Virus record (IMG/VR): IMGVR_UViG_3300030330_004274
Location: 1 to 64,000 of that record
Reading direction: 5' to 3' (one strand)
Source: a virus
Lineage: Duplodnaviria; Caudoviricetes
Length of the DNA: 64,000 nucleotides
Within the stretch, counting starts at the first letter, position 1, and each line of letters begins with the position of its first letter. Below, piece by piece: positions 1 through 64,000 of the stretch. The notes beneath the pieces were generated by a model. That model ran no database searches. It worked only from the letters and a program-made list of their open reading frames with translations, and was not told the DNA's origin. Position numbers and translations under genes: made by a program.

Positions 1-1029
1 AACATTCCTATTATGTATTACAACATTTGGGATGATTTACCAGACCCAAATTGGAATGCCAATTTCTATAGAAGTTCAGATATGTTAATGTCAATATCAA
101 AACAAACATATGGTATTAATAAAAGAATACTTTCTAAATATGGTTATGAAGATTGGCAATTAGATTATGTTCCACATGCGATTACAGATAAAAGAATTAA
201 CAAAATTAAAGATAAAGGTGATACAAAATTTAAAGAGTTTGAAAAACAATTTGGTTTAGATGAATACAAATTTAAAATACTTTATCTTAACAGAAATATT
301 AGAAGAAAAAATCCAGGTGATTGTGCATTAGCATATAAACATTTTATGGATTCACTTACTGAAGAACAAAGAAAAGATTGTTGTTTTGTATTTCACTCTG
401 CACCAACTGATGAAAACGGAACTGATATGAAAGCAGTTCATCAGGCATTATTACCAGATTATCCTATGATATTTACATATGATAAAGGTGGTTCTTTCAA
501 TGATGAACAAATGAATTTCTTATATAATTCTTGTGATGTTTATATCAATATGGCTTCCAATGAAGGATTTGGATTGGGGTCACTTGAAGCATTACATGCA
601 GGTAAAGTGTTGGTATTAAATGTAACTGGTGGAATGCAAGACCAATGTGGATTTAAAAATGATAAAGGTAAGTATTTAACTGCGGATGATTATGTGGAGT
701 TGGGTTCTAATCACAGAGGTAAATACAAAGAACACGGTGAATGGGTTAAACCTGTATTTCCATCAAATATAAGTTGTCAAGGTTCACCACTAACACCATA
801 TATCTTTGATGATAGAGCAAGTTATGAAGATTTTGGAGATGCATTAAAATACTGGTATGATAAAGGACCTGAAGAGAGAGAACGATGTGGTGAAGTTGGA
901 AGACAATGGGCGTATTCTGATGATGCAAGAATGACAGATAAACATATGGCAGAATCATTTATTAAAAACATTGAAGCTACATTTAAAAATTGGAAACCAA
1001 GAGCAAAATATACAATGGAGGTAGTTTAA
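1..1029 (+). CDS. GT4-family glycosyltransferase (5'-truncated by the window)
   Basis: Frame is open from base 1; NRNIRRK and EGFGLGSLEA (E-x7-E) GT-B motifs. Confidence 0.85.
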   Translation, partial: NIPIMYYNIWDDLPDPNWNANFYRSSDMLMSISKQTYGINKRILSKYGYEDWQLDYVPHAITDKRINKIKDKGDTKFKEFEKQFGLDEYKFKILYLNRNIRRKNPGDCALAYKHFMDSLTEEQRKDCCFVFHSAPTDENGTDMKAVHQALLPDYPMIFTYDKGGSFNDEQMNFLYNSCDVYINMASNEGFGLGSLEALHAGKVLVLNVTGGMQDQCGFKNDKGKYLTADDYVELGSNHRGKYKEHGEWVKPVFPSNISCQGSPLTPYIFDDRASYEDFGDALKYWYDKGPEERERCGEVGRQWAYSDDARMTDKHMAESFIKNIEATFKNWKPRAKYTMEVV

Positions 1030-2420
1030 TGAAAAGATTAGTATTGATAACGGCACCTGTAACATCAAGAAGTGGTTATGGTGACCATGCAAGAGATTTA
1101 GTTCGTTCCTTAATTGCACACGATAAGTATGATTTAAAAATTATGGATGTGCCTTGGGGTGCCTGTCCAAGAAATGCTCTTGATAAAAATGTTCAACGAG
1201 ATAAAATTATATTAGATTTAATATTAAAAGAACCAAGTGTCCCAAGACAACCAGATGTGTACATTGATATTAGAATACCTAATGAGTTTCAACAAGTTGG
1301 TAAATTTAATATTGGTATAACTGCAGGTATAGAAACAAATGCAGTATCACAAAATTGGTTAGAATCTTGTAACAAAATGGATTTAATCATAGTACCATCA
1401 GAACATTCAAAGGCTGGATTTGTAAGTACAGTATTTGATAAAGTACAACCAGGACCTGATGGGAAACAAGAAGTTGTAGGACAGTGTAAACTTGAAAAAC
1501 CGATAGAAGTTCTGTTCGAGGGTGTTGATGAAGATATTTATAAACCATTAAACTCTGATGAAATAAATTCAGATTTTTTTAATTGGTTGAATGACGAAGT
1601 ACCTGAAAAGTTTGCATTTCTATCTGTTGGACAATGGGGTAAAGGTGGATATGGTGAAGATAGAAAAGATTTGGGTAAAATGGTTAAAGTGTTTTGTGAA
1701 TCATTTGCAAATAAGAAAAAACAACCTGCGTTAATATTAAAAACTAATGGTGCAACATATTCCATTATAGATAGAGAAGAATGTTTAGATAAAATAAAAC
1801 AAGTTAAAAGAATGTTTCCAAAGGATTGGAAATTACCTAATGTATATTTATTACACGGTGATTTATCACTTGAGGATATGAATTATTTGTATAACCATCC
1901 GAAAATAAAATCACTTGTTTCATTCACTCACGGAGAGGGATTTGGTAGACCTTTACTTGAAGCAACTATGACAGGATTGCATGTAATTGCAACAGGTTGG
2001 AGTGGTCAAGTAGATTTTCTTACTCCAGAACATGCAATGATGTTACCTGGAAAGATTGATAAAGTTCCAAAATCACAACATTGGAAAGATATAATCATAC
2101 CAGAATCTGCTTGGTTTTATGTAGATGAAGATGCAGGATATAAAGCATATAATCATTCTTTTGAAAATAGAGAAGAAATTAAAAGACATGGTAAAATATT
2201 GATGGAAAGAAATAGAAAAGATTTTACTTTAAATGCGATGACAAAAAAGTTTGATGAGATTATGGAAAAACATTTAAAAGGTCTTCCACAACAAGTTGGG
2301 TTACAATTACCAAAACTTAAAAAGGTTAGTGACCCACCAAGTAATTCTAAACCATCTACACCACCAACGATTAAATTACCAAAACTTAAAAAGGTAAATA
2401 CAGAGGAGGCACAAGTATGA
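1029..2420 (+). CDS. GT4-family glycosyltransferase
   Basis: SGYG N-terminal motif and HGEGFGRPLLEA; start moved to ATG 1029 (TAATG overlap, GGAGG upstream). Confidence 0.85.
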   Translation: MKRLVLITAPVTSRSGYGDHARDLVRSLIAHDKYDLKIMDVPWGACPRNALDKNVQRDKIILDLILKEPSVPRQPDVYIDIRIPNEFQQVGKFNIGITAGIETNAVSQNWLESCNKMDLIIVPSEHSKAGFVSTVFDKVQPGPDGKQEVVGQCKLEKPIEVLFEGVDEDIYKPLNSDEINSDFFNWLNDEVPEKFAFLSVGQWGKGGYGEDRKDLGKMVKVFCESFANKKKQPALILKTNGATYSIIDREECLDKIKQVKRMFPKDWKLPNVYLLHGDLSLEDMNYLYNHPKIKSLVSFTHGEGFGRPLLEATMTGLHVIATGWSGQVDFLTPEHAMMLPGKIDKVPKSQHWKDIIIPESAWFYVDEDAGYKAYNHSFENREEIKRHGKILMERNRKDFTLNAMTKKFDEIMEKHLKGLPQQVGLQLPKLKKVSDPPSNSKPSTPPTIKLPKLKKVNTEEAQV

Positions 2421-2941
2421 AAGAAGAACAAAGTTTAATAAGTAATTGTCCTTTATGTGGCGAACATTCTTTACATTGTAATACAAGGAATGGTTCAGAA
2501 TTACAACAATGTATCAATTGTGGTTATGTTACTTCTGATGAATATATTGGTAAAAAACACGAGAACGAAAAATTCAAAAGTTTAACACCTGATATGCAAC
2601 AATGGGCAGTTGAAAAGAACGATAGAATTTGGATACCTTCAATTGTTACTTTACCAATTGGAATGATATATCCAGATAATAAACCATTAGATGAATTACC
2701 AGAAGAGGTAGTAAAAGGTAAAGAATCTGAAGAATTTGAATTACAATGGTCTTTTGCACCAATGGTTGATATACCTGAAGAAGAACGAAAAAACTTTCCA
2801 AATCAACAAGGTGGATTTTACAAACAGAAAATAGATGTTGCGGATAAAAGAGATTTTTCAACATTTTTAGAAGCAATGGTGTTTGTTAATAACATTGTTA
2901 AAGCCAGAAAAGAACAAGATACAAATGAGAGTTCTGATTAA
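2417..2941 (+). CDS. hypothetical protein with zinc ribbon
   Basis: CPLC...CINC; ATGA overlap with the upstream gene. Confidence 0.6.
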   Translation: MKEEQSLISNCPLCGEHSLHCNTRNGSELQQCINCGYVTSDEYIGKKHENEKFKSLTPDMQQWAVEKNDRIWIPSIVTLPIGMIYPDNKPLDELPEEVVKGKESEEFELQWSFAPMVDIPEEERKNFPNQQGGFYKQKIDVADKRDFSTFLEAMVFVNNIVKARKEQDTNESSD

Positions 2942-3498
2942 TGCCAAGACCAGTTTTAAGATTACACAATCATAAACGAAGAATTTTAGGATTACAACCT
3001 TCTACAGAAATTTCATTATATCCTGGTATGATTTGTTCATTTAGATATAAGAAAGATAATGTACAAGACCCACATCCATTAGTTTTAGTGATTTGGAATG
3101 ATTATCAAGGTTATAAAATTCACGGTGTTAATTTAAATTATTTAACTGATTTTCAAGTTAGAAAAATATTTTCTGAATTACAAGATAAAGGTTCTGCCAC
3201 TGCAGAAGATGATTTACCAATTGCAGTAGAAGACCAAGAGGAATCATCTTATGATGATGAATTACCAAATAGAAATCTTCTTAAAAAGGAATTTACACGA
3301 TTGAAACTTCCAACTTATAAAGAAAGTCAAGATGGTAAAAAAATATCAAAATCAGTTGCACAAACACAAATGAAAATGTTATATGAGGGTGTTATAAAAA
3401 AATATGTGGAAAGATTATATGTTTATAGAAGTTATTCTTATGAATATATAATGAACACGAGAGTAGTTACATATGATATAGAGGGGATGTTAAAATAA
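2941..3498 (+). CDS. T4 gp2-like DNA end protector-like protein
   Basis: FRY...D.HPLVLVI...IHGVNLNYL resembles the gp2 core motif. Confidence 0.45.
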   Translation: MPRPVLRLHNHKRRILGLQPSTEISLYPGMICSFRYKKDNVQDPHPLVLVIWNDYQGYKIHGVNLNYLTDFQVRKIFSELQDKGSATAEDDLPIAVEDQEESSYDDELPNRNLLKKEFTRLKLPTYKESQDGKKISKSVAQTQMKMLYEGVIKKYVERLYVYRSYSYEYIMNTRVVTYDIEGMLK

Positions 3499-4118
3499 TG
3501 AATATAAGTTATAGTATATTAACACATAATGAAGATGAAACATTATTAAAATTACTTGAGTTTTTAGTCAAACATAAAGATGATGAAGATGAGATAGTAA
3601 TTCTTGATGATTATTCAGATAATCCAAAAACAAAAGAGATATTAGATGTTTTTGTAGATATGCATGGTATTAAGTTTGAACAAAGACGTTTATTAAAAGA
3701 TTATGCTGGACAAAAAAATTACTTGACTCGTATGTGCAAAAATGATTATATTGTTAATATAGATGCAGATGAAATGCCACATAAACAATTAATGAAAAAC
3801 ATCAAACCAATATTAGAATCAAATCCAACAATAGATTTGTATTGGGTGCCAAGAGTAAATACGGTAGATGGGTTGACACAAGAACATATTAATAAATGGG
3901 GTTGGAATGTGAATGAAAAAGGTTGGGTAAACTTTCCTGATTATCAAGGTAGGATTTGGAGAAACAGACCAAATATTATGTGGAAAAACAAAGTACACGA
4001 AGTACTAACAGGTTATAATGAACATACAATGCTTCCAGCAGAAGAGGAGTTTTGTTTTTATCATCCAAAAGATATAGACAGACAAGAAAAACAGAATGAG
4101 TTTTACTCACAAATATAA
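3498..4118 (+). CDS. GT2-family glycosyltransferase
   Basis: ILTHNE, DDYS, NIDADE (DxD) and VHE motifs. Confidence 0.85.
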   Translation: MNISYSILTHNEDETLLKLLEFLVKHKDDEDEIVILDDYSDNPKTKEILDVFVDMHGIKFEQRRLLKDYAGQKNYLTRMCKNDYIVNIDADEMPHKQLMKNIKPILESNPTIDLYWVPRVNTVDGLTQEHINKWGWNVNEKGWVNFPDYQGRIWRNRPNIMWKNKVHEVLTGYNEHTMLPAEEEFCFYHPKDIDRQEKQNEFYSQI

Positions 4119-4136
4119 ATTATAAAAGGTTATAAA

Positions 4137-5774
4137 ATGATTAAAGATAATAAAGTTACAGCACTGATACCTATCAGAAAAGGTAGTAAGAGAGTTAAAG
4201 ATAAAAATATTAAACCATTTAGTGATACTAATTTATTAGAAAACAAAATTAGAGTATTGAAAGAGGTAAATGGTATTGATGAAATTTTAGTTACATCTGA
4301 TTGTCCAACCGCATTAAGTATTGCAAAGAAAATGGGTGTATCATTTGTTGAAAGAGAAGAATACTATGCAAGTGATGATTGCCCAGGTAGTGAGAACTTA
4401 AAGTATATTGCATCACAAACTGATACTGAATATATTTTATATACACCAGTTACATCACCATTTGTTAAAACAGAAACTTATGAAAACATAATTGCACTAT
4501 TTAAACACAATATTAATAAATCAGATTATGACAGTGTGGTTAGTGTAAATTATGTAAAACAATTTTTGTGGGAAAACAATAAACCTCTAAACTATGACCC
4601 TTATGATTGTCCAAAGAGTCAAGATTTAGATTCGGTGTTTGGTTTAACCTTTGGTGCTTGTTTGTTATCAAGAGATAAGATGATAGAAAAGAGATATGTG
4701 GTTGGGGATAAACCTATATGGTATGAACTTGATGAACAAGAATCTATTGATATTGATATGCCTTTTGATTTCAATGTTGCAGAAATGATTTATGAAAATG
4801 AAAAACTTGAAAAGTTTAAAAACAATGATGTGATGGTTTTAGATTGTACAGTTAGAGATGGTGGGTTTGTAAATAATCATCAATTTAAATTGGAAGAAGT
4901 TAAAGAATCTCTAAAGGCAAGTAGTGATATTGGTTACTCTTTTTTTGAGATTGGATATATTACAGATGAAAAATTTATAAAAGAAACTGATGGTATATGG
5001 AAAAACATATCATTTGATTTAATTAATGAATTGGTTGACGAAATAAAACCAAAATGTAAAATATCAGTTATGATGGATTCTTGGAGATATGATATAAATA
5101 ATCTACCAGAAAAAGGTGATAACAAAGTTGACTTAATTAGAGTGTGTGCTTACCAAGAACAGATAGACCAAGCATTAGAACAATGTAAAATCATAAAAGA
5201 AAAAGGATACGATGTATCATTGAATGTTATTTGTATCTCTCATATTGAAATGGATTATTTTTATGAGTTAAGACATAAACTTTTGAACAATGATTATTTA
5301 GATTATTTATGTTTTGCAGATAGTTATGGTGCTGCAACTTCTGATTTAGTAAAGAAAATAATTACTCTTTTTAGAAATATCAGTCCAACTATAAAATTAG
5401 GATTTCATTGTCACGATAATATATCTTTGGCAATGGCAACAACAATCAGTGCAATAGAGGCAGGTGCAGATATAGTTGATGGTTCTTACAAAGGAATGGG
5501 TAGAGGTGGTGGAAATCTTAAAATTGAATTGATAACTATGTATTTGAATTTACACGGAAAATCTAATTTCAATCTTAATGCACTACTACAATATCTAAAC
5601 AAAAATATAGACAAGAGGGAATTTGAAGAATTGAAACAATCTATTTGTGGTGTATTTAATATTCATCCATATAGATTGAAAGCAATAACAGATGATGATT
5701 TAGAGGTGGTGTATAATAAATTAATCTCTTTACCAGAGGAGGCAAAGAAAAGGATAGAGTATGAAATTAAATAG
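4137..5774 (+). CDS. NeuA/KdsB-type cytidylyltransferase fused to an HMGL-like (DRE-TIM) aldolase
   Basis: N-terminal IPIRKGSKRVKDKN and SIDID; C-terminal LDCTVRDGG, ADSYG, GFHCHDN, GMGRGGGN. Confidence 0.8.
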   Translation: MIKDNKVTALIPIRKGSKRVKDKNIKPFSDTNLLENKIRVLKEVNGIDEILVTSDCPTALSIAKKMGVSFVEREEYYASDDCPGSENLKYIASQTDTEYILYTPVTSPFVKTETYENIIALFKHNINKSDYDSVVSVNYVKQFLWENNKPLNYDPYDCPKSQDLDSVFGLTFGACLLSRDKMIEKRYVVGDKPIWYELDEQESIDIDMPFDFNVAEMIYENEKLEKFKNNDVMVLDCTVRDGGFVNNHQFKLEEVKESLKASSDIGYSFFEIGYITDEKFIKETDGIWKNISFDLINELVDEIKPKCKISVMMDSWRYDINNLPEKGDNKVDLIRVCAYQEQIDQALEQCKIIKEKGYDVSLNVICISHIEMDYFYELRHKLLNNDYLDYLCFADSYGAATSDLVKKIITLFRNISPTIKLGFHCHDNISLAMATTISAIEAGADIVDGSYKGMGRGGGNLKIELITMYLNLHGKSNFNLNALLQYLNKNIDKREFEELKQSICGVFNIHPYRLKAITDDDLEVVYNKLISLPEEAKKRIEYEIK

Positions 5775-6153
5775 TTTCTTGGATATGATAAAAGATACAG
5801 AATCTAATCAATTGTGTTTAGATTTTGATGGGGTGATTCACGATAGTTATCAAGGATTTCACGATGGAACAATATATGGAGACCCTCTTCCAGGTGCATT
5901 AGATGCAGTAAAATATTTAAGTGAAACACTAAAATATGATTTAACAATATTCACTTGTAAGGCTAATCCAGAAAGACCATTAATAAATGGTAAAACTGGT
6001 GTAGAATTAATTTGGGATTGGTTGAAAAAATATGATATAGATAAATACATAAAGGATATTGTTTATACAAAACCAAACGCAGTTGCCTATGTAGATGATA
6101 AAGGTATAAGATTTGAAAATTGGGATGACACCCTAAAACAATTGGAGAGATAA
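5761..6153 (+). CDS. HAD-superfamily phosphatase
   Basis: DFDGV motif I; KP...YVDDKG motifs III/IV. Confidence 0.75.
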   Translation: MKLNSFLDMIKDTESNQLCLDFDGVIHDSYQGFHDGTIYGDPLPGALDAVKYLSETLKYDLTIFTCKANPERPLINGKTGVELIWDWLKKYDIDKYIKDIVYTKPNAVAYVDDKGIRFENWDDTLKQLER

Positions 6154-6923
6154 TGTTAGATATAACTTATAAGTTAAAACAGAAGATTGAAGAGTGTGAT
6201 TCAATTGAAGAAAGATTAGAAGTTTTAAAAGATAAATATAAAGGTGAAACTGCATATGTTACTGCGTGTGGACCATCTTTAAAAGAGTTAGATAGTGATG
6301 AATTAAAATCAAAATTAAAAAATAAACTTGTTATGTCAATGAAACAATCATTTGATATTTTAGGTTCTGATGTGGTTGATTTTCATATACTTAACACATA
6401 CAATTTAAAAAAATCTCAATATGATTATGGTGATGAAATTAAAAATATTGTTATATGGGGTTTGGCCAAATCTTATCAAGATAGACAATTAGATAGAGTT
6501 ATTGATGATGGTAGACCTCTTCATTTTTATATACCAGTTATTAATCCACCATATATAAATGATAATCAAACAATAAATGGCTCATTAAATTTTGATGATA
6601 TGAAACTACTTGGTAGTAGATGTGAAGTAACTTGGGGTAAAGGTTTATTTTATGAATTGGTGATTCCTTTTTTATATCATATGGGAGTAAAAGATATAGT
6701 TACATTTGGGTTTGATGTGAATGTAGGTAAATATGAACATTTTTATGGTGAAAAAGAAGAGGCAAATTGTTTCCCACAAGATAATGAAATGGAACAAATA
6801 GTTAATGCTTCACCACATTTTTATGATTGGTGTGTAGATAATGATATTAAAATTAAAATATTTTCACATCTTAATGGTTTAGATAAAAGGTTTACAAGAT
6901 TGGATGATATAAAGGATATTTAA
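6153..6923 (+). CDS. Maf/DUF115 (MptE-like) protein, possible ulosonic acid transferase
   Basis: KYKGETAYVTACGPSL, MGVKDIVTFGFD and HFY motifs. Confidence 0.55.
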   Translation: MLDITYKLKQKIEECDSIEERLEVLKDKYKGETAYVTACGPSLKELDSDELKSKLKNKLVMSMKQSFDILGSDVVDFHILNTYNLKKSQYDYGDEIKNIVIWGLAKSYQDRQLDRVIDDGRPLHFYIPVINPPYINDNQTINGSLNFDDMKLLGSRCEVTWGKGLFYELVIPFLYHMGVKDIVTFGFDVNVGKYEHFYGEKEEANCFPQDNEMEQIVNASPHFYDWCVDNDIKIKIFSHLNGLDKRFTRLDDIKDI

Positions 6924-6925
6924 AA

Positions 6926-8452
6926 ATGACAGATGTTAAAATAATGAAGGATTGGTTACAGAGTGAATTTAAAACGGATGTGCCTAAAGATGTAATTTCG
7001 ATTATAAAATCTGAAGCTGATATAGTTCTTAATGATATTGATTCTAAAAGAGTTGCATTAATCATACATAGATTATCAGAGATGCCTTGGACAACACAAG
7101 AACAAATATGGAAAGAACTTGATATTAGTCAAGGGTGGTTAAGTCATTTAAATGAAACGATTCGTAATAGTAAGTTTTTTCAACAATTGATAATCAAAGA
7201 AGGATTGGGTAGAAAGTATTGGAATACGATGATTCCTTACATAAAAAATAGAGTTAATGAAAAAGTAGTAAATCACGAGTATCAGTTTCCATTAAGATTA
7301 GCTTTATTTCCTGGTTTATCTTGTATGTATTTTTGTGGATTCTGTGGTAGAAATCAAAAGGCAAGATATAAAGGTAATGTAACAAAAGAGGGTAACCAAA
7401 GATTTAAAGATATAATTTCAAGTATGCCAAAGTATTCAACATTATCTATTTCAGGCGGATTAGAACCATTGACAAATCCAGGTTTAGATGAGATTATATC
7501 ACATGCTAAATCAAGAGGAGTTAGAGTACCACTTATAACAAACGCACATATGCTTACACCAAAATATGTAAACATGCATCCTGGTCTGTGGGATTTAGAT
7601 TCACTGCGTGTTTCGTTATATGGAACAGATGATGAATCAACATTTTTTATTACAAGGCATAGAAAAGCATATACTTTAGTAAAAAATAATATAATAGAGT
7701 TTCTAAAAAAGAGAAATGAAATTAATCCAAAATTAAAACTTGGATTAAACTATATCATTATTCCTGAAAATATAGATACTATAATACCACTACTTGATTA
7801 TATTGTAGAGATTAATTCACAGGTTGATAATGGTAAAGGTATAGATTTTTTAACATTGCGTGAGGATTTTGGAAGTGTTACAGAAATTAATGATGATGTA
7901 GATAAATCAGTAGAGGGTAGAAAATATCATTTGGATGGATTGATGACAGATGAACAACGAGAAAATCTGATAAATATATTTAAAAAATTTAATACAAGAA
8001 GAGAAAAAGAATGTCCTGATATGCATGTTGATTTTGGATACGCAATGGTTGCACTTGGAGATGGAGTTCTTGGAAAACCATTGGCAAGAGTTACAGGAAA
8101 ACAAATGAGAAAATCAGGTTATCCTCAAATGTCTGTGGCAGTAGATAGTTTGGGTGATGTTTTTTTGTATAGAGAGGCAGGGTTCTTGGATAGACCAGGA
8201 AATGATAAATTTAAAGCAGGTAGGATAGAGAGTGGTAAATCAATACAAGATACTCTTCGTGAATTTATAGAGAGTAAAGTACAAGTTGATAGAAAAGAAA
8301 CTGATTGTAGATTTATGGATTCATATGACCATTTGATGACACTTTTAGTTAATCAAACAGAAAGTGATATGAAGTTTGGTATAAAATCACCTGTGAATAT
8401 TAGAAAAGATAAACAAGAAGGACAAATCAGTAATAATTGGTATAAGGATTAA
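6926..8452 (+). CDS. desII: DesII-like radical SAM NDP-sugar deaminase/dehydrogenase
   Basis: LALFPGLSCMYFCGFCGR...ARY (CxxxCxxC in a DesII-type context), SGGLEPLTNPG, LRVSLYG, LREDF, GDVFLYREAGF. Confidence 0.75.
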   Translation: MTDVKIMKDWLQSEFKTDVPKDVISIIKSEADIVLNDIDSKRVALIIHRLSEMPWTTQEQIWKELDISQGWLSHLNETIRNSKFFQQLIIKEGLGRKYWNTMIPYIKNRVNEKVVNHEYQFPLRLALFPGLSCMYFCGFCGRNQKARYKGNVTKEGNQRFKDIISSMPKYSTLSISGGLEPLTNPGLDEIISHAKSRGVRVPLITNAHMLTPKYVNMHPGLWDLDSLRVSLYGTDDESTFFITRHRKAYTLVKNNIIEFLKKRNEINPKLKLGLNYIIIPENIDTIIPLLDYIVEINSQVDNGKGIDFLTLREDFGSVTEINDDVDKSVEGRKYHLDGLMTDEQRENLINIFKKFNTRREKECPDMHVDFGYAMVALGDGVLGKPLARVTGKQMRKSGYPQMSVAVDSLGDVFLYREAGFLDRPGNDKFKAGRIESGKSIQDTLREFIESKVQVDRKETDCRFMDSYDHLMTLLVNQTESDMKFGIKSPVNIRKDKQEGQISNNWYKD

Positions 8453-8455
8453 CAA

Positions 8456-9250
8456 ATGAAGAATATAGTATTTATCCCTAACATAGATTGTGGTGATGGT
8501 AGAAGCACACCATATCATTATTCGGTAAAAAGTTATCAAAAGTGGGCTGAACAATTTGATGATGTTGAAGTTATTGAATGGACAGAACCAATAATGGATG
8601 TAAAAGAATTTCCTATAATTTATCAAAGAGAATGGGTATTTGATATTTTAGACCATAATGGAGTTGATTATAATCAAGTGGCAATAGTAGATTCAGATAC
8701 AATAATAAATCCAAACACACCAAACTTTTTTGAAAAAACAGATAACAAATATACAGTAGTTGTAAATAATGGATGTTTTGAATGGGTTTTGAGAAGTATC
8801 AATGGTTGGGGTGAACACTTATTTCCAAAAGAAACAAAACCAAAAGTATGGGAATATCATAATGCAGGATTTGTTGTTGTAAATAAAGAACACAAATGGT
8901 TTTTTGATATTGTTAAAGATTTTTATTTAAAAAATATTGATAAAATTAATGATATTAGAACAAACCAAACATATCAGAATTTGGCATTACCAAGTACAGG
9001 TCAAACCATTATTAATTTTTTATTGGTAAAACATAAAGTAGAAAGAACCTTTTTACCAGAGAGATACAATATGACAGATTTATACAGAAAAAATTTATTA
9101 CACTTACCTGGTCAAAGTTGGTGGCCTGATGAATTAACATTTTTAGATGCTGCTTGGATTTATCATTTCAGTGCGATACCTGGAAAAGGTCAACAACCAA
9201 GACATGTCGAATATTGGATGGAACGAACTTATAAGGAACTATATGGTTAA
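8456..9250 (+). CDS. GT8-like (GT-A) glycosyltransferase
   Basis: VDSD, NAGFVV, Q..INF, YN and IYHF motifs. Confidence 0.65.
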   Translation: MKNIVFIPNIDCGDGRSTPYHYSVKSYQKWAEQFDDVEVIEWTEPIMDVKEFPIIYQREWVFDILDHNGVDYNQVAIVDSDTIINPNTPNFFEKTDNKYTVVVNNGCFEWVLRSINGWGEHLFPKETKPKVWEYHNAGFVVVNKEHKWFFDIVKDFYLKNIDKINDIRTNQTYQNLALPSTGQTIINFLLVKHKVERTFLPERYNMTDLYRKNLLHLPGQSWWPDELTFLDAAWIYHFSAIPGKGQQPRHVEYWMERTYKELYG

Positions 9251-11021
9251 AGTAGGATTAATTGGTTATGGAAATTGGGGTAAAATACTTCACAAAAAAC
9301 TTGAAGGGTTTTGTGATATAAAATTTACTTGTAGAAGCAAAGATACATATCTTGATAAATTGGATGATGTTGATTGGGTTGTTGTATCCACACCAAATGA
9401 TACTCATTATGAGATAGTCAGTAATTGTCTAAAAAATGGTAAGAATGTATTTTGTGAAAAACCACTAACTCCTACTTATGAAGAATCTGAAACACTTTTT
9501 GAAATTGCTGAAAGTAAAAACCTTAAATTATATGTAGATGATGTTCAGAATTGGAGAAAAGTTCATTGGGATTTGATGGAAGAGAATCTTATAGAGAGAA
9601 AAAAGAAAGATAATTTCAATCATTCATACTATAAAACAAAAGATTTACTTTATAGATTAGCATATCACGATATATATTATTTATATCCACATATTAAAAA
9701 TTCAGAGATTGAGGATGTGATACCTATCGATGTAGATAACAAGTTACAATTTAAAGTTAAGTTTAATGACATCAGTATAGAATTTGGGTATGATACAAAT
9801 TATGAATATGAAAGAATGCATCACATAAATGGTGTAAGTTTGATGGGTAGAAGAAAAAATGATGGTGACCCACTACAAGATATGTTAAAAGAAGTATTGA
9901 CTGGTGGGGATGTGGATTTTGAATATAACAAAGAGATAACTTTATTTACAAATGGATTTATAGATATTTTAAATAAAGAATTATTTAAAAAAGTTGCAGT
10001 GGTTGGTGGTGGTATATTTGGTTGTACTACTGCATGGAAACTTGCAAAAGAAGGTTACGATGTAACTTTATATGAAAAAAACAACGATATATTTACTCAA
10101 GCATCTAATATCAATCAATACAGATTACATAGAGGTTATCATTATCCAAGAAGTAAAGAAACAGCAATCCAATCTCAATGGGGTGAAACAAGTTTTCTGA
10201 AAGAATATAGTGATGCAGTTGTAAATGGAGATGTTGAACATTATTATTGTATTGCATCATTTGGTAGTTTAGTTACTGCAGAACAATACAAAGAGTTTTT
10301 AGATGATATGAATTTACACTATGAAGAAAAAAAGGTTGACTTTATAAAAGAAAATGTCGTAGATTTAGTAGTACAAGTTAAAGAGTTTTTATTTGACCCA
10401 AATAAATTAAAAGATATTTGTTGGGATAAATTATACGATAACAATGTGGATGTGGTAACTAATAAAGAATTTTTAAATTCTGATGATTATGATTATGTGG
10501 TTAATTCTACTTATGCAAATTTAAATCGATTGTTACCCGAAGATAAACAAAAGGATTATCAATTTGAGTTGTGTGAAAAACCAGTTGTTCAATTACCAGA
10601 ACAATATAAAAATAAAAGTGTTGTTATAATGGATGGGCCGTTTATGTGTATAGACCCATTGGGTGATACAGGTTTGCATGTGATGGGAAATGTGGTTCAT
10701 GCTATTCATTCTACCAATGTTGGTAAGTTTCCTCAATATGATGAAAAGTTTGATGATTTGTTAAATAACGGTATTGTTAAAAATCCATCAATAACTAACA
10801 TAGATAAGTTTCTTGATACTGCTAGAAAGTTTTTTAAGGATATGGATGAGATAGAACACATCGGTTCAATGTTTACATTTAGAACTGTATTACCAAACAG
10901 AGATAAAGATGATGCAAGACCTACTTTAGTTGAAAAACCTACAGATAATATTTTTAATTTATTTTCTGGTAAAATAGGAACTTGTGTAAATGCAGCAGAA
11001 GAATTATTGGAGTATATATAA
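9243..11021 (+). CDS. Gfo/Idh/MocA oxidoreductase fused to an FAD-dependent (DAO-like) oxidoreductase
   Basis: GYGNWG and FCEKP; second Rossmann VGGGIFG, RLHRGYHYPRS, SGKI; start moved to ATG 9243. Confidence 0.75.
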   Translation: MVKVGLIGYGNWGKILHKKLEGFCDIKFTCRSKDTYLDKLDDVDWVVVSTPNDTHYEIVSNCLKNGKNVFCEKPLTPTYEESETLFEIAESKNLKLYVDDVQNWRKVHWDLMEENLIERKKKDNFNHSYYKTKDLLYRLAYHDIYYLYPHIKNSEIEDVIPIDVDNKLQFKVKFNDISIEFGYDTNYEYERMHHINGVSLMGRRKNDGDPLQDMLKEVLTGGDVDFEYNKEITLFTNGFIDILNKELFKKVAVVGGGIFGCTTAWKLAKEGYDVTLYEKNNDIFTQASNINQYRLHRGYHYPRSKETAIQSQWGETSFLKEYSDAVVNGDVEHYYCIASFGSLVTAEQYKEFLDDMNLHYEEKKVDFIKENVVDLVVQVKEFLFDPNKLKDICWDKLYDNNVDVVTNKEFLNSDDYDYVVNSTYANLNRLLPEDKQKDYQFELCEKPVVQLPEQYKNKSVVIMDGPFMCIDPLGDTGLHVMGNVVHAIHSTNVGKFPQYDEKFDDLLNNGIVKNPSITNIDKFLDTARKFFKDMDEIEHIGSMFTFRTVLPNRDKDDARPTLVEKPTDNIFNLFSGKIGTCVNAAEELLEYI

Positions 11022-11282
11022 ATGAAAAAATTTAAAGCAGTTAAAGGTAGAAAACATCCTAAAGATAACCTATTACTTTATTATGGTAATCCAGTTGAGT
11101 TTAAAGATGTGGCTAAAATGTGTGTATTCTTTATGGAGAATGAAGATAATATATATCCACCAGAGGAAGGATTTGAGGGTGCAGAAAAATTTATAAAATA
11201 TATTAAAGAAACTTTAAACACAAGAAAACTTCCAAATGATAAAGATTATCAGTTAGGAAAGGAGTTAGTTATAAATGATTAA
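11022..11282 (+). CDS. hypothetical protein
   Basis: Tightly packed ORF in the operon. Confidence 0.55.
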   Translation: MKKFKAVKGRKHPKDNLLLYYGNPVEFKDVAKMCVFFMENEDNIYPPEEGFEGAEKFIKYIKETLNTRKLPNDKDYQLGKELVIND

Positions 11283-12270
11283 ATTAAATAAGAAATATGT
11301 AATTGGAACGCATGTGATGTGGTTTGAAATTGAAATGTATAAAGATTTCATTGATGGAATGGTTAATCTATTAGAAACTGTAGATAATAAAGAAAATGTA
11401 ACAATTGATTTATGTTTAAACTTATCTGAACATTTAGAAAAAATAGATAAGAGTCAAATAGATGAAAAACAAATAGAAAATAAATTTAAAGTTGGTGTTA
11501 AAAGAATACAAAAAATGGGATTCAAAGTTGTTCCAAGAGTACACAAAACAGATGATGGTTTTTATTATCATACAGATTATAGAAGAGATTTGAATTACAA
11601 TTACTGTAAAAGAGTTGATTATGTGATGTGGGGTGAAACAGATAGTTTCTTTCCAAAAGAAGCATTTGAAGCACTTGAAACATTATCTAAATATACAGAT
11701 GAACAAAACATACATAGATATATAATGTGTTTTGCAGATAGAAAAATGTGGGATGCAAGTTGGGATGCAACTGTACATATCGATTATGAGAATTTACCTT
11801 TTGATAATGATGATATTTTGAATCCAAACTATGCAAAATCAATGATGTCAATTTCAAAAATGAATGCAATAAATTCAAAAATAGAACAATTTGATTTCAG
11901 ACATATAAACTATCCGAAATTAGATGGTTCGTGTTTAGTTATATCTTCAGATTTAATTAAGTATGGAGTAAATATACCGTCTTGCATGGTGTATAACGAT
12001 GATGAAGGTTTATCAATAATGTCACAAAAATTATTAGGGCAAAACTATCTACAATTTATTTGTAAGAATTTATTGAAAGTACATGCAAGAAGACATTCAA
12101 GAAAAAGATTGTATGTGTTAGATGAGGATAATCCAAATGCATTTGCAAATCAAAAAAATGATAATTTTAAAAAGTATTTACAATTATCAAAAGAAAATAT
12201 ACAAAGTTTAATAAATGGAACTAACAAGTTTTATGAATATACTGATTTTGAAGAATGGGAGATAAAATGA
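11275..12270 (+). CDS. putative GT-A glycosyltransferase-like protein
   Basis: YVMWGETD (DxD-like) motif and gene context. Confidence 0.45.
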   Translation: MIKLNKKYVIGTHVMWFEIEMYKDFIDGMVNLLETVDNKENVTIDLCLNLSEHLEKIDKSQIDEKQIENKFKVGVKRIQKMGFKVVPRVHKTDDGFYYHTDYRRDLNYNYCKRVDYVMWGETDSFFPKEAFEALETLSKYTDEQNIHRYIMCFADRKMWDASWDATVHIDYENLPFDNDDILNPNYAKSMMSISKMNAINSKIEQFDFRHINYPKLDGSCLVISSDLIKYGVNIPSCMVYNDDEGLSIMSQKLLGQNYLQFICKNLLKVHARRHSRKRLYVLDEDNPNAFANQKNDNFKKYLQLSKENIQSLINGTNKFYEYTDFEEWEIK

Positions 12271-13235
12271 GAGCATTAATAACAGGTATAAATGGGATGG
12301 ATGGGAGTCATTTAGCCGATTTATTATTAGAAAAAGGGTATGAGGTTTATGGAATGGAACGAAGAACCTCATCACCGAATAGAACTAATACTTCACATCT
12401 TGAGGGTAAGATAACATTTGTGAATGGTGATTTAACAGACCAAAATTCTTTGGTGAGATGTTTAAAAGAATCAAATCCAAATGAGGTTTATAATTTAGGA
12501 GCAATGTCATTTGTTGGTGAGAGTTGGAACACACCAGAACAAACAGGTGATGTAAATGGTTTAGGTGTGTTAAGAATGTTAGAAGCAATAAGAGAGTATG
12601 GAAAAGAAGTTAAGTTTTACCAGGCATCAACATCTGAAATGTTTGGTAGAATGGTAGAGAATCCAGCTACTGAAAATACACCATTTTATCCTCGTTCACC
12701 ATATGGAGTTGCAAAATTATATGGACATTGGATTACAAAAAACTACAGAGAATCTTATGATATGTTTGCTTGTAGTGGTATATTGTTTAATCACGAATCA
12801 GAACGAAGAGGTATTGAGTTTGTAACTCGTAAGATTTCTGATGGTGTTGCAAGAATACATTTAGGATTACAAGATAAAATAATGTTAGGTAATTTAGATT
12901 CATATCGTGATTGGGGATATGCACCTGATTATTGTGAAGCAATGTGGTTAATGTTACAACAAGATAAACCAGATGATTATGTTATCGCTACTGGTGAAAC
13001 ACATTCAATTAGAGATTTTATAGATGTGGCATTTCAAGAAATAGGTGTTCTTAATTGGGATAAACATATCGGGCAAGACCCAAGATTTATGAGACCTGCA
13101 GAAGTTGATGTACTTCGTGGTGATTCAACAAAAGCACAAACTGAATTAGGTTGGAAACCAAAAACATCATTTAGAGAATTGGTTGAAAAAATGGTTAATA
13201 ACGATATAAGTTTAATTGGAGAAAGAAATAAATGA
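12267..13235 (+). CDS. gmd: GDP-mannose 4,6-dehydratase
   Basis: ALITGINGMDGS, QASTSEMFG, PRSPYGVAK, GILFNHES, RDWGYA. Confidence 0.95.
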   Translation: MRALITGINGMDGSHLADLLLEKGYEVYGMERRTSSPNRTNTSHLEGKITFVNGDLTDQNSLVRCLKESNPNEVYNLGAMSFVGESWNTPEQTGDVNGLGVLRMLEAIREYGKEVKFYQASTSEMFGRMVENPATENTPFYPRSPYGVAKLYGHWITKNYRESYDMFACSGILFNHESERRGIEFVTRKISDGVARIHLGLQDKIMLGNLDSYRDWGYAPDYCEAMWLMLQQDKPDDYVIATGETHSIRDFIDVAFQEIGVLNWDKHIGQDPRFMRPAEVDVLRGDSTKAQTELGWKPKTSFRELVEKMVNNDISLIGERNK

Positions 13236-14239
13236 AAATATTAATTACAGGTGGAACTGGTTTTCAAGGTTCTAATTTATCAAAAAGTTTACTGAAAGAT
13301 GGTCACGAGGTAGTTATATTAAACCTACATTCAGAAAAAAATGAAACAAATATAAAAAGATTTGAACTACAAAATGCATATAAAATATGGGGTTCAATAA
13401 ATGATATGAGAACTATCAAAGATGCAATGGCAGGTGTTGATTTAGTTGTTCATACAGCTGCAAAAATTCATGTCGATGATTCCATAGAAAATCCAACAGA
13501 TTATTTTGAAACAAATGTTATGGGAACAAATAATGTTTTAGAAGCTGCAAGAAGATTTGATGTACCTGTTATACATGTCTCTACTTGTGAGGTGTATGGA
13601 TTTCAAGATGAAGATTTATTAGAAACATCACCACTAATGCCAAGGTCACCTTATGCCGCATCTAAAGCAGGTGCAGATAGAATGGCATATTCATACTATA
13701 CAACTTATGATATGAATATTTGTATTGTTAGACCATTTAATGTATTTGGGCCTGGACAAAAAGATGGTAAGTGTGGTGCTGTTATACCGATTTGGACAAC
13801 AAATCTTCTTGAAGGAAAAGACATTATGATATATGGTAAGGGAACTCAATCACGAGAATTTATTTACATCGATGATTTGGTATCTGCATATAGAATACTG
13901 ATAGATAAAATGTTATCAGGCAAAGAGTTAGCAGGAGAGGTTATAAACATAGGTACTGGTGTAGATGTTAAGGTCAATGAGTTAGCAGGACAAATGGTTA
14001 AAAAAATTCAAGGACCTTGGATAGAACCAAAAAATCACGATTTCTCTTATCCTAATGAAGATAGAGATAAGAAATTTGAACAAGGTGAAATAATATATGG
14101 TAATGCAAGACCTGGTGAGGTGAAAAGATTCATATCAAATTCAGATAAAATGAAATCATTTGGTTGGGAGCCTAAAGTTGATTTAGAAGAAGGTTTAGAA
14201 AAGTATATAAATTGGAGAAAATCTTTAAAATGGAATTAA
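13232..14239 (+). CDS. NDP-sugar 4,6-dehydratase/epimerase (extended SDR, RmlB-like)
   Basis: TGGTGFQG, HVDDS, STCEVYG, YAASK. Confidence 0.85.
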   Translation: MKILITGGTGFQGSNLSKSLLKDGHEVVILNLHSEKNETNIKRFELQNAYKIWGSINDMRTIKDAMAGVDLVVHTAAKIHVDDSIENPTDYFETNVMGTNNVLEAARRFDVPVIHVSTCEVYGFQDEDLLETSPLMPRSPYAASKAGADRMAYSYYTTYDMNICIVRPFNVFGPGQKDGKCGAVIPIWTTNLLEGKDIMIYGKGTQSREFIYIDDLVSAYRILIDKMLSGKELAGEVINIGTGVDVKVNELAGQMVKKIQGPWIEPKNHDFSYPNEDRDKKFEQGEIIYGNARPGEVKRFISNSDKMKSFGWEPKVDLEEGLEKYINWRKSLKWN

Positions 14240-15222
14240 AATTAGCATGGTTAAGTGAGGGTGGATATACAGGTAAAGTTCCAAGAGAACAAACTGCAAA
14301 TGCAGGTGTGTTATGGGCATGGATGTCTAATTTAGAAGTAGACCACTATCCAATATTAAACTTTGAACACGCACCAACTGATGGCTATGATTACTTGATA
14401 TTACAAGTTCCAAAAACACCACAAGTTAGAACTGCATTGTTTGAAAAAGATATTGTTAAACAAGCAAGAAGAATAGCCAAGAAGATATTATTCTTCCAAG
14501 AAGGGCCTGTTTGGGTATATCAAGATATGCCATTAGAACAACAATTCTGGCATTACAATACATTGGTTGATGTGGATTTGATATTCTGTGAAAATACAAC
14601 GGATATTCCATACTATAAAGGATTTGTTCCAGGCAAACCAGTAATTAACTTACCTGATTTAATTGTTGATGATACTTTGATTGGAATCGAAAATGTTGAA
14701 AAACAAGATAAGGCAATTATAGGTGGAAACTTTTGTAGATGGTATGGTGGGTTTGATTCTTATATCATTGCTCAAGAGTTTGGAGTTCCATTATATGTTC
14801 CAACGATGGGCAGAAAAGTTGACGGTGAAGAACAAATACCTGATTTAACTCATTTACCATTTATGCCTTGGAAAGATTGGATGTTTAAATTAGCTGAATT
14901 TAAATATGGTATTCATTTAATGCAAACTTATGCAGCAGGTTCTTTTATGATGAATTGTGGTTATCTTGGAATACCTTGTATTGGCTACAATCATACCGAT
15001 ACACAAAGAAATATATTTCCAGATTTATCAATAGACCAAGATGATTTACAGAGAGCAAGATTACTTGCAAACAAATTAGTAAATGATAAAGATTTTTATA
15101 AAGAATGTTCAGAAAAGGCAAAAATTAACTTTTATCAACATTCAAGTGAAAATGCTTTTAATAATTGGAAAGAAAACTTTTTTTCAAATATAGATAAATT
15201 TATAGGAGAGTGGAGTGAATAA
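14230..15222 (+). CDS. putative GT-B glycosyltransferase-like protein
   Basis: AAGSF..NCGYLGIPCIG GT-B-like C-terminal region; context. Confidence 0.5.
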   Translation: MELKLAWLSEGGYTGKVPREQTANAGVLWAWMSNLEVDHYPILNFEHAPTDGYDYLILQVPKTPQVRTALFEKDIVKQARRIAKKILFFQEGPVWVYQDMPLEQQFWHYNTLVDVDLIFCENTTDIPYYKGFVPGKPVINLPDLIVDDTLIGIENVEKQDKAIIGGNFCRWYGGFDSYIIAQEFGVPLYVPTMGRKVDGEEQIPDLTHLPFMPWKDWMFKLAEFKYGIHLMQTYAAGSFMMNCGYLGIPCIGYNHTDTQRNIFPDLSIDQDDLQRARLLANKLVNDKDFYKECSEKAKINFYQHSSENAFNNWKENFFSNIDKFIGEWSE

Positions 15223-15760
15223 AGAAGAATACAGAAAGTGGTTTCTTGGATTAGTTTGTTCTGATTTATATAAATTACCACTTAAAAACTATTGTGAAAT
15301 TGGTGAAAAAGATGAAAAACAATTAGAGTTATTTGAAAACGCATTAAATCCAAATATAGTGAAAAATGTACCTAATCTTTTTACACAATTAGAAAAATCT
15401 GTGGATGTGTATCATAGTGACCTATCACTTGATTCATTACCAAGTGAATTAGATATTTTATATATAGATACAAAAACACTTATTGATTCTAAACTATTAG
15501 GTAAAATTGAAAACATAATGCATGATTTATCTTTATTGTTTGTATTATCAACTTCGACCATCAATGAAATGGTCAAAATAACACAAGAGGGGGGTTCTAT
15601 ACAACCAATCAAAGTATTGAAAGTTCGTATTGATAATAAATGTTTTAATTTATTTGTATTGTCAAAGAATTTTGATGCAATAAATCAATCAGAATACAGA
15701 ATGGAAAATTTACTTGATTTTGAAAAAAATGAACGAGGAGTTATAAATGAAAACAATTAG
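15215..15760 (+). CDS. hypothetical protein
   Basis: GTG start with upstream AGGAG; overlaps its neighbours. Confidence 0.5.
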   Translation: MNKEEYRKWFLGLVCSDLYKLPLKNYCEIGEKDEKQLELFENALNPNIVKNVPNLFTQLEKSVDVYHSDLSLDSLPSELDILYIDTKTLIDSKLLGKIENIMHDLSLLFVLSTSTINEMVKITQEGGSIQPIKVLKVRIDNKCFNLFVLSKNFDAINQSEYRMENLLDFEKNERGVINENN

Positions 15761-16913
15761 TTTTATATCACCAAGTAGAAATAACTTAACATATTTAAAA
15801 TGGAGTTATAATTCTATCAGAAAGAATTTAGGTTATTATCACGAAATACTTTTAGCAGATGATTTCTCAAGTGATGGAACTTGGGAATGGTTACAAGAAA
15901 TACAAAAAACAGATAATAATGTAAAAATATTTAGAAACGAAGGACCTGAAAGAAAAGGTATTGTTTATTGGTATGATTATTTATGTGAACAAGCATCAAA
16001 TGATATTGTTATGTTTCTTCACGCAGATATGTATGTATTACCAGGTCTTGATGAAGAAATAAATAAACATATAAAACCAGGTGTGGTAGTTACTGCAACA
16101 AGAATAGAACCACCACTACATCCAGATGGACCAGAAAAGATATTAGCAGATTACGGAATTGAACCTGAGGAATTTAAAGAACACGATTTGTTAAGGGATT
16201 ATGAATCATTTAAAAAAGACACTACGACAGAGGGTATATTCGCACCTTGGGCTATATATAAAGATGATTATTGGAAAGTTGGAGGACACGATGAGTTGTT
16301 TGCTCCACAATCAAAAGAAGATTCAGATATATTCAATAGATTTCATTTATGTGGTTTTAAATTCATTCAAACTTGGGATGGATTTGTATATCATATGACA
16401 AGTAGAGGTTCAAGGTTTAATCCACATTCAGGTGGAGCACCAGGTAAGGATTCACCAGAGTGGTTACATACAACAACAAAAAATATGAGAAACTTTATTC
16501 GTAAGTGGGGAACTGTGGTTAGACACGATGCTCTTATGAAACCAATTGTTATCCCTAAATATGATTTTGGATTCGTGGTTAAAAATTGTAATGAAAATAT
16601 ATTACAATATTTAGAACCATTTTGTTCTAAAATATATGTTGATACACACGCTCAAGATTATATTGATAAAGAACAACCGAATACTTTGTATGATTTGAAT
16701 GATAGAATCTTCTCTATCGATGTTGATGTGCAGAATGATATAGAGGTTAGATTTGACGGTAGTAAATTAAATGATGTAAACTTTGGAATACTTCAACAAT
16801 TACCAGAAATTCTTGCAAATGATGAAGAACTTGGAAAAGGTAGTTTTGAATTAGATATATTTGAAATAACAATAAATAAAATAAAAACATATGAAGAGGA
16901 TTTAATAAAATGA
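15747..16913 (+). CDS. GT2-family glycosyltransferase
   Basis: ADDFSSDGT, HADM, GGHDE...EDSD. Confidence 0.85.
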   Translation: MKTISFISPSRNNLTYLKWSYNSIRKNLGYYHEILLADDFSSDGTWEWLQEIQKTDNNVKIFRNEGPERKGIVYWYDYLCEQASNDIVMFLHADMYVLPGLDEEINKHIKPGVVVTATRIEPPLHPDGPEKILADYGIEPEEFKEHDLLRDYESFKKDTTTEGIFAPWAIYKDDYWKVGGHDELFAPQSKEDSDIFNRFHLCGFKFIQTWDGFVYHMTSRGSRFNPHSGGAPGKDSPEWLHTTTKNMRNFIRKWGTVVRHDALMKPIVIPKYDFGFVVKNCNENILQYLEPFCSKIYVDTHAQDYIDKEQPNTLYDLNDRIFSIDVDVQNDIEVRFDGSKLNDVNFGILQQLPEILANDEELGKGSFELDIFEITINKIKTYEEDLIK

Positions 16914-17767
16914 GAGTATTAGTTACAGGTGGAGCAGGTTTTATAGGAACAAATTTAATTAAAAGATTGATTGAGGATGACCACTTTGTTATTTCTTTTG
17001 ATAACTATTCTACAGGTTGTAGAGATAATCATATAAACGGTGCATGTTATGGTGATGTAGATATTACAGAATCTTTTTCTAATTGGGTTGAAAAAGTTGA
17101 TGTGATATTTCATTTAGCAGCATTACCAAGAATAGGTCCATCATTCAAAAATCCACCAGAATCTATTGATGTTAATGTAAAGGGTACAGCAAATGTACTT
17201 GAATATGCTCGAAGAAATGAAATACCTGTCGTTTATGCTGGTTCAAGTTCATTTTGGGCAGGTGTTTATAAAAATCCATATGCATTTAGTAAATGGCAGG
17301 GTGAGGAACTATGTAAAATGTATGAAAAAATATATGGATTAAATGTGACAATATGTAGATTTTATAATGTGTATGGTGACCATATGGCAATGAGTGGAGA
17401 ATATAGAACTGTTTTACCTATATTTTTGGAACAATGTGATAAAGGACACCCATTAACAATTACAGGTGATGGAGAACAAAGAAGAGATTTTACGCATGTG
17501 GATGATATAGTTGATGCAATGATAAAAGTGGTTCAGTTAAATAAATGGGGTAGTATCTATGAATTAGGTAGAGGTGATAATTATTCCATAAATGAAATTG
17601 CTGATGTATTTTATCGTTGTGATGCGATACCTGGTGTAACTTATATAGAACCAATTCCAGGTGAGGCAAGACACACTTTATGTAAATCAGAACTTGCGAG
17701 AAAAAAACTTAAATGGAAGCCAAAGATTAATGTGGATGAATGGTTAGAGGAGAGATTATGCAAATAG
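16910..17767 (+). CDS. NAD-dependent NDP-sugar epimerase/dehydratase
   Basis: TGGAGFIG, YAFSK, RDFTHVDD. Confidence 0.85.
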   Translation: MRVLVTGGAGFIGTNLIKRLIEDDHFVISFDNYSTGCRDNHINGACYGDVDITESFSNWVEKVDVIFHLAALPRIGPSFKNPPESIDVNVKGTANVLEYARRNEIPVVYAGSSSFWAGVYKNPYAFSKWQGEELCKMYEKIYGLNVTICRFYNVYGDHMAMSGEYRTVLPIFLEQCDKGHPLTITGDGEQRRDFTHVDDIVDAMIKVVQLNKWGSIYELGRGDNYSINEIADVFYRCDAIPGVTYIEPIPGEARHTLCKSELARKKLKWKPKINVDEWLEERLCK

Positions 17768-18606
17768 GAATAATAGGACAAGGTTATGTAGGAACTGCAG
17801 TTAAAGAAGTATTCAATAAACACTATAATGTGGAAACATATGATTTAGATAAAGATAAGTGTAGTGTTGATTATTTGGAAGATTTAGTTGAATTGACAAA
17901 TATCATATTTGTTTGTGTTCCAACACCAATGAAAAAAGATGGTAGTTGTGATACGAGTATAGTTGAGGCTGTGGTAAAAGACATAAACGATATGGTTGTA
18001 AGTAGGAATGTATCAGATAGAATAGTTGCGATTAAATCCACAATACCACCTGGTACAACAAATAGATTAAATAAAGAATGTCATAACATTTCAGTAATAT
18101 TTAATCCAGAGTTTTTAACAGAAGCTAATTTCATAGATGATTTCAAGAATCAGAATAGAATCATAATTGGTGGTGAAAGACCATCAACAACAAAGTTAAG
18201 ACAAGTGTATTCTCTGGCGTTTCCTAATGCAAAAATAGTTAAGACAGGTTCTATCACAGCAGAGATGGTTAAATATTTTACAAATACATTCTTGGCTACA
18301 AAAGTATCATTTGCAAATGAGATGAAAATGTTATGTGATAAATTAAATATTGATTATGATAAAGTTGTAGAGTATTCCACATACGATGAAAGATTAGGTA
18401 AATCACATTGGGCAGTACCAGGTCCTGATGGGAAATTAGGTTTTGGTGGTAGTTGTTTTCCAAAAGATTTAAATGCAATAATTGATATATGTAAAAAATA
18501 TGATATACCAGCGGAAACTATATCTGGTGTTTGGGAAACTAATTTAAAAGTTCGACCAGAAGAAGATTGGAAAGAATTAAAAGGAAGGGCAGTGACAGAT
18601 GAATAA
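17758..18606 (+). CDS. ugd: UDP-glucose/GDP-mannose dehydrogenase family protein (short form lacking the C-terminal domain)
   Basis: GQGYVG, CVPTP, KSTIPPG, NPEFL, GFGGSCFPKD. Confidence 0.8.
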   Translation: MQIGIIGQGYVGTAVKEVFNKHYNVETYDLDKDKCSVDYLEDLVELTNIIFVCVPTPMKKDGSCDTSIVEAVVKDINDMVVSRNVSDRIVAIKSTIPPGTTNRLNKECHNISVIFNPEFLTEANFIDDFKNQNRIIIGGERPSTTKLRQVYSLAFPNAKIVKTGSITAEMVKYFTNTFLATKVSFANEMKMLCDKLNIDYDKVVEYSTYDERLGKSHWAVPGPDGKLGFGGSCFPKDLNAIIDICKKYDIPAETISGVWETNLKVRPEEDWKELKGRAVTDE

Positions 18607-18625
18607 TAATTTTTTAAAAAAGGCG

Positions 18626-18655
18626 TTGACTTATATGTGTAAAAAGCCTTATATT
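18626..18655 (+). promoter_or_regulatory. sigma70-type promoter TTGACT-N18-TATATT
   Basis: Same architecture with an upstream A-tract at 27881, 31186, 45067 and 48925. Confidence 0.7.
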
Positions 18656-18669
18656 GGAGGTATAGTATA

Positions 18670-18813
18670 ATGAGTAAAGTCAATTACACAAATTGGGATG
18701 AATCTGATTATCGTGAAGAAAGAAGAAAAGATAAAAGAAGAAAAAAGAAAAAGATGCGAAAATCCAATTTAAAGAAAAAAAGGAGAGATAAATATGAGAA
18801 ACAATTTAAATAG
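18670..18813 (+). CDS. small highly basic protein (47 aa, absent from the ORF track)
   Basis: GGAGG RBS; MSKVNYTNWDESDYREERRKDKRRKKKK. Confidence 0.55.
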   Translation: MSKVNYTNWDESDYREERRKDKRRKKKKMRKSNLKKKRRDKYEKQFK

Positions 18814-19234
18814 AATAAAACATTTATTTTTACTATTTATATATATGTTATTATGTGGGTGTAGTGATGGTAATAATCCATTAACACCTGATTTTGAGGT
18901 AAGTTTTTTGGATGTGTATTCAGAAGGTAATTTAGATGAAAATGGTTATTATCATTTAGAATATGATGGTTTGAGTTACGATAAAGTATTTTATCAAACA
19001 TCGCCACACGAAAGAGTTTTTTGGGGTAGTGTAAATGATTTTGATGTTGAATGGATGGGTGAAATATTTACAACACCGATAATAAATTTTTCAACATATG
19101 CAAACAATTTAGGTGAAGGACAACAAATGTTTTATATAGACCAAACTATGATTGGTGATACTTTACAGATAGTTGGTTATGTGGATACATTTATATGGGA
19201 TGAAATTTTGATAATTTTAGAAGATAATGAGTAA
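18794..19234 (+). CDS. putative lipoprotein
   Basis: Hydrophobic N-terminus with an LLCGC lipobox-like sequence. Confidence 0.5.
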   Translation: MRNNLNRIKHLFLLFIYMLLCGCSDGNNPLTPDFEVSFLDVYSEGNLDENGYYHLEYDGLSYDKVFYQTSPHERVFWGSVNDFDVEWMGEIFTTPIINFSTYANNLGEGQQMFYIDQTMIGDTLQIVGYVDTFIWDEILIILEDNE

Positions 19235-19436
19235 ATATAAAAATAAAGATGGAATTGAACTAAATTACACAGGTAATGATACTCATTCCAAATTAGTTAA
19301 AGAGGTTGTATCCGAGGCGTGTAGAATACTAAAATCACACAATCAGTTTGATAGTCAATCAAAATCTTGGGCAATCCACCAAACTATTATATTTTTAGAG
19401 AAAAACTTTAACATAGGAGAAAATGATGGCAGATAA
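19227..19436 (+). CDS. hypothetical protein
   Basis: Overlapping operon ORF. Confidence 0.5.
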   Translation: MSKYKNKDGIELNYTGNDTHSKLVKEVVSEACRILKSHNQFDSQSKSWAIHQTIIFLEKNFNIGENDGR

Positions 19437-19644
19437 ATTCGGTGCATATGTTCAAAGACTTATGACAACGGTTCTTGATAAAGAACAAGAACAATTTGTA
19501 AAAGATTTAGCTTGGAATGAGTTGAATAGAATAAATGTAGATATAGAAGAATTTCTTCGTAAACATTCAAAAGATGATGTCGAAGAAAGTACAGAAACAA
19601 TAAAAACTTTATTACAGGAGGAGACAGATGTCAAAGATAAGTAA
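19423..19644 (+). CDS. hypothetical protein
   Basis: AGGAG RBS. Confidence 0.55.
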   Translation: MMADKFGAYVQRLMTTVLDKEQEQFVKDLAWNELNRINVDIEEFLRKHSKDDVEESTETIKTLLQEETDVKDK

Positions 19645-19906
19645 AGATGGTTTGGAACAAATTCAAATTATAAAAAATGCTTTAGATTCAATGTTCGATA
19701 AATTGGATAAGACAGTTTTCGTTCCAAAGGGTAAATTACCAAAGAATGTAGATGGTTCATATAACAGGTTGAATATATTTCAATCAGTTAAAGATGAATT
19801 TGAAGCAATTGCTGGTATAGTGGAATCCACAAATACTTGGGATGAAATATCTGATACACCAAAAAGAACAAGAACTAAAAAAACAACCAATGTGGAGGAA
19901 GCATAA
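19628..19906 (+). CDS. hypothetical protein (paralogue of the next gene)
   Basis: GGAGG RBS; shares KNALDSMFDKL with 19906-20076. Confidence 0.65.
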   Translation: MSKISKDGLEQIQIIKNALDSMFDKLDKTVFVPKGKLPKNVDGSYNRLNIFQSVKDEFEAIAGIVESTNTWDEISDTPKRTRTKKTTNVEEA

Positions 19907-20076
19907 TGGCTAAAATTAGTTCCGAAGGAATAGAAAAATTAGTAATCGTAAAAAATGCTTTAGATTCAATGTTTGATAAACTTGAAAAAAGTGGTACTTT
20001 TGGTGAAGTACAAGAAGAATTTCAGGCAATTGCAGATATAATTTCTGAAGCAACAACTTGGCAGGAGGTTAGGTAA
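19906..20076 (+). CDS. hypothetical protein (56 aa, absent from the ORF track)
   Basis: MAKISSEGIEKLVIVKNALDSMFDKLEKSG...; TAATG overlaps at both ends. Confidence 0.7.
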   Translation: MAKISSEGIEKLVIVKNALDSMFDKLEKSGTFGEVQEEFQAIADIISEATTWQEVR

Positions 20077-20306
20077 TGGCAACAAATGACCCAGTTAATG
20101 ATAGATATAATGCACCGAGTTTAAACTCTGTGGATTTTGAAAGATTTACATTTGGTGAACTTGAAGTTGATGAATTGTTTTGGCAAACAAATCAACCTGG
20201 TGATAACTATTCTTGGAGAAAAGTTAATCAAACACAGGCAAAAAATTTGAGAAAACAAACTGTTCACAATTTTGATTCAAAAACCGTAGTTTATCAAAAG
20301 ATATAA
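20076..20306 (+). CDS. hypothetical protein
   Basis: AGGAGG RBS and TAATG overlap. Confidence 0.6.
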   Translation: MATNDPVNDRYNAPSLNSVDFERFTFGELEVDELFWQTNQPGDNYSWRKVNQTQAKNLRKQTVHNFDSKTVVYQKI

Positions 20307-20308
20307 TA

Positions 20309-20812
20309 ATGGCAATTAAAAAACCGATTAATATACCTGGTAGACGGAAAGTTATTACCAAGAATATGATATTGCGGGCTCAAGAGAATACTAACTCAAA
20401 TATGGCAGCAGCACGGTGGTTAGAAATAACTTACAATACATATAAAAAATGGGCAAAGTATTATGGAGTATTTGAACAACATCTAAATCAAAAAGGTGTT
20501 GGTGTCAAAAAAGGTTGGGCAACATATAAAGTACCTGTTGAAGATATTATAACAGGTAAAAGACAGCCACCTGCAAGATGGTCACATAAAGTATTTAAAT
20601 CAAGATTGATTGAGGATGGATACTTTCAAGAAGAATGTAGTAGTTGTGGATATAATGAAATAAACTTAAAGACAGGAAAAGTTTGTTTGGGTATAGATTT
20701 CATTGATGGTAATCACGAAAATTTCAAAATAGATAATTTGAGATTATTATGTGCAAACTGTTATTTATCATATAATGGATTTTTTCCAAATTCAAAAAAA
20801 TTCTGTAAATAG
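20309..20812 (+). CDS. HTH plus degenerate HNH/zinc-finger domain protein
   Basis: AAARWLEITYNTY helix-turn-helix; CSSC...IDGNHEN...NLRLLCANC; the usual catalytic His appears replaced (IDF). Confidence 0.6.
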   Translation: MAIKKPINIPGRRKVITKNMILRAQENTNSNMAAARWLEITYNTYKKWAKYYGVFEQHLNQKGVGVKKGWATYKVPVEDIITGKRQPPARWSHKVFKSRLIEDGYFQEECSSCGYNEINLKTGKVCLGIDFIDGNHENFKIDNLRLLCANCYLSYNGFFPNSKKFCK

Positions 20813-20820
20813 GAGATAGG

Positions 20821-21030
20821 ATGTTAGTAGATTATAAAGGTAGAACTATGGAGGTGGGAAAACGAGTAAAAGTTCAATTTGATATACCATCTGCCGATGG
20901 TATGTTATATAAGAATAGTATCGTAAAATTAGATGAGTGGAATAATAAAACTAAAAAAATAAGAGTTACCGATAATACAGGTAAGGTGTGGTGGATAGAA
21001 CCATCACAGGTAAGTTGTAGTTTTTTATAG
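20821..21030 (+). CDS. small SH3/KOW-like hypothetical protein
   Basis: AGGAG RBS; beta-rich pattern. Confidence 0.5.
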   Translation: MLVDYKGRTMEVGKRVKVQFDIPSADGMLYKNSIVKLDEWNNKTKKIRVTDNTGKVWWIEPSQVSCSFL

Positions 21031-21038
21031 GGGGAACA

Positions 21039-21227
21039 ATGGCTAAAAAAGAAAAAACTGATTTAGAAATATTTCAAGGATGGGTTCAAGAATTGACTGA
21101 ATTGGTTTTTGGAAAAGAAGAAAAACCAAAACCAAAGAAAAGAAAAAGAGCTCGTAAAAAAGATGGAACATTCAGAGGTGATGATAAATCTACGCCTGAT
21201 GTTAATGAAGCATGGGAGGATGAATAG
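21039..21227 (+). CDS. hypothetical protein
   Basis: RARKKDGTFRGDDKSTPDVNEAW, a motif familiar from small marine phage proteins. Confidence 0.6.
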   Translation: MAKKEKTDLEIFQGWVQELTELVFGKEEKPKPKKRKRARKKDGTFRGDDKSTPDVNEAWEDE

Positions 21228-21535
21228 TGGCAGAAAAAGAAGATAAATCAAAAGATGAGGGATATTTAACACCTGAACAATTGAAAGAACTTCAAGATTT
21301 ATGTGGAGATATGCTTAGTGAAGCAGAAAAAGTTGTTGAGGATTTTAAATTAAATCCATCAGAACAATTAGAAAGTGGTTCAGTAACTTATCGTATTCAC
21401 CAAGATAGTCCATATCTTGAAGAGCGTTGGAAAGGTGAACAATGGAAGAAAGTTGTATCAAATACCAGTGCTGCTGAGGATTTATTAGCAAATTTAAATA
21501 AAAAAGACGTTGATAATAAAGAAAATAATTCGTAA
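21227..21535 (+). CDS. hypothetical protein
   Basis: GGAGG RBS, GTG start. Confidence 0.5.
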   Translation: MAEKEDKSKDEGYLTPEQLKELQDLCGDMLSEAEKVVEDFKLNPSEQLESGSVTYRIHQDSPYLEERWKGEQWKKVVSNTSAAEDLLANLNKKDVDNKENNS

Positions 21536-21543
21536 ATTATAAT

Positions 21544-21954
21544 ATGTTAATAAAAGAATTTATATCGCAAACAAATAAAAATCAAATGATTTCAACTATT
21601 TTGAAATATTACAAGGTTGGTAATGTCAAAATAAAAATGAAAAATATGAAAGACCATGCTCATTACGAGGTTGATGATGGTATATTACTTTTATCTACAA
21701 AATACAAAACTATCAAGAAATCTCAAATAAAGGAGTTTTTGATTACAATCATACACGAAACATATCATGCAATGGATGCTAAACGATATGGTTGGAAAAA
21801 GTTCAAAGAAATGTATGAGTTGGAAATGAATTATCAAATATCTCAAGGTAAAGATGAATACAAAGATAATAAGTATGAAATTGCAGCCGAAGATTTTGGT
21901 CAATCAAATTACAGAAAATGGTTACAAAAATTCAAAAAGGAAGGTTTAATTTAG
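21544..21954 (+). CDS. HExxH zinc metallopeptidase-like protein
   Basis: IIHETYH...YEIAAE. Confidence 0.6.
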   Translation: MLIKEFISQTNKNQMISTILKYYKVGNVKIKMKNMKDHAHYEVDDGILLLSTKYKTIKKSQIKEFLITIIHETYHAMDAKRYGWKKFKEMYELEMNYQISQGKDEYKDNKYEIAAEDFGQSNYRKWLQKFKKEGLI

Positions 21955-22030
21955 GGGGTGTAGCTCAGTTTGGGAGAGCACTGCACTTGCACTGCAGCGG
22001 TCGTAGGTTCGAGCCCTATCACCTCCACCA
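21954..22030 (+). tRNA. tRNA-Ala(UGC)
   Basis: Full cloverleaf, anticodon loop CTTGCAC, G3:U70 alanine identity pair, encoded CCA. Confidence 0.97.
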
Positions 22031-22035
22031 CATTA

Positions 22036-22109
22036 CGAGATGTAGTTCAGTTAGGTAGAACACTTGCTTTGGGAGCAAGGGGTCGTTGGTTCAAATCCAG
22101 CCATCTCGA
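22036..22109 (+). tRNA. tRNA-Pro(UGG)
   Basis: Cloverleaf with CGAGATG/CATCTCG acceptor stem, loop TTTGGGA, C1:G72 and A73; followed by CAT, so CCA is not encoded. Confidence 0.95.
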
Positions 22110-22114
22110 CATCT

Positions 22115-22169
22115 TGTTACAAACTGTTACAATTTAAGTATTGTAATCTTGTCAAATTCTTCTTATATT
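22115..22169 (+). promoter_or_regulatory. direct-repeat promoter, copy 1 (TGTTACA-N3-TGTTACA ... TATATT)
   Basis: Repeats at 22115/22125; TTGTAA-N17-TATATT. Confidence 0.75.
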
Positions 22170-22210
22170 ATAGTATGATAGAAAAGGAAAATATAACAAA
22201 AGGAGAAAAT

Positions 22211-22531
22211 ATGGTTTTAATGAATGGCAGTGATTATATAGAATTAGATAGTGTTGGTTCAACATTAACAAAAGATTTATTAGTATTTCCAACTGATTGT
22301 AGTGAGGCACCTGAAACAGCGAGTGAAGCTGAGTTTATGAGTGGTGTTCACATTTATGATTTAGATAGTGAATGGTTTAATAGTTTAAGTTCAAATGATT
22401 TAACAGATTTCTTTGAATTTATAGAACTTAATAGTGATGTGATAACTACAGTTTATAAGGCTTGGAAAGATGGTGTTTGGGGTGATTGGGAAACAGCAAA
22501 TAATTGTTATATGAATATGGAGGTTATATAA
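22211..22531 (+). CDS. hypothetical protein
   Basis: AGGAG RBS before ATG 22211; in-frame upstream ATG at 22175. Confidence 0.6.
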   Translation: MVLMNGSDYIELDSVGSTLTKDLLVFPTDCSEAPETASEAEFMSGVHIYDLDSEWFNSLSSNDLTDFFEFIELNSDVITTVYKAWKDGVWGDWETANNCYMNMEVI

Positions 22532-22695
22532 TGAGTGTTTATTCAAATATACCAGGTTCAGGTGGAAAACAAATTCCTATTAAAATGATTTGGGAAGACA
22601 ATAAAACTAAATGTAGTAAATGTGATAAAGTACCTTCAAATATAGAATACCACGGCAAACCATATTGCACTTGGTATTGTGCAAAGAAAAAGTAA
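22531..22695 (+). CDS. small zinc-finger protein
   Basis: GGAGG RBS; CSKC...CTWYC. Confidence 0.55.
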   Translation: MSVYSNIPGSGGKQIPIKMIWEDNKTKCSKCDKVPSNIEYHGKPYCTWYCAKKK

Positions 22696-22697
22696 GT

Positions 22698-22753
22698 TGT
22701 TACATATTGTTACAATTTAATTGTGGCAGGCTATCCATATTTTTTAGTATATT
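22698..22753 (+). promoter_or_regulatory. direct-repeat promoter, copy 2
   Basis: Repeats at 22698/22708; TATATT at 22748; no recognisable -35. Confidence 0.7.
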
Positions 22754-22788
22754 ATAATATGATTAGAAATGATAAAAAAGGAGATTTT

Positions 22789-23046
22789 ATGAACGACATC
22801 ACTCAAGGATACCAACCACTACCAAAAGATAAATGGGGTTGTGATATAACACCAACAGAAGAACCTGATAAAGATTGTATTTGTTGCTGGGGTGATGGAG
22901 AGGTTCAATGTAGTAGAGGTGATACTTATTATTATGATACTTGTTATTGTGTCTTGATTAAGTATTGGAAAAATATTGGTAATAAATTTATGGCTGATGG
23001 TTGTGAAAAATTATTGGCTAATGTAATTAGATTAAAAACACTTTAA
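22789..23046 (+). CDS. Cys-rich hypothetical protein
   Basis: AAGGAG RBS; CICC...CYC. Confidence 0.55.
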   Translation: MNDITQGYQPLPKDKWGCDITPTEEPDKDCICCWGDGEVQCSRGDTYYYDTCYCVLIKYWKNIGNKFMADGCEKLLANVIRLKTL

Positions 23047-23056
23047 AGGAGATTTT

Positions 23057-23182
23057 ATGGAATATATTTACGGAGTTCATTGTGGTGATTCAGATTGTTA
23101 CGCTTGTGGAACACAACGATACAATTGTGATGAGTTAAATAAATTAGATGATTTAGAGGATGGCAATGGCGATAATAACTAA
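23057..23182 (+). CDS. small Cys-rich protein (41 aa, absent from the ORF track)
   Basis: AAGGAG RBS; MEYIYGVHCGDSDCYACG. Confidence 0.5.
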   Translation: MEYIYGVHCGDSDCYACGTQRYNCDELNKLDDLEDGNGDNN

Positions 23183-23381
23183 AACAGAAAAGAAACAAGT
23201 TATAGATTTAACAGGTCCTCAAGGTAATGCATTTTACCTATTGGGTTTGGCTAGTAAGTTATGTAAACAATTAGATTTAGATGAAGAGTTAGTGTTATAT
23301 GATATGAGAATGGGTGGTTATGAACATTTAATCACAACATTTGATGATTATTTTGGTAATGTAATTGATTTGGAGAGATAA
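23166..23381 (+). CDS. conserved phage hypothetical protein
   Basis: IDLTGPQGNAFYLLG motif familiar from myovirus proteins. Confidence 0.65.
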   Translation: MAIITKTEKKQVIDLTGPQGNAFYLLGLASKLCKQLDLDEELVLYDMRMGGYEHLITTFDDYFGNVIDLER

Positions 23382-23851
23382 TGCATAATAGATTTTACAG
23401 AAAACCTAAACCAGAAACTATGAAGAAGAATCGAGAGTTCTATGCAGAAACATTTGAGAAAGAAATCAAATGGTTAAAAGAGAATATTGGTACTCTTAAT
23501 CAACATAAAAATAAATTTTTAATTGAGATGTATTCTATATTAGTTACAGGTAGTAGGAAAGTAACACCAAAAATGGCAACTGCAATACAGAGTGGTATTA
23601 TGAAATGTAATCAAAATCCAAACTACAATGAGAGTTTGAGACAAGAAGCAAATGCAAAGATAAGACCTATGTTAGAAAAAATTGCTATGGTAGAAAGATT
23701 GGCAGAACAAAAAGGTGATAGGGCAATAGATTTTGTAAGAAATGTAAAAGAATATGTTAAGAACAATTATAGGATGACCAAGAAACAAATGGAAAGTCTT
23801 AACAAAGTATATAAGAGAGTATCGGAGGATTTATTTGATGACAAAGGGTGA
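23381..23851 (+). CDS. hypothetical helical protein
   Basis: TAATG overlap; two similar F..........T.K..... helical units. Confidence 0.6.
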   Translation: MHNRFYRKPKPETMKKNREFYAETFEKEIKWLKENIGTLNQHKNKFLIEMYSILVTGSRKVTPKMATAIQSGIMKCNQNPNYNESLRQEANAKIRPMLEKIAMVERLAEQKGDRAIDFVRNVKEYVKNNYRMTKKQMESLNKVYKRVSEDLFDDKG

Positions 23852-23891
23852 TTTAAAATGGATAGAAAATTGGAAACCAAAAGGAGTAAGT

Positions 23892-24176
23892 ATGAATACA
23901 ACAAAAAAAGTAGCAGCTAAAAAAGTTGTTAAGAAGAAACCTGCAAAACGAGCATATCGTAAAGATAGTATAGTAGGTAAGTTATTACAATTAAAATATA
24001 GTATTAATGATATGTACCGAAATGGTGGACCTGGTGTAGATTTAGAACAAACTCGAGCAGATAAAGGTTATGTTATGAATTTGATAGATGGTGTTAGAAA
24101 ATTCGGTTGGAAAAAATTATCTCGTGAAGATGGTTTAATGTGTAATTCGTTATGGAGGAGATATGAAACCAAGTAA
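23892..24176 (+). CDS. hypothetical protein
   Basis: AAGGAG RBS before ATG 23892. Confidence 0.6.
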   Translation: MNTTKKVAAKKVVKKKPAKRAYRKDSIVGKLLQLKYSINDMYRNGGPGVDLEQTRADKGYVMNLIDGVRKFGWKKLSREDGLMCNSLWRRYETK

Positions 24177-24408
24177 AAAGAAAACAGCTAAAAGAAAATT
24201 TGATAAAGCTAAATGGGACATGATATTCGGTAAGTTAAAGAAACTTGGAACAGCTATTGAAATGTATTATGGTTCAAGTATGGATATTGATAATGTAGAT
24301 TATAGATGGGTTGATGATAGGATTGAATATTACGAATCAGGAGAAAGATTGTTAACCAAAGAAGAAATGATACAAGCAAATGAATTATGGGGTGTATATG
24401 GAGTGTAG
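24163..24408 (+). CDS. hypothetical protein (likely paralogue of the upstream gene)
   Basis: GGAGG RBS; shared C-terminal motif. Confidence 0.6.
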   Translation: MKPSKKKTAKRKFDKAKWDMIFGKLKKLGTAIEMYYGSSMDIDNVDYRWVDDRIEYYESGERLLTKEEMIQANELWGVYGV

Positions 24409-24716
24409 TGGGATATACTGATAACTTAAAAGGATTTCGTAGAAGATGTATGATTAAGAAACTTGATATTCTTATGAGACAGATTGAGGATGGTATAGAG
24501 TATTGTTATGATGAGGCTATGTTTGAAGAATCTCCAGATTTAAGAGCAGATATAGAAAACGCTGAATATTATAAGATAAAAATAGAAGAATTAGAAAATC
24601 AGTACAGTATAATATGGAGAATTAGGATACAATTAAGTAAAGGTATTAGAACATCCAAGACAGATTTAGATTATGTTAATCAAGTACATAGAGAGATGGC
24701 ATCAGGCATTTATTAA
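24408..24716 (+). CDS. hypothetical protein
   Basis: In-frame GTG overlapping the upstream stop; start uncertain (alternative ATG 24450). Confidence 0.5.
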   Translation: MGYTDNLKGFRRRCMIKKLDILMRQIEDGIEYCYDEAMFEESPDLRADIENAEYYKIKIEELENQYSIIWRIRIQLSKGIRTSKTDLDYVNQVHREMASGIY

Positions 24717-24922
24717 TGACCAAAATAATAAATTTAAAGACAGGTGAAGTAAGAAAAATTGAAAAACCAAAACCAAGAGAGTGTGAGGTATGTGGTATTG
24801 AGGTGTATGAAGATGAGGGTGGTTTGGTAGGAAATATAGGTAAGTTACCAGTTGGATTTTGTAATGTATGTACAACTGGTATAGTTGCAATGTTAATTGA
24901 AAGACAGAATAAGGAAAGATAA
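24716..24922 (+). CDS. small zinc-finger protein
   Basis: CEVC...CNVC. Confidence 0.55.
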   Translation: MTKIINLKTGEVRKIEKPKPRECEVCGIEVYEDEGGLVGNIGKLPVGFCNVCTTGIVAMLIERQNKER

Positions 24923-24923
24923 T

Positions 24924-25403
24924 ATGAATGAATATGGATTTATAACTTATGTTAATGGTAAGGAAACAAAAAATGATATAGTAAAATTTTTAAGAGATGA
25001 ATATTATACGGTGTTAAAGCCTGGTGTGCATGGAGTTGGGGTATTTGCAATAAAAGATATTCCTGCTGGAGTTGACCCTTTTGCGATATTCAAACATCCG
25101 TTGAGTAGAGATGGTCACAAGTGGTTTCAGGCAGTTTATAAAAGAGATGAGTTAAAGGGTGTTCATCCTAATGTCATTAACTACCACGCAACAAGAGTGT
25201 TTCATCCAAAAGATGAAGTGGTGGTTACAATCTGTAATGAGATGTATAAGTTACAATATTTAAATCATTCAGAGAGCAATAATTTAGACATAGATAAATC
25301 AACACTATCTGGTCTTGTAACTAACAGAGAAATCAAAGAGGGTGAAGAACTACTTCAAAATTATCACCACTTTGAACATTGGGAGTCATTGATAGATGAA
25401 TAA
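24924..25403 (+). CDS. SET-domain protein
   Basis: HGVGVFAIKDIPAG, YLNHS..N, REIKEGEELLQNY. Confidence 0.8.
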   Translation: MNEYGFITYVNGKETKNDIVKFLRDEYYTVLKPGVHGVGVFAIKDIPAGVDPFAIFKHPLSRDGHKWFQAVYKRDELKGVHPNVINYHATRVFHPKDEVVVTICNEMYKLQYLNHSESNNLDIDKSTLSGLVTNREIKEGEELLQNYHHFEHWESLIDE

Positions 25404-25549
25404 AGAACAACAAGAGGCAATAATAGGGGCTGCATGGTTAAACTTATTGATAGGAATATATAATATATACTTGTGGAGTATTGGTGGTAGTATATTTTGG
25501 AATTTAATAATCGGTATATTGAATATCGGAGTATGGGTATTTTTTAGAA

Positions 25550-25750
25550 ATGGGAAAGAAGAGTAAAAAAAAGACTAAAAGAAAAACTTGGCAGGAAAAA
25601 ATGGATTATCTTAATGATAAATCTTTACATATAAAAAGAGTAAGTAGAGATGTATTCAAAGATGCAGATATTGGTATGCGTAGACACAAAGATAAAACAA
25701 AATACAGTAGAAAGAAAAAACATAAAAAGAGGTTAGATAAAGATGGATAA
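25550..25750 (+). CDS. small basic hypothetical protein
   Basis: Lys/Arg-rich, HKDKTKYSRKKKHK. Confidence 0.5.
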   Translation: MGKKSKKKTKRKTWQEKMDYLNDKSLHIKRVSRDVFKDADIGMRRHKDKTKYSRKKKHKKRLDKDG

Positions 25751-25937
25751 AAATCAGTATAAAGAGATAGTAGGTGAATTAATGATAAAAGCAGGTAGAT
25801 TAGAAAAAATTTTAGAGATAATAAAATCAGAACCTAATGACCAAAGGTTAGGCAGTAAGTTAAGACAATTATCTTGGAGTTATGATGAAGAAGAAAATCA
25901 TAATCAAATGAACTTATTCGGAGAAGGTGATTACTAA
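25743..25937 (+). CDS. hypothetical protein
   Basis: PNDQRLGSKLR motif; overlapping operon ORF. Confidence 0.55.
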   Translation: MDKNQYKEIVGELMIKAGRLEKILEIIKSEPNDQRLGSKLRQLSWSYDEEENHNQMNLFGEGDY

Positions 25938-26136
25938 AAAATTAGACCTGCATGGAATAAGACACGAAGAGGTAGGTAGGTTAGTAGAAAACTTCGTATT
26001 GTTGAATGAACCGCCTTTAGATATAGTTACAGGTAACTCACAGAGAATGCAGGAAATAGTGATTAATGTATTGGTTACACACGATATTGGTTATGAGAGA
26101 TGGGGTAACGGATGCATCAAGATATTAAAGTGGTAA
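25927..26136 (+). CDS. stand-alone Smr-domain-like protein
   Basis: LDLHG...IVTGNS...GCIKI. Confidence 0.65.
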   Translation: MITKKLDLHGIRHEEVGRLVENFVLLNEPPLDIVTGNSQRMQEIVINVLVTHDIGYERWGNGCIKILKW

Positions 26137-26172
26137 GGAAATTTTTTTGGGGAGTTGATATATACATATATT

Positions 26173-26227
26173 TGTTACATATTGTTACAATTTAATTGTA
26201 GTAATAATTGCAGAATATTCGTAGATT
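26173..26227 (+). promoter_or_regulatory. direct-repeat promoter, copy 3
   Basis: Repeats at 26173/26183; TAGATT at 26222. Confidence 0.7.
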
Positions 26228-26256
26228 ATAGTATGATAAAAGGAGAAATAAATAAT

Positions 26257-26388
26257 ATGGATAATTTATTAGAACAATTAAAACAAGAGGGTATATTGGA
26301 TTTAATATCCCAACTTGGAGAATTAACCGATGAAGAGTTAGAGGCATTGGTTGAAGCAAATAAGAGTGGTCAAATGGGGGTTGCGTAA
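26257..26388 (+). CDS. small acidic hypothetical protein
   Basis: AAGGAG RBS; in-frame upstream ATG at 26233. Confidence 0.5.
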   Translation: MDNLLEQLKQEGILDLISQLGELTDEELEALVEANKSGQMGVA

Positions 26389-26522
26389 TATGGAAGGATT
26401 AGTGGATGGCGTTGCCCAAGTGGGTATCACGATATTTTCAATAGTTATGGGTATGTTGATAGTCAATTGGTTGGATAGAAATGTATTTAGTAACCACAAA
26501 AAATTTAATAAGGAGAATGAAA

Positions 26523-26945
26523 ATGATTAATGGAATTAAACCAACAATGGCGAAAACCACCGAGTTACGCATTAAACCTACTACTTTTAGTGATGCGATG
26601 GATGTGTTTTGTAAAAAATTAGAGGAGAATTGTAAACCTTATGTAGATAAATTTAATCATATGGATTCGGTTACATTTCGTGCGGATGGTGGTACGAAGT
26701 ATATAAAGGTTAAATCATTTCAAGTAAATATTGAAACAGATTACGAAACAGGTGTGAAAACTCTTGTGGGTGGTGATAAAGGTTCAATTCATTGTTTCGT
26801 AGAAAAAACGACGGGTAATATATTCAAACCTGCAGGTTGGAAATCACCTTATACAAAAGGTAATAATGCCATACGAGGAAACATATATGATTCGTCTACA
26901 TTTGAAAAAACAGATATGCATGGAGGATGGTTATATGCTAGATAG
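26523..26945 (+). CDS. conserved phage hypothetical protein
   Basis: KYIKV...SIHCFVEKTTGNIFKPAGWKSP motif familiar from T4-like phages. Confidence 0.65.
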   Translation: MINGIKPTMAKTTELRIKPTTFSDAMDVFCKKLEENCKPYVDKFNHMDSVTFRADGGTKYIKVKSFQVNIETDYETGVKTLVGGDKGSIHCFVEKTTGNIFKPAGWKSPYTKGNNAIRGNIYDSSTFEKTDMHGGWLYAR

Positions 26946-27096
26946 TAATAATATATTGATTTATAGTTTAGTAACAATGGGTGGATTGTTTGGTATAATG
27001 TTATCATTTTATTTATTGTTATGTTGGATTCAATGGGTTGCGGATGTGATAGATGAGAAGAGATGGCGGGATTGGAGGTATTGGTTCAATGGTTAA
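26935..27096 (+). CDS. small membrane protein
   Basis: GGAGG RBS; one hydrophobic segment. Confidence 0.45.
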   Translation: MLDSNNILIYSLVTMGGLFGIMLSFYLLLCWIQWVADVIDEKRWRDWRYWFNG

Positions 27097-27244
27097 TTGG
27101 GGTATGTTGTTGATAATGATAGGTACTTTGTTGGTATGGTGGAGTATCTTCAGTAATGGATTTTTCACTACATTGATATGGTTGGTAGTGATTGGATGTA
27201 TATTGGGTATTATAATTAAAACAAAGGAGAATACAAGAGTATGA
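27089..27244 (+). CDS. small membrane protein
   Basis: GGAGG RBS; two hydrophobic segments. Confidence 0.45.
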   Translation: MVNWGMLLIMIGTLLVWWSIFSNGFFTTLIWLVVIGCILGIIIKTKENTRV

Positions 27245-27447
27245 ATATAATAGAAATAATGAATAAAATAAAGTCAATCAAAGGTGATTATCAAAACAAT
27301 ATGATAACAGCAGATGAGATGTGTGAACACTTGGAAGACCTTATCTATGATGTACAAGGTAATGATGAGTATAGTGGGTTTGGGACTTCATTGGAAGATG
27401 ATGGGTTTTACGATAACATGCCTGACTTTACACAATTGAAGGTATGA
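27241..27447 (+). CDS. hypothetical protein
   Basis: AAGGAG RBS, ATGA overlap. Confidence 0.55.
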   Translation: MNIIEIMNKIKSIKGDYQNNMITADEMCEHLEDLIYDVQGNDEYSGFGTSLEDDGFYDNMPDFTQLKV

Positions 27448-27719
27448 TGATGGTATTCAATTCATTAACAAATTTTTTGAGCAATAAATACAATCTATGG
27501 GGATTAATCATTTTATCCAATTTACTGATAGGATACATTATAGGACAGTACCTGACTGTTGGCCAATTATGGTTAGTATTCATACTTGTATTTGTGAACA
27601 ACTTCTGTATGTTGACCTATGGAATGGCACAAGGTATGTTGATGTTAAGTATGACACAAAAAGCAATGAAGGAATGGTTGGATAAAATGGAAAGACAGAA
27701 CAAAAATGATACAAAGTAG
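27444..27719 (+). CDS. membrane protein
   Basis: Two hydrophobic segments; ATGA overlap. Confidence 0.5.
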   Translation: MMMVFNSLTNFLSNKYNLWGLIILSNLLIGYIIGQYLTVGQLWLVFILVFVNNFCMLTYGMAQGMLMLSMTQKAMKEWLDKMERQNKNDTK

Positions 27720-27880
27720 TGTTGATACACTATCTATGGTTGTTAGTGTCTATTTGTGGGGAAGAATGGTGTAAAACACCATATTACAATGTATTTTAAG
27801 TATTAAATTCATAGTATAATATAGAGAGAATTATATACAGCACATACATATCTCGCAAATAATTTTTTTTGAGAAAAAAC

Positions 27881-27910
27881 TTGACTTGAATGGGCAAAAA
27901 GCCTTATATT
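27881..27910 (+). promoter_or_regulatory. sigma70-type promoter TTGACT-N18-TATATT
   Basis: Matches the repeated promoter class; lies upstream of the non-coding region. Confidence 0.7.
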
Positions 27911-27952
27911 CATAGTATGTTATTTGAAATAATCGGAGTTTAGCGGGGCAAT

Positions 27953-28008
27953 TGTTACAAATTGTTACATTTATTTTCTTGGATTGTATTGGCTTTTCTT
28001 CGTATATT
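27953..28008 (+). promoter_or_regulatory. direct-repeat promoter, copy 4
   Basis: Repeats at 27953/27963; TATATT at 28003. Confidence 0.7.
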
Positions 28009-28012
28009 GTAG

Positions 28013-28509
28013 TATCATCATAAGGATGGTAAAAGTTTTTTGATATAATTCCTCGCGGGAATGGGGTTCAGTATGAAAATGACTGAATAATGACTTTCCA
28101 AAAAGGTTATAAGGTGCGTGAGTAAGGTCTGTGGTGGACGGTACAAGGTACATAACTGTATGAGTATCACGAGGGTAACTCCTCTCGAAAGCGGCTGAAG
28201 TAAATAAAGAAAAATACATTGTATTTTTTGGTTACATGCATAAGGGTATACAATAATCCCTTTCACACCAGAAGAACCCCAAAATATTATTTGAGCGTGC
28301 TCCAGAAGAGTAAAAAGGAGTATCAGGAGCGTGCTCCAGAAAAAATGAGATGAACCTGCATACTTGGGTTGTAGTAATACTTCCTCAGTCCCTCCAGGTT
28401 CTCTCCTCACAATTAAATAGGTTATATTCTATATTGGTGTTATCCTTTCTACAATATAGAACAAAGGGCAACTCAATGGTTTAACTCCTTTTCCACAGTT
28501 GCCCTTTTT
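28013..28509 (+). ncRNA. candidate ~500-nt structured non-coding RNA
   Basis: Two upstream promoters, no + strand ORF in the track, raised GC, many hairpins and long-range stems, ends in a stem plus U-tract. Confidence 0.6.
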
Positions 28510-28563
28510 GTTACAAACTGTTACAATTTTCCTGTTGTAATATTGATAGAAAGTCCGTAAGTT
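28509..28563 (+). promoter_or_regulatory. direct-repeat promoter, copy 5
   Basis: Repeats at 28509/28519; TTGTAA-N17-TAAGTT. Confidence 0.7.
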
Positions 28564-28589
28564 ATAGTATAATTAAAAGGAGTTAATTT

Positions 28590-29756
28590 ATGAATCAACC
28601 GTTAAATGTAGTAAAAATTGAAAAATCAGGCAATAGGTTCAACGCCTGGGATACTAATGGTGTCAAGAGGACATCTGAAATAACAACTGTTACTCGTAGG
28701 AAAGCGTTCGAGGGAGATTATCTCTTGGGTGAGTTCGTTATGAAGAATGGTAAACACTACTGGAAAAAAGTGGATAATATTGAATCCGCTCCAGTTAATG
28801 ATACAATCTCTTCGGTAGAAGTCCCTTCTGACCACGAAGAGGTATTGAATTTTATACACAGTTCTTATTCCCTTAAACCAAGAATGCTGATGATGTCCGA
28901 GTTAAAATGGAAGTATTTGGTTAGGTCTGGTGTTAGAGGAAAGAACATTATGATGACAGGTCCTGCTGGTTGTGGTAAAACTATGGCAGCAAAATCGCTA
29001 GTAAATTCTTTAGATAGGCCTGATTATTATTTTAACTTGGGTGCAACTCAAGACCCAAGGTCAACTCTTATCGGTAATACCCACTTTGACAGTGCTAAAG
29101 GTACTTATTTCTCACAATCTTTATTTGTTGAGGCAATACAAACACCTAATGCGGTTATCCTCTTAGATGAGTTATCCAGAGCACATCCAGATGCATGGAA
29201 TATCTTGATGACTGTGTTGGATTATGGTCAAAGATACTTGAGGTTGGATGAATCTAATGGTAGTGATACTATTAAGGTTGCGGATGGTGTAACATTTGTA
29301 GCCACTGCGAACATCGGTAATGAGTATACTTCTACAAGAGTTATGGATAAAGCCCTGATGGACAGGTTCACTATTGTAGAGATGGATGTATTATCAGAGG
29401 ATGAGGAAAGTTCTCTATTGAATATGATGTTCCCTAATGTAGATAGTGTGGTGTTAGGTAATGTGGCTAAGATAGCAACTCTCACAAGAACAGAATCTAA
29501 CTCCGATACTGCGAGAATAACAAGTGGTATCAGTACAAGAACTACTGTTGAGCTGTGTGGGTTACTATATGATGGGTTCTCGTTAGAAGAGGCTGCTGAG
29601 GTTAGTATCTATCCACAGTATGATGCGACTGGTGGTGTTGACTCTGAAAGAACCTTTGTGAAACAGATTGTACAAAAGTTTGTTGATGATGGCTCAAGCG
29701 ATGACCTCTTCAATGAGGAAGAGATGGCGGAGGCCGAAGAGGATACTAACTACTAA
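28590..29756 (+). CDS. MoxR/CobS/CbbQ-type AAA+ ATPase
   Basis: Walker A GPAGCGKT, Walker B ILLDE, ATAN, DKALMDRF, ISTR. Confidence 0.85.
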   Translation: MNQPLNVVKIEKSGNRFNAWDTNGVKRTSEITTVTRRKAFEGDYLLGEFVMKNGKHYWKKVDNIESAPVNDTISSVEVPSDHEEVLNFIHSSYSLKPRMLMMSELKWKYLVRSGVRGKNIMMTGPAGCGKTMAAKSLVNSLDRPDYYFNLGATQDPRSTLIGNTHFDSAKGTYFSQSLFVEAIQTPNAVILLDELSRAHPDAWNILMTVLDYGQRYLRLDESNGSDTIKVADGVTFVATANIGNEYTSTRVMDKALMDRFTIVEMDVLSEDEESSLLNMMFPNVDSVVLGNVAKIATLTRTESNSDTARITSGISTRTTVELCGLLYDGFSLEEAAEVSIYPQYDATGGVDSERTFVKQIVQKFVDDGSSDDLFNEEEMAEAEEDTNY

Positions 29757-29784
29757 TAGTTAGTAAGTGTGTGGTTAACTCCTG

Positions 29785-29819
29785 AACAAGTGGCTGGATA
29801 ACGGCCGGCCACTTGTTTT
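29785..29819 (+). terminator. probable intrinsic terminator
   Basis: AACAAGTGGCTGG/CCGGCCACTTGTT stem followed by Ts. Confidence 0.55.
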
Positions 29820-29996
29820 ATACCAATTCAATGGGGGTAGGGGCTGGCTAACTTGAAAAGGTTTTTCACTTTTTTTAAAATAATACTTGACCGGGCTCTG
29901 ACCTGCAAACATTTCGCTGGAGCTTTTTTCAAGTATAATAAAATAATAGTTGTTTAATTGCTTATTTAGTAGTATATTAATATAGGAGTATTTAAT

Positions 29997-30488
29997 ATGA
30001 AATGTAGTAGATGTAATATAGAAGTACCAAAACAGCGTATAGAGTTGGGTTATACTATATGTACTACTTGTAGTACTGAAGAGAAAGTATCCTGCCATAC
30101 CATATATCCTCATAAGACGGGTGGGTATATACAAGTGGTATCAAAGGAACAAAGTAAGAATTTGAATAGGTTGGATAGAAGAGGTTCATCAGTTAAAACA
30201 GCCAAGAGTTATAAACCTTTTGTTATAGAGGAGAAACAAGAACCTAAACAATATAAGTTTCGTAAGTGTACTAAACAATATACCTCTTTCAATACCGCAC
30301 TTAAACAAGTTATGGATTACTATGATGAGTGGGGTTATGAAAGAACATTAGAATATTTACGAGGTTTGAATAGTAGTGGTAAGATACCTTTAATGACAAG
30401 AGTTAGAATACAAGATATGGTTACTGATATATACCTTACACCTACACCACGAGCATTACAGAGAAAATTTAAGACAGGAGTAGTATAA
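29997..30488 (+). CDS. zinc-finger hypothetical protein (DksA/TraR-like C4 pattern)
   Basis: CSRC..E.P..R......CTTC; AGGAG RBS. Confidence 0.55.
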   Translation: MKCSRCNIEVPKQRIELGYTICTTCSTEEKVSCHTIYPHKTGGYIQVVSKEQSKNLNRLDRRGSSVKTAKSYKPFVIEEKQEPKQYKFRKCTKQYTSFNTALKQVMDYYDEWGYERTLEYLRGLNSSGKIPLMTRVRIQDMVTDIYLTPTPRALQRKFKTGVV

Positions 30489-30934
30489 TGGAATTACAAG
30501 AAATATTGGATAGAATACAGAATGTATTATATCAAGGTGTTGATACACGAGATAATGATTTAGATTTATTAAGACACGATTTAGAACTTCAAATAATAGA
30601 GGAGAATAAGAATGGCAAAAGCTAAACACAATCTTTGGAAACGAAGAAAGAACGGGCCAGATAAATTGATTCGTTCACATAAACAATGGGTTGCTAAACA
30701 TAACCATAATAGGAAGGTTTATTTAGAGGAACAATTACAGAAAGCAAAAGAACAATTGGTAGGAGGCAATAATGAGTAATGATACAGCAAGTTGGTTCAT
30801 AGTATTGTTTTATTTAATGGTAGGTGGTGTAGGTACAGTATGTGGTATGTACTCTCTATATTGGATTACAGTAGAGTTACCTGTACTATTAAGAATTAAA
30901 CGAGAACAATTATATAACAGATGGAGGGATTAAG

Positions 30935-31177
30935 ATGATGGGTGCAAATTATGGAAGAAGAAAAGAAGATAATGGATTTAAAATAAATATGATGCCTGAT
31001 TGGATAAATATAGTAATGTCATTATGTAAATGGTTTATATGTGTTATGCCGTTTGTTATATGTTCGTTCTTGATGTTCTTTAAATCAGAAATGTCTTTAT
31101 GGGATAATATGTTACTTACTTGTGTATATCTATTATCGTTAAGTAGTGTAATTAATATTACGGTAAAAGATGATTAA
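30935..31177 (+). CDS. small membrane protein
   Basis: GGAGG RBS; two hydrophobic segments. Confidence 0.45.
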   Translation: MMGANYGRRKEDNGFKINMMPDWINIVMSLCKWFICVMPFVICSFLMFFKSEMSLWDNMLLTCVYLLSLSSVINITVKDD

Positions 31178-31185
31178 AAAAAGCG

Positions 31186-31215
31186 TTGACTCATATAGGA
31201 GAAGTTATGTATATT
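31186..31215 (+). promoter_or_regulatory. sigma70-type promoter TTGACT-N18-TATATT
   Basis: ATG of uvsE lies 6 nt after the -10 (probably leaderless). Confidence 0.7.
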
Positions 31216-31221
31216 AATAGT

Positions 31222-32133
31222 ATGAATAGTATGGGATATGCATGTATTAATATGAATCTATCTAATAGTAAACCTCGTATTACTACAAATCGTTCTATGA
31301 TAAAAAGAACATTTACAGAGAAAGGATTACCATACGCATCAGAACTTACATTACAGAATTGTAAGGATTTACTTACTATATTGAAATGGAACAAGGATAA
31401 CGGATTTGATTTCTTTCGTATGTCTTCAGATATAATACCTTGGGCCTCTGAATACAATATATGTGATTTACCTGATTACGAAGAAATTAAAAATGTACTG
31501 AAAGAATGTGGTGATTTTGCTACTGAAAATCTTATGAGGATAACAACACATCCAGGTCCATTCAATGTATTGACATCACCACACGAGCATGTGGTTGAGA
31601 ATTGTATTAAGGATTTATCCATACACGGTGAAGTGTTTGATATGATGGGATTATCACGAACACCATACAACAAAATCAATATACATATTGGTGGTGTATA
31701 TGGTGATAAGGTTTCAGCTATGGAAAGATTCTGTAAGAACTTTCATCGATTACCTGAATCTGTTAAATCAAGATTGACTGTTGAGAATGATGATAAGGCA
31801 AGTATGTATTCTGTTCAAGATTTATATGATGGTGTTTACAAAGTTATAGGTATTCCAATTGTGTTTGATTATCATCACCACACATTCAATACAGGTGATT
31901 TATCAGAACAACAAGCATTGGAACTTGCTATGTCAACTTGGGGTAACATTGTACCTGTTGTACATTATTCAGAATCTCGTCAAAGAGAACAAGAAGACCC
32001 CAAGATTAGACCTCAGGCACATTCAGATTATGTTATTGATTACATTGATACCTATGGAAACAAAGTTGATATTATGGTAGAAGCAAAACACAAAGAACTT
32101 GCAGTATTGAAATACAAGGAGTTGTATGGATAA
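31222..32133 (+). CDS. uvsE: UV damage endonuclease UvsE
   Basis: GYACIN, FFRMSS, HPGPF, INIHIGG, ENDD, FDYHHH, HYSE, AHSD, EAKHKE. Confidence 0.93.
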   Translation: MNSMGYACINMNLSNSKPRITTNRSMIKRTFTEKGLPYASELTLQNCKDLLTILKWNKDNGFDFFRMSSDIIPWASEYNICDLPDYEEIKNVLKECGDFATENLMRITTHPGPFNVLTSPHEHVVENCIKDLSIHGEVFDMMGLSRTPYNKINIHIGGVYGDKVSAMERFCKNFHRLPESVKSRLTVENDDKASMYSVQDLYDGVYKVIGIPIVFDYHHHTFNTGDLSEQQALELAMSTWGNIVPVVHYSESRQREQEDPKIRPQAHSDYVIDYIDTYGNKVDIMVEAKHKELAVLKYKELYG

Positions 32134-32620
32134 ACCAACATATGTAGGATTTGAACACGATAAATATTATTGGAAACCCGATGTTGATTATAAACAGAAT
32201 CCTTTGAAATATCGTATAGGTAGAGGACAACAAGGTGTATTGATATGTCAACCATATAAGAATGAACTATATCCATTATGGAAATTCAGAACATCTAAAC
32301 TAGCCAAGAAATCTTGTGATGATATTTACAATAAGTTTATGGAATATTTAGATGGTAATGATTTTGTTGGTGCTGATATGGCTAAGAAATATCTACATAT
32401 GGGATTCACAAGAGCTAGAAGATATTGGAATCATTCATCAGGTAGAAAGTGGGAGAACAAAGATGGTGAGTGGAAAGTATTACCATATGATAAAAATGAA
32501 AAAAGGTTTTGGATTTCTTCTAATATATTCTTAAATTATTGGAAGAAGGCTAGAACTAATGAAAAGTATTTAAGACTAAAAGAGGAGTTTAAGAATGCCA
32601 TTATCGAGATGGAGTCGTAG
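32126..32620 (+). CDS. DUF4385-family protein
   Basis: YRIGRGQQGVL..QPYK...WKFRT, DFVGADMAKKYLHMGFTRARRY.NH. Confidence 0.75.
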   Translation: MDKPTYVGFEHDKYYWKPDVDYKQNPLKYRIGRGQQGVLICQPYKNELYPLWKFRTSKLAKKSCDDIYNKFMEYLDGNDFVGADMAKKYLHMGFTRARRYWNHSSGRKWENKDGEWKVLPYDKNEKRFWISSNIFLNYWKKARTNEKYLRLKEEFKNAIIEMES

Positions 32621-33101
32621 ACACAAACGAACCTTTGGTAGAAAAGAACAAGATGAATCAAAGGTATTTTTAGAAGAACATAGAGTACCACCCAAACCTA
32701 CATCTTATTATACTAAAGACAAAGGTAAGTGTAGATATTGTGGACATTGGATTTATACTGAAGAAGGTGAATTGAATCAGAGGAAGAGTTGGCATACAAG
32801 ATGTGCAGATGAGTATATGTTTATCTATCATTCTAATGAAACACGAAAGTATATTTGGCAAAGAGATAATGGTGAATGTGCTCATTGTCACGAATTGTTT
32901 CCTTGGCGTTCTCGTAGGAATAGTGAGAAGTGGGATGTAGACCACATCAGACCATTATGGGAACAGAAGGGTAAAACCTTTGATGAAATTGATTTAACAT
33001 ATTGGGAAGAAGAGAATTTACAGACACTATGTTATAGTTGTCATAAGAAGAAATCAGCTAAAGAGGCAACTCGGAGAGCTAAATTAAATAATAAAAAATA
33101 A
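32595..33101 (+). CDS. HNH endonuclease
   Basis: RDNGECAHC...VDHIRP...NLQTLCYSCH. Confidence 0.8.
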   Translation: MPLSRWSRRHKRTFGRKEQDESKVFLEEHRVPPKPTSYYTKDKGKCRYCGHWIYTEEGELNQRKSWHTRCADEYMFIYHSNETRKYIWQRDNGECAHCHELFPWRSRRNSEKWDVDHIRPLWEQKGKTFDEIDLTYWEEENLQTLCYSCHKKKSAKEATRRAKLNNKK

Positions 33102-33124
33102 AACATAAACAGGAGATTAAAACA

Positions 33125-34729
33125 ATGGGTAAATTTTTTGAAGATAGTTTAGAAGGATTTTCAGAAGTTCGAGATAGACGTCAGGCAATGATGAAACCAA
33201 ACTTTCCTCTTATATTAAGAGAGTTGTTACAGAATGTGCCGTGGAGTGCAAATTTAACTAACCTTAATTTAACGATGACAAAAGTTGATGGTACGGATGA
33301 AAGAGAAGTTCTATTAGAAATGTTAGATAATGATTATGGATGTACATATCAAACTTTTAGAGCAAGTACATTAGCTTTCGATACAGAGAGTGGATTTGGT
33401 GTTAAGAAAGTAGGAGCCAATAAGTTTGGACAGGGAATACCAAATATCGTACCTAAATCATCTACTGGTCAATTAGAACTTCAAATGAAAAAAGATGGTA
33501 AGGCTTGGAGAGTTATTATGAGTTCTGATGCCAATAGGGGTATTAGTGTAGAGGAAAATATTAAGGATTCCAAGATAGAAGGTGAGAGTGGTTTTTATTT
33601 TAGGATACCATTAAAAATAACTAATAAATCTTGGAAGATAAGTTCACCAGAAGCTATGGTACAAGAGTTCTATAATATTATCAAACAAGATTGTCATTTT
33701 AATTTAAGTAGAGTAAAAGTTAATATTAAGTTAGTAGGATTTGATATGGCATTTAATAAATCGTTTAAGGATTTAGATTGTATTCAAAAAAGAAACGATG
33801 TATGGGTAACAGATGATTTATCTACTACTACAGTTAATGCACCTAACATTATTGACAAACCACAAATCTATGATTATCAAGGTGGTAAAATAAGAATCTT
33901 GAAAATGGAATTAGGTAAGAGGGTTGGTAAACAAGAAGCTGAAAAGTATCTTGGTTTGAATGAAGAGGAATATGAAAAACTTTATTTCTTAGCAGAACAA
34001 GCTGATAGACCAGTTGCTCTATTCAGATGTTCAAGGACAGGTTTGTTATATCCTACAATCATCCCATTAAGAAATGGTGCTACTGGTCAGATAAATCTTA
34101 ATCATTGTACAGTTATTTGTACCATTGATATTCAAGATGAGTGTTGGGGTGTAGACCAAACTAAAGAAGAAATAATGACACCAACAATGATGGATTATCT
34201 AAAAGGTAAAATACAATATATAGCAGAAGGTATATATCCATCTGAATCTTATAAAGAATATGCATTACAATCTTTCTTATTTGATACTTATACAGAGGGA
34301 GAGGATTTTAATGCTGAAAGATTAAGACACGATAGTGGAATAGGTTTTACAGAAAGTATGACACTTGAAGAGCGTTTAAAACATATCTTTAAAGAAGATT
34401 CAAATGGTGCAAGTAGATATGATTTTTCTTTATTAGATGAAGATAAAGTAAAGATGCCAACAGAAGTTAAACCTAAATTCTTTAAAAAGAATGAGTACTT
34501 ACAAGTATTAAAATACTATATGCAAGAGAAATCTGAAAAAGTTACTATGATAGGTTTAGATGTGGATAATGAAAAAATTTCTCAACTTCACAATCAAGTG
34601 GATAGATGGAAAAAAGGTAAGATGAGTAAACTTGCTAACTGGCAATATTTAGATGCTAGGAAATATGGATATAGTAAACTTGTTGAGAGAGAATACATAA
34701 ATAAAGTAAGAGATGCAATGAATGTTTAA
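33125..34729 (+). CDS. GHKL-type ATPase fused to a PD-(D/E)xK nuclease-like domain
   Basis: ILRELLQN, DNDYG, GANKFGQG; C-terminal RYDF...TEVK...QVLKY. Confidence 0.55.
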   Translation: MGKFFEDSLEGFSEVRDRRQAMMKPNFPLILRELLQNVPWSANLTNLNLTMTKVDGTDEREVLLEMLDNDYGCTYQTFRASTLAFDTESGFGVKKVGANKFGQGIPNIVPKSSTGQLELQMKKDGKAWRVIMSSDANRGISVEENIKDSKIEGESGFYFRIPLKITNKSWKISSPEAMVQEFYNIIKQDCHFNLSRVKVNIKLVGFDMAFNKSFKDLDCIQKRNDVWVTDDLSTTTVNAPNIIDKPQIYDYQGGKIRILKMELGKRVGKQEAEKYLGLNEEEYEKLYFLAEQADRPVALFRCSRTGLLYPTIIPLRNGATGQINLNHCTVICTIDIQDECWGVDQTKEEIMTPTMMDYLKGKIQYIAEGIYPSESYKEYALQSFLFDTYTEGEDFNAERLRHDSGIGFTESMTLEERLKHIFKEDSNGASRYDFSLLDEDKVKMPTEVKPKFFKKNEYLQVLKYYMQEKSEKVTMIGLDVDNEKISQLHNQVDRWKKGKMSKLANWQYLDARKYGYSKLVEREYINKVRDAMNV

Positions 34730-35522
34730 AAGAAGAATGGATACTGGTTGGACATTTAAATCAGATACGATGTATAACAAATATAATGTATATCGTGATG
34801 GTGATATGTTTGAAGTAAATCCTAACTGGCAAAGTATTGCACAGATAAAATATGTTGGTAAACGAAATATACCGATAGTTGTAATTGATGATTTTTTCAT
34901 TAATGTAGATAAGGTGAGGGAACTTGCCTTATCTGCACACTATAGTAATCACACTAACAAAATGAATGCATCACCTGGTATTAGATGTGTGTTTGATATT
35001 CATTGGGATATTGGAAAGATTGCTCAGGCATATTTTAACAATTGGTATTTAGAGGAACTTAATATTAAGTGTCCTTTTAATTGGCCTAATAAACATAATA
35101 TGTTTACAATCATAGATACATCAGAACCTATGGTAACACCACAATGTTATCCTCATATAGATATATCGTGGCAAGAAGGACAACGATTAGGAGATGATGA
35201 TACACAACATACTGCCAGTATTGTATATTTAAATACAGATGATGAATGTAAAGGTGGGACTGGAATATACAAGTGTAAAACTCTTGATAGTCATTTATGT
35301 ACAACCAAAGATAAATTTTTAGAATGGGATGCAGTAAAAAAACCTAAAAGAGTAAACAACATTAATTATGAAGATAATGATATGTTTGAATTAGTCTATG
35401 AAGCAAAAATGAAATACAATAGATTCGTGATGTATCCTACTTGTTTGTTTCATCATCCTATTTATAAACCAGATTATTTTACAGGTGATAACTGTCGTAT
35501 AACATTGGGTTCGTTTGTGTAA
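34722..35522 (+). CDS. 2OG-Fe(II) oxygenase (DUF6445-like)
   Basis: IVVIDDFF, PHID, IVYLN, GGTG, YNRFVMY...FH, RIT. Confidence 0.75.
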   Translation: MFKRRMDTGWTFKSDTMYNKYNVYRDGDMFEVNPNWQSIAQIKYVGKRNIPIVVIDDFFINVDKVRELALSAHYSNHTNKMNASPGIRCVFDIHWDIGKIAQAYFNNWYLEELNIKCPFNWPNKHNMFTIIDTSEPMVTPQCYPHIDISWQEGQRLGDDDTQHTASIVYLNTDDECKGGTGIYKCKTLDSHLCTTKDKFLEWDAVKKPKRVNNINYEDNDMFELVYEAKMKYNRFVMYPTCLFHHPIYKPDYFTGDNCRITLGSFV

Positions 35523-35731
35523 TGAAGAATCCATTTACAGAACATCCACATTCAGTAGGGGAAACATATTTTGAACATATGAAGAAAGCATTAAAGTATT
35601 CTTTCGTATTGTATTATGCATTCATAGTTGTTATGATACATGCATTCTATCCATTCTTGTTTACCACGACTGGAAGTGATACGATAGCAAAATTACACAA
35701 AGAATTAAAGGGAAGAAAAAATGAAAGATAA
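35522..35731 (+). CDS. DUF6356-like small membrane protein
   Basis: FTEHPHSVGETYFEHM...HAFYPFLF. Confidence 0.7.
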   Translation: MKNPFTEHPHSVGETYFEHMKKALKYSFVLYYAFIVVMIHAFYPFLFTTTGSDTIAKLHKELKGRKNER

Positions 35732-35851
35732 TTTTGAATGGCAAGGTAAAAGAAAAGACCAAGTAGAGTTTTCATACAAGATGGTAGCATTTAGTGTTGT
35801 TGCTAGTATTGTATTGATAACCATATGGGGTATAGGGAGATTAATATTGGG

Positions 35852-36217
35852 ATGAAGTTTTTAACAAGAAAATTAATTACACCAGCAGATTTAAATCCAA
35901 GAGGAACTCTGCATGGTGGACAACTATTGAAGTGGATTGATGAGGAAGGTGGTATTCACGCAGCATTAGAATTACAGACAGGATTAATTGTAACAAAGTT
36001 TATATCAGAGATTGATTTTAAATTTCCTGTCTTGGAAGGTGATGTGGTGGAGATAGGAATGCAAACATTATCAATCGGTAAAACATCTTGTACACTCGCG
36101 TGTGATGTAAGAAGTCTTCAGGCAGATAGAGTTGTATGTTCAATAGATAAGATGGTTTACATCAGAGTGAACAAGTATGGAATGCCGAAGAAGCATGGTA
36201 GTATGAGTGGTGAATGA
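35852..36217 (+). CDS. hotdog-fold acyl-CoA thioesterase
   Basis: DLNPRGTLHGGQLLKWIDE, F..PV..GD, GKTS. Confidence 0.8.
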   Translation: MKFLTRKLITPADLNPRGTLHGGQLLKWIDEEGGIHAALELQTGLIVTKFISEIDFKFPVLEGDVVEIGMQTLSIGKTSCTLACDVRSLQADRVVCSIDKMVYIRVNKYGMPKKHGSMSGE

Positions 36218-36567
36218 AATTCAAAAAAGGAAATAGGTGGAAAGGTAGTAAAGGTGAACTACGATATAAGACCTGGCGTAAGATGGTGTTTGAACTTAAC
36301 AAAAGGAAAGTTGGTTTATCTAAACACTATGTATGTGTAAAGTGTAACAAGAAAAGAAAGACAACCAAAGTACTACACGCACATCACATATATAGTTGGA
36401 ATAAGTTTCCTAAAAAAAGATACGATAGATATAATGGTGTCGTTCTATGTATTAAATGTCATAATGCCTTTCACAGAAAATACAAGTTTGAAGCTCTTGA
36501 CAAACCCAACTTACTGCTCGAATACTTAAACAATAATCGTATCGTAAAAGAATATATACAAGAGTAA
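36214..36567 (+). CDS. HNH endonuclease
   Basis: CVKC...LHAHHI...NGVVLCIKCHNAFH. Confidence 0.75.
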   Translation: MKFKKGNRWKGSKGELRYKTWRKMVFELNKRKVGLSKHYVCVKCNKKRKTTKVLHAHHIYSWNKFPKKRYDRYNGVVLCIKCHNAFHRKYKFEALDKPNLLLEYLNNNRIVKEYIQE

Positions 36568-36617
36568 AAATTTTTTTCTTTTCCGCTTTTTAAATTATAT
36601 TTATAGTAAAGAACGAA

Positions 36618-37232
36618 GTGAGGATTATTATGAAGAAAGATAAATACAAATTAATAAAAGAAGAATCAATTAAAAATATAATCGAGTTTCTCGATGAGGT
36701 ACAATTTGATGCTGCTAAAGAGGGTAGTACTGAAGATATGCATAAAGTTAATTTTTGTACTTGGGCTATCAATGAATTACTAAATGGATATGATGCATTT
36801 CTTAGCAGAAAAAAATATGGTAAAGGTGATAATAAAAAATCTCAATCAAAATCAAGAGACCAATATGTAGAAGAAACATTTATGGATTGGAATCTACCTG
36901 ATATGTCTGATGAAGAGTATGAAAAACTTGTAGACCAATTTGATGCATTCTTACGAAGTTGGGAAAAAGAATATAATAAAAAGAAAAAGAAAGAAGGTAA
37001 GGTAGATGATGTGATTCAAGAAAGACCTTACAAACCTCACATAGAAGATGTAATGGATTATTGTTCATTAGAAGAAGTTATAGAATTTCTTAAAGATGAC
37101 CCTGAACTTACAGATAATGAAAGATTTGAATTGTATTATGATGAGAGAGAAAGAAGAAAACCTAAAGAGAAAGGTTTATCATATGAGGAATTGTTTAAAG
37201 GAACTGGAGTTACACCACCTAAGAAGAAATAA
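36618..37232 (+). CDS. hypothetical protein
   Basis: Long ORF preceded by an ATATTTATA motif. Confidence 0.6.
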   Translation: MRIIMKKDKYKLIKEESIKNIIEFLDEVQFDAAKEGSTEDMHKVNFCTWAINELLNGYDAFLSRKKYGKGDNKKSQSKSRDQYVEETFMDWNLPDMSDEEYEKLVDQFDAFLRSWEKEYNKKKKKEGKVDDVIQERPYKPHIEDVMDYCSLEEVIEFLKDDPELTDNERFELYYDERERRKPKEKGLSYEELFKGTGVTPPKKK

Positions 37233-38328
37233 ATAATTGTGCTTCTTTATGTTTAATATAATCACCAATATCTTTACCCTTTAATCCTTGAGCGATTGCA
37301 TCCTTTGCTGTAACAGATAATTTATGATTCCACAACTTTAATATATTTTTATCAGAGTGTATCTCTGTCCATTGTTTAACTTGTGATATAGTTAACTTAC
37401 TGTTGTCTTGTAGTTTCTTAAATGATGGTAAATCAAGTATTACTTCTTTCCAATCCATCATATGTATTAACAACCATATACTATTAACCTCTTGATTAGT
37501 ATAAGATAAAGATTTTAATTTACTTCTAACTTTATTCTTACCATTGGTATGTAACATATATGCTATTTGTAAGATATAATCATTCGTTGTTAATCTATAC
37601 ATCAGAGTACTTAATCCTGGAAATATCTGTTTGAACATTCCTAACTTTTGTACCATCTTTAAATAGTTTAGAACTGATTTAGCTTTTGTAATTCCTTTTA
37701 TAAACTCATCTCTTATTCTTTCAGAACTAACTTTAGATATATCAGCATTTCTTTTCAAGGACCCCCAGGTTTCTTTTGTCATCTTTCCTCCCACACTACC
37801 AGCAAATCTTACGGCTCGTAATCTACGCAGTGGGTCTTCATCAAACCTTCTATCTGCAGAACCAACAGTTCTGATTTTCTTTTTCTTTAAATCAGCAATT
37901 CCTCCTACTAAATCTACAATTTGTTTCTTACCTATATCGTAGAACAGAGCATTGATGGTTAAGTCCCTACGCTTAACATCACCCTTGATGTCTGTGAAAT
38001 CAACTGCATCAGGTCGTCTTCCCTTACCTATATCTTTTCTGAATGTAGCAATCTCATGTCCTCCCACAACCACAACACCAAATTGTTTTCCAACCTCTAC
38101 TGATTTGAATCCACCTTGTTTGGCTATGTTCAATACTTCATCAGGTTTAGCATCTGTCGTTAAATCAAAATCCTTTGGTGAGTTACCAAGTATTGCATCA
38201 CGAACAGCACCACCAACTACATAGAGTTGTTTACCATTCTTCTTAAATAATTTGTGGAGTTTTTTTATATCGGATGGGATGTTAAGTTTGAGTTTAGCTT
38301 CTGCTAGTAAAGTAGATAAATGTATCAT
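37219..38328 (-). CDS. cca: CCA-adding tRNA nucleotidyltransferase (class II)
   Basis: VGGAVRD, DFD, VGKQFGV, RRDLTINA and EDPLR templating motif. Confidence 0.8.
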   Translation of the reverse strand: MIHLSTLLAEAKLKLNIPSDIKKLHKLFKKNGKQLYVVGGAVRDAILGNSPKDFDLTTDAKPDEVLNIAKQGGFKSVEVGKQFGVVVVGGHEIATFRKDIGKGRRPDAVDFTDIKGDVKRRDLTINALFYDIGKKQIVDLVGGIADLKKKKIRTVGSADRRFDEDPLRRLRAVRFAGSVGGKMTKETWGSLKRNADISKVSSERIRDEFIKGITKAKSVLNYLKMVQKLGMFKQIFPGLSTLMYRLTTNDYILQIAYMLHTNGKNKVRSKLKSLSYTNQEVNSIWLLIHMMDWKEVILDLPSFKKLQDNSKLTISQVKQWTEIHSDKNILKLWNHKLSVTAKDAIAQGLKGKDIGDYIKHKEAQLFISS

Positions 38329-39224
38329 ACCTTACCACCTCTTTGTTTTACAAACTTCTTAACACCATCAGCAAAGCCTGTAAAGATTTTACCTTTAACA
38401 AATGGTTTTAAATCTTTCTTTATATCCTTTATTGCTTTCTCTGTTGTTTCAAAATCATTAGGGTCACCAATTACATCTATAACGATATAGGCATCTTTAA
38501 CCTTTACATCATAAACCAATAATTCATTGTAACCATATGAACTCATAAATTTTGTTATTGTTGGATTATTAATATTTTTCATAAATGCATTTTTCATTTT
38601 CTTTTTATTTTTTAGTAAGAACTTATTACTTGCATCTATATATTTTTTAATCAAATTAGCTTTTTGTTTACCTGTATATTGTGGAAATCTTTTCTTCACA
38701 TCAGGTGGGTCTGAAGGCACTACTAACAAACTTGTTTTGTATTTGTATAATATATCTTCTAATTTTTTATCTATCTTATATAAACCTTTTCTATAAGTTA
38801 TACCTGCACCAGGTCCTTGTAAATTTTTCATACCAAGTATCTTACCAAGAGTGCTTGGAGCTAACCATCTTCTCCCAGCCTCATCAGGTACAGAACCTAA
38901 ATCTTCAGTCCCAGCAACCAATACTTTACCTACTACTTCTAAAACTACACCACCACCAGTTTGAACACCACCACCTTTTAATAAATGACCCTCAGTATCG
39001 TGAGTGTATGTTGATATTGATTTTTGTGTGCCAATGACATTGGGTAATTGTTTTTTAATTGAATACCAATTTAGATTATGAAATGTGGTTATAGGTGTAT
39101 CACCCATAACTTGTTTCATCACCTTTGGTGTCATTGGTATATAATCGTGACCAACCCACTCTAATGATTTTTGAGAATGAGCCACACCAGAAAATTCTAA
39201 TAATAAATCTTTTAGTTTAATCAT
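38325..39224 (-). CDS. hypothetical protein, probable internal virion protein
   Basis: MIKLKDLLLE N-terminus shared with its neighbour. Confidence 0.6.
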   Translation of the reverse strand: MIKLKDLLLEFSGVAHSQKSLEWVGHDYIPMTPKVMKQVMGDTPITTFHNLNWYSIKKQLPNVIGTQKSISTYTHDTEGHLLKGGGVQTGGGVVLEVVGKVLVAGTEDLGSVPDEAGRRWLAPSTLGKILGMKNLQGPGAGITYRKGLYKIDKKLEDILYKYKTSLLVVPSDPPDVKKRFPQYTGKQKANLIKKYIDASNKFLLKNKKKMKNAFMKNINNPTITKFMSSYGYNELLVYDVKVKDAYIVIDVIGDPNDFETTEKAIKDIKKDLKPFVKGKIFTGFADGVKKFVKQRGGKV

Positions 39225-39631
39225 TTCTTTTTACCTGCACAATGTGCCTTTTGACTAAATCCTTTTGGGTTATTACAATCAATAGACTTTTTATATTTTT
39301 TACTCCAACCTTCATTTTTCTTTTTAGTAATCTTTTTCATTTTATTTATATATGCTCTATACACGGCTGCCTGAGATGTTTTACCCATCTCTCTTGCTCT
39401 TTGTTCCATAGCAACTGCAGCTTGTATTTTGTGAGCGTGTGATTTACCACTACCTTTTATTTTATTAACTGATGCTTTTGCATCTTTAACAGTAGCAAAT
39501 TTTAATCCGTGTATAGTTCCTTTTGGATTCTCATCAGTATATAAATCTGAATGAGATGATGAACCACGATGTTGACCTTTCTTACGAGGTTTTCTTGGTT
39601 CTTCAGATAATAAATCTTTTAGTTTAATCAT
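39221..39631 (-). CDS. basic hypothetical protein, probable virion protein
   Basis: MIKLKDLLSE; DLYTDENPKGTIHGL; WSKKYKKSIDCNNPKGFSQKAHC. Confidence 0.6.
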   Translation of the reverse strand: MIKLKDLLSEEPRKPRKKGQHRGSSSHSDLYTDENPKGTIHGLKFATVKDAKASVNKIKGSGKSHAHKIQAAVAMEQRAREMGKTSQAAVYRAYINKMKKITKKKNEGWSKKYKKSIDCNNPKGFSQKAHCAGKKK

Positions 39632-39936
39632 TGCTTTCCCTCCACATCATATAACCAATACTCAGCAGTTAGTTCATTCCCTATGTTTATTGGTCTAATG
39701 GTTCTTAACATAATATAATCACCATCGTTATAAAATTCACAATTAGGTACATCTGCGTGATTTACAAATGCCCCAATTGGAGTTCTAATATATCCATTTT
39801 CAAATCTATCATCTTTAACATGCGAAATACCAAGTTGTGTATTTGCAGTTAAATTTTCTGCTGCAAATAATCCTAATCCTTCAATGTAGGATTTTTTAAT
39901 TGTTACTTCTTTTGGTAATGGTCTATACATAGTCAT
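39628..39936 (-). CDS. SET-domain protein
   Basis: GLGLFA, FVNHADVPNC, RPINIGNELTAEY. Confidence 0.8.
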   Translation of the reverse strand: MTMYRPLPKEVTIKKSYIEGLGLFAAENLTANTQLGISHVKDDRFENGYIRTPIGAFVNHADVPNCEFYNDGDYIMLRTIRPINIGNELTAEYWLYDVEGKQ

Positions 39937-39937
39937 T

Positions 39938-39946
39938 TATAAATAT
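39938..39946 (-). promoter_or_regulatory. putative late promoter ATATTTATA
   Basis: The same 9-mer lies on the sense strand upstream of genes at 36597, 46211, 48003, 56752 and 59785. Confidence 0.55.
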
Positions 39947-39977
39947 CAAATTTTGATAGATTATATAAATAAAATAT

Positions 39978-40032
39978 TGTTACAACTTGTTACAATTTAT
40001 TGTTTGGTATTTTGTTAAAATATACCGATATT
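39978..40032 (+). promoter_or_regulatory. direct-repeat promoter, copy 6
   Basis: Repeats at 39978/39988; TTGGTA-N17-GATATT. Confidence 0.65.
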
Positions 40033-40055
40033 AATATATGGATAAAGGAGTTAAT

Positions 40056-40505
40056 ATGAATAAGATTGTTATTTTTGATTTAGATGGTACACTTGCTCTT
40101 ATAGATAAACGAAGAGATTTAGCTACCAAAGATAATGGAAAATTTGATTGGGATGTTTTCTTTGACCCAGCGAATATAGATTTAGATTTACCAAACCAAC
40201 CTGTTATTGATATGGCTAATATGTTGAGTAAACAAGGATATACGATTATGATTCTATCAGGTCGTTCTGATGTTACTCATCAAGCCACACGAGATTGGTT
40301 AAACAAGCATGGTGTTTGGTTTGATACTCTTACAATGAGAACTAAACATTATCATTACACAAAAGATTCAGTTCTAAAACAAATGTGGTTAGATTCCATT
40401 GGTGTTGATAATGTTGCTATGGTTTTTGATGATAGACAACAAGTTGTTGATATGTGGCGTTCTAACGGACTCACTTGTTTTCAAGTTGCAGATGGAGATT
40501 TTTAA
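40056..40505 (+). CDS. stand-alone polynucleotide 3'-phosphatase (HAD domain of T4 PseT/PNKP type)
   Basis: DLDGT, SGR, KD...K, FDDRQQVVDMWR..GLTCFQVADGDF. Confidence 0.8.
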   Translation: MNKIVIFDLDGTLALIDKRRDLATKDNGKFDWDVFFDPANIDLDLPNQPVIDMANMLSKQGYTIMILSGRSDVTHQATRDWLNKHGVWFDTLTMRTKHYHYTKDSVLKQMWLDSIGVDNVAMVFDDRQQVVDMWRSNGLTCFQVADGDF

Positions 40506-40631
40506 TTGGGGAGTTGCGACCTCAATATGAATGGGAACTCACAACGGACAAGGCTTAGGTTGGGTAGGGGAAACACAAGTTTCCATAGAATCCCATTGGG
40601 TAGCGAGTGGTTGACCAGAGTTCCCATTTGT
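40505..40631 (+). ncRNA. candidate small structured RNA element
   Basis: 14-bp closing stem 40527-40540/40618-40631 with internal hairpin GGAAAC-ACAA-GTTTCC; GC-rich. Confidence 0.4.
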
Positions 40632-40639
40632 AACAATGT

Positions 40640-40694
40640 TGTTACATATTGTTACAATTTAATTATAGGATATAAGTTTAAATGTCCGTATATT
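40640..40694 (+). promoter_or_regulatory. direct-repeat promoter, copy 7
   Basis: Repeats at 40640/40650, an inverted TGTAACA at 40629, TATATT at 40689. Confidence 0.7.
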
Positions 40695-40729
40695 AGTATA
40701 TGATTGAAAAAGGAAAAAAAAGGAGTTAT

Positions 40730-42850
40730 ATGAGTTTTAATTCAAGAGATTTTAAGGGTTTTACTTTTAGGAGTGGTCCCGCTAAAACCACTGTCAAACA
40801 AAATTCATCATTTTGGGATAATCAAGTTGATGATTATGATGTAGATGAATTTTTAGGTTTAGATACCAATGTTAAAAAAGGTAAAGATTTAGTTGCTTTG
40901 GCTGGTTATAAAAGAGCCATAAGTAATTTCGTTAATATTGTTACAGAGGAAAGTATTCCTGTTGTGTTCAATTCAAATGACCAAAGTTATACCGATGGTA
41001 AAAAAGTTGTTATCGGTGCTAACATTGATGACAAAAAATTTGATGTTGCTGTTGGTCTGGCTCTTCACGAGGGTTCTCATATTAAACTTTCCGATTTCAA
41101 TTTATTAAAAAATTTAGAAACTGAAATACCACACGAAATTTATGTTCTTGCTGAAAGTGTTGGTGTTACAAGATTTCAAGTTATTACTACTGTTAAAAAT
41201 TTACTTAACTATGTTGAGGATAGGAGAATTGACTCTTTCATTTTCAGAACTTCTCCTGGTTACAAAAATTATTATCACTCTATGTATGACAAGTATTTTT
41301 ATTCAAAGAATGTAGATAAAGGTTTATTATCTGATGAGTTTAGAACTGAATGTATTGATTCTTATATGTTCAGAATTATTAACCTTCATAACAAGAATAG
41401 GCAGTTAGGTTCTCTTAAAGGTTTAAGAGAAATTGCTTCTTTAATTAATTTAGGTAACATTCAAAGAGGTGGGTTGGAAACTACAGATGATTGTTTCAAA
41501 ATCGCTTGTGATGTTATGGGTGTTATTCTTAAATCTATTGAGCCTATCAAACCTCCAACAGATGAGAATGGTTCTTCAGATGGTGATGAGAGTTCAGAAA
41601 ATGGTGATTCTCAAGAGGGTAATGGTTCAAGTGGTACTAAGACCCTAACTGATGAAGAAGTTCAAGATATGATTGATTCTGGTTCACTTGATGTTCCTGC
41701 TGAAAATTCAGGTAACGATGATGGTTCTGAATCAGTTGAGTTATCAGAGAGACAAAAAAATATGTTAAGAAAACACTTTGAGAAACAAGAAAAGTTTCTT
41801 GATGGTGATGTTCAAAAAACTAAACTAACTAAAAAAGAATCTAATGATATTCAATCTATTGATGAGTCAGGTGCTACTTATGAGAATGTTGGTAACGATG
41901 TTCCTAAGTATTCTTGGGATAGTTCTTCAGTTGGTAAAGGTACTAAGTGTTTGGTTGTTAGAAAACTAACTCAAGGTTTGATTGATTCAGACCAATTCAG
42001 TTGTGCTTCTTCTTGGAATCAAAGAAGATATAATGACTCTGATAGATACAGAAATTACAACTTTGTTCAAGAGGGTTTGAGACTTGGTTCTATGTTGGGT
42101 AGAAAACTTCAAGTTAGAGGTGAGGAATCTCAACTTAAATTCTCAAGACAAGATTCAGGTAAGATTGACAAGAGATTGATTGCTGAACTTGGTTTCGGAA
42201 ATTCAAATGTTTTCTCTCACACTCTTACTGAAAGATTTAACAAGGCTTACTTACACTTATCGGTTGATGCTAGTGGTTCTATGTGTGGTGACAAATGGAA
42301 CAAAGCGATGACATCGGCAGTTGCGATGATTAAAGCTTGTGATATGGCTGGTAACATTGATGTGGTTCTTTCAATCAGAACTACTCACTCTTCTAATAGA
42401 GGTGGTTCTGATGTTCCAATGATTATGGTTTGTTATGATTCAAGAACTGATAAACTTACTAAAGTAAAAAGTTTGTTTCCGGCTCTTGAGGTTAGTGGTA
42501 CTACACCAGAGGGTTTATGTTTTGAAGCTATTGAGAAAGATTTGATTCCAGGTAACTCTAATCAAGATAGTTACTTCATCAACTTTTCAGATGGTCAGCC
42601 TTACTATGGTAACAATGAAATCAGTTACTCTGGTGATAGAGCTGAGGCTCACACTAAAAAAATGTGTGACAATATGAGAGCCAAAGGTATTAGTGTGTTG
42701 AGTTACTTCATTAGTGATTACGAAGTATCTGATGACAGTTATGATGCTAAGGCTTTTAAATCAATGTATGGTAAAGATGCTGAGTTCATCACTCCAACTA
42801 ATATGATGGCTGTGGCTAAAACAATGAACAAAAAGTTTTTAAGTAAATAA
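40730..42850 (+). CDS. CobT-like protein: HExxH metallopeptidase-like domain, acidic linker and vWA domain
   Basis: ALHEGSH, NYVEDRRID, DASGS MIDAS, GTTP, SDGQP; in-frame upstream ATG at 40700. Confidence 0.8.
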   Translation: MSFNSRDFKGFTFRSGPAKTTVKQNSSFWDNQVDDYDVDEFLGLDTNVKKGKDLVALAGYKRAISNFVNIVTEESIPVVFNSNDQSYTDGKKVVIGANIDDKKFDVAVGLALHEGSHIKLSDFNLLKNLETEIPHEIYVLAESVGVTRFQVITTVKNLLNYVEDRRIDSFIFRTSPGYKNYYHSMYDKYFYSKNVDKGLLSDEFRTECIDSYMFRIINLHNKNRQLGSLKGLREIASLINLGNIQRGGLETTDDCFKIACDVMGVILKSIEPIKPPTDENGSSDGDESSENGDSQEGNGSSGTKTLTDEEVQDMIDSGSLDVPAENSGNDDGSESVELSERQKNMLRKHFEKQEKFLDGDVQKTKLTKKESNDIQSIDESGATYENVGNDVPKYSWDSSSVGKGTKCLVVRKLTQGLIDSDQFSCASSWNQRRYNDSDRYRNYNFVQEGLRLGSMLGRKLQVRGEESQLKFSRQDSGKIDKRLIAELGFGNSNVFSHTLTERFNKAYLHLSVDASGSMCGDKWNKAMTSAVAMIKACDMAGNIDVVLSIRTTHSSNRGGSDVPMIMVCYDSRTDKLTKVKSLFPALEVSGTTPEGLCFEAIEKDLIPGNSNQDSYFINFSDGQPYYGNNEISYSGDRAEAHTKKMCDNMRAKGISVLSYFISDYEVSDDSYDAKAFKSMYGKDAEFITPTNMMAVAKTMNKKFLSK

Positions 42851-42861
42851 GGAGATAAAAA

Positions 42862-43062
42862 ATGGATGATGACAATTTATATGAATCTGTTCACAACTAT
42901 ACCAAGTTTAAATTGGTAGAAATGTTGATTAACAGATTGAATGATGGTAGAACTAAATTGGATGATTTAAATTCAATTGAAGATTTAGCTGATGAGGTTT
43001 TACAAACTCTAGCGATTGCTGGATTAAAATTTCATCAAGAGTTAAAGGGAGAGTTCAAATGA
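42862..43062 (+). CDS. hypothetical protein
   Basis: AAGGAG RBS. Confidence 0.55.
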   Translation: MDDDNLYESVHNYTKFKLVEMLINRLNDGRTKLDDLNSIEDLADEVLQTLAIAGLKFHQELKGEFK

Positions 43063-43616
43063 GAATAGGAATTGATTGTGATGGTGTGCTGAGAGATTTT
43101 ATACCTGATTTAATTGAAGGTATCAAAACAACTCATCCACAACATGCAGATAAAATACTTGTGCCTGAAACTTGGGATTGGGAAGGTTGGCTACCTTTTT
43201 GGACAAATGATGAAACAGAGAAATATGTTTTTGAAGATAATTATTTGGATTTCTTTGGAGTTGTTGCTAATCCAATTAAGGAGGCAGTTGAAGATTGGGC
43301 AATACTTAAATCGTGGGCCATCAAACACGGACACGAATTAGTTTTAGTATCTGCACAACGACCACATTGTATTGAACCAACTGATGCTTGGTTGGAAGAA
43401 TGTGGATTTGATTTTCAAGAAAAACATTATACGAAAGATAAGTGGTCAGTTGATGTTGATGTTCTGATTGATGATTCACCAGAAAAACTAAATGATTTTA
43501 ATAATAAAAGTATTAATGGTGGATTTCCAATTTGTATGAAACAAACTTGGAATCAAGAGTGTCAGACCAAGTATATGAGTATTGACAGGTTGTCAGACAT
43601 TATAGATAAATTATAG
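43059..43616 (+). CDS. 5'(3')-deoxyribonucleotidase (NT5C-type HAD)
   Basis: IGIDCDGVL, K....DVLIDDSP, WN. Confidence 0.75.
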   Translation: MRIGIDCDGVLRDFIPDLIEGIKTTHPQHADKILVPETWDWEGWLPFWTNDETEKYVFEDNYLDFFGVVANPIKEAVEDWAILKSWAIKHGHELVLVSAQRPHCIEPTDAWLEECGFDFQEKHYTKDKWSVDVDVLIDDSPEKLNDFNNKSINGGFPICMKQTWNQECQTKYMSIDRLSDIIDKL

Positions 43617-43714
43617 TTTGGTATAGTTATTGTACTATATACTATAGAGATTGTTGCTCAAGTGAGGACAATCATAATTAGACTAATAGTTAATTAAAAC
43701 ATAGGAGAAATAAA

Positions 43715-44179
43715 ATGACTAAAGTAAGATTCATAAATCCAAAACATCTCAACCGAGATGAATTTTTAACACCATTCGATAGAGTATTCGATGAACTGAT
43801 GAATAAGACGTTTCCAACTTTCAAAGAAGAAACTGGAGTATCTTTTAATCAAGGTGCATATCCTAAAGTGAATGTATATGAATACGATGACAAAGTTGGT
43901 ATCGTAGCAGAGATTCCTGGTTTGGATAAAAGTAATGTATCTGTTGATGTAGAAGAACAAGTGCTTACAATATCAGGTGATAAACACGGATTCGACTCTG
44001 ATGGTGGTAAATGTATCACAAGAGAATTAAAACAATCAGCATTCACAAGGTCTTTCAATCTTGGGGAACATTTAGATGGGGGAAATGTATCAGCTAAATT
44101 TAAAGATGGTATGTTATCAATATCTGTTCCAAAGATTGAACCAGAGAAACCTAAAAAACACTCTGTTAAAATCTCCTAA
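43715..44179 (+). CDS. hsp20: small heat shock protein Hsp20
   Basis: YPKVNVYE, AEIPG, LTISG, FTRSF.L, A.FKDGML.I..PK. Confidence 0.92.
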   Translation: MTKVRFINPKHLNRDEFLTPFDRVFDELMNKTFPTFKEETGVSFNQGAYPKVNVYEYDDKVGIVAEIPGLDKSNVSVDVEEQVLTISGDKHGFDSDGGKCITRELKQSAFTRSFNLGEHLDGGNVSAKFKDGMLSISVPKIEPEKPKKHSVKIS

Positions 44180-44358
44180 TGGAGTTACTTGATTTTCAAG
44201 GTAGTAAGTGGGAAGTGAAAGCCAAAGTGGATGGGTCTCGCCTTGATGACCCATCTACCTTGAAGTCAAGTTATGGTGCTGATATGGTTATAAAAAATTC
44301 ACAGAATATCTATTTCGTACTTGATAAAATAATAGATGTGGATTACGAAGAAATTTAA
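44179..44358 (+). CDS. hypothetical protein (59 aa, absent from the ORF track)
   Basis: TAATG overlap; MELLDFQGSKWEVKAKVDG...DVDYEEI. Confidence 0.55.
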   Translation: MELLDFQGSKWEVKAKVDGSRLDDPSTLKSSYGADMVIKNSQNIYFVLDKIIDVDYEEI

Positions 44359-44387
44359 AAAGGTTATATTGTTATCTTCGTCACAAT

Positions 44388-44414
44388 AAAGGTTCTGTTT
44401 TCAGAACCTTTTTT
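44388..44414 (+). terminator. intrinsic terminator
   Basis: AAAGGTTCTG-TTTT-CAGAACCTTT followed by Ts. Confidence 0.8.
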
Positions 44415-44460
44415 GTTTTACCTTGTTTCATACTATTTATTATAAAGGCCGGAGAAAAAA

Positions 44461-44865
44461 ATGTTAATAAAAATACTAATGGTTTTATTAATGGTTTCAA
44501 TGGCTCACACCGAATGGCGATGGGCTGATGATAGTGATGAATTTACTATGGATAAAAAGGCTCACTTTCTTGGTAGTGCAGGTGCATATTTTTTCTTTCG
44601 ACATAAAGATTATAGTGTAGAAGAATCTATGTTGTATTCATTTTATTTGGGTTTGGGAAAAGAAGTTATTGATGCAGTATTACCATATGAGAAGTATGGT
44701 AGTTGGGGTGGAGATGGATTTTCCAAATATGATTTAATGTATGATGTTGCAGGAATACTTTGTGCGTATGGAATAGATAAGGTTTGGAAACCAAAGGAGA
44801 ACAAAAATGATTTCAGATTCGGATTTAATAATACTGGCATTAGCTTTTCTTTTAGGATTTATTAG
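44461..44865 (+). CDS. YfiM-like exported/membrane protein
   Basis: Signal-like N-terminus, DKKAHF, G.GKE..D, GFS..DL..D.AG. Confidence 0.6.
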   Translation: MLIKILMVLLMVSMAHTEWRWADDSDEFTMDKKAHFLGSAGAYFFFRHKDYSVEESMLYSFYLGLGKEVIDAVLPYEKYGSWGGDGFSKYDLMYDVAGILCAYGIDKVWKPKENKNDFRFGFNNTGISFSFRIY

Positions 44866-45070
44866 TAACAATACAGGTCCTCAAACTTACGAATATAAAG
44901 ATGGATTTGTAGTTGTAGATAGTAAATATCAATGTCCAAAACATTGTGCAGTAAATCACAATCATTCAGTTTATTATGATGAAGATATTAAAAAAAGTAA
45001 TAGAATGTATGTAAATAAAGATGATTTAGGTGAAAAAATAAAAAAAAATAAAAGAAAAAATAAGCGTTGA
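44807..45070 (+). CDS. hypothetical membrane-anchored protein
   Basis: AAGGAG RBS, N-terminal hydrophobic segment, CPKHC..NHNH. Confidence 0.5.
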   Translation: MISDSDLIILALAFLLGFISNNTGPQTYEYKDGFVVVDSKYQCPKHCAVNHNHSVYYDEDIKKSNRMYVNKDDLGEKIKKNKRKNKR

Positions 45071-45111
45071 CATATATATGGAAAAGGTACTATATTAAAA
45101 GGTGATACAAT

Positions 45112-45522
45112 ATGTCAACAAAAAAGAAAATAGAACGACATTCATTTGTGGATGAAAATGGACAACGATGGTTACAATGTAAGTATTGTTATAACTATCA
45201 AAAAGTAGAAGATGGAGTAGTAGCATCTACTTGTGGAACTTGTGCAGTAAAAGTAGATTTAATAAAATTTCCAAACACTGCTATAAAAATAAAAAAACCT
45301 AAAACTGGTCGTCCTGCTGGTTGGCATTTTATGAATGAGTTTGTTGACAAAGATGGTAATGTGTTTCACAAAGGAAAAGAACAACCTGATTTAAAAGGAA
45401 CTCTTGAACCAACAGTTGTGAAACCACGAAAGAAGAAAAAGAAATTATCAGCTGATGAAAAGTTATTTAAGAAAGCAGCTGATTGGAAAAAAAGATTAAA
45501 AGCTAGAAGAGGTAAAAAGTGA
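45112..45522 (+). CDS. zinc-ribbon hypothetical protein
   Basis: CKYC...CGTC; preceded by TTGACA-N18-TATATT (45067-45096). Confidence 0.6.
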   Translation: MSTKKKIERHSFVDENGQRWLQCKYCYNYQKVEDGVVASTCGTCAVKVDLIKFPNTAIKIKKPKTGRPAGWHFMNEFVDKDGNVFHKGKEQPDLKGTLEPTVVKPRKKKKKLSADEKLFKKAADWKKRLKARRGKK

Positions 45523-46112
45523 TAATAACTGATAAAGATAAACTAATAAAAAAATGTACTAATTGTAAAACAATAAAAGAAGGTGAAGCGATTGCTGTAA
45601 AACTTATAGATGAATTAAAAGATTCTAAAAGTGGTATCGGTTTAGCTGCAAATCAAATAGGTCTTGATAAAAGAGTATGTGTTATTAATGTCAAAGAACC
45701 TATAGTTTTAATTAATCCAACCATAACAGAAAAATCTACTGAGATGTTTGCATTTATGGAAGGTTGTTTATCTTTTCCTAAACAGGCAGTAAGAACTTTA
45801 AGACACAAATCAATAAAAGTTAAAGCAAAAAATCATAAAGAAGTTTTAGAATTTAAAGTACCACAAGATAAAAACGATTCTGATTTCTTATTGACTTCAT
45901 ATGAAGTTGCTTGTGTTCAACACGAAATAGACCACCTTGATGGTTTAACAATGTTTGATAGAGAATACAAACAACAACCATACAAAAGAAAAATTAACAA
46001 AATTGGTAGGAACGATAAAGTAGTAATTAAAAAAGATAATGAAACACAAACAATAAAATACAAAAAGTTTGAAAAACTTTCAGAAGATGGATGGGAATTA
46101 GTAGAGGTATAA
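45519..46112 (+). CDS. def: peptide deformylase
   Basis: GIGLAANQIG, EGCLS, QHEIDHLDG. Confidence 0.93.
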   Translation: MIITDKDKLIKKCTNCKTIKEGEAIAVKLIDELKDSKSGIGLAANQIGLDKRVCVINVKEPIVLINPTITEKSTEMFAFMEGCLSFPKQAVRTLRHKSIKVKAKNHKEVLEFKVPQDKNDSDFLLTSYEVACVQHEIDHLDGLTMFDREYKQQPYKRKINKIGRNDKVVIKKDNETQTIKYKKFEKLSEDGWELVEV

Positions 46113-46233
46113 AAGACTTTATATTTTTCCTACCCTATCTTTTTGCATTAGGGATAAGTGTGATTTCCATTACTTTAATTTATTTATCTTTATCTTTTGG
46201 TGCTTTCTTGATATTTATATATGAGCAACTAAA

Positions 46234-46605
46234 ATGGAAATGATTATGAAAAAAGAAAAACATAGTAGTGATAAAATATCTGAACAAACTCTTCACGAAA
46301 TTTTATTACAAATTAAATATACTTTAAATCATCTTGAAGATATTACTGCAGATGATAGAGCAATACTTGTAAAGTTAGTAAAACAAAATAATAAAATAGT
46401 AGAGTTTTTAAGAGAGTTACAAATTGAAGAAGTAGTAGAAGAAGAAATATTTGATACACCCACAACAGACCCGTCCTCTAAATACAAACATCTAAATGAG
46501 TTAGTACAAGAATTTATGGATAAAAAAGAAAGTTTAAAAGAATTAGAAAAAGAATTAAAAAAACATAAAGATGAAATAACTCCAGGCCAAGTAGGAGAAG
46601 CATAA
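46234..46605 (+). CDS. coiled-coil hypothetical protein
   Basis: Preceded by ATATTTATA at 46211. Confidence 0.55.
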   Translation: MEMIMKKEKHSSDKISEQTLHEILLQIKYTLNHLEDITADDRAILVKLVKQNNKIVEFLRELQIEEVVEEEIFDTPTTDPSSKYKHLNELVQEFMDKKESLKELEKELKKHKDEITPGQVGEA

Positions 46606-46824
46606 AAAAAAGTTGGCGTTTTGGAAAATTTCTTATACTTATATACAATGGTTACAGAATTACAGATAAAAAACACACAAGAGAATCAACGCTGATTCGA
46701 TAATTCACAAGGTTAATATAGGTTGTTATTACAACAGTTAATATTTTTGAGGGATTTTTGTGTGTATTTTTGTCTATAATGGTAAATAAACAACGAGTAA
46801 GTTAATAGTTAAGGAGAAAACTAA

Positions 46825-47667
46825 ATGAAGAAGCTAAGTATGAAGACTCTAATCACCTTATCAATTGCCTGTATGGGATTGTTTGGTATTGTTAGAGCTG
46901 AAGAAGTAGTTACAGAAACTACACTACCTGTCGTGTCTGTGACTGGTGAATTAAGCACGGACATTACCTTTGGTGACGCTACTACATTTGCTAGTCCATA
47001 TACTGGATTAACATTAAGTGGTGACGGATGGGTTGTAAGTACAAATCTATCAGATGGTATGGTTAACATCGAAGAAGCGAAATATTCGTGGACAGTCGTA
47101 GATGGTGTTAGTCTAACATTTGGTAGTCAAGCAGAACCATATGGATTGGCATGGGGCTTACATAGACCATCTAACAACTGGTTTGTTTCAACTCCAAGAG
47201 AACACGCGATTACAAATGGTGTGGGATTTGGATTGAACAAATGGGGTGTTGGAGCTGATTTCTTTTATGGTGGTAATGAAGTAGATGCTGATGCTCATTG
47301 GGCAACAAGAGTATCTTATGGAGTTACACTTGCTGGATTAGATTCCAATTTCGGACTATCATTAAATAGTGACGAAGCTCAACTTATAGATGTTAGTTTA
47401 GGTAATAACCTATTCACTACATCATTAGAGTATGATTTGTCAGAAGAGGCAGATGGTGCATATTGGGTAAGAGGAGTGGTAACACCACCTCAAGCTCAAG
47501 GTGCATTTCTACTTCTCGGGTATAATTCCGATGAAGTTGTGACATATGGAGTTGGGTATAAATGCTCAGATAGGATGAAAGTCGTATCAGAGTTTACATC
47601 TGGAACGGATTCAGATGGTAATAACATAGATAATGACTTTGCTATCAGAGCAAGTTATTCATTCTAA
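46825..47667 (+). CDS. outer-membrane beta-barrel/porin-like protein
   Basis: Signal peptide ending VRA, alternating beta-strand pattern, C-terminal ASYSF. Confidence 0.65.
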   Translation: MKKLSMKTLITLSIACMGLFGIVRAEEVVTETTLPVVSVTGELSTDITFGDATTFASPYTGLTLSGDGWVVSTNLSDGMVNIEEAKYSWTVVDGVSLTFGSQAEPYGLAWGLHRPSNNWFVSTPREHAITNGVGFGLNKWGVGADFFYGGNEVDADAHWATRVSYGVTLAGLDSNFGLSLNSDEAQLIDVSLGNNLFTTSLEYDLSEEADGAYWVRGVVTPPQAQGAFLLLGYNSDEVVTYGVGYKCSDRMKVVSEFTSGTDSDGNNIDNDFAIRASYSF

Positions 47668-47693
47668 TTAAATAAAACAACGGAGGAAATAAA

Positions 47694-47924
47694 ATGAATA
47701 TTAAATCAATTTTCGGAAGTATCGGTGATGTGTTAACAGGCATCGGTGGTGTCTTAACTGGTCTTGTATCAGTTTCAATTCTATCAACTGTAGTATTTGG
47801 TAGTGGTTGGTTAGGTACTGATGTGATTGCTAATATATCAGCACTTGTAGGTTCATTCCTATCAGGTGGTGTTACTGGTTTATTAGTACTTATCATTCTT
47901 TTATCTTTATGGGATAATAAGTAA
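47694..47924 (+). CDS. small Gly-rich membrane protein
   Basis: GGAGG RBS; similar to 55503-55718. Confidence 0.65.
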   Translation: MNIKSIFGSIGDVLTGIGGVLTGLVSVSILSTVVFGSGWLGTDVIANISALVGSFLSGGVTGLLVLIILLSLWDNK

Positions 47925-47941
47925 TCGATACTAATTAATAT

Positions 47942-47982
47942 AAATGGAGCTATTATTTTTTTGTAATAGCTCCATTTTTTTT
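47942..47982 (+). terminator. intrinsic terminator
   Basis: AAATGGAGCTATTA/TAATAGCTCCATTT followed by a T-run. Confidence 0.8.
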
Positions 47983-48046
47983 ATCTAATTCAGAATTATC
48001 TTATATTTATAGCTAAACCGACAATGGTTAATATAGGAGAGTTATT

Positions 48047-48910
48047 ATGAGTAAAAATAAAAGTTCTCAAAAAAAGGTTTCACTTCAAGAGTTAAATAAT
48101 CACGCGACAACAAATAAACGACAAGCCCTCAAGGATTTAAAAATGTTAAACTTTGATGAATTACAATATAAGAATCCAGCACAAAAAAGATTCTATAAAA
48201 CTATATCTAAAAAAGATATAACATTTGGGATTGGTCCTGCTGGGTGTGGTAAAACATATTTATCAGTTCATAGGGCATTAAGAGAGTTAGGTGATAAAAC
48301 AAATCATATAGATGGTATTGTTATTGTTAAACCTCTCGTAGAAGCTGCTGGTGAAAAGATAGGATATTTACCAGGTGATGTAGAAGAAAAAACAGCACCA
48401 TTTATGATGTCGTTTTATTACAATATGGAACAGATTATTGGTAAACAAAGATTACAAGTACTAAAGGAAAGTAATACAATTCAAGTAATACCATTAGCAT
48501 TTATGAGAGGTATTACTCTTGCAAATAAATTTGTTATACTTGATGAAGCACAAAATGCAACACCTGAACAAATCAAAATGTTTGTTACAAGAATCGGTGA
48601 GAATAGTAAATATATTATCACAGGTGATTTGGAACAATCTGATATATCTAAACACAAGAGTGGATTAGAAGATGCAATCAAAAGATTTGCTGGTGTACAC
48701 GGAGTAGGTTTGGCATCATTTAAAGAAAAAGATGTTGTTAGACATTCATTAGTAAGACGATTACTGAAAAGATATAAACCATCATTTAATGTTATTGATG
48801 AAACATCTGCGGAAGATACCATATCAATGTGGATTCACGATGAAGGTTTAGATACACCAGAAGATGGTTCAATAGAATCAAAGGATTGGCAATATCAATT
48901 AAAACAATAA
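48047..48910 (+). CDS. phoH: PhoH-family ATPase
   Basis: GPAGCGKT, GYLPG, FMRG.T, ILDEAQN, TRIG, GD..QSD, VVRH. Confidence 0.92.
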   Translation: MSKNKSSQKKVSLQELNNHATTNKRQALKDLKMLNFDELQYKNPAQKRFYKTISKKDITFGIGPAGCGKTYLSVHRALRELGDKTNHIDGIVIVKPLVEAAGEKIGYLPGDVEEKTAPFMMSFYYNMEQIIGKQRLQVLKESNTIQVIPLAFMRGITLANKFVILDEAQNATPEQIKMFVTRIGENSKYIITGDLEQSDISKHKSGLEDAIKRFAGVHGVGLASFKEKDVVRHSLVRRLLKRYKPSFNVIDETSAEDTISMWIHDEGLDTPEDGSIESKDWQYQLKQ

Positions 48911-48988
48911 AATAAAAAAAAGCGTTGACTTTAATACTATAAAGGTTGTATATTGTTATATGTATTTTAATAATATAGGAGAATCTTT

Positions 48989-49507
48989 ATGATTAAAACA
49001 TCTCATGCAATGTTAGTATCTGTAATAGCAATGTTAAGTTTAACTTGGTATTTTGATGGTATAACAGATAAACATTGGGAAGAAAGAAAAAGGTTGCAGG
49101 ATAAATTAACAAAGTTAGAAAGTGATTGTAGTAATATGTATCCAAACAGAATATCTTATAATGTTACGGTTACTACTTACAATCCAACTCGAAGACAATG
49201 TGATTCAACACCTAATATTACAGCAGATGGTACAAAGTTTCATACTTGGAAAGCATCTTCATACAGATATGTTGCTTTATCAAGAGATTTACTTTCTCGT
49301 TGGGGTGGGCCTTTTAACTACGGAGATTATATCGTAATAGAAGGAACTGGTGATAGGGATGGTGTGTATCAGGTAAGAGATACAATGAACCCTAAATGGA
49401 CAAATAGAGTTGATATTCTTACCACAAATAGTAGGTTTAAATATGATAACATTACTATGTACAAATACATAAAGGATGAATATTTACTTACAGATAATAG
49501 TTATTAA
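48989..49507 (+). CDS. 3D-domain (DPBB) cell-wall hydrolase-like protein with a membrane anchor
   Basis: TYNP...QCDSTPNITADG, VALSRDLL, VRDTM...VDIL. Confidence 0.7.
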   Translation: MIKTSHAMLVSVIAMLSLTWYFDGITDKHWEERKRLQDKLTKLESDCSNMYPNRISYNVTVTTYNPTRRQCDSTPNITADGTKFHTWKASSYRYVALSRDLLSRWGGPFNYGDYIVIEGTGDRDGVYQVRDTMNPKWTNRVDILTTNSRFKYDNITMYKYIKDEYLLTDNSY

Positions 49508-49525
49508 ACATAGGAGAAGCACAAT

Positions 49526-49711
49526 ATGAAGTGTATGATGAGTGTGGATGGCTCTAACATCGTTAGAGTCTCTGATGATAAAGCAGCTGAATTATTTCAC
49601 GAGGGTTATAGATATGTAGCTAAATCAGTTTGGAAAGAAAAAGTTCGTGATGTAAATAAAAAAGAAGAACCCAAGAAAACAAAAAAATCAAATAAGAAAA
49701 AAAGAAAATGA
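49526..49711 (+). CDS. hypothetical protein
   Basis: AGGAG RBS. Confidence 0.55.
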   Translation: MKCMMSVDGSNIVRVSDDKAAELFHEGYRYVAKSVWKEKVRDVNKKEEPKKTKKSNKKKRK

Positions 49712-50049
49712 TTAAATACATTCTTCTTTCAATAGCAACATTTATAGTTGTTAATATTCTTGTATGGTATCAACTTAATTCACAACTTGTATGGGATTGG
49801 GCTAAGGGATATAAATCTATGTGGATTATGTCTTTACTTGGTATTCCAATTAGTTTATTATTTTGGTTGTGTACTAAATGGGGATATTTAGGTTTTGGAA
49901 ATCTATGGGCTGTTAGATGGTTAGCATTTGGTAGTTCAATGATTGTATTTCCAATTATGACTTATTTTTATCTTGGAGAGGTTATAACATTAAAAACATT
50001 AATAAGTATTATATTATCTATATTAATAATATTATTACAGTTAATATAG
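49708..50049 (+). CDS. four-helix membrane protein
   Basis: Four hydrophobic segments; DMT/SMR-like size. Confidence 0.55.
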   Translation: MIKYILLSIATFIVVNILVWYQLNSQLVWDWAKGYKSMWIMSLLGIPISLLFWLCTKWGYLGFGNLWAVRWLAFGSSMIVFPIMTYFYLGEVITLKTLISIILSILIILLQLI

Positions 50050-50100
50050 CTTATAAGCTATTAGCTGTTAGCTTGTTAATTATTAAGCTTTTTAGCTATA
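50045..50100. repeat. array of six AGCT palindromes within an imperfect inverted repeat
   Basis: AGCT at 50048, 50056, 50063, 50070, 50086 and 50094. Confidence 0.85.
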
Positions 50101-50115
50101 TATAGGGAAAAAATT

Positions 50116-51756
50116 ATGAAAACAACAAAATATTTTTATGAACGGTCGAAATTTAAAGAATTTGTATCTAATATTACTTATCATCAGTTATTACAAATGA
50201 GTGATGATGATTTTAATAAATGGGCTAAATCATTAAGAAATGAAGTAGCAACTCAATGGGATACAACTAATACACCACCTGTGATTGGAAAAGATGAAGA
50301 GGGTATAATTAAATCATTTAAAAAGTTATCAGCAAATAAATGTGATTTCTTACAAGAAGATTATACTGATGATTCAGAATCACTTGGTATTATTCAGAAC
50401 TTTAATAAAGATGCATCTGCATGTAATCAATTTTTCCCAACAATGTTAAAGACAAAAATTTCTATTGGTAAATCTGCTGATGGTGGGTTATCAATCTATG
50501 ACCATTTTGCATTACCAGAATTAGAAGATAAATTTATTAGAGTTATGAAACGAGCAGTTAAAAGAGATAGTATGTATTCTTACTCTCGTTCTATCGTAAA
50601 CAAAAAAGATGAGAATCCATTTTGGGATGGGGAATCTGCATATGATTTTATTAAAAAAGTTAAAGATGAAAATTTACTTTCAGATAAATGGAAAGATATT
50701 GGTATTTGGATTGCAAGGGTAAAAGATTTAAATCTAAATAACTATGGAACTACAAATGAAGCATACAAAGGATTTGGTAATCTTTATATGTCCGCAGATG
50801 AAGTTAATGAGTTAAAAAATAATGGTTATCTTACAGATACAATGTTATCTAATATCGATGAGGTAGTAGATAAAGAAGTTTTAAAAAGTGGTAAAGAAAA
50901 TAAATTTTATTATCTTATCAGATGGTATGATAAAACTATACCAATCTTTCCAAAGATATTACAAATATTTAGATTAAGTTGTGGACAACCTGCAGTTAAC
51001 TTTCCTGCATTAACTGCTAAAATGTTATATGAAAATTATACAGAACATATTACCAATCAAGATAAAGTAACTGTCTATGACCCATCATCTGGTTGGGGTG
51101 GAAGAATACTTGGAGCAATGTCATCAAACAAAAAAATTCATTATGTTGGAACAGACCCAAATACAGATAATATCATAGATGAGTTAGGAGTATCTCGTTA
51201 TCAGTATCTTGCAGATTTTTACAACGAACATTGTACCAATGATTATTCAGATACTGCACTAAACTTTTTTGAACCTGTTGAAGAACCAAATACATTTGAA
51301 GTTTTTTCTGATGGTAGTGAATTAATTGGGAACAATCCAAAGTTTCAAAAGTATAAGGGACAATTAGATTTTGTTTTTACATCTCCGCCATACTTTAATA
51401 GAGAGCAATATTCGGAAGATGAATCACAATCTTTTAAAGCATACAACGAGTATGAGGATTGGAGAGATAATTTTTTAAGACCTACCTTAACAACTGCATA
51501 TGAATATTTAAAACACGATAGATATATTTTATGGAACATAGCATCTATAAAAATTGGTTCTGATACATATTACGATTTAGAAGGTGATTCAAGAAAAATA
51601 TTAGAAGAACTTGGTTGTGAGTATAAAGGTAAATTAAAAATGTTAATGACAAGAATGGTTGGGTTAGACCCATCAAAGAGTGGAATATTAAATAGTGTTA
51701 AACATCAAAACAAGGCATACAAGTATGAACCAATATTTGTATTTTATAAAGGATAA
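50116..51756 (+). CDS. amino (N4-C/N6-A) DNA methyltransferase-like protein
   Basis: Motif I YDPSSGWGG, GTDPN, motif IV FTSPPY. Confidence 0.75.
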   Translation: MKTTKYFYERSKFKEFVSNITYHQLLQMSDDDFNKWAKSLRNEVATQWDTTNTPPVIGKDEEGIIKSFKKLSANKCDFLQEDYTDDSESLGIIQNFNKDASACNQFFPTMLKTKISIGKSADGGLSIYDHFALPELEDKFIRVMKRAVKRDSMYSYSRSIVNKKDENPFWDGESAYDFIKKVKDENLLSDKWKDIGIWIARVKDLNLNNYGTTNEAYKGFGNLYMSADEVNELKNNGYLTDTMLSNIDEVVDKEVLKSGKENKFYYLIRWYDKTIPIFPKILQIFRLSCGQPAVNFPALTAKMLYENYTEHITNQDKVTVYDPSSGWGGRILGAMSSNKKIHYVGTDPNTDNIIDELGVSRYQYLADFYNEHCTNDYSDTALNFFEPVEEPNTFEVFSDGSELIGNNPKFQKYKGQLDFVFTSPPYFNREQYSEDESQSFKAYNEYEDWRDNFLRPTLTTAYEYLKHDRYILWNIASIKIGSDTYYDLEGDSRKILEELGCEYKGKLKMLMTRMVGLDPSKSGILNSVKHQNKAYKYEPIFVFYKG

Positions 51757-51759
51757 GAT

Positions 51760-52446
51760 ATGCATATAATTAAAGCAACATCACCTACTGATGCGTGGTT
51801 ACAATCACACAAATACCTTTTAGAGAATGGTGATAAAAAAGTTATGAATGAAAGTATAAATATGTCAGTAGAGATAGAAGATAATTTTGATACTGATGAA
51901 AAGTTTGATTCTTTATTCAGAAAAATATTTGGAGATGAGAGAATAGATTATGCAAGTTCTGTTACATTTGTTCCACCAAAACCTCATCCATTTGTAGATG
52001 GGTTACAATATCAGCAAAATGATACATCTGTTAAATGGAATAAAACTTATTGGGGTAGAATGATTTCTTGGAACAATGAGTTTAATCAAATAGAACAAAC
52101 TATTAAAAGATTAAAAGAACATAAGAACTCTAAAACAATTGCAATGCAAATCTATGACCCAAAATCTGATGGAAGAAAAACTATGAGTGGGATGCCTTGT
52201 TTGTTGAGTATTGATTTAAAACCAAGAAAAGAAGGTTTGTATCTAACTGCATTTTTTCGTAGTATGAGAATTAGTAAGAGTGGATATGCAGATTGGGTTG
52301 CACTATGTGAGATGGGTAAGTTCCTTTGTGAACAGGCAGATTTAAAATTAAAAAGAGTTACAACAATTGGTGGTTCAGTTCATCTTGGTGATATGAATAA
52401 TGAAAAGAAAAATGTGAGGGAATTATTTAATGTGTGGAATAGCTAG
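51760..52446 (+). CDS. thymidylate synthase-superfamily protein (dCMP hydroxymethylase-like)
   Basis: YWGRM, NQIE, catalytic PC, FFRS...D, GSVH. Confidence 0.7.
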   Translation: MHIIKATSPTDAWLQSHKYLLENGDKKVMNESINMSVEIEDNFDTDEKFDSLFRKIFGDERIDYASSVTFVPPKPHPFVDGLQYQQNDTSVKWNKTYWGRMISWNNEFNQIEQTIKRLKEHKNSKTIAMQIYDPKSDGRKTMSGMPCLLSIDLKPRKEGLYLTAFFRSMRISKSGYADWVALCEMGKFLCEQADLKLKRVTTIGGSVHLGDMNNEKKNVRELFNVWNS

Positions 52447-53950
52447 TATAATAGGTAAAGATTATAACAATGAACGCAACTCTAAATCTATGGCTGAGAT
52501 GTTGAGAAAAATAGAACATCGTGGTAGAGATAATAGTAGTGTTGATTTTAAAACTTATAAAAGAAAAACTATTTGGCTTGGACATAACAGATTATCAATC
52601 AATGATGTTTCTAAAGATGGTAATCAACCAATGCATTATAAAGATACTTCATTAATAGTTAATGGTGAGATTTGGAATTATAAAGAATTAAGAAAAGAAT
52701 ATGAAACTCGTGGGTATAAATTTAACTCTAACTCGGATAGTGAAATAATTTTATATCTATATGCAGAAAATGAATTAAAACGATTGGATGGTATGTTTTC
52801 TTTTGTAATTCACGATAATAATAAACTTATTGTTTCAAGAGATTGGGTTGGTAAAATTCCTTCATACATATCAATAGGTTCAGAAATTTTTATTGCATCA
52901 GAACTGAAGGCATTCCCAAAACCAATTAGAGAAAATGCACAATTTGTTCCAAGAAATTCTTTAATTACAATTAATCTTGATAATGATATGATGGATGTTC
53001 AAGAAAATTATTATTTTAAATTTTCATCTGAAGTAACTAAAGCAACATCTCATAAAGAGGTTGGTGAAAAAACATATGAGTTATTAGATAATGCAGTTCG
53101 TAAAAGATTATTATCTGATGTTCCTATTGCTACAATTAATTCTGGTGGGATTGATTCTACTGTTATAACTTATTTGGCTTCACAATATATTGATAACATC
53201 ACAAGTTATACAATCAACTTTGACGAAGATTCTGAAGATTTAAAAATGGCAAGATTACTTTCTGAAAGAAATGGAATTAATCTTGTTGAAGTTAAAGTAC
53301 CACAAGATGATAAATTAATCAAACAACGATTTTTAGAATGTATAGAAACAATTGAATATCCACTAACAGTTCAAGTTGAAGTTGGTATCCTTTGTTCATT
53401 TATGGCAAAACAAATAAGTGATGATGGTTTTAAAGTAGTATTTTCTGGTGAGGGTTCTGATGAAGCATATGGTTCATATGGTATGTTAAGAATGTTTAGT
53501 AAGAAACCAGATTGGAGTGACATAAGAAAAGCGTTGTTTAATAAGCAATTTTATGGTAACTTATTAAGAGGTAATAATATCTTTATGAAATATGGAACAA
53601 TAGAAATGAGAACACCATTCTTTGATACAGAGTTTTTAAACTATACTACAAACTTACCAAACGAATATACAAGTAATGGTAGTATGTGGAAATATCCTTT
53701 AGTAAATGCGTTTAAAAATAAATTACCTGATGAGATATTATATCAAGCAAAAAGAGCATTTCAAAAAGGAACAAACTTCAAAGGTTATATAGAAGATATA
53801 ATATTAAGTGATGGTAAAATAAATTTTAATAATAGAAAAAATATATTGCATGTTATCAGAGACCATTATAATAAAAAGTTTGGAGTAAACTATAAAAGTA
53901 TTAGAAGAGAAGTTAAATCAACAGATAAAGGTATTCTACAATGGGTTTAA
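52430..53950 (+). CDS. asnB: asparagine synthetase B-like glutamine amidotransferase
   Basis: N-terminal CGI, HRG.D, HNRLSI, NGEIWN, SDSE, SGGIDS, SGEGSDE, R.PF.D. Confidence 0.85.
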   Translation: MCGIASIIGKDYNNERNSKSMAEMLRKIEHRGRDNSSVDFKTYKRKTIWLGHNRLSINDVSKDGNQPMHYKDTSLIVNGEIWNYKELRKEYETRGYKFNSNSDSEIILYLYAENELKRLDGMFSFVIHDNNKLIVSRDWVGKIPSYISIGSEIFIASELKAFPKPIRENAQFVPRNSLITINLDNDMMDVQENYYFKFSSEVTKATSHKEVGEKTYELLDNAVRKRLLSDVPIATINSGGIDSTVITYLASQYIDNITSYTINFDEDSEDLKMARLLSERNGINLVEVKVPQDDKLIKQRFLECIETIEYPLTVQVEVGILCSFMAKQISDDGFKVVFSGEGSDEAYGSYGMLRMFSKKPDWSDIRKALFNKQFYGNLLRGNNIFMKYGTIEMRTPFFDTEFLNYTTNLPNEYTSNGSMWKYPLVNAFKNKLPDEILYQAKRAFQKGTNFKGYIEDIILSDGKINFNNRKNILHVIRDHYNKKFGVNYKSIRREVKSTDKGILQWV

Positions 53951-54753
53951 ATCTTAACACACCAATTGAAACATATTATTTAAATAACATACCTGTTGAT
54001 GTTAAGAGAGATGATTTACATAATGGTGATTTAGATTTACCGCCTTGGGCAAAGATTGAAGGAGTAAGACAATTAATGACAAGTGAAATTATTGATAAGA
54101 ATAAACCACTTGTACATTTAGCAGTAAGAGGTTCTTATACAGGTTGGGTACTTGGACATTATGGTAAAGAATATGATTTAGATATTAGAATTGCATATGG
54201 AGATTCAAAAAATTATCCAAGAGAGATGTTAGATAAAGTAGAATCGTATGGTGCAAAACTTGTACCTCTTCGACCAAATATGATGGCTATACTTTATAAT
54301 TCAATGAGTAGTTTGGCTAGAGAAAAGGGATGGCAAAAATTACCATATGCATTTGACCACCCAATTTATCATCAGTATTGGTATGATAAAACAAAACAAT
54401 TTTTTGATGATAGTGATTACGATAATTTAGTTATTCTTGGTGGTAGTGGTGTTACTGGTATAGGAATGATAAATAGTTTTCTTGATACAGAAAATTTTAT
54501 TATGAATAAAAAAGTTTATATAATATCAACATCAACTATATCATCAGTAAAAAATAAATTATCAGAGTGGAAATCTTATTTCCCTAATAACACAATCATA
54601 AAAGATACACCTTATGATTTTTATGATGAAATGAAAGATTATGAAACACCATTTCCATGCAATGTCAATTGGGATAAAAAAGCATGGTGGTGGTTAGAAC
54701 AAAATATAAATAAAATCGATGGTTCAACTTTATTTTGGAACATCGGAGCATAG
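53941..54753 (+). CDS. PLP-dependent fold-type II (TrpB/ACC deaminase-like) enzyme
   Basis: TP...VKRDDL...AK, GGSGVT phosphate loop, WDKKAW, LFWNIG. Confidence 0.65.
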   Translation: MGLNLNTPIETYYLNNIPVDVKRDDLHNGDLDLPPWAKIEGVRQLMTSEIIDKNKPLVHLAVRGSYTGWVLGHYGKEYDLDIRIAYGDSKNYPREMLDKVESYGAKLVPLRPNMMAILYNSMSSLAREKGWQKLPYAFDHPIYHQYWYDKTKQFFDDSDYDNLVILGGSGVTGIGMINSFLDTENFIMNKKVYIISTSTISSVKNKLSEWKSYFPNNTIIKDTPYDFYDEMKDYETPFPCNVNWDKKAWWWLEQNINKIDGSTLFWNIGA

Positions 54754-54761
54754 GAGAACAA

Positions 54762-55493
54762 ATGTTAAAAGCAGAACAAATAGAAAATAATTGGAATAGT
54801 TTAATTAAATTAATAGAAGATTCTTTTGATGGTGAACGAAAAGATAATCTTTTAAAAATGTATAATCATTTAAAAGATAGAATGATGTTTGCACCAGCAA
54901 GTAGTAAAGAACATTTCCATAATGCATTTCCAGGTGGTTATGTAGACCATGTCTTAAACATCACAAGAGCAGTAAAGAGTGTTTATCAAACTTGGAAAGA
55001 ACACGGAGCACATATAAATTTTACTGAAGAGGAAATGATATTTGCTACTCTTCATCACGATTTAGGAAAAGTAGGTGATGATGAAATGGATTACTATATC
55101 CCAAATGAATCAGAATGGCATAGAAAAAATCAAGGTAAAATTTATACACCTAATCCAAAGTTACAATATATGAATGTATCAGATAGGTCGTTATGGTTAT
55201 TACAAAAGTTTAATGTAAAACTAAATCAAACCGAGTATATAGGATTGAAGTTAGCAGATGGATTATATGAAGAGGGTAACAAACAATATTTTATTTCATT
55301 TAGTCCAGATTTTGAATTACAGACAAATCTTCCACACATCATACATCAGGCAGATATGTTAGCATCAAAAACTGAAAGAGATAATTGGAAGTATGGGAAG
55401 AAAGAACAAGTTAATACAAAAGTTCCTAAAACACAAGATGAACAAAAACAAGTAGAAAATCTTAAATCAAAATTTGATGAGTTATTTGCTTAG
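54762..55493 (+). CDS. HD-domain phosphohydrolase
   Basis: APAS...H.A.PGG...H, LHHDLGKVG, HQAD. Confidence 0.8.
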   Translation: MLKAEQIENNWNSLIKLIEDSFDGERKDNLLKMYNHLKDRMMFAPASSKEHFHNAFPGGYVDHVLNITRAVKSVYQTWKEHGAHINFTEEEMIFATLHHDLGKVGDDEMDYYIPNESEWHRKNQGKIYTPNPKLQYMNVSDRSLWLLQKFNVKLNQTEYIGLKLADGLYEEGNKQYFISFSPDFELQTNLPHIIHQADMLASKTERDNWKYGKKEQVNTKVPKTQDEQKQVENLKSKFDELFA

Positions 55494-55502
55494 GAGAAAA
55501 TT

Positions 55503-55718
55503 ATGAAAAAATATTTAAAAAAAATAAATAAATGGTTAATAGATGTTACAGAAGTATTAAAAAATATTTTAGTATTTGCAGTGATATGTGGATTACTATT
55601 TAATGACCCATTTGGAATTATTAATACTATTAGTATTTTAATGAGTGGAGTGGGAGAGAAGGGATTGGCTGGGTTAATCTCTTTATTGATAATAATAACA
55701 ATGTATAGGGGGAAGTAA
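55503..55718 (+). CDS. small membrane protein (paralogue of 47694-47924)
   Basis: AGGAG RBS; G..GLAGLISLLIII. Confidence 0.6.
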   Translation: MKKYLKKINKWLIDVTEVLKNILVFAVICGLLFNDPFGIINTISILMSGVGEKGLAGLISLLIIITMYRGK

Positions 55719-55719
55719 T

Positions 55720-56004
55720 ATGTGGTGGTTATTCTTTGTTTTATTCTTTATCATTAGTATAGTATCATCTACTTTACTATATTTTTCGTTGAGAAGAATA
55801 ACACAATATGAAGAATTATTTCTTCAATTTCAACAAATAGTTACATTTGCTACACAGAAAATGAAATCAGTTGATACAAGAGGACATTATGAATCAGATG
55901 ATGAGACTGGATTTTTCTTTGAACAATTAAAACAATTACAATTAACTTTAGATGGAGTATTTGAAACAACAGAGGAGACGGAAGATGCCAAGAAAGAAAA
56001 CTAA
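55720..56004 (+). CDS. membrane-anchored hypothetical protein
   Basis: N-terminal TM; D..G.YESDDETGFFF. Confidence 0.6.
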   Translation: MWWLFFVLFFIISIVSSTLLYFSLRRITQYEELFLQFQQIVTFATQKMKSVDTRGHYESDDETGFFFEQLKQLQLTLDGVFETTEETEDAKKEN

Positions 56005-56707
56005 ACGAGAGCCTTATTTTGGAATGAAAGTTCAAGATGCAATTATTAGATATAATGCATTAGATGAACGAATAGATTTTTCAAAAAGGAATAAAATATA
56101 TCAAGAAGAAATTCATGCAGCGTTTGATAAACTATCAGAAAATATAATTAATACTTTTAAATTTAGTTATTTTGATGACCCGTTTAATGATGTAAAACAC
56201 GAAGTGGTAGCCTTTATGGTAATGAATATGCATAAATATGACCATACAAAAGGTTCAAAAGCATTTAGTTATTTTTCAGTTGTGGCTAAAAATTATTTAA
56301 TTCTTCATAACAATAATAATTATAAAAAATTAAAAACACATTCTGATATAACTACAATGCATAAACAACCACATTCTAATCTGTATGTAACAGAATCATC
56401 AGAATTTTATACTGATATATCAAAAGAACTTATAAAATATTTTAGTGAAAATATTCCAAATCTTTTTAAAAAGAAAAAAGATATGGATATTGCCTATTCT
56501 GTTTTAGAGTTGTTACAAAAACAAGAAGAGATAGAAAACTTTAATAAAAAAGCTCTTTACATTTTGATAAGAGAAATGACTAATGTTAAAACAAATGAAA
56601 TAACAAAAGTTGTTAATGTATTAAAAAAACATTATCGTAGAATAGTTTGGGATTACAATAATGGGGGAAAAAGTAAAAGCAACCCACCTATAAAAAGATT
56701 CTTCTAA
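55985..56707 (+). CDS. gp55-like phage sigma factor (late transcription)
   Basis: AII.YN, F.KL.ENII, KYD..KGSKAFSYFS.VAKNYLI (sigma region 2-like); upstream of structural genes. Confidence 0.6.
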   Translation: MPRKKTKREPYFGMKVQDAIIRYNALDERIDFSKRNKIYQEEIHAAFDKLSENIINTFKFSYFDDPFNDVKHEVVAFMVMNMHKYDHTKGSKAFSYFSVVAKNYLILHNNNNYKKLKTHSDITTMHKQPHSNLYVTESSEFYTDISKELIKYFSENIPNLFKKKKDMDIAYSVLELLQKQEEIENFNKKALYILIREMTNVKTNEITKVVNVLKKHYRRIVWDYNNGGKSKSNPPIKRFF

Positions 56708-56710
56708 CTT

Positions 56711-56741
56711 AAAGACCCCTACTTAAATGTGGGGGTTTTTT
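56711..56741 (+). terminator. intrinsic terminator
   Basis: GACCCCTAC/GTGGGGGTT stem followed by a T-run. Confidence 0.7.
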
Positions 56742-56792
56742 ATTATAATTTATATTTATATATGAATAGTTACATCTAATTAGGAGAATATT

Positions 56793-57188
56793 ATGTCAGA
56801 TGAAAAAGAAATATTTGAGGGAAAAACTTTCCAAGATTTAACAAAAGATATTTACGAAAATACTACAAAGCGTAAAACTCAAATTGATTTGTTAATATCA
56901 GAAATACACGGATTTATTCAAACCATAGATGATGTGGTAATGGTTGCACCTATTATAAAAGAATATATGGATACTGCTGTTAAGAATGATGAACATCTGG
57001 TTAAACTTGCTGGTGTACTACAAAGAATTATAAGTAAATCAAGTGGTACTAATGAGGAGAGTATGTTATTGTCCGATGCAGAAAAAGATGAGTTAATGGC
57101 TACACTTCAAGATACAGTCGAAGATTTAAATAATGAACAAAGTAGATTAGAAGGTATAAAAAATAAAACAATAGATTTGGGGAATTAA
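56793..57188 (+). CDS. conserved hypothetical protein
   Basis: AGGAG RBS; follows ATATTTATA at 56752. Confidence 0.6.
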   Translation: MSDEKEIFEGKTFQDLTKDIYENTTKRKTQIDLLISEIHGFIQTIDDVVMVAPIIKEYMDTAVKNDEHLVKLAGVLQRIISKSSGTNEESMLLSDAEKDELMATLQDTVEDLNNEQSRLEGIKNKTIDLGN

Positions 57189-58505
57189 ATGGGTTCAACA
57201 TTTACTACATTTCAAAGACCTGGTTTTGGATTTCTTAATGATAAGGAAGTATATTTACAATTTGTGCCTGGTAGTGTTGTAGAGGTAGTTACAAGTAAAG
57301 CATCTAAAACATATGCACAAGATAAATCTATGATGAATAGTATAATTGCATTACCACACATTTCAGAAAAACCTCAAAAGGAAACAATGTTAGATGAATC
57401 AAACCGTTATAAACCATTGTTTAGAGGTATGGTGGATGTGCCTGTAAAGGGTGACCCTGTCTTGTTATGTACTATTGCTGGTGTGAATTATTACTTAGGT
57501 CCATTAAATACACAAGGTGATGTAAACTTTAACATTGATAACGCGAGAAAACGAGATATTCAAATGAAAGCGAATACAGACCGTAACCCAACACCATTAG
57601 AAGAATTGGGTATATCAGATGCATTCCCAAGATATGCTCAAGAAAGATTACAAAAACCATATAATGATGAATTAGATAATCCAGGTAATGCAAAAATGTC
57701 CTTGTTAGAAATTCCAGGTGATATGGTATTTGAAGGTAGGTTTGGTAATAGTTTAAGGTTAGGAAGTAGATTTATAAATCCATATACAATACTTTCTAAT
57801 CGTAGAAGTATCCAAGCACATTCAGAATCAACAAGAGATGGTGGGTTGATATTTTTATCACATAAGGGAAGTATAAGACAACATTTTCAATTTGATGGGA
57901 AGTATAATGAAGATACTGAAGAAATAGAATTATCTCAATTTATTTTAGCAGATTCAGATGTTGAGGAACCAGATAGAAATATTCAATCTACATTTAGTAC
58001 TGCACTTGGTAGAGGAATTTTAGATGATGAAACTACATTTGATGCTGGTGTAGATATTTATGAATATGCAGATAATCAAATGTTATTAGCATCTGATAGA
58101 ATTATGCTTAATGCTCGTAAAGATAGTATATTTGTATCTTCATTTCAGTATTTACATTTTGGTGCTGGAAATACTATAACATTTTCTACAAATAATAATT
58201 TTCATATTTCTGCAGGAACAAGAACTGTTATAGATTCACCTGAAATAAAATTAGGTACAGATGATAATGACCTAACAGAACCATTAGTTCTTGGTGACCA
58301 ACTTGTAGATTTTTTAAAACAATTTTTAACTACAGTTAAAAAAATGAACGATACAATTACACAACAAGTTTTTGCAACTGGTGCAGGTCCAACTGCTGTT
58401 GGTCCAACTAATGCAGCTGCATTTAAAGCAATCAATACTTCAGATATTAAAAAATTAGAAGATACAATAGAAGAAATATTAAGTCAAACAAATAGAACAA
58501 CATAA
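57189..58505 (+). CDS. baseplate hub/spike (gp5-like) protein
   Basis: PVKGDPV.L OB-like region, GD...EGRFGNSLRLGS, SDRI.LNAR, EPLVLGD; context. Confidence 0.6.
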   Translation: MGSTFTTFQRPGFGFLNDKEVYLQFVPGSVVEVVTSKASKTYAQDKSMMNSIIALPHISEKPQKETMLDESNRYKPLFRGMVDVPVKGDPVLLCTIAGVNYYLGPLNTQGDVNFNIDNARKRDIQMKANTDRNPTPLEELGISDAFPRYAQERLQKPYNDELDNPGNAKMSLLEIPGDMVFEGRFGNSLRLGSRFINPYTILSNRRSIQAHSESTRDGGLIFLSHKGSIRQHFQFDGKYNEDTEEIELSQFILADSDVEEPDRNIQSTFSTALGRGILDDETTFDAGVDIYEYADNQMLLASDRIMLNARKDSIFVSSFQYLHFGAGNTITFSTNNNFHISAGTRTVIDSPEIKLGTDDNDLTEPLVLGDQLVDFLKQFLTTVKKMNDTITQQVFATGAGPTAVGPTNAAAFKAINTSDIKKLEDTIEEILSQTNRTT

Positions 58506-58508
58506 TAA

Positions 58509-59753
58509 ATGATAAAAAAATTAAAATACTATTTCATACCTCTAAATCCAAATTTGGATTTCATTTCTAAGTTTCCAGAATTATCAAATGATATTATGAA
58601 AATTACAGATTTTATAAGTAGATTAAACTTTGAAAGTGTTGGTGAACATCCACAATATGGTCAGATAGGAATTAAACCAACATTGGTTCATACAAACTTT
58701 GAATCTAATGAAGTTGCAGATACTATGAGGTGTGTTGCATTATTTGAAGATGATTCTATATTTGAAAGTAATTTTTATATAGTAGATGTAAACACAAATG
58801 TTTTTTTAAATAGATATATAACTGAAGATTATAAAGCTAATAGTGAGGGTGAATTAATAGATGCCTGTATTGGTGTTTTGGTTACTGAAAAAGAATCTGT
58901 TGATAATTATAAAGTAATTAGTTTACCAGATGAGGCAAATTCTGTTACAAAAGTACAATTAGAATCAGGAATAAGAATGGATTCAGAAAGTTTTTTTGAT
59001 TCGGCACTAAAAAAAGTTTATCTACTTTCACCATTAAATGCAGGTGAGAGAGTAACGGTATGTTATTCGAGTGATGTATTAGATGATGTACAAGTAGAAA
59101 ACATTGCAGGTTTTGATATGGGTAGGTTGTTAGTTCATACTGGTCAAAATCAAATGATAGAAGAAGCAAAGAAAAAAGGTAAACGATTAATTCCTTTTGG
59201 TAGATGGATATTATTTGCTATTAGGTTATGGTTATATTTACAGTTACCATCTATTGTAGGGCCTTTTATAAAAAGAGGTCCGGCTTGGAAATCAGGTGAA
59301 TTGGCAGATGTAATTGTAGATTATTATAAACAGACAGTTATGGGTGCATTTAATATTTGGGCAAACTTACCTGATAGAAATCCAGGTGAACAAGGAATGA
59401 GAAGAGTTTTAAAAGCTGCATTCTTGATGTTATATTTATCAGGTGGAAGTAAAGATTTAGCAAAGTTAGCAGACCCATTAATTAAATTATCAGTTATGGT
59501 TTTTTGGTTTGGTGCAACATTAAAAAAAATACCACCTCCAGGCTCTATACAAAATGTAATTTCACCAGTAGTGTTTCCAGGTATACCTTTTGTAACTGCA
59601 CCTACTCCTTCTACTGATAGTACACAGATGGCAAGAGAGTTTGCGTTTATGTTTGCAATACATTCTTTAACATTAGTTGGTTTTGAAATAGGTATGGTGC
59701 CGGTTGGTACTGGTGCAATACCAGTTCCATATCCTTTTGTTGCATTGATTTAA
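58509..59753 (+). CDS. hypothetical structural-region protein
   Basis: Long ORF among baseplate genes. Confidence 0.55.
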   Translation: MIKKLKYYFIPLNPNLDFISKFPELSNDIMKITDFISRLNFESVGEHPQYGQIGIKPTLVHTNFESNEVADTMRCVALFEDDSIFESNFYIVDVNTNVFLNRYITEDYKANSEGELIDACIGVLVTEKESVDNYKVISLPDEANSVTKVQLESGIRMDSESFFDSALKKVYLLSPLNAGERVTVCYSSDVLDDVQVENIAGFDMGRLLVHTGQNQMIEEAKKKGKRLIPFGRWILFAIRLWLYLQLPSIVGPFIKRGPAWKSGELADVIVDYYKQTVMGAFNIWANLPDRNPGEQGMRRVLKAAFLMLYLSGGSKDLAKLADPLIKLSVMVFWFGATLKKIPPPGSIQNVISPVVFPGIPFVTAPTPSTDSTQMAREFAFMFAIHSLTLVGFEIGMVPVGTGAIPVPYPFVALI

Positions 59754-59825
59754 TATTTTATTTAACACAAAATCTACAATTTTGATATTTATATATGAAT
59801 AATTGTATTTATTACGGAGGTTTTT

Positions 59826-60239
59826 ATGAAGAAATCAGAGTTAAAATTAATGATAAGACAAATAGTTAGAGAAGAAGTTGCGTTAACAATAAAAGAAGTA
59901 ATAGCAGAAATTGTACAACCTACTAAAAATGTAACAAAACAAAAAAAGAAAATAGTTGAGAAAAAAACATATACATCCAATTCGGTATTGAATGATGTAT
60001 TGAATGAAACAGCTCAAGATGGTGATTGGAAAACATTAGGTGGTAAAGAATTTACAACTGATAGAATGAGTGAAATAGTTGGTGGTAATTATGCAGATAT
60101 GATGAATAATGAAAATAGTGTATCTACACCACAACAAGTTTCACCAAGTGACCCAATGGCACAATTTTTAAATAAAGATTATAGACAAGTTATGCAAAAA
60201 GTTGATGAAAAAGATAAGAGGAAACGCGGAGTTAGTTAA
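59826..60239 (+). CDS. hypothetical protein
   Basis: GGAGG RBS; MKKSELKLMIRQIVREEV; follows ATATTTATA at 59785. Confidence 0.6.
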   Translation: MKKSELKLMIRQIVREEVALTIKEVIAEIVQPTKNVTKQKKKIVEKKTYTSNSVLNDVLNETAQDGDWKTLGGKEFTTDRMSEIVGGNYADMMNNENSVSTPQQVSPSDPMAQFLNKDYRQVMQKVDEKDKRKRGVS

Positions 60240-60691
60240 TGGCTATAATAGATACTGAAAAAACAAAGAAACCTTATGTTATTGATAGGGATACTAATTC
60301 TTTTGTAGGATTAGATTTACCTCTACATAGAGGAGGGGGTGCAGAAGGTAATTTTAAATGCACTGAAACTGTAAGAGATGCAGTGATTGTTAATATTAAA
60401 AATCTATTACAAACAGAATTAAAGGAAAGAGTTTTTCAGCCTAACATTGGTATTCAGTTAAGACAGTATTTGTTTGAACCATTTACTGAAGAGATTAAAA
60501 CAACCATTCAAGAATCTATTATAAAAACTTTTAATTTTTGGTTACCATTCGTATTAGTTAAAGATGTTATGGTTAATATGGCAAAATCAGATGATGATGT
60601 AAATAAAAATACTTTAAGAGTAAAAGTAACTTTTGCTTTAAATTCTACACCTAGCGTGTTAGAATCAGTTCAAGTACAATATGGAGCTTAA
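60239..60691 (+). CDS. baseplate wedge subunit gp25-like
   Basis: NIKNLLQT..KERVFQPNIG..L..YLFEP, WLP. Confidence 0.8.
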   Translation: MAIIDTEKTKKPYVIDRDTNSFVGLDLPLHRGGGAEGNFKCTETVRDAVIVNIKNLLQTELKERVFQPNIGIQLRQYLFEPFTEEIKTTIQESIIKTFNFWLPFVLVKDVMVNMAKSDDDVNKNTLRVKVTFALNSTPSVLESVQVQYGA

Positions 60692-60693
60692 TT

Positions 60694-62886
60694 ATGCCTT
60701 ATAGTGATGAAACAATAAATGTAAGTACGGTAAAATATGTTGATAGAGATTTTGTAGGTTTAAAAAATTCATTAATAAATTTTTCAAAACAATATTTTCC
60801 AAACACATATCGTGATTTCAATGAAACATCACCTGGTATGATGTTAATTGAAATGTCTGCATATGTGGGTGATGTACTTAATTTTTATATTGATAATCAA
60901 TTTCAAGAAATGATGTTACCTCTTGCAGAGGAAAGAAGAAATGTTATAAATCTTGCAAGAACATTTGGTTATAAAAATAAAGCAATAGTTCCTGCGTTTG
61001 TAGAATTAAAAGTAACTCAAGAATTACCAGCAGATGTATCTAATCCAAATAGTCCAGTCCCTAATTATACTAATGCATTAGTATTAGAAAAAGGAATGCA
61101 AATAGGTTCTACATCTGATAATACTATAGTATTTGAAACATTGGATGTTGTAGATTTTCAAACAAGTGGTTCATACGATATAGAACCAGAAGTATCATCA
61201 GTAAACACAGATACTGGTTTGGCAAATAAATTTAAATTAACAAGAAAAGTTAAAGCAATTAGTGGTGAAACTAAAACATTTACTTTTAATGTTGGAAATC
61301 CAACAAAATATTTAACATTAACTTTACCAGATAATGATGTTGTAGAGATTATTTCCTGTAAAGATAAAAATAATAATGATTGGTATGAAGTTGATTATTT
61401 AGCACAAGATAGAGTTCCTAAAGAATTACATTGGACAAGTGATACTGCAAGAGATAGTGCTTACTCAACTCCATCAGGACAAACTTTGGCTACACCAGTT
61501 CCTTATTCACTAAATTACATTAAGGCAAACAAAAGATTTATAACACAGGTAGATGAAAACGGATTAACATCTTTAGTTTTTGGTAACGGTATATTAAAAA
61601 ATGGTCAAAAAATTGGTGATGGTTTTTTAAGTGTAGAACAAATTGGATTAACCTTACCAGGTCAAACAGAAGGATTGGATAAAAATATAAATCCATTATT
61701 AGGCGATAATTATGCAACATTAGGAGAGGCACCTACACAAACTTCTTTGACTGTAGAATACAGAGTGGGAGGTGGTATAAAAACAAATGTAGTTTCAGGT
61801 GATTTATCATCAATTGTTTCTGCAACAACAAATCCTGCTGGTCTATCAACATCAACTATTGAGGTTACAAATGATTTACCTGCATCAGGTGGTGCAGATG
61901 AAGAAAGTGTTGAAGAAATAAAACAAAGAGTAATGAACTCTTATGCTACTCAAAACCGATGTGTTACAAAAGAAGATTACGAAGCAAGAATATTGGCAAT
62001 GCCTGCAAAGTTTGGTGGGTTTGCAAAAGTTTATGTAAATAGAGCAGGAACATATAGTAAAGATGAAATGTTATCAGTTAAAAAAACTAATATAATTAAT
62101 TTGGTTGACAGTGTTATTAATGCATACAATACTACAATTAATGGTGGAGGTGATGCTAACTCTATTGATTTATCTGGTGTAGATTTTGATTTAAATGCAG
62201 ATGGTTCAATTGATACAACTGATATACAAAACGCTATGGCATTAATAGAAGAGGCAGGAGAAAATCTTACAGAAAGAGATACACTTCCTACAATAGATGT
62301 ATATACTTTATCTTATGATACTAATAAAAATTTAATACCTACACCAACATTTATTCAACAAAATTTAAGAAAATATTTAGCAAATTTTAGATTAATAACA
62401 GACCAAGTTACACTTAGAAATGGTTTTATTATAAACTTCGGTGTTGTATTTGATGTTGTAGCAGATAGAAATGCAAATAAACAAGAAATAAAAGTACAAT
62501 GTATTCAAGCAATAATTGATTATTTTAATATAGATAAAATGAATTTTAAACAAACTATTAATAGTAATAATGTTGAATATATTTTACAAGGTATTCCAGG
62601 TGTAAGGTCAGTAAATCATGTCACATTGACACAAGATTTTGATTGGAGTAAAGATGCTGCCGGACAAACACAACCTGCATTTAAAATACCTTTATATGAT
62701 AAAGTAATTAATTCTGCAGGTAAAGTTGAAAATCTTACAAGCAATGGTTATGGATATTATTATAAATTTAAAAGTTTTTATGGGCAAGAGGCTGTATCTG
62801 GTCGTGGTGTTGTATTACCAGCATATGACCCATCAGTATTTGAGTTAAAAAATCCATTCGCAAATGTAAAGGGGATAGTTAGATAA
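60694..62886 (+). CDS. baseplate wedge subunit gp6-like
   Basis: YVDRDF..LK..L, DFNETSPG, AYVGD.L.FY, FGNG, YRVGGG, GG.D.ES.EEIK, QNRCVTKEDY. Confidence 0.85.
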   Translation: MPYSDETINVSTVKYVDRDFVGLKNSLINFSKQYFPNTYRDFNETSPGMMLIEMSAYVGDVLNFYIDNQFQEMMLPLAEERRNVINLARTFGYKNKAIVPAFVELKVTQELPADVSNPNSPVPNYTNALVLEKGMQIGSTSDNTIVFETLDVVDFQTSGSYDIEPEVSSVNTDTGLANKFKLTRKVKAISGETKTFTFNVGNPTKYLTLTLPDNDVVEIISCKDKNNNDWYEVDYLAQDRVPKELHWTSDTARDSAYSTPSGQTLATPVPYSLNYIKANKRFITQVDENGLTSLVFGNGILKNGQKIGDGFLSVEQIGLTLPGQTEGLDKNINPLLGDNYATLGEAPTQTSLTVEYRVGGGIKTNVVSGDLSSIVSATTNPAGLSTSTIEVTNDLPASGGADEESVEEIKQRVMNSYATQNRCVTKEDYEARILAMPAKFGGFAKVYVNRAGTYSKDEMLSVKKTNIINLVDSVINAYNTTINGGGDANSIDLSGVDFDLNADGSIDTTDIQNAMALIEEAGENLTERDTLPTIDVYTLSYDTNKNLIPTPTFIQQNLRKYLANFRLITDQVTLRNGFIINFGVVFDVVADRNANKQEIKVQCIQAIIDYFNIDKMNFKQTINSNNVEYILQGIPGVRSVNHVTLTQDFDWSKDAAGQTQPAFKIPLYDKVINSAGKVENLTSNGYGYYYKFKSFYGQEAVSGRGVVLPAYDPSVFELKNPFANVKGIVR

Positions 62887-64000
62887 TGTATTATAATATT
62901 TTTCCAACAACAGATAATTGGATTTCATCTGGTTCAGATAACTTAACAGGTGAAGTTTTTGTAGATGCCAATTATGGTAAAGACCAAATTCTTGAATTAA
63001 AAAAAGTTTTCTTTAACGATACTTTTGATTATCAAACAAGAGTGTTGGTAAATTTTGCCGGAACAGATTTAACTTCAATATCAGCATCAGTGTCTGATGG
63101 AACAATTACAAATCCTAAATATTATTTAAAATTATATGAGGCGGAAGGAACTCAAGAATTAACAGAAGATTATACAATTGCTGCATTTCCTATTTCAGAA
63201 TCTTGGGTTGAGGGAGTTGGTAAAGCAAATTCAGACCCGAAAGTAACTAATGGTTGTAGTTGGAAAAATAGAAGTGCTGAACCAAACGCTAGTGAAATTG
63301 CATGGACTACACCTGGTGGTGGTGTAACTTATGTAAGTGGTGCAGCATATGTAACATCACAAAGTTTTTCAAATGAATCACCTGATGTTAGTATGGATGT
63401 ATCAAGAATAGTAAATGGTTGGTTTGATAACACAAACGATAATTATGGATTTTTATTGAGATTTAGTGGTAGTCAAGAAACAAACACATCTACCTTTGGT
63501 CAGTTAAAATTCTTTTCAAGAAATACTCATACAATTTATGCACCAAAACTTCAAGTTCGTTGGGATGACCACTCACCTTGTACTGGTTCAAATACTGGTT
63601 CACTAACACAACTTACAATGAGTGGTGGCGTTGAAAATTATATTTATCCAATTGGATTTAAAGAAAGTTATAAAGAAACAGAAAAAGTAAAGTTTAGATT
63701 TGGTGCAAGAAAGCGTTATATACAAAAAACATTTTCGACATCAGTACAAACAATAAGTGGTTCTTTTATACCAGAGGGTAGTGGTAGTTATTCAATTATA
63801 GATAAAGCAACAGGAGAAACTGTAGTCCCATTTGATGATGATTATACAAAGTTAAGTTGTGATGTAACATCAAATTATTTCACTCAATGGTTAAATGGTT
63901 TTGAACCCGATAGGGCATATAAAATATTAATAAAAGTAAAATATGATGATAAACAGGAACACATATTTGATGATGATTTTGAATTTATAATTAGGAGGTA
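62886..64000 (+). CDS. baseplate-associated protein with a DNRLRE-like N-terminal domain (runs to the window end)
   Basis: TAATG overlap; MYYNIFPTTDNWI...NYGKDQILEL...RVLVNF; frame appears open to the edge. Confidence 0.6.
   Translation, partial: MYYNIFPTTDNWISSGSDNLTGEVFVDANYGKDQILELKKVFFNDTFDYQTRVLVNFAGTDLTSISASVSDGTITNPKYYLKLYEAEGTQELTEDYTIAAFPISESWVEGVGKANSDPKVTNGCSWKNRSAEPNASEIAWTTPGGGVTYVSGAAYVTSQSFSNESPDVSMDVSRIVNGWFDNTNDNYGFLLRFSGSQETNTSTFGQLKFFSRNTHTIYAPKLQVRWDDHSPCTGSNTGSLTQLTMSGGVENYIYPIGFKESYKETEKVKFRFGARKRYIQKTFSTSVQTISGSFIPEGSGSYSIIDKATGETVVPFDDDYTKLSCDVTSNYFTQWLNGFEPDRAYKILIKVKYDDKQEHIFDDDFEFIIRR

Follow-up and report, generated by a model that had tools for sequence, protein, structure and literature searches.

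The window, a 64,000-nucleotide stretch of the genome of an uncultured marine T4-like phage (168,793 bp, 31% GC), carries seven predicted promoters built around an exact direct repeat, TGTTACA-N3-TGTTACA, hereafter the box. All seven boxes are confined to the 22-41 kb early-type region and lie in the same orientation as the genes (Table 1). Promoter 4 and the class-A promoter in tandem with it both point into a non-coding stretch of ~500 nt, within which a manA-like structured RNA matches the Rfam model at 34.7 bits (gathering score 55.2; E 8.5e-6).

Table 1 Box-containing (class-B) promoters of the phage, the associated structured RNA and the predicted targets
Feature	Position	Strand	Box	-35	-10	Context and predicted targets
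Class-B promoter 1	22115-22176	+	22115-22131	TTGTAA, 22141-22146 (weak)	TATATT, 22164-22169	Directly 3' of tRNA-Pro; inferred start ~22176; 106-aa ORF (22211-22531) and 54-aa CxxC...CxxxC ORF (22531-22695)
Class-B promoter 2	22698-22760	+	22698-22714	None recognisable	TATATT, 22748-22753	85-aa Cys-rich ORF (22789-23046)
Class-B promoter 3	26173-26234	+	26173-26189		TAGATT, 26222-26227	43-aa ORF (26257-26388), then DUF7717 protein (26523-26945)
Class-B promoter 4	27953-28015	+	27953-27969		TATATT, 28003-28008	In tandem with, and 3' of, a class-A promoter (TTGACT 27881-27886, TATATT 27905-27910)
manA-like structured RNA	28060-28269	+				3' of promoter 4; sub-threshold match to Rfam RF01745
Class-B promoter 5	28509-28570	+	28509-28525	TTGTAA, 28535-28540 (weak)	TAAGTT, 28558-28563	Box adjoins terminator hairpin of the ncRNA; MoxR/CobS-like AAA+ ATPase (28590-29756)
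Class-B promoter 6	39978-40039	+	39978-39994		GATATT, 40027-40032	PNKP-type HAD phosphatase (40056-40505)
Class-B promoter 7	40629-40701	+	40640-40656		TATATT, 40689-40694	Extra inverted heptamer TGTAACA (40629-40635); 706-aa vWA/CobT-like protein (40730-42850)

The first-pass annotation had listed seven copies of the repeat and proposed a genome-wide motif scan. Over the whole 168,793-bp genome, that scan returns the same seven positions and no other copies, with seven exact boxes on the forward strand, none on the reverse strand and none for the reversed-pattern control, against a mononucleotide expectation of 0.0016 per strand. The distribution is strictly bimodal, because no + strand copy with one or two mismatches occurs anywhere in the genome. 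Each of the seven sites contains GTTACA-N4-GTTACA exactly, that is, two direct hexamers with a 10-bp period, and 3' of the box lies an A/T-rich tract resembling ATTTAATT, as the annotation had described.

A -10-like hexamer (TATATT at four sites; TAGATT, TAAGTT and GATATT at the others) starts 32-33 bp past the end of each box, which agrees with the earlier claim of 39-40 bp from the start of the second repeat. The hexamers 17 bp 5' of the -10 (in site order TTGTAA, GGCAGG, TAGTAA, TGGATT, TTGTAA, TTGGTA and TAGGAT) are all weak, again in line with the original description, and the box directly adjoins this degenerate -35. With the start placed 7 nt past the -10, the box would occupy -61 to -45, and the centre of the 18-mer would fall at -51.5 to -52.5. 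The assignment of the -10 is independent of the box, because the same core, TATATT-N3-4-(A/G)GTAT, is common to class B and to about eight class-A promoters of this phage, which are A-rich and read GCG-TTGACT-N18-TATATT. Both class-A promoters and box-less relatives have the A-rich element in the place of the box. The box itself does not read as an UP element, an A/T-rich alpha-CTD site at -40 to -60 that lacks invariant G or C, as each heptamer holds an invariant G and an invariant C. A generic scan of this AT-rich DNA for promoters and terminators was uninformative, with promoter matches no more numerous than in shuffles. The boxes probably mark a second, activator-dependent class of sigma-70-type promoter in this phage.

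Among relatives, the box is limited to the closest phages, or to one sub-clade, and sister phages are without it. At the orthologous ATPase gene it is present in 8 of 80 relatives, the rest having mostly an A-rich, CTTGAC class-A promoter. Four genomes and seven partial relatives together provide 44 distinct sites, with a gap between box end and -10 of 32-34 bp at 28 sites and 42-43 bp at 10; the two distances are approximately one helical turn apart, and the 42-43 bp class retains a full TTGAC -35. The AAGTTATGAACA and TGTTAATAA boxes of relatives do not recur in the loci examined here, and among cultured relatives and classic marine phages no such regulon is found in Mel-JY01, immuto, P-SSM4, P-TIM40, P-HM2, Syn9 or HTVC008M. 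The box is letter-perfect among phages whose proteins are 30-80% identical, a constancy despite protein divergence that is easier to explain by a conserved cellular regulator.

The sequence of the box points to the OmpR subfamily. Bordetella RisA, an OmpR orthologue, has a ChIP-seq consensus of GTTACA in 391 of 430 peaks (PMC11019879), and an OmpR box of A. caldus reads GTTACAACTTGTTACATAAG, its core being identical, letter for letter, to phage site 39978 (Acidithiobacillus OmpR box GTTACAACTTGTTACA; PMC9861516). The F and C boxes of E. coli OmpR, the RisA sites and the Acidithiobacillus OmpR sites share with the phage boxes GTTACA direct repeats of 10-bp period, located upstream of or abutting the -35. 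The phage boxes differ from these proteobacterial sites in being letter-perfect, in numbering seven per 169 kb, in standing, throughout a promoter class, where an A-rich upstream element and a strong -35 would otherwise be, and in lying on a phage genome. The annotation had proposed fits both to the E. coli RstA box and to the HLR1 pattern of RpaB, (G/T)TTACA(T/A)(T/A)N2(G/T)TTACA(T/A)(T/A), whose activating sites are centred near -51 (PMC6525291). HLR1 is matched by all seven sites, whereas the RstA string TACATNTNGTTACA fits only the three with N3 = TAT (22698, 26173 and 40640) and not the four others; RstA is probably not the regulator.

We favour, with a probability of roughly 0.6, the reading that the boxes are high-affinity tandem sites at which an OmpR-subfamily regulator (OmpR/RisA/RpaB type), most likely one that the host provides, binds as a dimer. 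RstA and RpaB fit less well than an OmpR orthologue from a marine proteobacterium. Two winged-helix domains would bind head-to-tail on two GTTACA half-sites 10 bp apart, which would place the regulator immediately 5' of the degenerate -35, at approximately -61 to -45; in relatives, its place could be one helical turn farther 5', in front of a complete -35. Bound there, it would recruit RNA polymerase in the manner of class-I activators, those of the OmpR family among them. Expression of the MoxR-like ATPase and its vWA partner, of the PNKP phosphatase and the structured RNA, and of several small proteins from the early region would in this way be tied to the activity of the regulator, and the state sensed would be that of a host two-component system of the envelope/osmolarity type. 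We infer activation rather than repression and a regulator of host origin, as well as the start sites and the binding itself; the timing of the box-driven genes is presumably early. Given a perfect box 5' of a weak -35 at seven promoters, a host envelope/osmolarity regulator is probably what turns on part of the phage's early programme.

The first-pass annotation had proposed that the phage wires early genes and an ncRNA to a host response regulator or to an activator of its own. An OmpR-family tandem site in front of early-region genes and an ncRNA, with a regulator that is probably the host's, is what stands of that proposal, whereas RstA and RpaB are probably not the regulators; its support comes from the consensus match, the upstream activating position, the weak -35, the lack of an OmpR-type domain in the phage and the box at cellular promoters. 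How the abundant marine T4-like phages without MotA and AsiA control their transcription is poorly known. If the host-regulator reading is true, a whole class of phage promoters rests on a host two-component regulator, and infection would therefore track the envelope or osmotic state of the host. The promoter parts are short and portable.

The annotation had also suggested scanning candidate host genomes for the same box, which turned up in front of RTX and lpxC genes of Alphaproteobacteria. An exact-box scan of all species genomes gives at least 120 matches, and Cyanobacteriota, Melainabacteria included, account for 17 of the 120 matches listed. Of 401 genomes sampled from the class Alphaproteobacteria, 34 contain an exact box; the 39 copies compare with 7 for the control (~5-fold). 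In the order of the single amplified genome 'OCS116 cluster bacterium AG-430-B22', a marine alphaproteobacterial order of small genomes, exact boxes number 5 across 25 genomes (control 0), and all eight true orthologues (8 species) of a gene for a giant RTX-repeat protein have GTTACA-N4-GTTACA upstream, four of them as the perfect heptamer pair; in these RTX promoters TTGAC follows the box after 17-19 nt. An inverted box immediately 5' of lpxC is present in four genomes, and one genome has a box 43 nt 5' of a regulator gene whose best NCBIfam model is OmpR. The encoded protein shares 44% identity with its OmpR-like counterpart in the OCS116 order, the gene for which has no box of its own; all 25 genomes of that order encode OmpR-family regulators with Trans_reg_C, 2-6 per genome. 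No phage DNA was found in the box-bearing bacterial loci. That marine Alphaproteobacteria with small genomes keep the identical box at their RTX and lpxC promoters provides a testable handle on the host and, as a by-product, predicts an uncharacterised alphaproteobacterial OmpR regulon comprising lpxC and the giant RTX protein.

Host lineage can be approached from translation signals as well. Shine-Dalgarno use at first ATGs is 0.58 in the phage, compared with 0.19 in Prochlorococcus phage P-HM2, 0.24 in a Microcystis phage and 0.03 in Flavobacterium phage immuto, and use at this high level speaks against a host from the Bacteroidota and, with less force, against a picocyanobacterium. A flavobacterial host was rejected on this difference from immuto and on the HLR1 pattern, which is unenriched in 101 Flavobacteriaceae. 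PhoH and Hsp20, used as host clues, gave no consistent taxon. A weak link between the phage and the OCS116 order is provided by one 3-kb contig of 42% GC with a capsid fragment 74% identical; the ATPase marker was not found in that order. The host would appear to be a marine proteobacterium, with Alphaproteobacteria favoured.

The rival that survives best, although we consider it unlikely, is that a phage-encoded activator from an unrecognised family binds the box, with a function analogous to that of T4 MotA or P2 Ogr, in which case class B would be a delayed-early or middle class switched on by the product of a class-A promoter. An always perfect box restricted to one sub-clade would also fit a factor gained by these phages, and a host regulon would be less expected than a dedicated factor to show no degenerate sites and, without exception, a T in front of each GTTACA. 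Clade-specific small ORFs of unassigned function are available for the role (21544-21954, 22211-22531, 44179-44358 and 44807-45070), as is the 54-aa CxxC...CxxxC protein, whose basic tail recalls small zinc-finger activators such as Ogr, with its TGT-N12-ACA site near -55; this zinc-ribbon ORF is, however, absent from two box-bearing genomes, both incomplete. The best presence/absence correlate of the box is one DUF7717 subfamily, found at 7 of 11 box-bearing loci and 1 of 69 box-less loci, and a protein of this kind (G000-type) is encoded in the box-driven operon of promoter 3. The DUF7717 family as a whole also occurs in four of five box-less genomes, its versions in box-bearing phages are 31-35% identical while the box is identical, its AlphaFold model is unusable (pLDDT 47), and the protein atlas and PHROGs give only 'unknown'. 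Six-frame searches of the phage genome recovered neither Trans_reg_C nor Sigma70_r2, approximately 30 small early-region proteins gave 0 matches above threshold to DNA-binding families, and no homologue of MotA, AsiA or Ogr was recognised by the family scan or among early-region ORFs. A private factor would also have to match the OmpR/RpaB consensus, period, flanks and position by chance, and the identical box is kept at cellular promoters without nearby phage genes.

It is improbable that cyanobacterial RpaB recognises the boxes as HLR1 sites, through which a cyanophage would couple these genes to the light or redox state of its host. The HLR1 pattern occurs in 225 of 251 Cyanobacteriota genomes (~3,000 matches, the reversed control being roughly ten times lower), one of the two nearest cultured phages, which is also the nearest capsid relative, infects Microcystis, and a GC content of 31% resembles that of high-light Prochlorococcus. 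The phage boxes share with activating HLR1 sites the 8+2+8 pattern (7/7, perfectly), a weak -35 and an inferred centre of -51.5, compared with the activating peak at ~-51 (PMC6525291), and a passage in the same article, citing Riediger 2018, reports HLR1 in cyanophage genomes. RpaB is nevertheless less likely because it needs a cyanobacterial host, for which the lack of psbA and the high Shine-Dalgarno use of this phage give no support, and the cyanophages P-SSM4, P-TIM40, P-HM2 and Syn9, as well as Mel-JY01, are without such a regulon. Cellular HLR1 sites are degenerate, with T in the first position as often as G, whereas the phage boxes always begin with TG, and the box serves equally well as an OmpR site of Proteobacteria (PMC11019879, PMC9861516).

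Another reading, quite improbable in our view and compatible with activation as well, is that the boxes act mainly in a negative manner, either because the regulator shuts the promoters or because phage DNA, as it replicates, draws the host regulator off the cell's envelope genes by titration. There are seven perfect sites in the phage against one or two exact boxes in each candidate host genome searched, their number would grow with genome replication, and the cellular targets, RTX and lpxC, are surface or envelope genes. A position upstream of a weak -35 is a signature of activation rather than occlusion, however, and a pure sink would have no need of a spacing to the -10 that is fixed and helically phased. 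A combination of the two is conceivable as a long shot: the letter-perfect boxes might both drive early genes and soak up the host OmpR orthologue during replication, shutting RTX and lpxC off. Such a hijack of the regulator and shutoff of host genes by DNA alone, equally speculative, assumes a genome-streamlined marine host with few two-component systems. That the second heptamer is an extended -10 (TGnTACAAT) and the box itself a promoter is very improbable: six of the seven sites read TGTTACAAT and a generic scan scores two such readings, but relatives have TACAAA, TACACT or TACATA there, without the critical final T, the first heptamer is left unexplained, the downstream TATATT core is common to class-A promoters with a canonical TTGACT at 18 bp, and the matches of that scan do not exceed those in shuffles.

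The boxes can be set beside several known systems. Similar to T4 middle promoters (MotA/AsiA) and the Ogr/delta late promoters of P2 and P4, class B combines a sigma-70 -10 and a poor -35 with an extra upstream activation box; the Ogr site is a TGT-N12-ACA dyad, and a T4-type middle promoter was rejected, as the MotA box (TGCTTtA-like) is centred at -30 and has another sequence, compared with -61 to -45 for the phage box. To our knowledge, the motifs and usual positions of NtcA and CRP do not fit the box, and the CtrA motif, TTAA-N7-TTAA, is unrelated to it; nor does the CenR motif fit (TGA-N8-TGA, PMC9275681). CtrA sites in alphaproteobacterial phages provide a precedent for sites of a host OmpR-family regulator inside phage promoters (PMC9437464), but in part those phages bring a CtrA of their own, in contrast to the present phage, which shows no Trans_reg_C domain. 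A parallel in marine T4-like phages is the cyanophage Pho box (P-SSM2 pstS; S-PM2d, PMC10976474), in which a host regulator of the OmpR/PhoB family, acting on direct repeats in phage promoters, likewise ties phage genes to host physiology. Regulator and motif differ, and PhoB binding and regulation have been shown experimentally, whereas regulation through the present boxes is predicted; the Pho boxes are scattered and weak, whereas the boxes described here form a uniform promoter class.

The record belongs to a T4-like phage (168,793 bp, 31% GC, estimated completeness 95%; the window is its first 64 kb) with a gp23-type capsid protein sharing 52% identity with its counterpart in Microcystis phage Mel-JY01, 50% with that of Flavobacterium phage immuto and 35% with that of Rhodothermus phage RM378. 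A pattern scan of the whole genome found TGTTACA-N3-TGTTACA exactly seven times, with exact matches at every position listed by the first-pass annotation, all on the + strand, the coding strand in this region. The genome contains no further copy and no match to a reversed control pattern, against a chance expectation of 0.0016 per strand. As no + strand copies have one or two mismatches, seven perfect sites stand out from a background of chance three-mismatch matches.

Aligned, the seven regions share the two heptamers, the first preceded by a T and the second followed by an A/T-rich tract, as well as a conserved block, 'cgTATATTatAGTATgAt'. A TAnnTT hexamer follows the end of the box at 32 bp in five sites and 33 bp in two, and the hexamer 17 bp upstream of it matches TTGACA poorly. 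A second promoter family in the same phage, class A, has about eight box-less copies, each with an A-rich tract, GCG, TTGACT, N18, TATATT and then the same '(A/G)GTAT' as the box-bearing class B; because the two share this core, the class-B −10 assignment is independent of the box. With the start inferred at 7 nt past the −10, each box would span about −61 to −45, and a Shine–Dalgarno motif and then an ATG lie 17–35 nt past that start.

Class-B promoters drive three operons of small proteins without assigned function, and also front a MoxR/CobS-like AAA+ ATPase, a PNKP-type phosphatase and a 706-aa vWA/CobT-like protein. Another lies upstream of a non-coding stretch of approximately 500 nt with a sub-threshold manA RNA match, which is fed by tandem promoters, class A (27881) and class B (27953), and ends in a terminator adjoining box 5. 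The promoter of the vWA gene (box 7) has three half-sites in all, counting an additional inverted heptamer, TGTAACA, 4 nt upstream of the box.

Features of the box-bearing region and class-A promoters (window positions unless stated)
Feature	Position	Strand	Remarks
Boxes 1–7	22115, 22698, 26173, 27953, 28509, 39978, 40640	+	TGTTACA-N3-TGTTACA
Class-A promoters	18626, 27881, 31186, 45067, 48925; genome 85371, 165222		among others
54-aa ORF	22531–22695		between boxes 1 and 2; CxxC...CxxxC and basic tail (AKKK), zinc-ribbon-like
SET-domain protein	24924–25403	+	Pfam PF00856, E = 7e-7
DUF7717 protein	26523–26945
manA RNA motif (RF01745), sub-threshold	28060–28269		34.7 bits against gathering score 55.2, E = 8.5e-6
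SET-domain protein	39628–39936	−	Pfam PF00856, E = 7e-9
Inverted heptamer TGTAACA	40629–40635		upstream of box 7

Among 80 related loci retrieved with the ATPase gene (67–91% identity), the box is present in the closest relatives only. The orthologous ATPase promoter is boxed in 8 loci and in the rest is mostly class A, 'AAAAAGTGAAAAAAAG-CTTGACT-17-TATATT', so that the box occupies the place of the relatives' A-rich upstream element and strong −35. Perfect boxes number 6, 5 (plus one one-mismatch copy) and 6 in the whole records of three box-bearing relatives; in five large box-less relatives there are none, and the one-mismatch counts equal the control. Of 44 distinct sites, 28 have the −10 at 32–34 bp past the box end and 10 have it at 42–43 bp, the latter class retaining a full TTGAC −35. 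An upstream activator that works from one face of the helix would be expected to give such a one-turn shift. In one relative (G002), three inverted boxes each precede a 'ACGTTGTAG' −35 element by 11 nt.

As a motif, GTTACA-N4-GTTACA corresponds to the recognition pattern published for the OmpR subfamily, so the earlier reading as an OmpR-family site holds at the family level; of the regulators then named, the RstA string fits three sites only, and the HLR1 pattern of RpaB fits all seven. HLR1 is (G/T)TTACA(T/A)(T/A)-N2, repeated, with activating sites centred approximately 51 nt upstream of the start (PMC6525291), and the phage boxes have predicted centres at −51.5 to −52.5. In Bordetella, GTTACA occurs in 391 of 430 ChIP-seq peaks of RisA, an OmpR orthologue (PMC11019879), and upstream of Acidithiobacillus caldus tetH the best OmpR box, GTTACAACTTGTTACATAAG (PMC9861516), has a core identical to that of the phage site at 39978. 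OmpR, RpaB and their kin cannot be told apart by the motif alone.

The same box is found at cellular promoters. Among the matches listed, a marine single-cell genome with the title 'OCS116 cluster bacterium AG-430-B22' has two exact boxes, spaced 2.2 kb apart. The 25 genomes (0.9–1.6 Mb) of its alphaproteobacterial order, hereafter the OCS116-SAG order, contain five exact boxes against zero for the control, four of them upstream of one same gene encoding a giant RTX-repeat protein. All eight true RTX orthologues of the order have GTTACA-N4-GTTACA at 122–173 nt upstream of the start codon, as a perfect heptamer pair in four and as TGTTACATTTGGTTACA in the other four, with TTGAC 17–19 nt past the box, the architecture of the phage boxes placed one turn further. 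In these genomes (loci L308–L337), the RTX N-terminal module 'MATIN..S.ADIIVPS..G.TYRGLGGDDTY' heads 1–11 different proteins per genome, and among them the box is confined to the giant orthologue.

In a wider sample of 401 alphaproteobacterial genomes, 34 contain the exact box, with 39 copies in all, compared with 7 for the control. At least four alphaproteobacterial genomes of 37–56% GC have an inverted box followed by 'AAGCTTGATTTG' directly upstream of lpxC. We know of no description of this element, which resembles a deeply conserved site for a regulator. Its conserved form is 'TGTAACA-N3-TGTAACA-AA(G/A)C(T/A)(T/G)GATTTG' (loci L343, L344, L346 and L369); the lpxC-type element is also present in L356 and L359 (62–68% GC), where the downstream gene is without assignment. 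In one genome, 43 nt separate the box from a downstream response-regulator gene; the product of this gene matches OmpR best in NCBIfam (281 bits, followed by VirG at 225 and RpaB at 211) and shares 44% identity with the OmpR-like regulator of the OCS116-SAG order, a 242-codon frame in L341. Because the box recurs at RTX, lpxC and OmpR-like regulator promoters, we conclude that Alphaproteobacteria hold a cellular regulator of exactly this specificity that controls envelope and surface genes, for which an OmpR orthologue would be the obvious candidate.

For the phage, we propose that a dimer of a host OmpR orthologue binds the box and would bring RNA polymerase to promoters with a −35 too weak to function unaided, a block of early-region genes thereby becoming conditional on the state of a host envelope/osmolarity two-component system. 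Host regulators of the OmpR/PhoB family are already known to act on phage promoters, as shown by cyanophage genes under PhoB (PMC10976474) and by CtrA in alphaproteobacterial phages (PMC9437464); HLR1 motifs are also reported from cyanophage genomes (PMC6525291). A limited literature search found no account of marine T4-like phages with a promoter class based on OmpR-type GTTACA boxes.

A phage-encoded activator could instead bind the box. When four box-bearing genomes were compared with three box-less ones, and 11 box-bearing loci with 69 box-less ones, the best correlate of the box was the DUF7717 protein (7/11 against 1/69 loci). This link is weakened by the presence of the family in four of five box-less genomes, by the division of the versions from box-bearing phages into two subfamilies of just 31–35% mutual identity and by a structure model too poor for use. 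The phage encodes no Trans_reg_C domain or sigma-70 region 2 in any frame, and the roughly 30 small early-region proteins include no DNA-binding family above threshold. With nothing in these comparisons and family searches pointing to a phage factor, we regard such an activator as unlikely. Small ORFs specific to the clade lie at 21544–21954, 22211–22695, 26523–26945 and 44179–45070. The DUF7717 protein, the third of these, has an invariant N-terminus, MINGIKP, and approximately 976 close homologues in marine metagenomes.

Binding by RpaB in a cyanobacterial host, as the HLR1 fit would allow, is quite improbable. The pattern is strongly enriched in Cyanobacteriota (225 of 251 genomes, roughly 3,000 matches; the reversed control gives about one tenth, by our reading of the table) and not enriched in 101 Flavobacteriaceae. 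Shine–Dalgarno motifs precede 58% of first ATGs in this phage (background 7%) and 34–54% in its relatives; Prochlorococcus phage P-HM2 reaches 19%, the Microcystis phage 24% and SAR11 phage HTVC008M 41%. Because such use is high in the present phage and psbA is absent from it, a picocyanobacterial host is disfavoured. Bacteroidota largely forgo Shine–Dalgarno pairing, which, with 3% in the Flavobacterium phage, makes a flavobacterial host unlikely. Immuto (MW353176.1, whole record), in which the motif is depleted before start codons (0.03 against 0.15 at internal ATGs), offers a clean translation-signal contrast to the marine clade with the same capsid type. One genome bin of the OCS116-SAG order includes a 3,027-bp contig (L307, G382:C116; 42% GC) with the coding sequence for part of a gp23 capsid protein, 74% identical to residues 442–580 of this phage's gp23; this is a weak hint only of a host in that order, where the ATPase marker has no match. 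The auxiliary genes PhoH and Hsp20 indicate no host taxon. Separately, Prochlorococcus phage P-SSM4 has three overlapping one-mismatch HLR1-like sites in one spot (AY940168.2, 168569–168626), the only such cluster among five classic marine myophages searched.

That the boxes act mainly as a sink or as repressor sites is very doubtful, as a pure sink would have no use for their fixed, helically phased spacing from the −10; that the box is itself an extended −10 is scarcely credible. Among other promoter motifs, the triplet before the class-A −35 is lineage-specific (GCG in this phage, and ACG, GAC, CAC and AGC in the related phages G001, G359, G363 and G360), each version being repeated 5–9 times per genome. 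ATATTTATATA, presumed to be a late-promoter motif, has 17 + strand copies in the whole genome and is also the top repeated 11-mer in relatives.

Follow-up and report, generated by a model that had tools for sequence, protein, structure and literature searches.

Listeria LhrC, Staphylococcus RsaE and Bacillus RoxS are multi-seed, C/U-rich small RNAs that bind Shine-Dalgarno (SD) regions, and the T4 late genes e, soc, 49 and I-TevI have inhibitory leader hairpins. Among phage-borne non-coding RNAs of several hundred nucleotides, ROOL and GOLLD form RNA-only multimers, as is now reported for the manA family (preprint 10.64898/2026.07.01.735769). Since 2010, the manA RNA motif has been regarded as an orphan riboswitch candidate, proposed to be cis-regulatory for its 5′ UTR position immediately before a protein gene (PMC2864571). 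In a 2026 cryo-EM preprint, manA RNAs are reported to assemble in vitro via kissing loops into defined, pentamer-based homo-oligomers, including RNA-only decamers and a 60-mer cage (10.64898/2026.07.01.735769). Here, we analysed a 64,000-nt stretch of DNA (the window) from the 168.8-kb genome of an uncultured marine phage, in which positions 28013–28509 of the + strand constitute a real non-coding RNA gene. The RNA resembles ROOL and GOLLD in being phage-borne, non-coding and several hundred nucleotides long, whereas it forms a chain of exchangeable modules and not one conserved large fold.

The locus is a non-coding RNA gene with its own predicted promoters

On neither strand do positions 28013–28509 contain a conserved reading frame. 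An earlier note on this DNA had described a + strand coding gap of roughly 500 bp with raised GC content, and both features were recovered: two 44-aa ORFs stand alone on the + strand between a 91-aa ORF (27444–27719) and a 388-aa gene (28590–29756), and the GC content is 0.38–0.40 within the region against 0.275–0.33 upstream and 0.31 in the whole genome. The + strand gave a folding z of -2.81, with equally stable shuffles in 0/100 cases, and the minus strand a z of -2.06. A frame of 130 aa stays open on the minus strand and one of 44 aa on the + strand, which could suggest that the region is a protein gene on the minus strand (28410–28018) or encodes a small + strand peptide, with the helices arising by chance. 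This can hardly be credited, as the 130-aa frame (28018–28410) has no PHROG match and is split into 50–85-aa pieces in differing frames in the homologues L002, L006 and L008, contrary to the conserved minus-strand coding that the earlier note had named as the alternative to an RNA. In addition, the inserts in the P2 hairpin of Element 2 (described below) measure 20–67 nt across twelve loci and reach 108 nt in metagenome contigs, with length differences among the twelve loci that are not multiples of three, and compensatory base changes are found in many helices. A small peptide in the hairpins H3 and H4 was also ruled out, since the reading frames of the window and L002 differ. At the Rfam gathering thresholds, the whole window yielded only two tRNAs, at 21954–22109. 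Within the region, no tRNA, tmRNA, RNase P, SRP or intron family matched at E ≤ 10, in agreement with the earlier reading, and blastn searches with either the full region or Element 2 as query returned only chance matches inside genes from 50,697 deposited phage genomes.

The start, end, processing and expression of the RNA are all inferred from features of the DNA. Two tandem promoters had been proposed upstream, and comparison with other loci agrees with both. The first is a sigma-70-like promoter, TTGACT-N18-TATATT (27881–27910, +), with a score of 10/12 in a scan that is itself noisy (25 sites found, 12 expected). This segment recurs with 88–92% identity in related loci, for example just 5′ of the cobS-like gene in L056, L036 and L030, and a promoter of this type directly precedes the RNA leader in L003, L222, L247 and L298. 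The second promoter (27953–28015, +) consists of a TGTTACA-N3-TGTTACA direct repeat (27953–27969) and the -10 region TATATTGTAGTAT (28003–28015), and matches six other genomic copies; the genome holds seven TGTTACA repeats, each of them on the + strand and at an identical distance from a TATATT(A/G)TAGTAT box. The RNA is predicted to start near 28015–28020. The hairpin suggested earlier at 28013–28031 overlaps the -10 region, is not conserved in relatives and lacks support.

At the 3′ end, the terminal stem and U-tract described previously form at 28463–28509 in the MFE fold. This hairpin, H4, has an 11-bp stem together with UUUUUGUU, and a loop of ~21 nt, and a terminator scan restricted to loops of 3–8 nt made no call because the loop is far longer than allowed. 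A T-rich tail is present in 56/113 comparable hairpins of relatives, and H4 is presumed to be the terminator of the RNA.

The 5′ part contains a divergent manA-type domain

The 5′ leader AGUUUUUUGAUAUAA (28034–28048, +) is conserved in L002, L006 and L008, and across 43 related contigs it precedes whichever module is first. In the window this module is a manA-like domain (28048–28281, +), which consists of a 5′ hairpin (28048–28062), a closing helix (28063–28069/28274–28280) and the core blocks UGACUGAAUAA (28080–28090) and GUGGUG (28131–28136). Comparison with the manA model RF01745 revealed that 28060–28269 matches its full length (model positions 1–192) with 34.7 bits, below the Rfam gathering cut-off of 55.2 bits, at an E-value of 4.1e-7 in a 921-nt search against all families and of 1.8e-8 in a genome-wide search. 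Three relatives scored 33.9, 38.4 and 49.6 bits, canonical phage manA copies scored 161–197 bits, and 14 control genomes gave no RF01745 match. In an alignment of 15 homologues with a mean column identity of 79%, RNAalifold predicted 41 pairs; compensatory changes occur in 11 of these, and the closing helix covaries in L006, L008, L234, L235 and L237. The domain is a distant, divergent relative of the manA RNA. The novelty suggested for the whole region accordingly fails for 28060–28269 and stands for the 3′ core.

The domain and manA have in common UGACUGAAUAA, UAAGGUG, the GUGGUG loop, the UAAC-loop hairpin and the GGGUAUACAAUAAUCC hairpin, as well as a multi-hairpin junction, an outer G-rich/C-rich closing helix with a small 5′ hairpin before it, and an occurrence in marine phages. 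In contrast to manA, the outer helix is shifted by inserts of ~10–12 nt on each side: the positions of the outer helix of the manA model (GGGaG/CuCCC) are unpaired here, while a displaced GGGGUUC/GAACCCC helix covaries ~10 nt further out on both sides. Also unlike manA, the domain is optional within its own RNA family and is not directly 5′ of an ORF, as the next ORF begins 309 nt past it, beyond three RNA modules, a terminator-like hairpin and a promoter. Canonical manA copies in viral contigs often abut a same-strand tRNA gene, at distances of 0, 8, 14 and 50 nt in L126, L111, L086 and L097, respectively. The use of a manA relative as an optional 5′ domain of an RNA with a terminator-like hairpin at its end, together with canonical copies near tRNAs, argues for stable RNA domains and against mRNA leaders.

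Downstream of this domain, the hairpin at 28293–28341 (+) has direct repeats of GAGCGUGCUC(CAGAA) as its arms and the SD-like sequence AAAAAGGAGU (28312–28321) in its loop. The two repeat copies noted earlier at 28293 and 28327 are exact over 15 nt and pair with each other in the MFE fold. Equivalent hairpins with other stems and the loop UAAGGAGU were found only in L002 and L317, and the SD-like hairpin is a clade-specific insert.

Element 2 is a covarying motif with invariant junctions

Element 2 (28347–28410, +) is a new conserved motif without an Rfam match. It is composed, in order, of GAGA and the 5′ strand of helix P1 (28347–28358), CAUACUU (28359–28365), the variable P2 hairpin (28366–28385), CAGUCCCUC (28386–28394), the 3′ strand of P1 (28395–28405) and CUCAC. 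In 100 distinct marine sequences, P1 covaries with double changes in 6/11 pairs and 89% of cells paired; the score was reached by 0/500 shuffles, and slid controls paired at 43–58%. A 12-sequence version of this analysis likewise supports P1. The junction sequences CAUACUU and CAGUCCCUC are invariant, and 18 junction and tail bases are identical in 12/12 copies that were found via the neighbouring protein and not via the motif. A model (R1) scored 83.8 bits at Element 2, a single copy in the genome, and detected no further Element 2 in the rest of the genome, in the other 70 CobS-type loci or in 100 canonical manA loci. Neither CAUACUU nor CAGUCCCUC has a complementary site in the phage genome. 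The pairing of loops with ribosome-binding sites considered below leaves these most conserved bases, CAUACUU and CAGUCCCUC, unexplained. Element 2 is followed by a semi-conserved single-stranded tail, CUCACAAUUAAAUAGGUUAUA (28406–28426, +; alignment A1), which in L204 leads straight into the ribosome-binding site of another gene.

Covariation among homologues, proposed as a check in the earlier note, was thus obtained for the manA-like helices in 15 relatives and for P1 in 100 sequences. Compensatory changes support the earlier pairings 28048–28062, 28170–28187 and 28242–28262, the long-range helix 28063–69/28274–80, and 28352/28395, which is P1 of Element 2. The view of the region as a structured + strand phage RNA of ~500 nt holds, in that the locus is conserved and the majority of the helices put forward are genuine. 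What is new is the 3′ core, in which Element 2 is joined to hairpins with anti-SD-like loops; the earlier note had listed it as helices alone.

The 3′ end of Element 2, CUCCUCACA, shares 9/11 consecutive bases with the seed ACUCCUCACAC of the cyanobacterial small RNA Yfr1/Yfr10 (PMC2190773, PMC6778093). In contrast to Yfr1/Yfr10, CUCUC of CUCCUCACA is paired in P1, no Rfam match was found, and the genome is without psbA. A cyanophage with Yfr1 mimicry was rejected as mere resemblance, given the missing psbA and the nearest cultured relatives, which are a Microcystis phage and Flavobacterium phages with ~32–53% protein identity.

Two pyrimidine-loop hairpins resemble the anti-Shine-Dalgarno sequence

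Both terminal hairpins of the earlier note form in the MFE fold: H3 (28427–28461, +) with the pyrimidine loop GUGUUAUCCUUUCUA (28437–28451), and H4 (28463–28509, +), whose 11-bp stem encloses a large loop with UUAACUCCUUUU (28481–28492) and precedes the U-tract. The H4 loop is unusually large for an intrinsic terminator. The two loops are unpaired in this fold and carry UCCUUUCU and ACUCCUUU, like the 3′ tail of 16S rRNA (anti-Shine-Dalgarno). Loops of the type UUCCUUUCU recur on differing stems in related contigs, and the H4 stems are wholly different between contigs while the loop ACUCCUUU is retained. At least one pyrimidine motif lies within 170 nt 3′ of Element 2 in 88/103 contigs, 113 of 131 such motifs are located in MFE hairpin loops, and pyrimidine-loop hairpins of this kind were found nowhere else in the genome.

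Like LhrC, RsaE and RoxS, the window RNA shows C/U-rich motifs (GUCCCUC, UCCUUUCU and ACUCCUUU) in internal, hairpin and terminator loops that are complementary to purine-rich ribosome-binding sites, and several of them, including the one in the terminator loop, are exposed in the MFE fold, as is typical of LhrC. The likeness is functional only, with 20.4 bits for the LhrC model RF00616 against a cut-off of 110 (E = 2.4). The window RNA has no sequence or family kinship with these small RNAs; unlike them, it is phage-encoded and fused to large accessory domains, and its targets are putative.

Comparison of the loops with the genome indicated that the ribosome-binding site AAAAGGAGUUAA of the downstream cobS-like gene is a 12-nt complement of the H4 loop, and that an 11-mer complementary to this loop is confined to the ribosome-binding sites of the CobS-like and CobT/vWA-like genes. 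Among the AAAAGGAG-led ORFs of the genome, 5/7 lie behind TGTTACA promoters, and AAAGGAG is present at 8/10 CobS loci with Element 2 and at 18/60 without it. The association with AAAGGAG and with TGTTACA promoters is a property of one clade and does not represent independent events. The H4 loop and the cobS-like ribosome-binding site were rejected as a co-evolving pair, as the longest complementarity of the H4 loop in 81 contigs averaged 8.41 nt to the contig's own site and 8.37 nt to the sites of other contigs. The 12-nt match seen here represents the upper end of what generic SD/anti-SD complementarity yields. A Bacteroidota host with a masked anti-SD, in which the RNA would titrate bS21, is unlikely because an SD-like 4-mer precedes 65% of the ORFs of at least 100 aa, against a background of 11%.

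Interchangeable 5′ modules are attached to a constant core

Some related contigs carry swapped or duplicated 5′ domains and others have none, with the 3′ core unchanged throughout, which shows that Element 2 and the H3/H4 hairpins form a constant core with interchangeable 5′ modules. The distance from the leader to Element 2 falls into classes of ~97 nt (cloverleaf), 142 nt (module D plus cloverleaf), 250 nt (manA) and 328 nt (manA plus cloverleaf), and the spacer between manA and Element 2 measures 6–13, 55–65 or ~84 nt. In L009, the promoter leads directly into Element 2. Since the 5′ domains are exchangeable and the 3′ core is constant, the 500 nt represent a concatenation of independent modules. 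The earlier note had compared the RNA in size to ROOL and GOLLD, and a large RNA of that kind would adopt a single tertiary fold as a whole. The length of ~500 nt, the phage-borne location, the better folding than shuffles and a conceivable long-range contact between the SD-like loop (28312–28321) and the anti-SD-like loop (28481–28492) speak for it. Such a fold is very improbable: neither ROOL nor GOLLD matched in Rfam at E ≤ 10 over 27700–28620, domains are gained, lost, duplicated and swapped among close relatives, and the SD-like hairpin exists in only 3 contigs.

The modules could also be separate stable RNAs, co-transcribed as an array and then cut, like the T4 tRNA/stable-RNA cluster. 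A separate function would then fall to each module, perhaps self-assembly into a particle for the manA-like domain and protein binding for the core, and the anti-SD likeness would be incidental to translation control. Consistent with such an array are the tRNA genes that often adjoin canonical manA, the homo-oligomers and 60-mer cage reported for manA in vitro, the invariant junction bases of Element 2 that lack an RNA partner in the phage, and a tRNA-shaped cloverleaf which many relatives have inserted between their manA-like domain and Element 2 and which could be a processing signal. However, neither a cloverleaf nor a tRNA separates the modules here, there is a single terminator-like hairpin with no internal conserved promoter, and the loop motifs keep every base while their stems vary freely, and they match the complement of the SD. 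We regard the array as unlikely.

The core is linked to a CobS-like ATPase gene

The gene downstream of H4 (28590–29756, +) encodes a CobS/MoxR-like AAA+ ATPase of 388 aa (PF07728 AAA_5, E = 4.9e-17; phrog_249). It has its own promoter and ribosome-binding site (28509–28589, +), with a TGTTACA repeat at 28509–28525, a -10 region at 28560–28570 and the ribosome-binding site AAAAGGAGUUAA at 28575–28586. A CobS-like gene follows Element 2 in 81/90 contigs with enough sequence, at a median of 237 nt, demonstrating a tight linkage between the RNA and this gene. A Pfam search of the neighbourhood for an RNA-binding partner (Ro/TROVE, RtcB or Hfq) found none, and returned only AAA_5, a weak CobT-type vWA match, a CCA-adding enzyme, a PNKP phosphatase and UvdE.

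This linkage raises the alternative of a leader that acts in cis on the CobS-like gene, with Element 2 and/or the manA-like domain as a ligand- or protein-sensing aptamer that would set termination at H4 and thereby read-through. Element 2 is indeed aptamer-like in its long covarying P1, invariant internal-loop bases and variable distal hairpin, and a terminator-like hairpin lies 3′ of it. In a variant that follows the T4 late-gene pattern, the anti-SD loops would silence the ribosome-binding site on read-through RNA, and translation would proceed only from transcripts of the gene's own promoter. As in the T4 leaders, the inhibitory sequence, here the H4 loop, and the ribosome-binding site complementary to it are separated by this promoter, so that only read-through RNA would carry the inhibitor. 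In T4, however, the inhibitory stem includes the ribosome-binding site, whereas the complement here is in the loop of a stable hairpin ~90 nt upstream, and the pairing has no covariation support. A cis leader is somewhat unlikely, considering that no co-variation links the H4 loop to the ribosome-binding site, that no alternative anti-terminator pairing was found, and that the TGTTACA promoter between H4 and the gene is present in only about half of the contigs. Moreover, Element 2 precedes a different gene in L204, 9/90 contigs are without a downstream CobS-like gene, and interchangeable 5′ domains are hard to square with one sensor.

A modular RNA may control translation through its loops

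The most likely function of the RNA appears to be translation control by pairing with AAAGGAG-type ribosome-binding sites. In the best overall explanation, whose chances we rate as about even, the locus would be a non-coding transcription unit of ~495 nt whose modules fold independently and are arranged head to tail: the leader, the divergent manA-type domain, the SD-like-loop hairpin and the constant 3′ core. The pyrimidine loops of the core would pair with AAAGGAG-type sites, which would lower or time the translation of the adjacent CobS-like gene and of the remaining strongly SD-led genes under TGTTACA-class promoters. The RNA may work as a trans-acting small RNA, or in cis when transcripts read through H4, and the last hairpin with its U-tract would end the transcript. 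The manA-like domain would be an optional accessory and could serve as a scaffold or a self-assembling part.

More tentatively, the RNA could belong to a new class of cassette-built phage RNAs, in which a constant effector core is combined with interchangeable 5′ domains (manA-type self-assembling, cloverleaf, T-loop module and others), is co-inherited with a CobS/CobT-like gene pair and tunes a small SD-led regulon. If this reading is true, natural manA-type domains would be parts of stable multi-domain RNAs and not riboswitches, and treating manA-type RNAs as stable domains would change which experiments are worthwhile. The 3′ core, with more than 100 marine representatives, textbook covariation, base-perfect junctions and anti-Shine-Dalgarno-like loops, offers a case in which RNA-based control of translation by a phage can be tested directly, and the RNA provides a way into the CobS/CobT-like gene pair of marine phages, so far unexplained.

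A modular non-coding RNA behind tandem promoters

Analysis of the phage RNA locus (window 28013-28509, + strand) showed that it encodes a real, conserved and modular non-coding RNA, composed partly of a divergent known family and partly of a new motif. The + strand coding gap described in the earlier note was confirmed, with only two 44-aa frames between a 91-aa ORF (end 27719) and a 388-aa gene (start 28590). Minus-strand coding, the rival reading set beforehand, fails, as its 130-aa frame matches no family and, in the three closest homologues, is split up and displaced. The GC content is indeed raised (0.38-0.40 in the RNA region versus 0.275-0.33 just upstream), and the + strand fold has a z of -2.81, with 0/100 shuffles as stable (minus strand, z = -2.06). 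Both proposed tandem promoters were found upstream of the RNA. The promoter scan located a sigma-70-like promoter, TTGACT-N18-TATATT, at 27881-27910 (+); the segment also appears in related loci, such as those of the viral contigs L056, L036, and L030, where it closely precedes the cobS-like gene. The second, TGTTACA-N3-TGTTACA at 27953-28015 (+), belongs to a set of seven in the genome that share a fixed geometry (repeats at window 22115, 22698, 26173, 27953, 28509, 39978, and 40640, all +), each located ~50 nt ahead of a TATATT(A/G)TAGTAT box. Six of these promoters precede protein genes whose ribosome-binding sites are of the AAAGGAG type; the RNA is the seventh member of the set. At the 3' end, the minimum free energy (MFE) fold reproduces the 11-bp stem followed by U's; the terminator scan gave no call at this hairpin (H4, 28463-28509), whose loop exceeds the size that the scan allows.

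Comparison of 107 distinct contigs revealed a constant core, consisting of a motif termed Element 2 and the hairpins that follow it, and a variable 5' part, which is a manA-like domain, a 73-nt cloverleaf-shaped module (single or doubled, in some contigs preceded by the manA-like domain), another hairpin module, a module of two T-loop-like hairpins, or none. Leader and Element 2 lie ~97, 142, 250, or 328 nt apart, discrete classes that are sums of module lengths, and in L009 a promoter leads directly into Element 2. The ~500-nt structured RNA proposed earlier is real and conserved; it is therefore made up of independent modules in series after a single leader and is not one large fold of the ROOL/GOLLD type.

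The cloverleaf module has tRNA geometry and lies outside the window, in L003 (2584-2659), L005 (2433-2509 and 2515-2591), and ~50 related contigs (alignment A6). Its closing stem has 7 bp, and its three arms have 5, 6, and 5 bp with the loops AAGAGAG, YNCCAR, and GGCAGUU, respectively; a 4-nt linker (AGGG) stands between the last two arms. For this module, RNAalifold predicted 23 pairs, 14 of them with compensatory changes, and the module is not called by ARAGORN or Rfam. It is positioned between the leader or manA-like domain and Element 2, and is also present in L007 and L027, both of which lack Element 2. In L015 (2490-2650), Element 2 is preceded by a different module, which received no tRNA call and whose two hairpins, GGTTCGACTCC and GGTTCGATTCC, are T-loop-like. 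A conserved hairpin module of ~45 nt, GGUAAAUGACGG(G/A)UAGUUACUCU..AAGAGCCUAUG.AUUUACC, lies between leader and cloverleaf in L004, L230, L259, L268, L277, L288, L306, L309, and L322.

The 5' domain as a divergent form of manA

At curated thresholds, Rfam gave no match at the RNA locus. A sensitive scan matched 28060-28269 to manA (RF01745) over the full 192 positions of the model, with 34.7 bits and E = 4e-7 (E = 1.8e-8 for the genome, with no matches in control genomes). Equivalent elements upstream of the same gene scored 49.6, 38.4, and 33.9 bits with the manA model in L008, L006, and L002, respectively. Judged by the 161-197 bits of canonical manA RNAs in viral contigs against 34.7 bits here, the manA-like domain (28048-28281) is a remote manA branch that the family threshold misses. 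Because it scores below that threshold and lies outside the genomic position that defines the family, we class it as a variant and not a member; it descends from manA and would work like it.

Fifteen aligned relatives have a mean column identity of 79%, and RNAalifold predicted 41 pairs, 11 with compensatory changes. The long-range helix 28063-69/28274-80 proposed in the earlier note was borne out by changes in relatives: it reads GGGAUUC/GAAUCCC in L006, gains a G-C pair in L008, and has the 5' strand GGGUUGUC in L235 and L237, with the partners GGCAACCC and GACAACCC, respectively. This helix is equivalent to the manA outer helix, displaced outward by ~10-nt inserts on both sides. Compensatory changes were likewise found in each of the hairpins 28048-28062, 28170-28187, and 28242-28262; of the helices proposed, only hairpin 28013-28031, which overlaps the -10 region, lacked support. 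Downstream, the two exact 15-nt repeats form the two arms of a single hairpin in the predicted fold, and its loop holds AAAAAGGAGU. Equivalents were found only in L002 and L317, where the loop is kept but the stems differ. Elsewhere among the relatives, 6-13 nt or an insert of ~84 nt separates the manA-like domain from the next module.

A new motif and pyrimidine-loop hairpins in the 3' half

Novelty, proposed for the whole RNA, holds for the 3' core and not for the 5' half, which diverges from a known family. Element 2 (28347-28410), a new conserved motif in the 3' half of the RNA, emerged from an alignment of the sequences that precede the ATPase gene in related viral contigs. It is ordered as GAGA, P1, CAUACUU, a P2 hairpin (insert of 20-108 nt), CAGUCCCUC, P1', and CUCUCCUCA. 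Five P1 pairs are changed on both sides in 12 viral copies. Among 100 distinct viral and marine-metagenome copies, double changes occur in 6/11 pairs, and pairing holds in 89% of cells versus 43-58% in slid controls; the covariation score was reached by 0/500 shuffles. The metagenome copies were retrieved with the 18 invariant bases, whose constancy there is by construction; these bases are unchanged in all 12 copies found independently via the neighbouring protein, and no copy was detectable in the remaining 70 loci selected through that protein. Element 2 matches no Rfam family, was found in no deposited phage genome, and occurs once in this phage. No site complementary to the invariant junction bases occurs in the phage, which tells against the pairing model proposed below and points to a protein, ligand, host RNA or tertiary contact as a candidate partner. 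In L204 (171-267, - strand) and an identical copy in L207, Element 2 has no pyrimidine-loop hairpins behind it; instead it continues without a break into the ribosome-binding site that serves an ORF starting MRIGIDCDGVLRDF, which by eye resembles a HAD-type nucleotidase.

Element 2 is followed by one or two hairpins whose stems vary freely among contigs and whose loops are conserved, of UUCCUUUCU-type in H3 (28427-28461) and UUU(U)ACUCCUUU(C/U)-type in H4. At least one pyrimidine-loop motif is present in 88/103 contigs; 113/131 motifs lie inside MFE hairpin loops, and a T-rich tail follows about half of the hairpins holding them. The rest of the phage genome contains no other hairpin of this type.

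Gene linkage and proposed translation control

A CobS/MoxR-like AAA ATPase gene lies downstream of Element 2 in 81 of the 90 contigs with enough sequence (median 237 nt). The CobS-like gene (site at 28575-28585) shares an 11-mer ribosome-binding site, AAAAGGAGTTA, with a CobT/vWA-like gene 12 kb away (site at 40718-40728; 716 aa, weak PF11775 match). Elsewhere in the genome, this 11-mer occurs only as the complement of the H4 loop (28482-28492). Five of the seven ORFs led by AAAAGGAG are behind TGTTACA promoters. CobS-type loci with Element 2 have the AAAGGAG site in 8/10 and TGTTACA promoters in 8/10 cases, versus 18/60 and 0/60 without it, associations that represent a single clade.

From this circumstantial evidence we infer translation control, in which the pyrimidine loops would pair with strong ribosome-binding sites. 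The RNA may act in trans, or in cis on transcripts reading through H4, in the manner of T4 late genes, where the ribosome-binding site is hidden in early read-through transcripts. The H4 loop shows no co-variation with its own neighbour's ribosome-binding site (complementarity of 8.41 nt versus 8.37 nt for unrelated sites). The pyrimidine loops have up to nine bases in common with the 3' tail that bacterial 16S rRNA usually carries. In design only, the 3' core is akin to multi-seed C/U-rich sRNAs, LhrC among them (20.4 bits versus 110). Nine of the 11 seed bases of cyanobacterial Yfr1 recur as CUCCUCACA, a mere resemblance, as half of this stretch is paired in P1.

Genomic setting and implications for manA-type RNAs

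The viral record measures 168.8 kb (~95% complete, 31% GC), and its initial 64 kb make up the window. The phage encodes T4-type baseplate wedge proteins, lacks psbA, and has a Microcystis phage and Flavobacterium phages as closest cultured relatives, at only 32-53% protein identity. A Shine-Dalgarno-like 4-mer precedes ~65% of its larger ORFs; therefore, the host uses Shine-Dalgarno initiation. Near the RNA locus and two tRNA genes (21954-22109) lie a CCA-adding/poly(A) polymerase-family enzyme (PF01743; 37219-38328, - strand) and a PNKP-type phosphatase domain (PF25109; 40038-40505, + strand), which suggests an RNA-repair or tRNA-maintenance theme.

The canonical manA RNAs in L126, L111, L086, L097, and L115 lie 0-50 nt from same-strand tRNA genes or just downstream of tRNA arrays, and glutamine riboswitch aptamers are close to canonical manA in L083, L102, and L112. 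In vitro, manA RNAs build decamers and a 60-mer cage (2026 preprint, 10.64898/2026.07.01.735769). This assembly, the abutting tRNA genes, and the present arrangement argue for manA-type RNAs as stable RNA domains.

Follow-up and report, generated by a model that had tools for sequence, protein, structure and literature searches.

What does the stretch of phage DNA just ahead of an AAA+ ATPase gene encode, and what might its product do to that gene? The stretch holds no credible open reading frame (27730-28590), is framed by two copies of a GTTACA-repeat phage promoter motif, and was described in an earlier note as yielding an RNA that ends in two hairpins whose pyrimidine loops could occlude Shine-Dalgarno (SD) sequences, either those of the phage's own regulon or those of host mRNAs. 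To our knowledge, hardly any work has addressed post-transcriptional control by lytic-phage RNAs. In T4 the two small RNAs encoded in the tRNA region are without a known role (PMC3014915). The element considered here is simple and recognisable, a stable hairpin displaying the complement of one gene's ribosome-binding site, and recurs in dozens of phages across a large uncultured marine T4-like lineage; it may supply a testable rule by which these phages would set the dose of a MoxR/CobS-type ATPase, it links the orphan manA RNA to a defined neighbour and transcript context, and, if the pairing is true, its loop/site pairs would be ready-made orthogonal translational switches.

The locus and its promoters

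The window, meaning the whole 64-kb stretch analysed, is the first part of a 168.8-kb IMG/VR virus record that is about 95% complete. The phage has a G+C content of 31% and is T4-like as judged from the match of its Gp23 capsid protein, by which its nearest cultured relatives are Flavobacterium phage immuto (65%) and Microcystis phage Mel-JY01 (55%); no psbA gene was found in it. The ATPase gene (28590-29756, on the plus strand like all window features given below) is of the AAA_5, MoxR/CobS-like type, with a match to Pfam AAA_5 at 4.9e-17 and a weak one to bpMoxR, and has 193 relatives in IMG/VR. A blastn comparison of 27700-28600 with GenBank phages returned no match, and Rfam at its gathering threshold reports two tRNAs and nothing else in the whole window.

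The promoter motif consists of two GTTACA repeats and a TATATT box. Motif counting and an alignment of all seven copies place it at 22116, 22699, 26174, 27954, 28510, 39979 and 40641, always on the plus strand, against 0.32 copies expected. The copy at 28510-28573 would serve the ATPase gene, whose ribosome-binding site follows at 28575-28586. An AAGGAG site follows each of the six copies that precede coding sequence (6/6); across the whole genome such sites are concentrated between 11 and 54 kb, at about 19 gene starts, and are rare before late and structural genes. More distant relatives have TTGACT-N18-TATATT in place of the GTTACA-type promoter.

A composite non-coding RNA

The remaining copy of the motif, at 27954-28015, has its -10-like TATATT at 28003-28008 and predicts a transcript start near 28015. 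The best explanation of what lies downstream is an early non-coding RNA of about 495 nt, built from a manA-like domain, a new module that we call P1 after its closing helix, and the two hairpins, 1 and 2. The 5' domain (28060-28269) matches the manA RNA family (Rfam RF01745) with 34.7 bits (E 3e-7) over model positions 1-192, under the gathering score of 55.2, as is also the case for the manA-like RNA of relative L094, at 49.6 bits; it is probably a divergent, sub-threshold member of that family. Contigs from RNA libraries of two studies, at 99% identity or above, span 28048 or 28061 to 28279-28281, and one begins at 28061, abutting an adapter; these ends are a weak hint of a discrete, stable manA species. 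None of the RNA-library contigs gives near-identical cover of 28316-28509, which does not imply that this part is absent.

Between manA and the P1 module lies an insert, 28293-28340, predicted to fold into a hairpin that shows an SD-like sequence, AAAAAGGAGU (28312-28321), in its loop. It is a near-palindromic direct repeat, and the SD-like sequence of its loop complements the loop of hairpin 2 over 9 nt.

The P1 module (28347-28426) emerged from comparison of relatives. Helix P1 (28347-28358/28395-28405) occurs in at least nine different, fully complementary variants, enclosing junctions CAUACUU (28359-28365) and CAGUCCCUC (28386-28394) that are invariant, as is the tail running to 28426. IMG/VR has the module in 12 contigs and metagenomes have it in at least 16; loose pattern scans of genome contigs gave no true instance among the 120 matches listed, and those of metagenomes gave mostly chance matches, with 16 true. 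It has no Rfam match and constitutes a new, undescribed structured RNA. Its carriers besides the window are L084-L095, L105, L128, L134, L149, L151, L174, L186, L193 and L200-L213, and in L093 and L105 it has a promoter of its own. In L084 and L087, which are the same sequence, the region of about 100 nt around the module is arranged differently: the module stands directly after a vWA gene, lacks the pyrimidine-loop hairpins and leads straight to the ribosome-binding site of an ORF that by its N-terminus resembles, to the eye, a 5'(3')-deoxyribonucleotidase. This is possibly a cis-regulatory use of the module. A 44-aa ORF at 28350-28484 was considered as coding and rejected because its frame across the conserved loop differs in L089 and is stopped in L091.

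Two terminal hairpins with pyrimidine loops

Both hairpins are found where the earlier note had placed them. Hairpin 1 (28427-28461) has a 10-bp stem (28427-28436/28452-28461) and a 15-nt loop (28437-28451) containing UCCUUUCU, a loop type that recurs in relatives. Hairpin 2 with its U run (28463-28509) has an outer stem of 11 bp (28463-28473/28497-28507), an inner one of 3 bp and a 13-nt loop (28480-28492). Folded jointly they reach -26.7 kcal/mol vs -13.5 +/- 2.6 for 200 shuffled sequences, none of which folds as well (z = -5.1). Hairpin 2 has the properties of an intrinsic terminator, with six G-C pairs in its 11-bp stem and five U's at 28505-28509; a consensus terminator scan missed it because a 13-nt loop is atypical. 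The next promoter begins at 28510, directly abutting it.

Further sequences to which the earlier note had drawn attention are also present. TAACTCCT recurs at 28176, where it lies half in the stem and half in the loop of a hairpin within the manA-like RNA, and at 29776, just 5' of the ATPase terminator. AAAAGGAGT, suggested as a mask for loop 2, does sit at 28313 in the loop of the predicted insert hairpin; the insert is found only in the window and in its closest relative, L089, where it folds differently, and masking is therefore not a conserved property.

Resemblance to known small RNAs is likeness of shape only: Rfam scores for LhrC (RF00616, 20.4 of 110 bits), DapZ (RF02551, 19 of 56) and STnc250 (RF01409, 18 of 42) are all sub-threshold, with E values of 0.7-3.

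The loops are conserved while the stems turn over

Comparison with homologues, for which the earlier note had called, found the loop cores invariant and the stems variable, with covariation in the stems. ACUCCUUU is present in the loop of the last hairpin in 23 of the 24 full-length homologous RNAs, on stems that are unrelated, and U-C-C-U-U-U is invariant in alignment A2; a U-rich tail follows about 20 of the 24 terminal hairpins and is missing from four. RNAalifold, run on a MAFFT alignment of hairpin 2, returned no structure, the stems being out of register, and pair statistics were therefore taken on loop-anchored hairpins: 68 distinct hairpins show 53 different inner stem arms, with five to six pair types per stem position. 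Beyond the core, which the search itself prescribes, the loops are rich in U and favour A two positions ahead of the core and U-C or U-U behind it. Loops of the hairpin 1 type (UUCCUUUCU) occur in about ten homologues (L089, L090, L091, L094, L128, L134, L200, L207, L009, L029), again on different stems. We conclude from these sequences that hairpins 1 and 2 belong to a conserved family of phage hairpins, definable as a GC-rich stem of 8-12 bp bearing a U/C-rich loop of 12-20 nt with core YUCCUUU, and that the loops are under selection.

The hairpin cassette is, by its sequence contexts, independent of the RNA that precedes it, the 5' partner being manA, the P1 module, a tRNA (L029/L030) or another domain without P1 (L009). 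The domain found instead of manA in L086, L090, L092, L009, L128, L149, L151, L186, L200-L204, L209 and L210 has a covarying closing helix (GCGGRRU with AYYCCGC), and an inner hairpin with the invariant loop GGCAGUU, and a search of Rfam for it gave nothing at E<0.01. A palindrome of type GTTGTATAATACAAC, possibly an operator, lies once or twice between the RNA and the ATPase promoter in L009, L091, L094, L128 and L200. Among the nearest cultured phages, Mel-JY01 has the ATPase and no such hairpin, and immuto has no ATPase match.

That the loops serve as ribosome-binding sites of small ORFs, an outcome that would have spoken against any role in RNA pairing, found no footing: they are used by no conserved small ORF on either strand. 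As sites for minus-strand genes in particular they were rejected, there being no minus-strand gene to the left and the hairpins being strand-specific.

Loop 2 complements the ribosome-binding site of the ATPase gene

The central observation of the earlier note concerned complementarity, and it holds: the 12-mer 28481-28492 matches, in reverse complement and without mismatch, the ATPase gene's ribosome-binding site (28575-28586). The promoter at 28510 lies between the two, and their duplex is worth -15.8 kcal/mol. The 12-mer is in the loop of the minimum-free-energy fold, as befits an anti-SD element, an exposed pyrimidine motif complementing a target SD. Two further matches that had been noted, near 40044 and 40718, each contain one mismatch (40043-40054 and 40718-40729). 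With up to one mismatch allowed the 12-mer has six matches vs 1.46 expected, a number reached by none of 100 shuffles. Ranking the 306 candidate gene starts in the 168.8-kb genome by complementarity to loop 2 puts the ATPase site first. Between hairpin 1 and the ATPase leader the match extends over no more than 6 bp (-6.0 kcal/mol).

The same relation is seen across relatives. The mean match between loop and ATPase site is 7.93 nt for cognate pairs vs 6.88 nt for non-cognate ones, the cognate mean being attained in 0 of 20000 permutations (p<5e-5), where, as in the permutation tests below, related loci are counted as independent. Matches of 12-15 nt are made by different sequences in the window, L004, L031, L034, L038 and L059. 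When pairing is anchored on CC/GG, the contiguous match 3' of the GG, toward the start codon, is 2.68 vs 1.51 (p<5e-5), and in 38 of 47 cases the base that follows GGA could pair with the one that precedes UCC. Within loci, which have about 9.6 genes each, the ATPase site is the best or tied-best match in 34 of 46 and strictly the best in 21, where about five would be expected. The gene for a vWA (CobT-like) protein that lies just upstream of the ATPase gene in the sister clade provides a control: its site matches the loop no better in cognate than in non-cognate pairs (5.65 vs 5.64, p 0.53), and a mere genome-wide SD flavour is therefore ruled out. The 130 nt downstream of the hairpin give a marginal excess (6.5 vs 6.3 non-cognate, p 0.04).

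Loop and site are found in compensatory states, GGAG with CUCC, GGAA with UUCC and GGG with CCC. Reconstruction of GGAG vs CUCC on the ATPase tree yields six independent contrasts, in which the loop changes about twice the same way as the site, about 0.1 times the opposite way and about 3.9 times not at all; with six contrasts a sign test is unable to reach significance. For GGG/CCC the loop follows in two of three independent contrasts. Counter-examples exist: in L040, L062, L012 and L079 a site of the GGAG or GGG type goes with a loop that reads UUCC or CCUCC. Most loops, moreover, keep a C in ...UUUCU opposite the A-run of the ribosome-binding site, where it is unpaired unless one A is bulged; this C fits likeness to the 16S rRNA tail as well as it fits pairing. 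Pairing of loop and site is thus supported by these sequences and not proven, the independent switches being few.

The full 12-bp helix is impossible within a 13-nt hairpin loop without strain. Cofolding of the 3' domain with the ATPase leader gave a ddG of -1.2 vs -1.0 for shuffles, a result that is uninformative because the nested-structure folding used cannot model pairing of a loop with a strand.

The hairpins are rare and adjoin the ATPase gene

In 80 ATPase-centred loci we counted 63 hairpins on the coding strand and 11 weak ones on the other, against 0-7 per strand in shuffled sequences. They are rare, at two or three per genome. A scan of the 168.8-kb genome finds hairpins 1 and 2, both directly before the ATPase promoter, and a looser scan adds one AU-rich candidate near 138684; this pyrimidine-loop hairpin (G000, 138660-138720) lies upstream of a 3052-aa ORF, about 100 nt from its AAGGAG site, and may be due to chance. 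Two relatives of 130 kb have three hairpins each, of which one directly follows the ATPase stop codon. A degenerate loop pattern applied to the genomes of five relatives performed no better than its reversed control.

Placement differs between clades. In the window clade the hairpin precedes the ATPase promoter; in the sister clade, whose ATPase is 67-75% identical, it lies mostly 40-70 nt past the ATPase stop codon; and in L005, L006, L151 and L174, cases that include relatives from the window clade, hairpins flank the gene on either side. The site where relatives place the downstream hairpin is occupied in the window (29769-29818) by an element comprising GGUUAACUCCU and then, as predicted by folding, a 14-bp terminator hairpin. 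Wherever the neighbourhood of the ATPase gene was sampled the hairpins adjoin it. Elsewhere, at about 101962 in G001 and about 105370 in G003, a coding-strand hairpin with loop CCUCCUUU lies between an ORF whose acidic tail recalls gene 32 protein and the ribosome-binding site of another gene, so that members of the hairpin family do not strictly require the ATPase gene as their neighbour.

A putative anti-ribosome-site of one gene, and its rivals

We consider that the loops act as a gene-specific anti-ribosome-site of the neighbouring AAA+ (MoxR/CobS-like) ATPase and set the amount of that protein, a reading drawn from sequence comparison to which we assign a probability of about 0.5. Loop 2 (28481-28492) would pair with the SD region of the ATPase mRNA (28575-28586), and since the leader of this mRNA is only about 20 nt long the pairing would block binding of the 30S subunit, so that less ATPase would be made. 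Hairpin 2 would double as the intrinsic terminator of the non-coding RNA. The hairpins could act in trans, as the 3' end of that RNA or as a processed 3' fragment, or in cis, on transcripts that read through the terminator; the 3' UTR hairpin of sister-clade ATPase genes would do the same through 5'-3' pairing or as a 3'UTR-derived fragment. Structure, conservation, rarity, linkage and excess complementarity are what was observed, and from them we infer pairing in the cell, repression, and a trans or cis mode.

Two of the alternatives keep the pairing and change its reach. Action might be confined to cis, in the style of T4 gene e, the loop masking the site on read-through transcripts while those begun at the 28510-28573 promoter escape. 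The window clade keeps loop, promoter and site in this order, at 72-116 nt, the four of 24 terminal hairpins without a U tail would allow read-through, and T4 e, soc, 49 and I-TevI set a precedent (PMC3014915); yet in most relatives the hairpin is downstream of the ATPase gene, to which the scheme cannot then apply, hairpin 2 of the window is a strong terminator, and the 130 nt that follow the hairpin match its loop, as noted, barely better than in non-cognate pairs. We regard confinement to cis as unlikely. The opposite extension, close to what the earlier note had in mind, is a general anti-SD small RNA whose loops pair with many SD-led phage early or host mRNAs and time a global shut-off. 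The loop core does complement any AAAGGAG or AAAGGAA site, and the clustering of AAGGAG sites and their presence after all six coding GTTACA promoters speak for such an RNA, as do the 11/12 matches at 40043 and 40718. Within loci, however, the ATPase site is preferred, the vWA site does not covary, the hairpins adjoin the ATPase gene in the loci sampled, and the extended matches run into gene-specific flanks; in relatives the loop tracks one site, that of the adjacent gene, the same type of hairpin is also carried in the ATPase 3' UTR of most relatives, and the 40043 and 40718 matches are best explained by repetition of a promoter-leader cassette rather than as targets of a regulon. Control of a regulon or of the host at large is accordingly not supported as the account of these loops, and we hold the general anti-SD RNA to be improbable. 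None of the results asks for phage transcripts to escape by way of leaderless AUGs, as the earlier note had supposed.

Other alternatives dispense with pairing to the ATPase mRNA. The loop, as UCCUUUCU or CCUCCUUU, might be read by a phage repressor, by S1 or by another factor that reads the 16S tail, its anti-SD likeness being a by-product or a decoy. Its last 8-9 bases are what we take to be the usual 3' end of bacterial 16S rRNA, which we count in favour of such mimicry; some relatives carry CCUCCUUU, the C of UUUCU is conserved even though most ribosome-binding sites offer it no G, and sister-clade hairpins are followed after 9-19 nt by a purine box and the site of the next gene, much as an operator would be. 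The T4 gp43 operator is likewise a hairpin loop beside an SD (PMC3014915). Against this, the loop follows changes of the ATPase site, including GGG/CCC and the 12-15-nt matches outside the 16S-like core, and no candidate protein was found, so that we judge a protein-binding or 16S-mimicking loop to be quite unlikely. A search of the genome for RegB (Pfam PF10715) gave no match, as did the control genomes, and therefore nothing follows from it. Least demanding of the loop is a plain terminator or 3' stabiliser in a PeSL-type cassette, with no regulatory role, the complementarity reflecting A/U-rich low complexity and common descent. The hairpin-then-early-promoter layout of such cassettes (PMC4122927), the U tails on most hairpins and the non-significance of the independent contrasts all suit it; but loops of 12-20 nt are poor for termination and are nonetheless conserved while stems turn over, there are two or three such hairpins per genome against many more transcription units, and the within-locus and vWA comparisons oppose mere composition. 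A loop devoid of regulatory function seems to us very improbable indeed.

Likeness to known systems

C/U-rich loops target SD regions in RNAIII and RsaE/RoxS of Staphylococcus aureus. They do so also in the small RNA LhrC (PMC4132741), and pairing through the terminator loop is known for E. coli small RNAs (bioRxiv 10.1101/2024.01.16.575843). The phage element resembles LhrC-type RNAs in having redundant pyrimidine loops, one of them in a terminator hairpin, that would pair with ribosome-binding sites; it differs in belonging to a lytic T4-like phage, in serving apparently one neighbouring gene, in its varied 5' domains and in having no relationship of sequence or model to LhrC. Another parallel is the icaR mRNA of S. 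aureus, in which an anti-SD motif of the 3'UTR pairs with the mRNA's own SD region and blocks initiation (PMC3868564). In both cases a pyrimidine anti-SD outside the coding region would be directed at the SD of one specific gene, and the ATPase 3' UTR hairpin of the sister clade has the same geometry; the phage motif, unlike that of icaR, lies in a hairpin loop and is in the window placed upstream on a separate non-coding RNA.

Among T4-like phages two arrangements invite comparison. In T4 genes e, soc, 49 and I-TevI a complement upstream masks the ribosome-binding site, and with a promoter between the two arms only promoter-proximal transcripts are translated (PMC3014915). The window shares the T4-like background, the upstream complement of the site and the promoter between them; here, however, the loop is about 90 nt away behind a terminator, the presumed target is an early gene, and in relatives the element is mostly downstream. 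PeSL cassettes, a stem-loop followed by an early promoter, are repeated in the variable early region of T4-like phages, and have been described as recombination or regulatory cassettes without a conserved functional loop (PMC4122927). Hairpin 2, directly before the early promoter at 28510, has this layout; in contrast to PeSLs, conservation resides in its loop and the genome has few such elements, the copy at 28510 being the only one of the GTTACA promoters preceded by a pyrimidine-loop hairpin.

The manA motif (RF01745) is known from marine T4-like phages (PMC2864571). The 5' domain of the non-coding RNA matches that family, if below threshold, while hairpins 1 and 2 are outside its model. 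manA RNAs are reported to self-assemble in vitro into cages of 8, 10 and 60 subunits (bioRxiv 10.64898/2026.07.01.735769), and the fusion in the window could therefore present many anti-ribosome-site loops per particle. It is conceivable, if a long shot, that the hairpin pair is a portable, RNA-only governor of translation that can be mounted on the 3' end of any abundant RNA beside the ATPase gene, be it a tRNA trailer, the ATPase's own 3' UTR or manA RNA, and that when fused to manA it acts as a multivalent trap, either of the ATPase mRNA or of SD-led mRNAs at large.

Sequences following the downstream hairpin

Where the hairpin follows the ATPase gene, a purine box complementary to the loop is seen 9-19 nt past it, before the real SD of the next gene (L024, L028, L038, L042, L047, L055, L059, L067, L068 and others). 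That next gene often encodes a small conserved protein with a VL-RHKD motif. In L068 the purine box is a 13-nt perfect complement of the loop, which suggests a possible pseudoknot.

Follow-up and report, generated by a model that had tools for sequence, protein, structure and literature searches.

The outcome of encounters with restriction, CRISPR, and other defences is decided by the hypermodifications of phage DNA, and these have also yielded enzymes for biotechnology. Among the described systems closest to the locus reported here, thymidine hypermodification in Pseudomonas phage M6 and Salmonella phage ViI uses a dUMP hydroxymethylase, 5-HMUDK, an amino-acid:DNA transferase, a radical SAM isomerase, and a PLP decarboxylase (gp52 and gp226, respectively). 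The gp52/gp226 class decarboxylates amino acids attached to DNA bases, and the substrate of M6 gp52 is DNA-borne C-alpha-glycinylthymine (PMC8989533). In Synechococcus phage S-B43, CmoA, CmoX, and CmoY produce 5-carboxymethylcytosine and its glycine amide; CmoY is an asparagine-synthetase-like DNA 5cxmC:glycine ligase, and relatives that carry a glutaminase and use ammonia have been predicted (PMC12783734). Other modifiers of the thymidylate synthase (TS) family are the T4 dCMP hydroxymethylase gp42, MilA, and the 5-hydroxy-dCMP synthases RB69 gp48, DLP3 gp80, and the HY126 enzyme, with D169N as the residue diagnostic of the flavin-dependent 5-hydroxy-dCMP synthases (PMC13326640).

Here, we analyse a cluster of five enzyme genes from an uncultured marine phage with a 169 kb genome, located in what we call the window, the whole 64,000-nt stretch of DNA that was analysed. 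We put at roughly 60% the probability that the cluster is one form of a widespread and so far uncharacterised phage module, through which a DNA pyrimidine, likeliest cytosine at C5, is replaced or decorated so that its side chain terminates in an amide, an amine, or both. The foundation of this reading is homology, retained catalytic residues, and conserved gene order. An earlier note on this DNA had proposed a hypermodification pathway in which a C5-modified pyrimidine receives an amino-acid-derived or carboxamide group. The assignment to base modification and the relationships of the PLP and AsnB-like enzymes hold up, while the proposed dNTPase role of the HD protein is unsupported, and cytosine is now the likelier target. 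According to the note, no characterised pathway is known to have this combination of enzymes, and our literature search likewise returned no matching paper.

Results

The five enzyme ORFs all lie on the plus strand, at 50116-51756, 51760-52446, 52430-53950, 53941-54753, and 54735-55493. Between neighbouring ORFs there is either a gap of 3 nt or an overlap of 10-19 nt, which agrees with the earlier description of contiguous or overlapping genes. Next come two short ORFs of 71 and 94 aa (55503..56004, plus strand), apparently in the same transcription unit; neither had a family match, and both are conserved in loci L022, L028, L001, and L023. Downstream, a 251-aa protein conserved within the lineage (55952..56707, plus strand) is encoded by the last gene ahead of an intrinsic-terminator-like hairpin (56711..56740, plus strand; 12-bp stem and T tract), the sole such site found in the scanned stretch 48900-57300. 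This protein matched nothing in Pfam or PHROG, and its nearest named Atlas feature clusters carry Sigma70_r2 (score 0.97, a lead only). It is possibly sigma-factor-like and probably outside the pathway.

This gene arrangement is far beyond chance, and its order recurs in related contigs and further TS clusters, across several phage lineages unrelated to one another. The loci compared were drawn from a viral-contig collection, in which 95 TS-like loci formed 16 clusters at 65% identity. The full gene order is repeated in all 23 related contigs of this lineage (23/23). Synteny across viral contigs, proposed earlier as a check, extends further: the TS-like, AsnB-like, and PLP genes sit side by side in five TS clusters, in this lineage and four others, with GC contents from 0.28 to 0.47; among loci with sufficient flanking sequence, the counts are 35/36, 23/23, 6/6, 3/3, and 1/1. 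Beside this triad stand one to six MT-like paralogues, often with RNR and DNA polymerase genes nearby, and in the largest TS cluster it is flanked by RNR/thioredoxin and DNA polymerase B genes. One relative of the module carries a natural fusion of a TS-like and a radical SAM domain, next to an MT-like gene and an Asn-synthase domain. PLP and MT-like genes are also seen in loci that lack a TS-like gene, where their neighbours encode a 2OG hydroxylase-like protein and a D-2-hydroxyacid dehydrogenase; the core of the module may therefore have to be defined otherwise. Among cultured relatives, no copy of the module was found.

The TS-like gene (51760..52446, plus strand) encodes a short TS-fold protein of 228 aa, which scored 28.6 bits against Pfam PF00303 (Thymidylat_synt; cut-off, 24.3) and matched TIGR03283 at 2.5e-21. 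Its best PDB profile matches are a short TS homologue of 234 aa (9iqu/9iqc, 8e-15) and the CMP hydroxymethylase MilA (2e-14). We mapped positions by profile alignment to MilA/9iqu together with a family alignment. The protein keeps the nucleophile, Cys147 (Cys146 in ThyA), and Arg167-Ser168, and throughout the family Pro146-Cys147, Arg-Ser, and Asp178 are invariant. The last of these occupies the position of E. coli Asn177, while the folate residue Asp169 is replaced by Arg170 and Leu143 by Gly144. At the Asp169 position, 13 family members have Arg or Ala, never Asp or Asn. The TS-like enzyme thus shares its fold, Cys, Arg-Ser, and Asp at Asn177 with T4 gp42, MilA, and the 5-hydroxy-dCMP synthases, but differs from them in the Arg or Ala at Asp169 and in having Gly, not Asp or Glu, at Leu143.

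These residues speak against three assignments. A ThyA-type dUMP methylase would have Asn177 and Asp169, where this protein has Asp178 and Arg170. For a T4-type dCMP hydroxymethylase, the N177D change is present, but L143D/E is not (Gly144) and Asp169 is not retained. The D169N change of the flavin-dependent 5-hydroxy-dCMP synthases is likewise absent, with Arg in its place. Because Asp occupies the Asn177 position, cytosine is favoured over pyrimidines in general, and the modified base is more likely a cytosine derivative. No other TS-family gene and no ThyX occurs in the genome, and the TS-like enzyme could therefore still have a role in dTMP supply.

The AsnB-like amidotransferase gene (52430..53950, plus strand; 506 aa; Asn_synthase and GATase_7) encodes an Ntn glutaminase domain with Cys2 (MCGI...) and a PP-loop synthetase domain (NSGGIDST, FSGEGSDE), the catalytic motifs of a glutamine-dependent AsnB. 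Its score against TIGR01536 was 295.9, above the cut-off of 267.1, but against the AsnB equivalog NF006949 it reached only 277.7 bits, below the cut-off of 499. The aspartate-site motif of E. coli AsnB, TTIRAS, aligns to VQVEVG, and across the phage family its Arg is replaced by Glu or Gln. Mutagenesis of E. coli AsnB placed this Arg in the aspartate/beta-aspartyl-AMP site. Plain asparagine synthesis is unlikely because the Arg is missing, which, with the failed equivalog cut-off, bears out the earlier view that asparagine synthesis alone is improbable here. Amidation of a base-borne carboxylate by an AsnB fold had been suggested without its experimental precedent, which is S-B43 CmoY. The synthetase domain is homologous to CmoY (ASN HMM, 5.9e-16 at positions 232-475; phmmer, 2.4e-7), and where the module has a PP-loop-only version of the enzyme, the relationship to CmoY is close (3.5e-31). 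As in S-B43, an ATP-dependent enzyme of the asparagine-synthetase fold would make an amide on a cytosine side chain.

The next gene (53941..54753, plus strand) encodes a fold-type II PLP enzyme of 270 aa, which matched phrog_7093 ("threonine dehydratase") at 1.5e-21 and had no Pfam match; its profile also matches the ACC deaminase homologue 1j0a and cysteine synthases. It aligns with M6 gp52 over its full length (residues 6-269; 27-29% identity; tblastn, 4e-17; blastp, 3.7e-23), and its predicted Schiff-base residue, Lys38, aligns to Lys36 of M6 and is invariant in 11 sequences. The link drawn earlier to thymidine tailoring in M6 is therefore one of true homology, in which the catalytic Lys is retained. 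Both this Lys and the full-length match place the enzyme with gp52 and gp226, and decarboxylation is a prediction from that placement.

The features of these three proteins also bear on the idea that the cluster merely groups ordinary auxiliary metabolism genes, which would encode thymidylate synthase, asparagine synthetase, a DNA methylase, a phosphohydrolase, and an enzyme resembling serine/threonine dehydratase. This would fit the AsnB-like score against TIGR01536, the lack of any second TS-family gene or ThyX, and the location of the TS-like gene of related phages beside RNR, the place of td in T4-like phages. However, the substitutions at Asn177 and Asp169, the loss of the TTIRAS Arg along with the AsnB equivalog score, a PLP enzyme outside Pfam whose nearest characterised relative is gp52, and an order preserved across lineages from 28 to 47% GC all argue against it, and we consider it very unlikely.

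The first gene of the cluster (50116..51756, plus strand) encodes an MT-like protein of 546 aa that resembles SPPY amino-methyltransferases and scored 29.9 bits against Pfam N6_N4_Mtase (cut-off, 26.7), in keeping with the amino DNA methyltransferase family. As in the earlier note, this is a methyltransferase gene, and its product is no fragment: behind an N-terminal region (residues 1-285) to which no family could be assigned lies a complete class I SAM-dependent domain, motif I to motif IV (residues ~286-545). Motif I (DPSSGWGGR) and motif IV (TSPPY) are invariant across 19 sequences. The best structural matches of its AlphaFold model (pLDDT 80) are the exocyclic-amine tRNA methyltransferases Trm11, TrmN, and Trm14 (Z 14.7-15.5), although these are poorly separated from other methyltransferases. 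More than 2100 homologues were found, many of them from Tara ocean samples. In cultured Bacteroides and Vibrio phages, relatives stand by themselves and are annotated as methylases, and these may be plain DNA methylases.

The MT-like protein could itself start the pathway on DNA, transferring a carboxyl-bearing group to cytosine N4 or adenine N6 in particular sequence contexts, for amidation by the AsnB-like enzyme and trimming by the PLP enzyme, with the TS-like enzyme merely supplying a C5-modified or ordinary pyrimidine nucleotide. The proposed donors are host carboxy-SAM (carboxymethyl) or SAM (3-amino-3-carboxypropyl), and an aminocarboxypropyl group would offer a gp52-like enzyme a free alpha-amino acid. 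The PLP gene is accompanied by an MT-like gene more often than by any other, also in loci without a TS-like gene; up to six tandem paralogues suit sequence-specific DNA enzymes; and both the SPPY motif and the Trm11/TrmN folds belong to exocyclic-amine transferases. CmoX, also of the methyltransferase fold, installs a carboxymethyl handle that is later amidated by an asparagine-synthetase-like ligase. Still, we found no residue in the MT-like protein to account for selection of carboxy-SAM or for a redirected chemistry of SAM, CmoA is missing from the genome, the relatives in cultured phages may be the ordinary methylases they are annotated as, and MT-like adjacency is looser and less constant than that of the triad. 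We therefore regard a start at the exocyclic amine as unlikely and continue to favour a C5 handle from the TS-like enzyme.

The last enzyme gene (54735..55493, plus strand) encodes an HD-fold metal-dependent hydrolase of 252 aa, although it perhaps starts at ATG 54765 rather than TTG 54735, since some homologues start there. It matched phrog_28876 ("metal-dependent phosphohydrolase") at 7.8e-11 and had no match to the Pfam HD model, and the metal-ligand residues of the HD family (H62, H107-H108-D109, H204, and D207) are invariant in the alignment. The structures that its fold matches are HD proteins. Its model (pLDDT 82) is nearest to the HD nuclease domain of YhaM, a Bacillus 3'-5' exonuclease (PDB 9h3f; Z 16.6, rmsd 3.2 over 177 residues), at a Z score twice that of any other chain listed (next, 8.7). 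However, identity to YhaM is only 14%, the OB-fold domain of YhaM is missing here, and there is no sequence-level match. SAMHD1, dGTPases, YfbR, and OxsA scored Z 6.5-7.3, and DatZ was absent among the matches listed. In M6, an HD gene also lies close to the TS gene, but the two HD proteins have no sequence similarity. The HD gene is present in 23 of the 24 loci of this lineage and elsewhere only at L024, L025, and L120. It is a lineage-specific accessory, missing from most other versions of the module. This distribution and the YhaM-like fold leave the earlier proposal, a DatZ-like dNTPase that depletes the competing dNTP, unsupported.

The folds of the MT-like and HD proteins, a tRNA methyltransferase and an exoribonuclease domain being their respective nearest matches, would also suit a product other than a DNA base. 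Like the MilA-type CMP hydroxymethylases of nucleoside antibiotic pathways, the three triad enzymes might produce a free nucleotide or nucleoside metabolite in modified form, or they might act on RNA of the host or the phage. MilA is among the top PDB matches of the TS-like family, and every known TS-family enzyme works on mononucleotides. By contrast, the closest characterised relatives of two components work on DNA, and the neighbours of the module include RNR, thioredoxin, DNA polymerase, and clamp-loader genes. Phage genes were also present on every module-carrying contig examined, although their origin in a viral-contig collection is by itself no proof of phage restriction. On balance, a product outside DNA seems quite unlikely.

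Discussion

Under our preferred reading of a modified DNA cytosine, Cys147 of the TS-like enzyme would attack C6 of dCMP (or CMP), and C5 would gain a carbon substituent. Because the cofactor pocket is rebuilt, the co-substrate would be neither the usual methylene-folate nor the flavin of the 5-hydroxy-dCMP synthases. The substituent would bear or gain a carboxylate, which the AsnB-like enzyme would adenylate and convert to a carboxamide with glutamine-derived ammonia, in the way CmoY-type ligases handle 5-carboxymethylcytosine; PP-loop-only versions of the module would attach a different amine. The gp52-like PLP enzyme would act on an alpha-amino acid within the side chain, decarboxylating it if it behaves like gp52. 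At an exocyclic amine of DNA, the SPPY MT-like protein may act as a sequence-specific methylase of modified DNA or as a group transferase. The HD protein may be an accessory nuclease or phosphohydrolase of this lineage, perhaps clearing unmodified nucleic acid or nucleotides. Since amidation and decarboxylation would compete for one carboxylate, at least one of these roles must differ from that of the characterised relative.

The comparison with described systems places what would be new at the start of the pathway. A TS-family enzyme and a homologous fold-II PLP tailoring enzyme are common to the M6/ViI pathway and this cluster. However, this genome lacks the 5-HMUDK kinase, aGPT-Pplase/AADT, and radical SAM genes, and it has instead an AsnB-like and an SPPY MT-like protein alongside a TS-like enzyme that is short, of cytosine type, and rebuilt in its pocket. 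S-B43 has no counterpart of the PLP enzyme, and this genome has neither the Cx-SAM synthase CmoA nor the C5-methyltransferase CmoX (SPPC, R350), which means that the handle would need to come from the TS-like or the SPPY MT-like protein. Given that no homologue of CmoA or CmoX (phmmer against the genome ORFs, E up to 1), 5-HMUDK, or AADT was found in the genome, the starting chemistry appears to be new. Searches for the MazG, dCMP deaminase, and thymidylate-kinase families also found no member in the genome, and these absences give no support for a fully pre-replicative route.

A more specific version of this reading, which we offer tentatively and at somewhat less than even odds, is that a TS-fold enzyme with a rebuilt pocket equips cytosine nucleotides with a new carbon side chain without folate or flavin, and that the AsnB-like and gp52-like PLP enzymes turn it into the amide or amine of a previously undescribed DNA base, one that would be common among abundant phages of marine and fresh waters.

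The module is widely seen in ocean metagenome contigs, and every known initiating enzyme is missing from it. Working out its chemistry would probably bring to light a DNA base not described before, along with a new reaction of the TS fold and a new substrate for an asparagine-synthetase-type ligase, and the module could be relevant to sequencing or restriction-based handling of the DNA of such phages.

Genome setting and gene layout

We put the probability that this five-gene module serves base hypermodification, probably of cytosine, at about 0.6. This reading is favored because, for three of the five proteins, the nearest characterized relatives produce or tailor modified bases of phage DNA, and because the core genes are linked across lineages while the module itself sits among nucleotide and replication genes. 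The earlier note had proposed a hypermodified C5-pyrimidine; the relatives and the linkage sustain base modification, and the pyrimidine is narrowed here to probably cytosine.

The parent viral record is 168,793 bp long with 31% GC and a rated completeness of ~95%, and the window is its first 64 kb. Nearly all genes of this phage lie on the + strand, including the five ORFs for the amino-methyltransferase-like (MT-like) protein (50116-51756), the thymidylate synthase-like (TS-like) protein (51760-52446), the AsnB-like amidotransferase (52430-53950), the PLP enzyme (53941-54753), and the HD-fold protein (54735-55493). A 3-nt gap separates the first two genes, and the three following junctions overlap by 17, 10, and 19 nt. 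PhoH and peptide deformylase genes lie upstream and baseplate wedge genes downstream, and related contigs carry T4-type replication genes, among them gp59, gp32, and the clamp loader. The sole terminator-like hairpin between 48900 and 57300 is found at 56711-56740, 3' of three further small genes. The family assignments of the earlier note held for all five genes, with two corrections, to the extent of the MT-like domain (it is complete) and to the basis of the HD assignment.

At the nucleotide level, the cluster matched no cultured phage, and a conserved 716-aa protein searched for host and lineage matched only one uncultured phage and one Microcystis phage. The window's lineage also keeps a 251-aa protein (55952-56707) downstream of the cluster, for which Pfam and PHROG gave no match. 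Among named Atlas clusters, those nearest to it consist of sigma-70 region 2 proteins from viruses and Bacillota (feature scores 0.97 and 0.94; the Atlas record begins at residue 12), and it may be a phage sigma-like factor.

A TS-like enzyme of cytosine type

The TS-like gene is the only TS-family gene of the genome, from which ThyX is absent. Its family is small, with 16 clusters at E below 1e-30 in an exhaustive search, and an alignment of 13 members showed Pro146-Cys147, Arg167-Ser168, Lys173, Gly175-Tyr176, and Asp178 to be invariant. Single-sequence PDB searches with the MT-like and TS-like proteins returned zero matches; the TS-like family profile aligned best with a 234-aa "thymidylate synthase" (9iqu/9iqc, 8e-15, full length) and the CMP hydroxymethylase MilA (2e-14). 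In profile and family alignments, Asp178, Arg170, and Gly144 correspond to E. coli Asn177, Asp169, and Leu143, respectively. At these positions, N177D selects dCMP, L143D/E accompanies hydroxymethyl products, and D169N is diagnostic for flavin-dependent 5-hydroxy-dCMP synthases (Lee et al. 2026, PMC13326640). Because of the residues it carries at these three sites, the window enzyme is, by sequence, of the cytosine type and outside all three known cofactor classes.

An amidotransferase that probably does not use aspartate

The AsnB-like protein retains the N-terminal Cys, the glutaminase motifs, the PP-loop, and SGEGSDE, and it scores above the broad TIGR01536 cut-off and below that of the AsnB equivalog. 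The TTIRAS motif of E. coli AsnB (TVRAS in human ASNS) aligns to VQVEVG in the window protein, and its Arg position holds Glu or Gln in close phage-family members and Ser in a more distant paralogue of the type found in locus L029. From AsnB mutagenesis, we take this Arg to serve beta-aspartyl-AMP formation. Since it is replaced, aspartate is probably not the substrate, which agrees with the earlier view that plain asparagine synthesis makes little sense here. Ordinary metabolism appears to us a very improbable function for the module.

A precedent comes from cyanophage S-B43. Its asparagine-synthetase homologue SpCmoY activates 5-carboxymethylcytosine in DNA as an adenylate and joins glycine to it; the same paper describes a second CmoY cluster, equipped with a glutaminase domain, for which ammonia is the predicted amine source (Yang et al. 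2025, PMC12783734). S-B43 CmoY (MN018232.1 147774-148589) scored 6e-31 against an HMM built from the PP-loop-only proteins of the module and 6e-16 against the HMM for full AsnB-like proteins, and by phmmer it reached the window protein at 2.4e-7 and a protein of the related locus L052 at 3.5e-31. A search of the genome for its pathway partners CmoA and CmoX gave no homologues.

A PLP enzyme related to M6 gp52

By tblastn against cultured phages, the PLP protein matched, over the full length, only the "threonine dehydratase" of M6/YuA-group Pseudomonas phages, which in M6 is gp52 (YP_001294560). Both gp52 and ViI gp226 are PLP-dependent decarboxylases whose substrates are amino acids already on thymine in DNA, and the Schiff-base lysine of gp52 is proposed to be Lys36 (Lee et al., PMC8989533). 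Lys38 of the window protein aligns with this residue and is invariant among 11 aligned sequences, as is the GSGVT loop, which bears out the previously suggested link to M6 tailoring. The family profile also reaches fold-type II PLP enzymes, namely, the ACC deaminase homologue 1j0a, cysteine synthases, and aspartate racemase. Homologues of M6 gp51 (AADT), gp53 (rSAM), gp54 (5-HMUDK), and gp59 (HD) were not found in the genome by blastp and phmmer, nor were MazG, dCMP deaminase, or thymidylate kinase. We found no paper on this gene combination, in line with the earlier statement that no characterized pathway has it.

We can outline a possible chemistry by inference only. C5 would receive its substituent from the TS-like enzyme, with a co-substrate probably other than methylene-folate or flavin. 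For the AsnB-like enzyme we envisage amidation of a carboxylate, for the PLP enzyme the processing of an amino-acid group, and for the MT-like enzymes an action on DNA. Amidation and decarboxylation would draw on the same carboxylate, and therefore at least one of the AsnB-like and PLP enzymes must have a role different from that of its relative.

MT-like and HD proteins

In the MT-like protein, the domain (residues ~286-545; motif I DPSSGWGGR, motif IV TSPPY) is complete and follows an unassigned 285-residue N-terminal region, for which an Atlas feature search gave no usable match. Profile PDB searches of the MT-like and HD proteins likewise gave no usable matches. The MT-like model (pLDDT 80) resembles class I methyltransferases, of which Foldseek returned generic ones only, and its top matches, the exocyclic-amine tRNA enzymes Trm11/TrmN/Trm14 (Z ~15), are little separated from other methyltransferases. 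We regard a route through an exocyclic amine, begun by the MT-like enzyme, as unlikely. A product other than DNA, to which tRNA enzymes might point, seems improbable beside relatives of the AsnB-like and PLP enzymes that work on DNA. MT-like relatives (~30% identity) occur singly in cultured Staphylococcus, Bacteroides, and Vibrio phages, annotated as DNA methylase or hypothetical; in Bacteroides phage DAC16 and Vibrio phage 2.058.O, neither a PLP nor a TS-like gene lies next to them.

The last protein is assigned to the HD fold by its H...HD...D residues, its predicted structure, and a match in PHROG; nothing in the genome, this protein included, matched the Pfam model for HD. No sequence relationship to M6 gp59 was found. 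The model (pLDDT 82) reached Z 16.6 with the YhaM HD nuclease domain, against 8.7 for the next chain and 6.5-7.3 for dNTPases and 5'-nucleotidases. Judged by fold similarity, an accessory role as a nuclease or another phosphohydrolase is likelier for this protein than the DatZ-type dNTPase activity first suggested.

Linkage across phage lineages

Every informative contig of the window's lineage retained the order MT-TS-ASN-PLP-HD, with TS-like identities of 82-95% and the AsnB-like, PLP, and HD proteins dropping to ~50-58%. The same order within one lineage could reflect shared ancestry, and we therefore scanned a wider set of 95 TS-like loci with HMMs built for this analysis. Grouping at 65% TS identity gave 16 groups, five of which had enough flank to judge linkage. 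In these, an AsnB-like or PP-loop-only gene and a PLP gene came after the TS-like gene in 35/36, 23/23, 6/6, 3/3, and 1/1 loci, across a GC range of 0.28 to 0.47, so the synteny suggested as a check extends beyond the window's lineage. The PLP gene was missing in four single or paired loci, and the HD gene was limited to the window's lineage and a few others. In one relative, a ~1.4 kb insertion separates the AsnB-like and PLP genes (L014:2450-3859).

The largest group has the order helicase, RNR small, RNR large, thioredoxin, TS-like, AsnB-like, PLP, (MT-like), and DNA polymerase B. One to six MT-like paralogues accompany the core; the six are in L071, a 375-kb jumbo-phage contig, tandem or nearly so around a TS/PP-loop/PLP triad (L071:81-12587). 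L052 (44% GC) has, in this order, MT-like, TS-like, PLP, a PP-loop domain, two unknown genes, and a canonical N6_N4 methylase. Upstream lie three consecutive ADP-ribosyltransferase (ADPrib_exo_Tox) genes (L052:1044-4259), with a fourth extending across the start of the locus; Alt-like modification of the host is a possible function. In L051, MT-like, PP-loop Asn-synthase domain, and ATP-grasp-like genes adjoin a natural TS-like/radical-SAM fusion (L051:7088-9118, protein P0130, 676 aa). In relatives of the window phage, a gene of glycoside hydrolase family 6 (Pfam 3e-47; L011:8011-8832 and syntenic loci, 19 loci) sits ~4.8 kb 3' of the TS-like gene; it is absent there in the window.

Variants without a TS-like gene

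Some loci pair PLP and MT-like genes without a TS-like gene. In L032:6856-11664, L027:4211-9188, and L024:289-6196, these lie beside an Asp/Asn beta-hydroxylase-like 2OG enzyme, a D-2-hydroxyacid dehydrogenase, and a weakly glycosyltransferase-like protein. L029 and L030, from near relatives of the window phage, carry MT, a distant AsnB-like, dehydrogenase, hydroxylase, PLP, and HD genes. In another phage group (L042:6134-11111), the PLP gene is accompanied only by a D-2-hydroxyacid dehydrogenase, with no MT-like gene within 7 kb, and the pair adjoins ThyX, a gp59-like helicase loader, and a protein-L-isoaspartate O-methyltransferase. The module's combinatorial gene pattern resembles that of thymidine hypermodification clusters (PMC8989533), and the TS-less variant suggests a second chemistry on the same PLP/MT pair.
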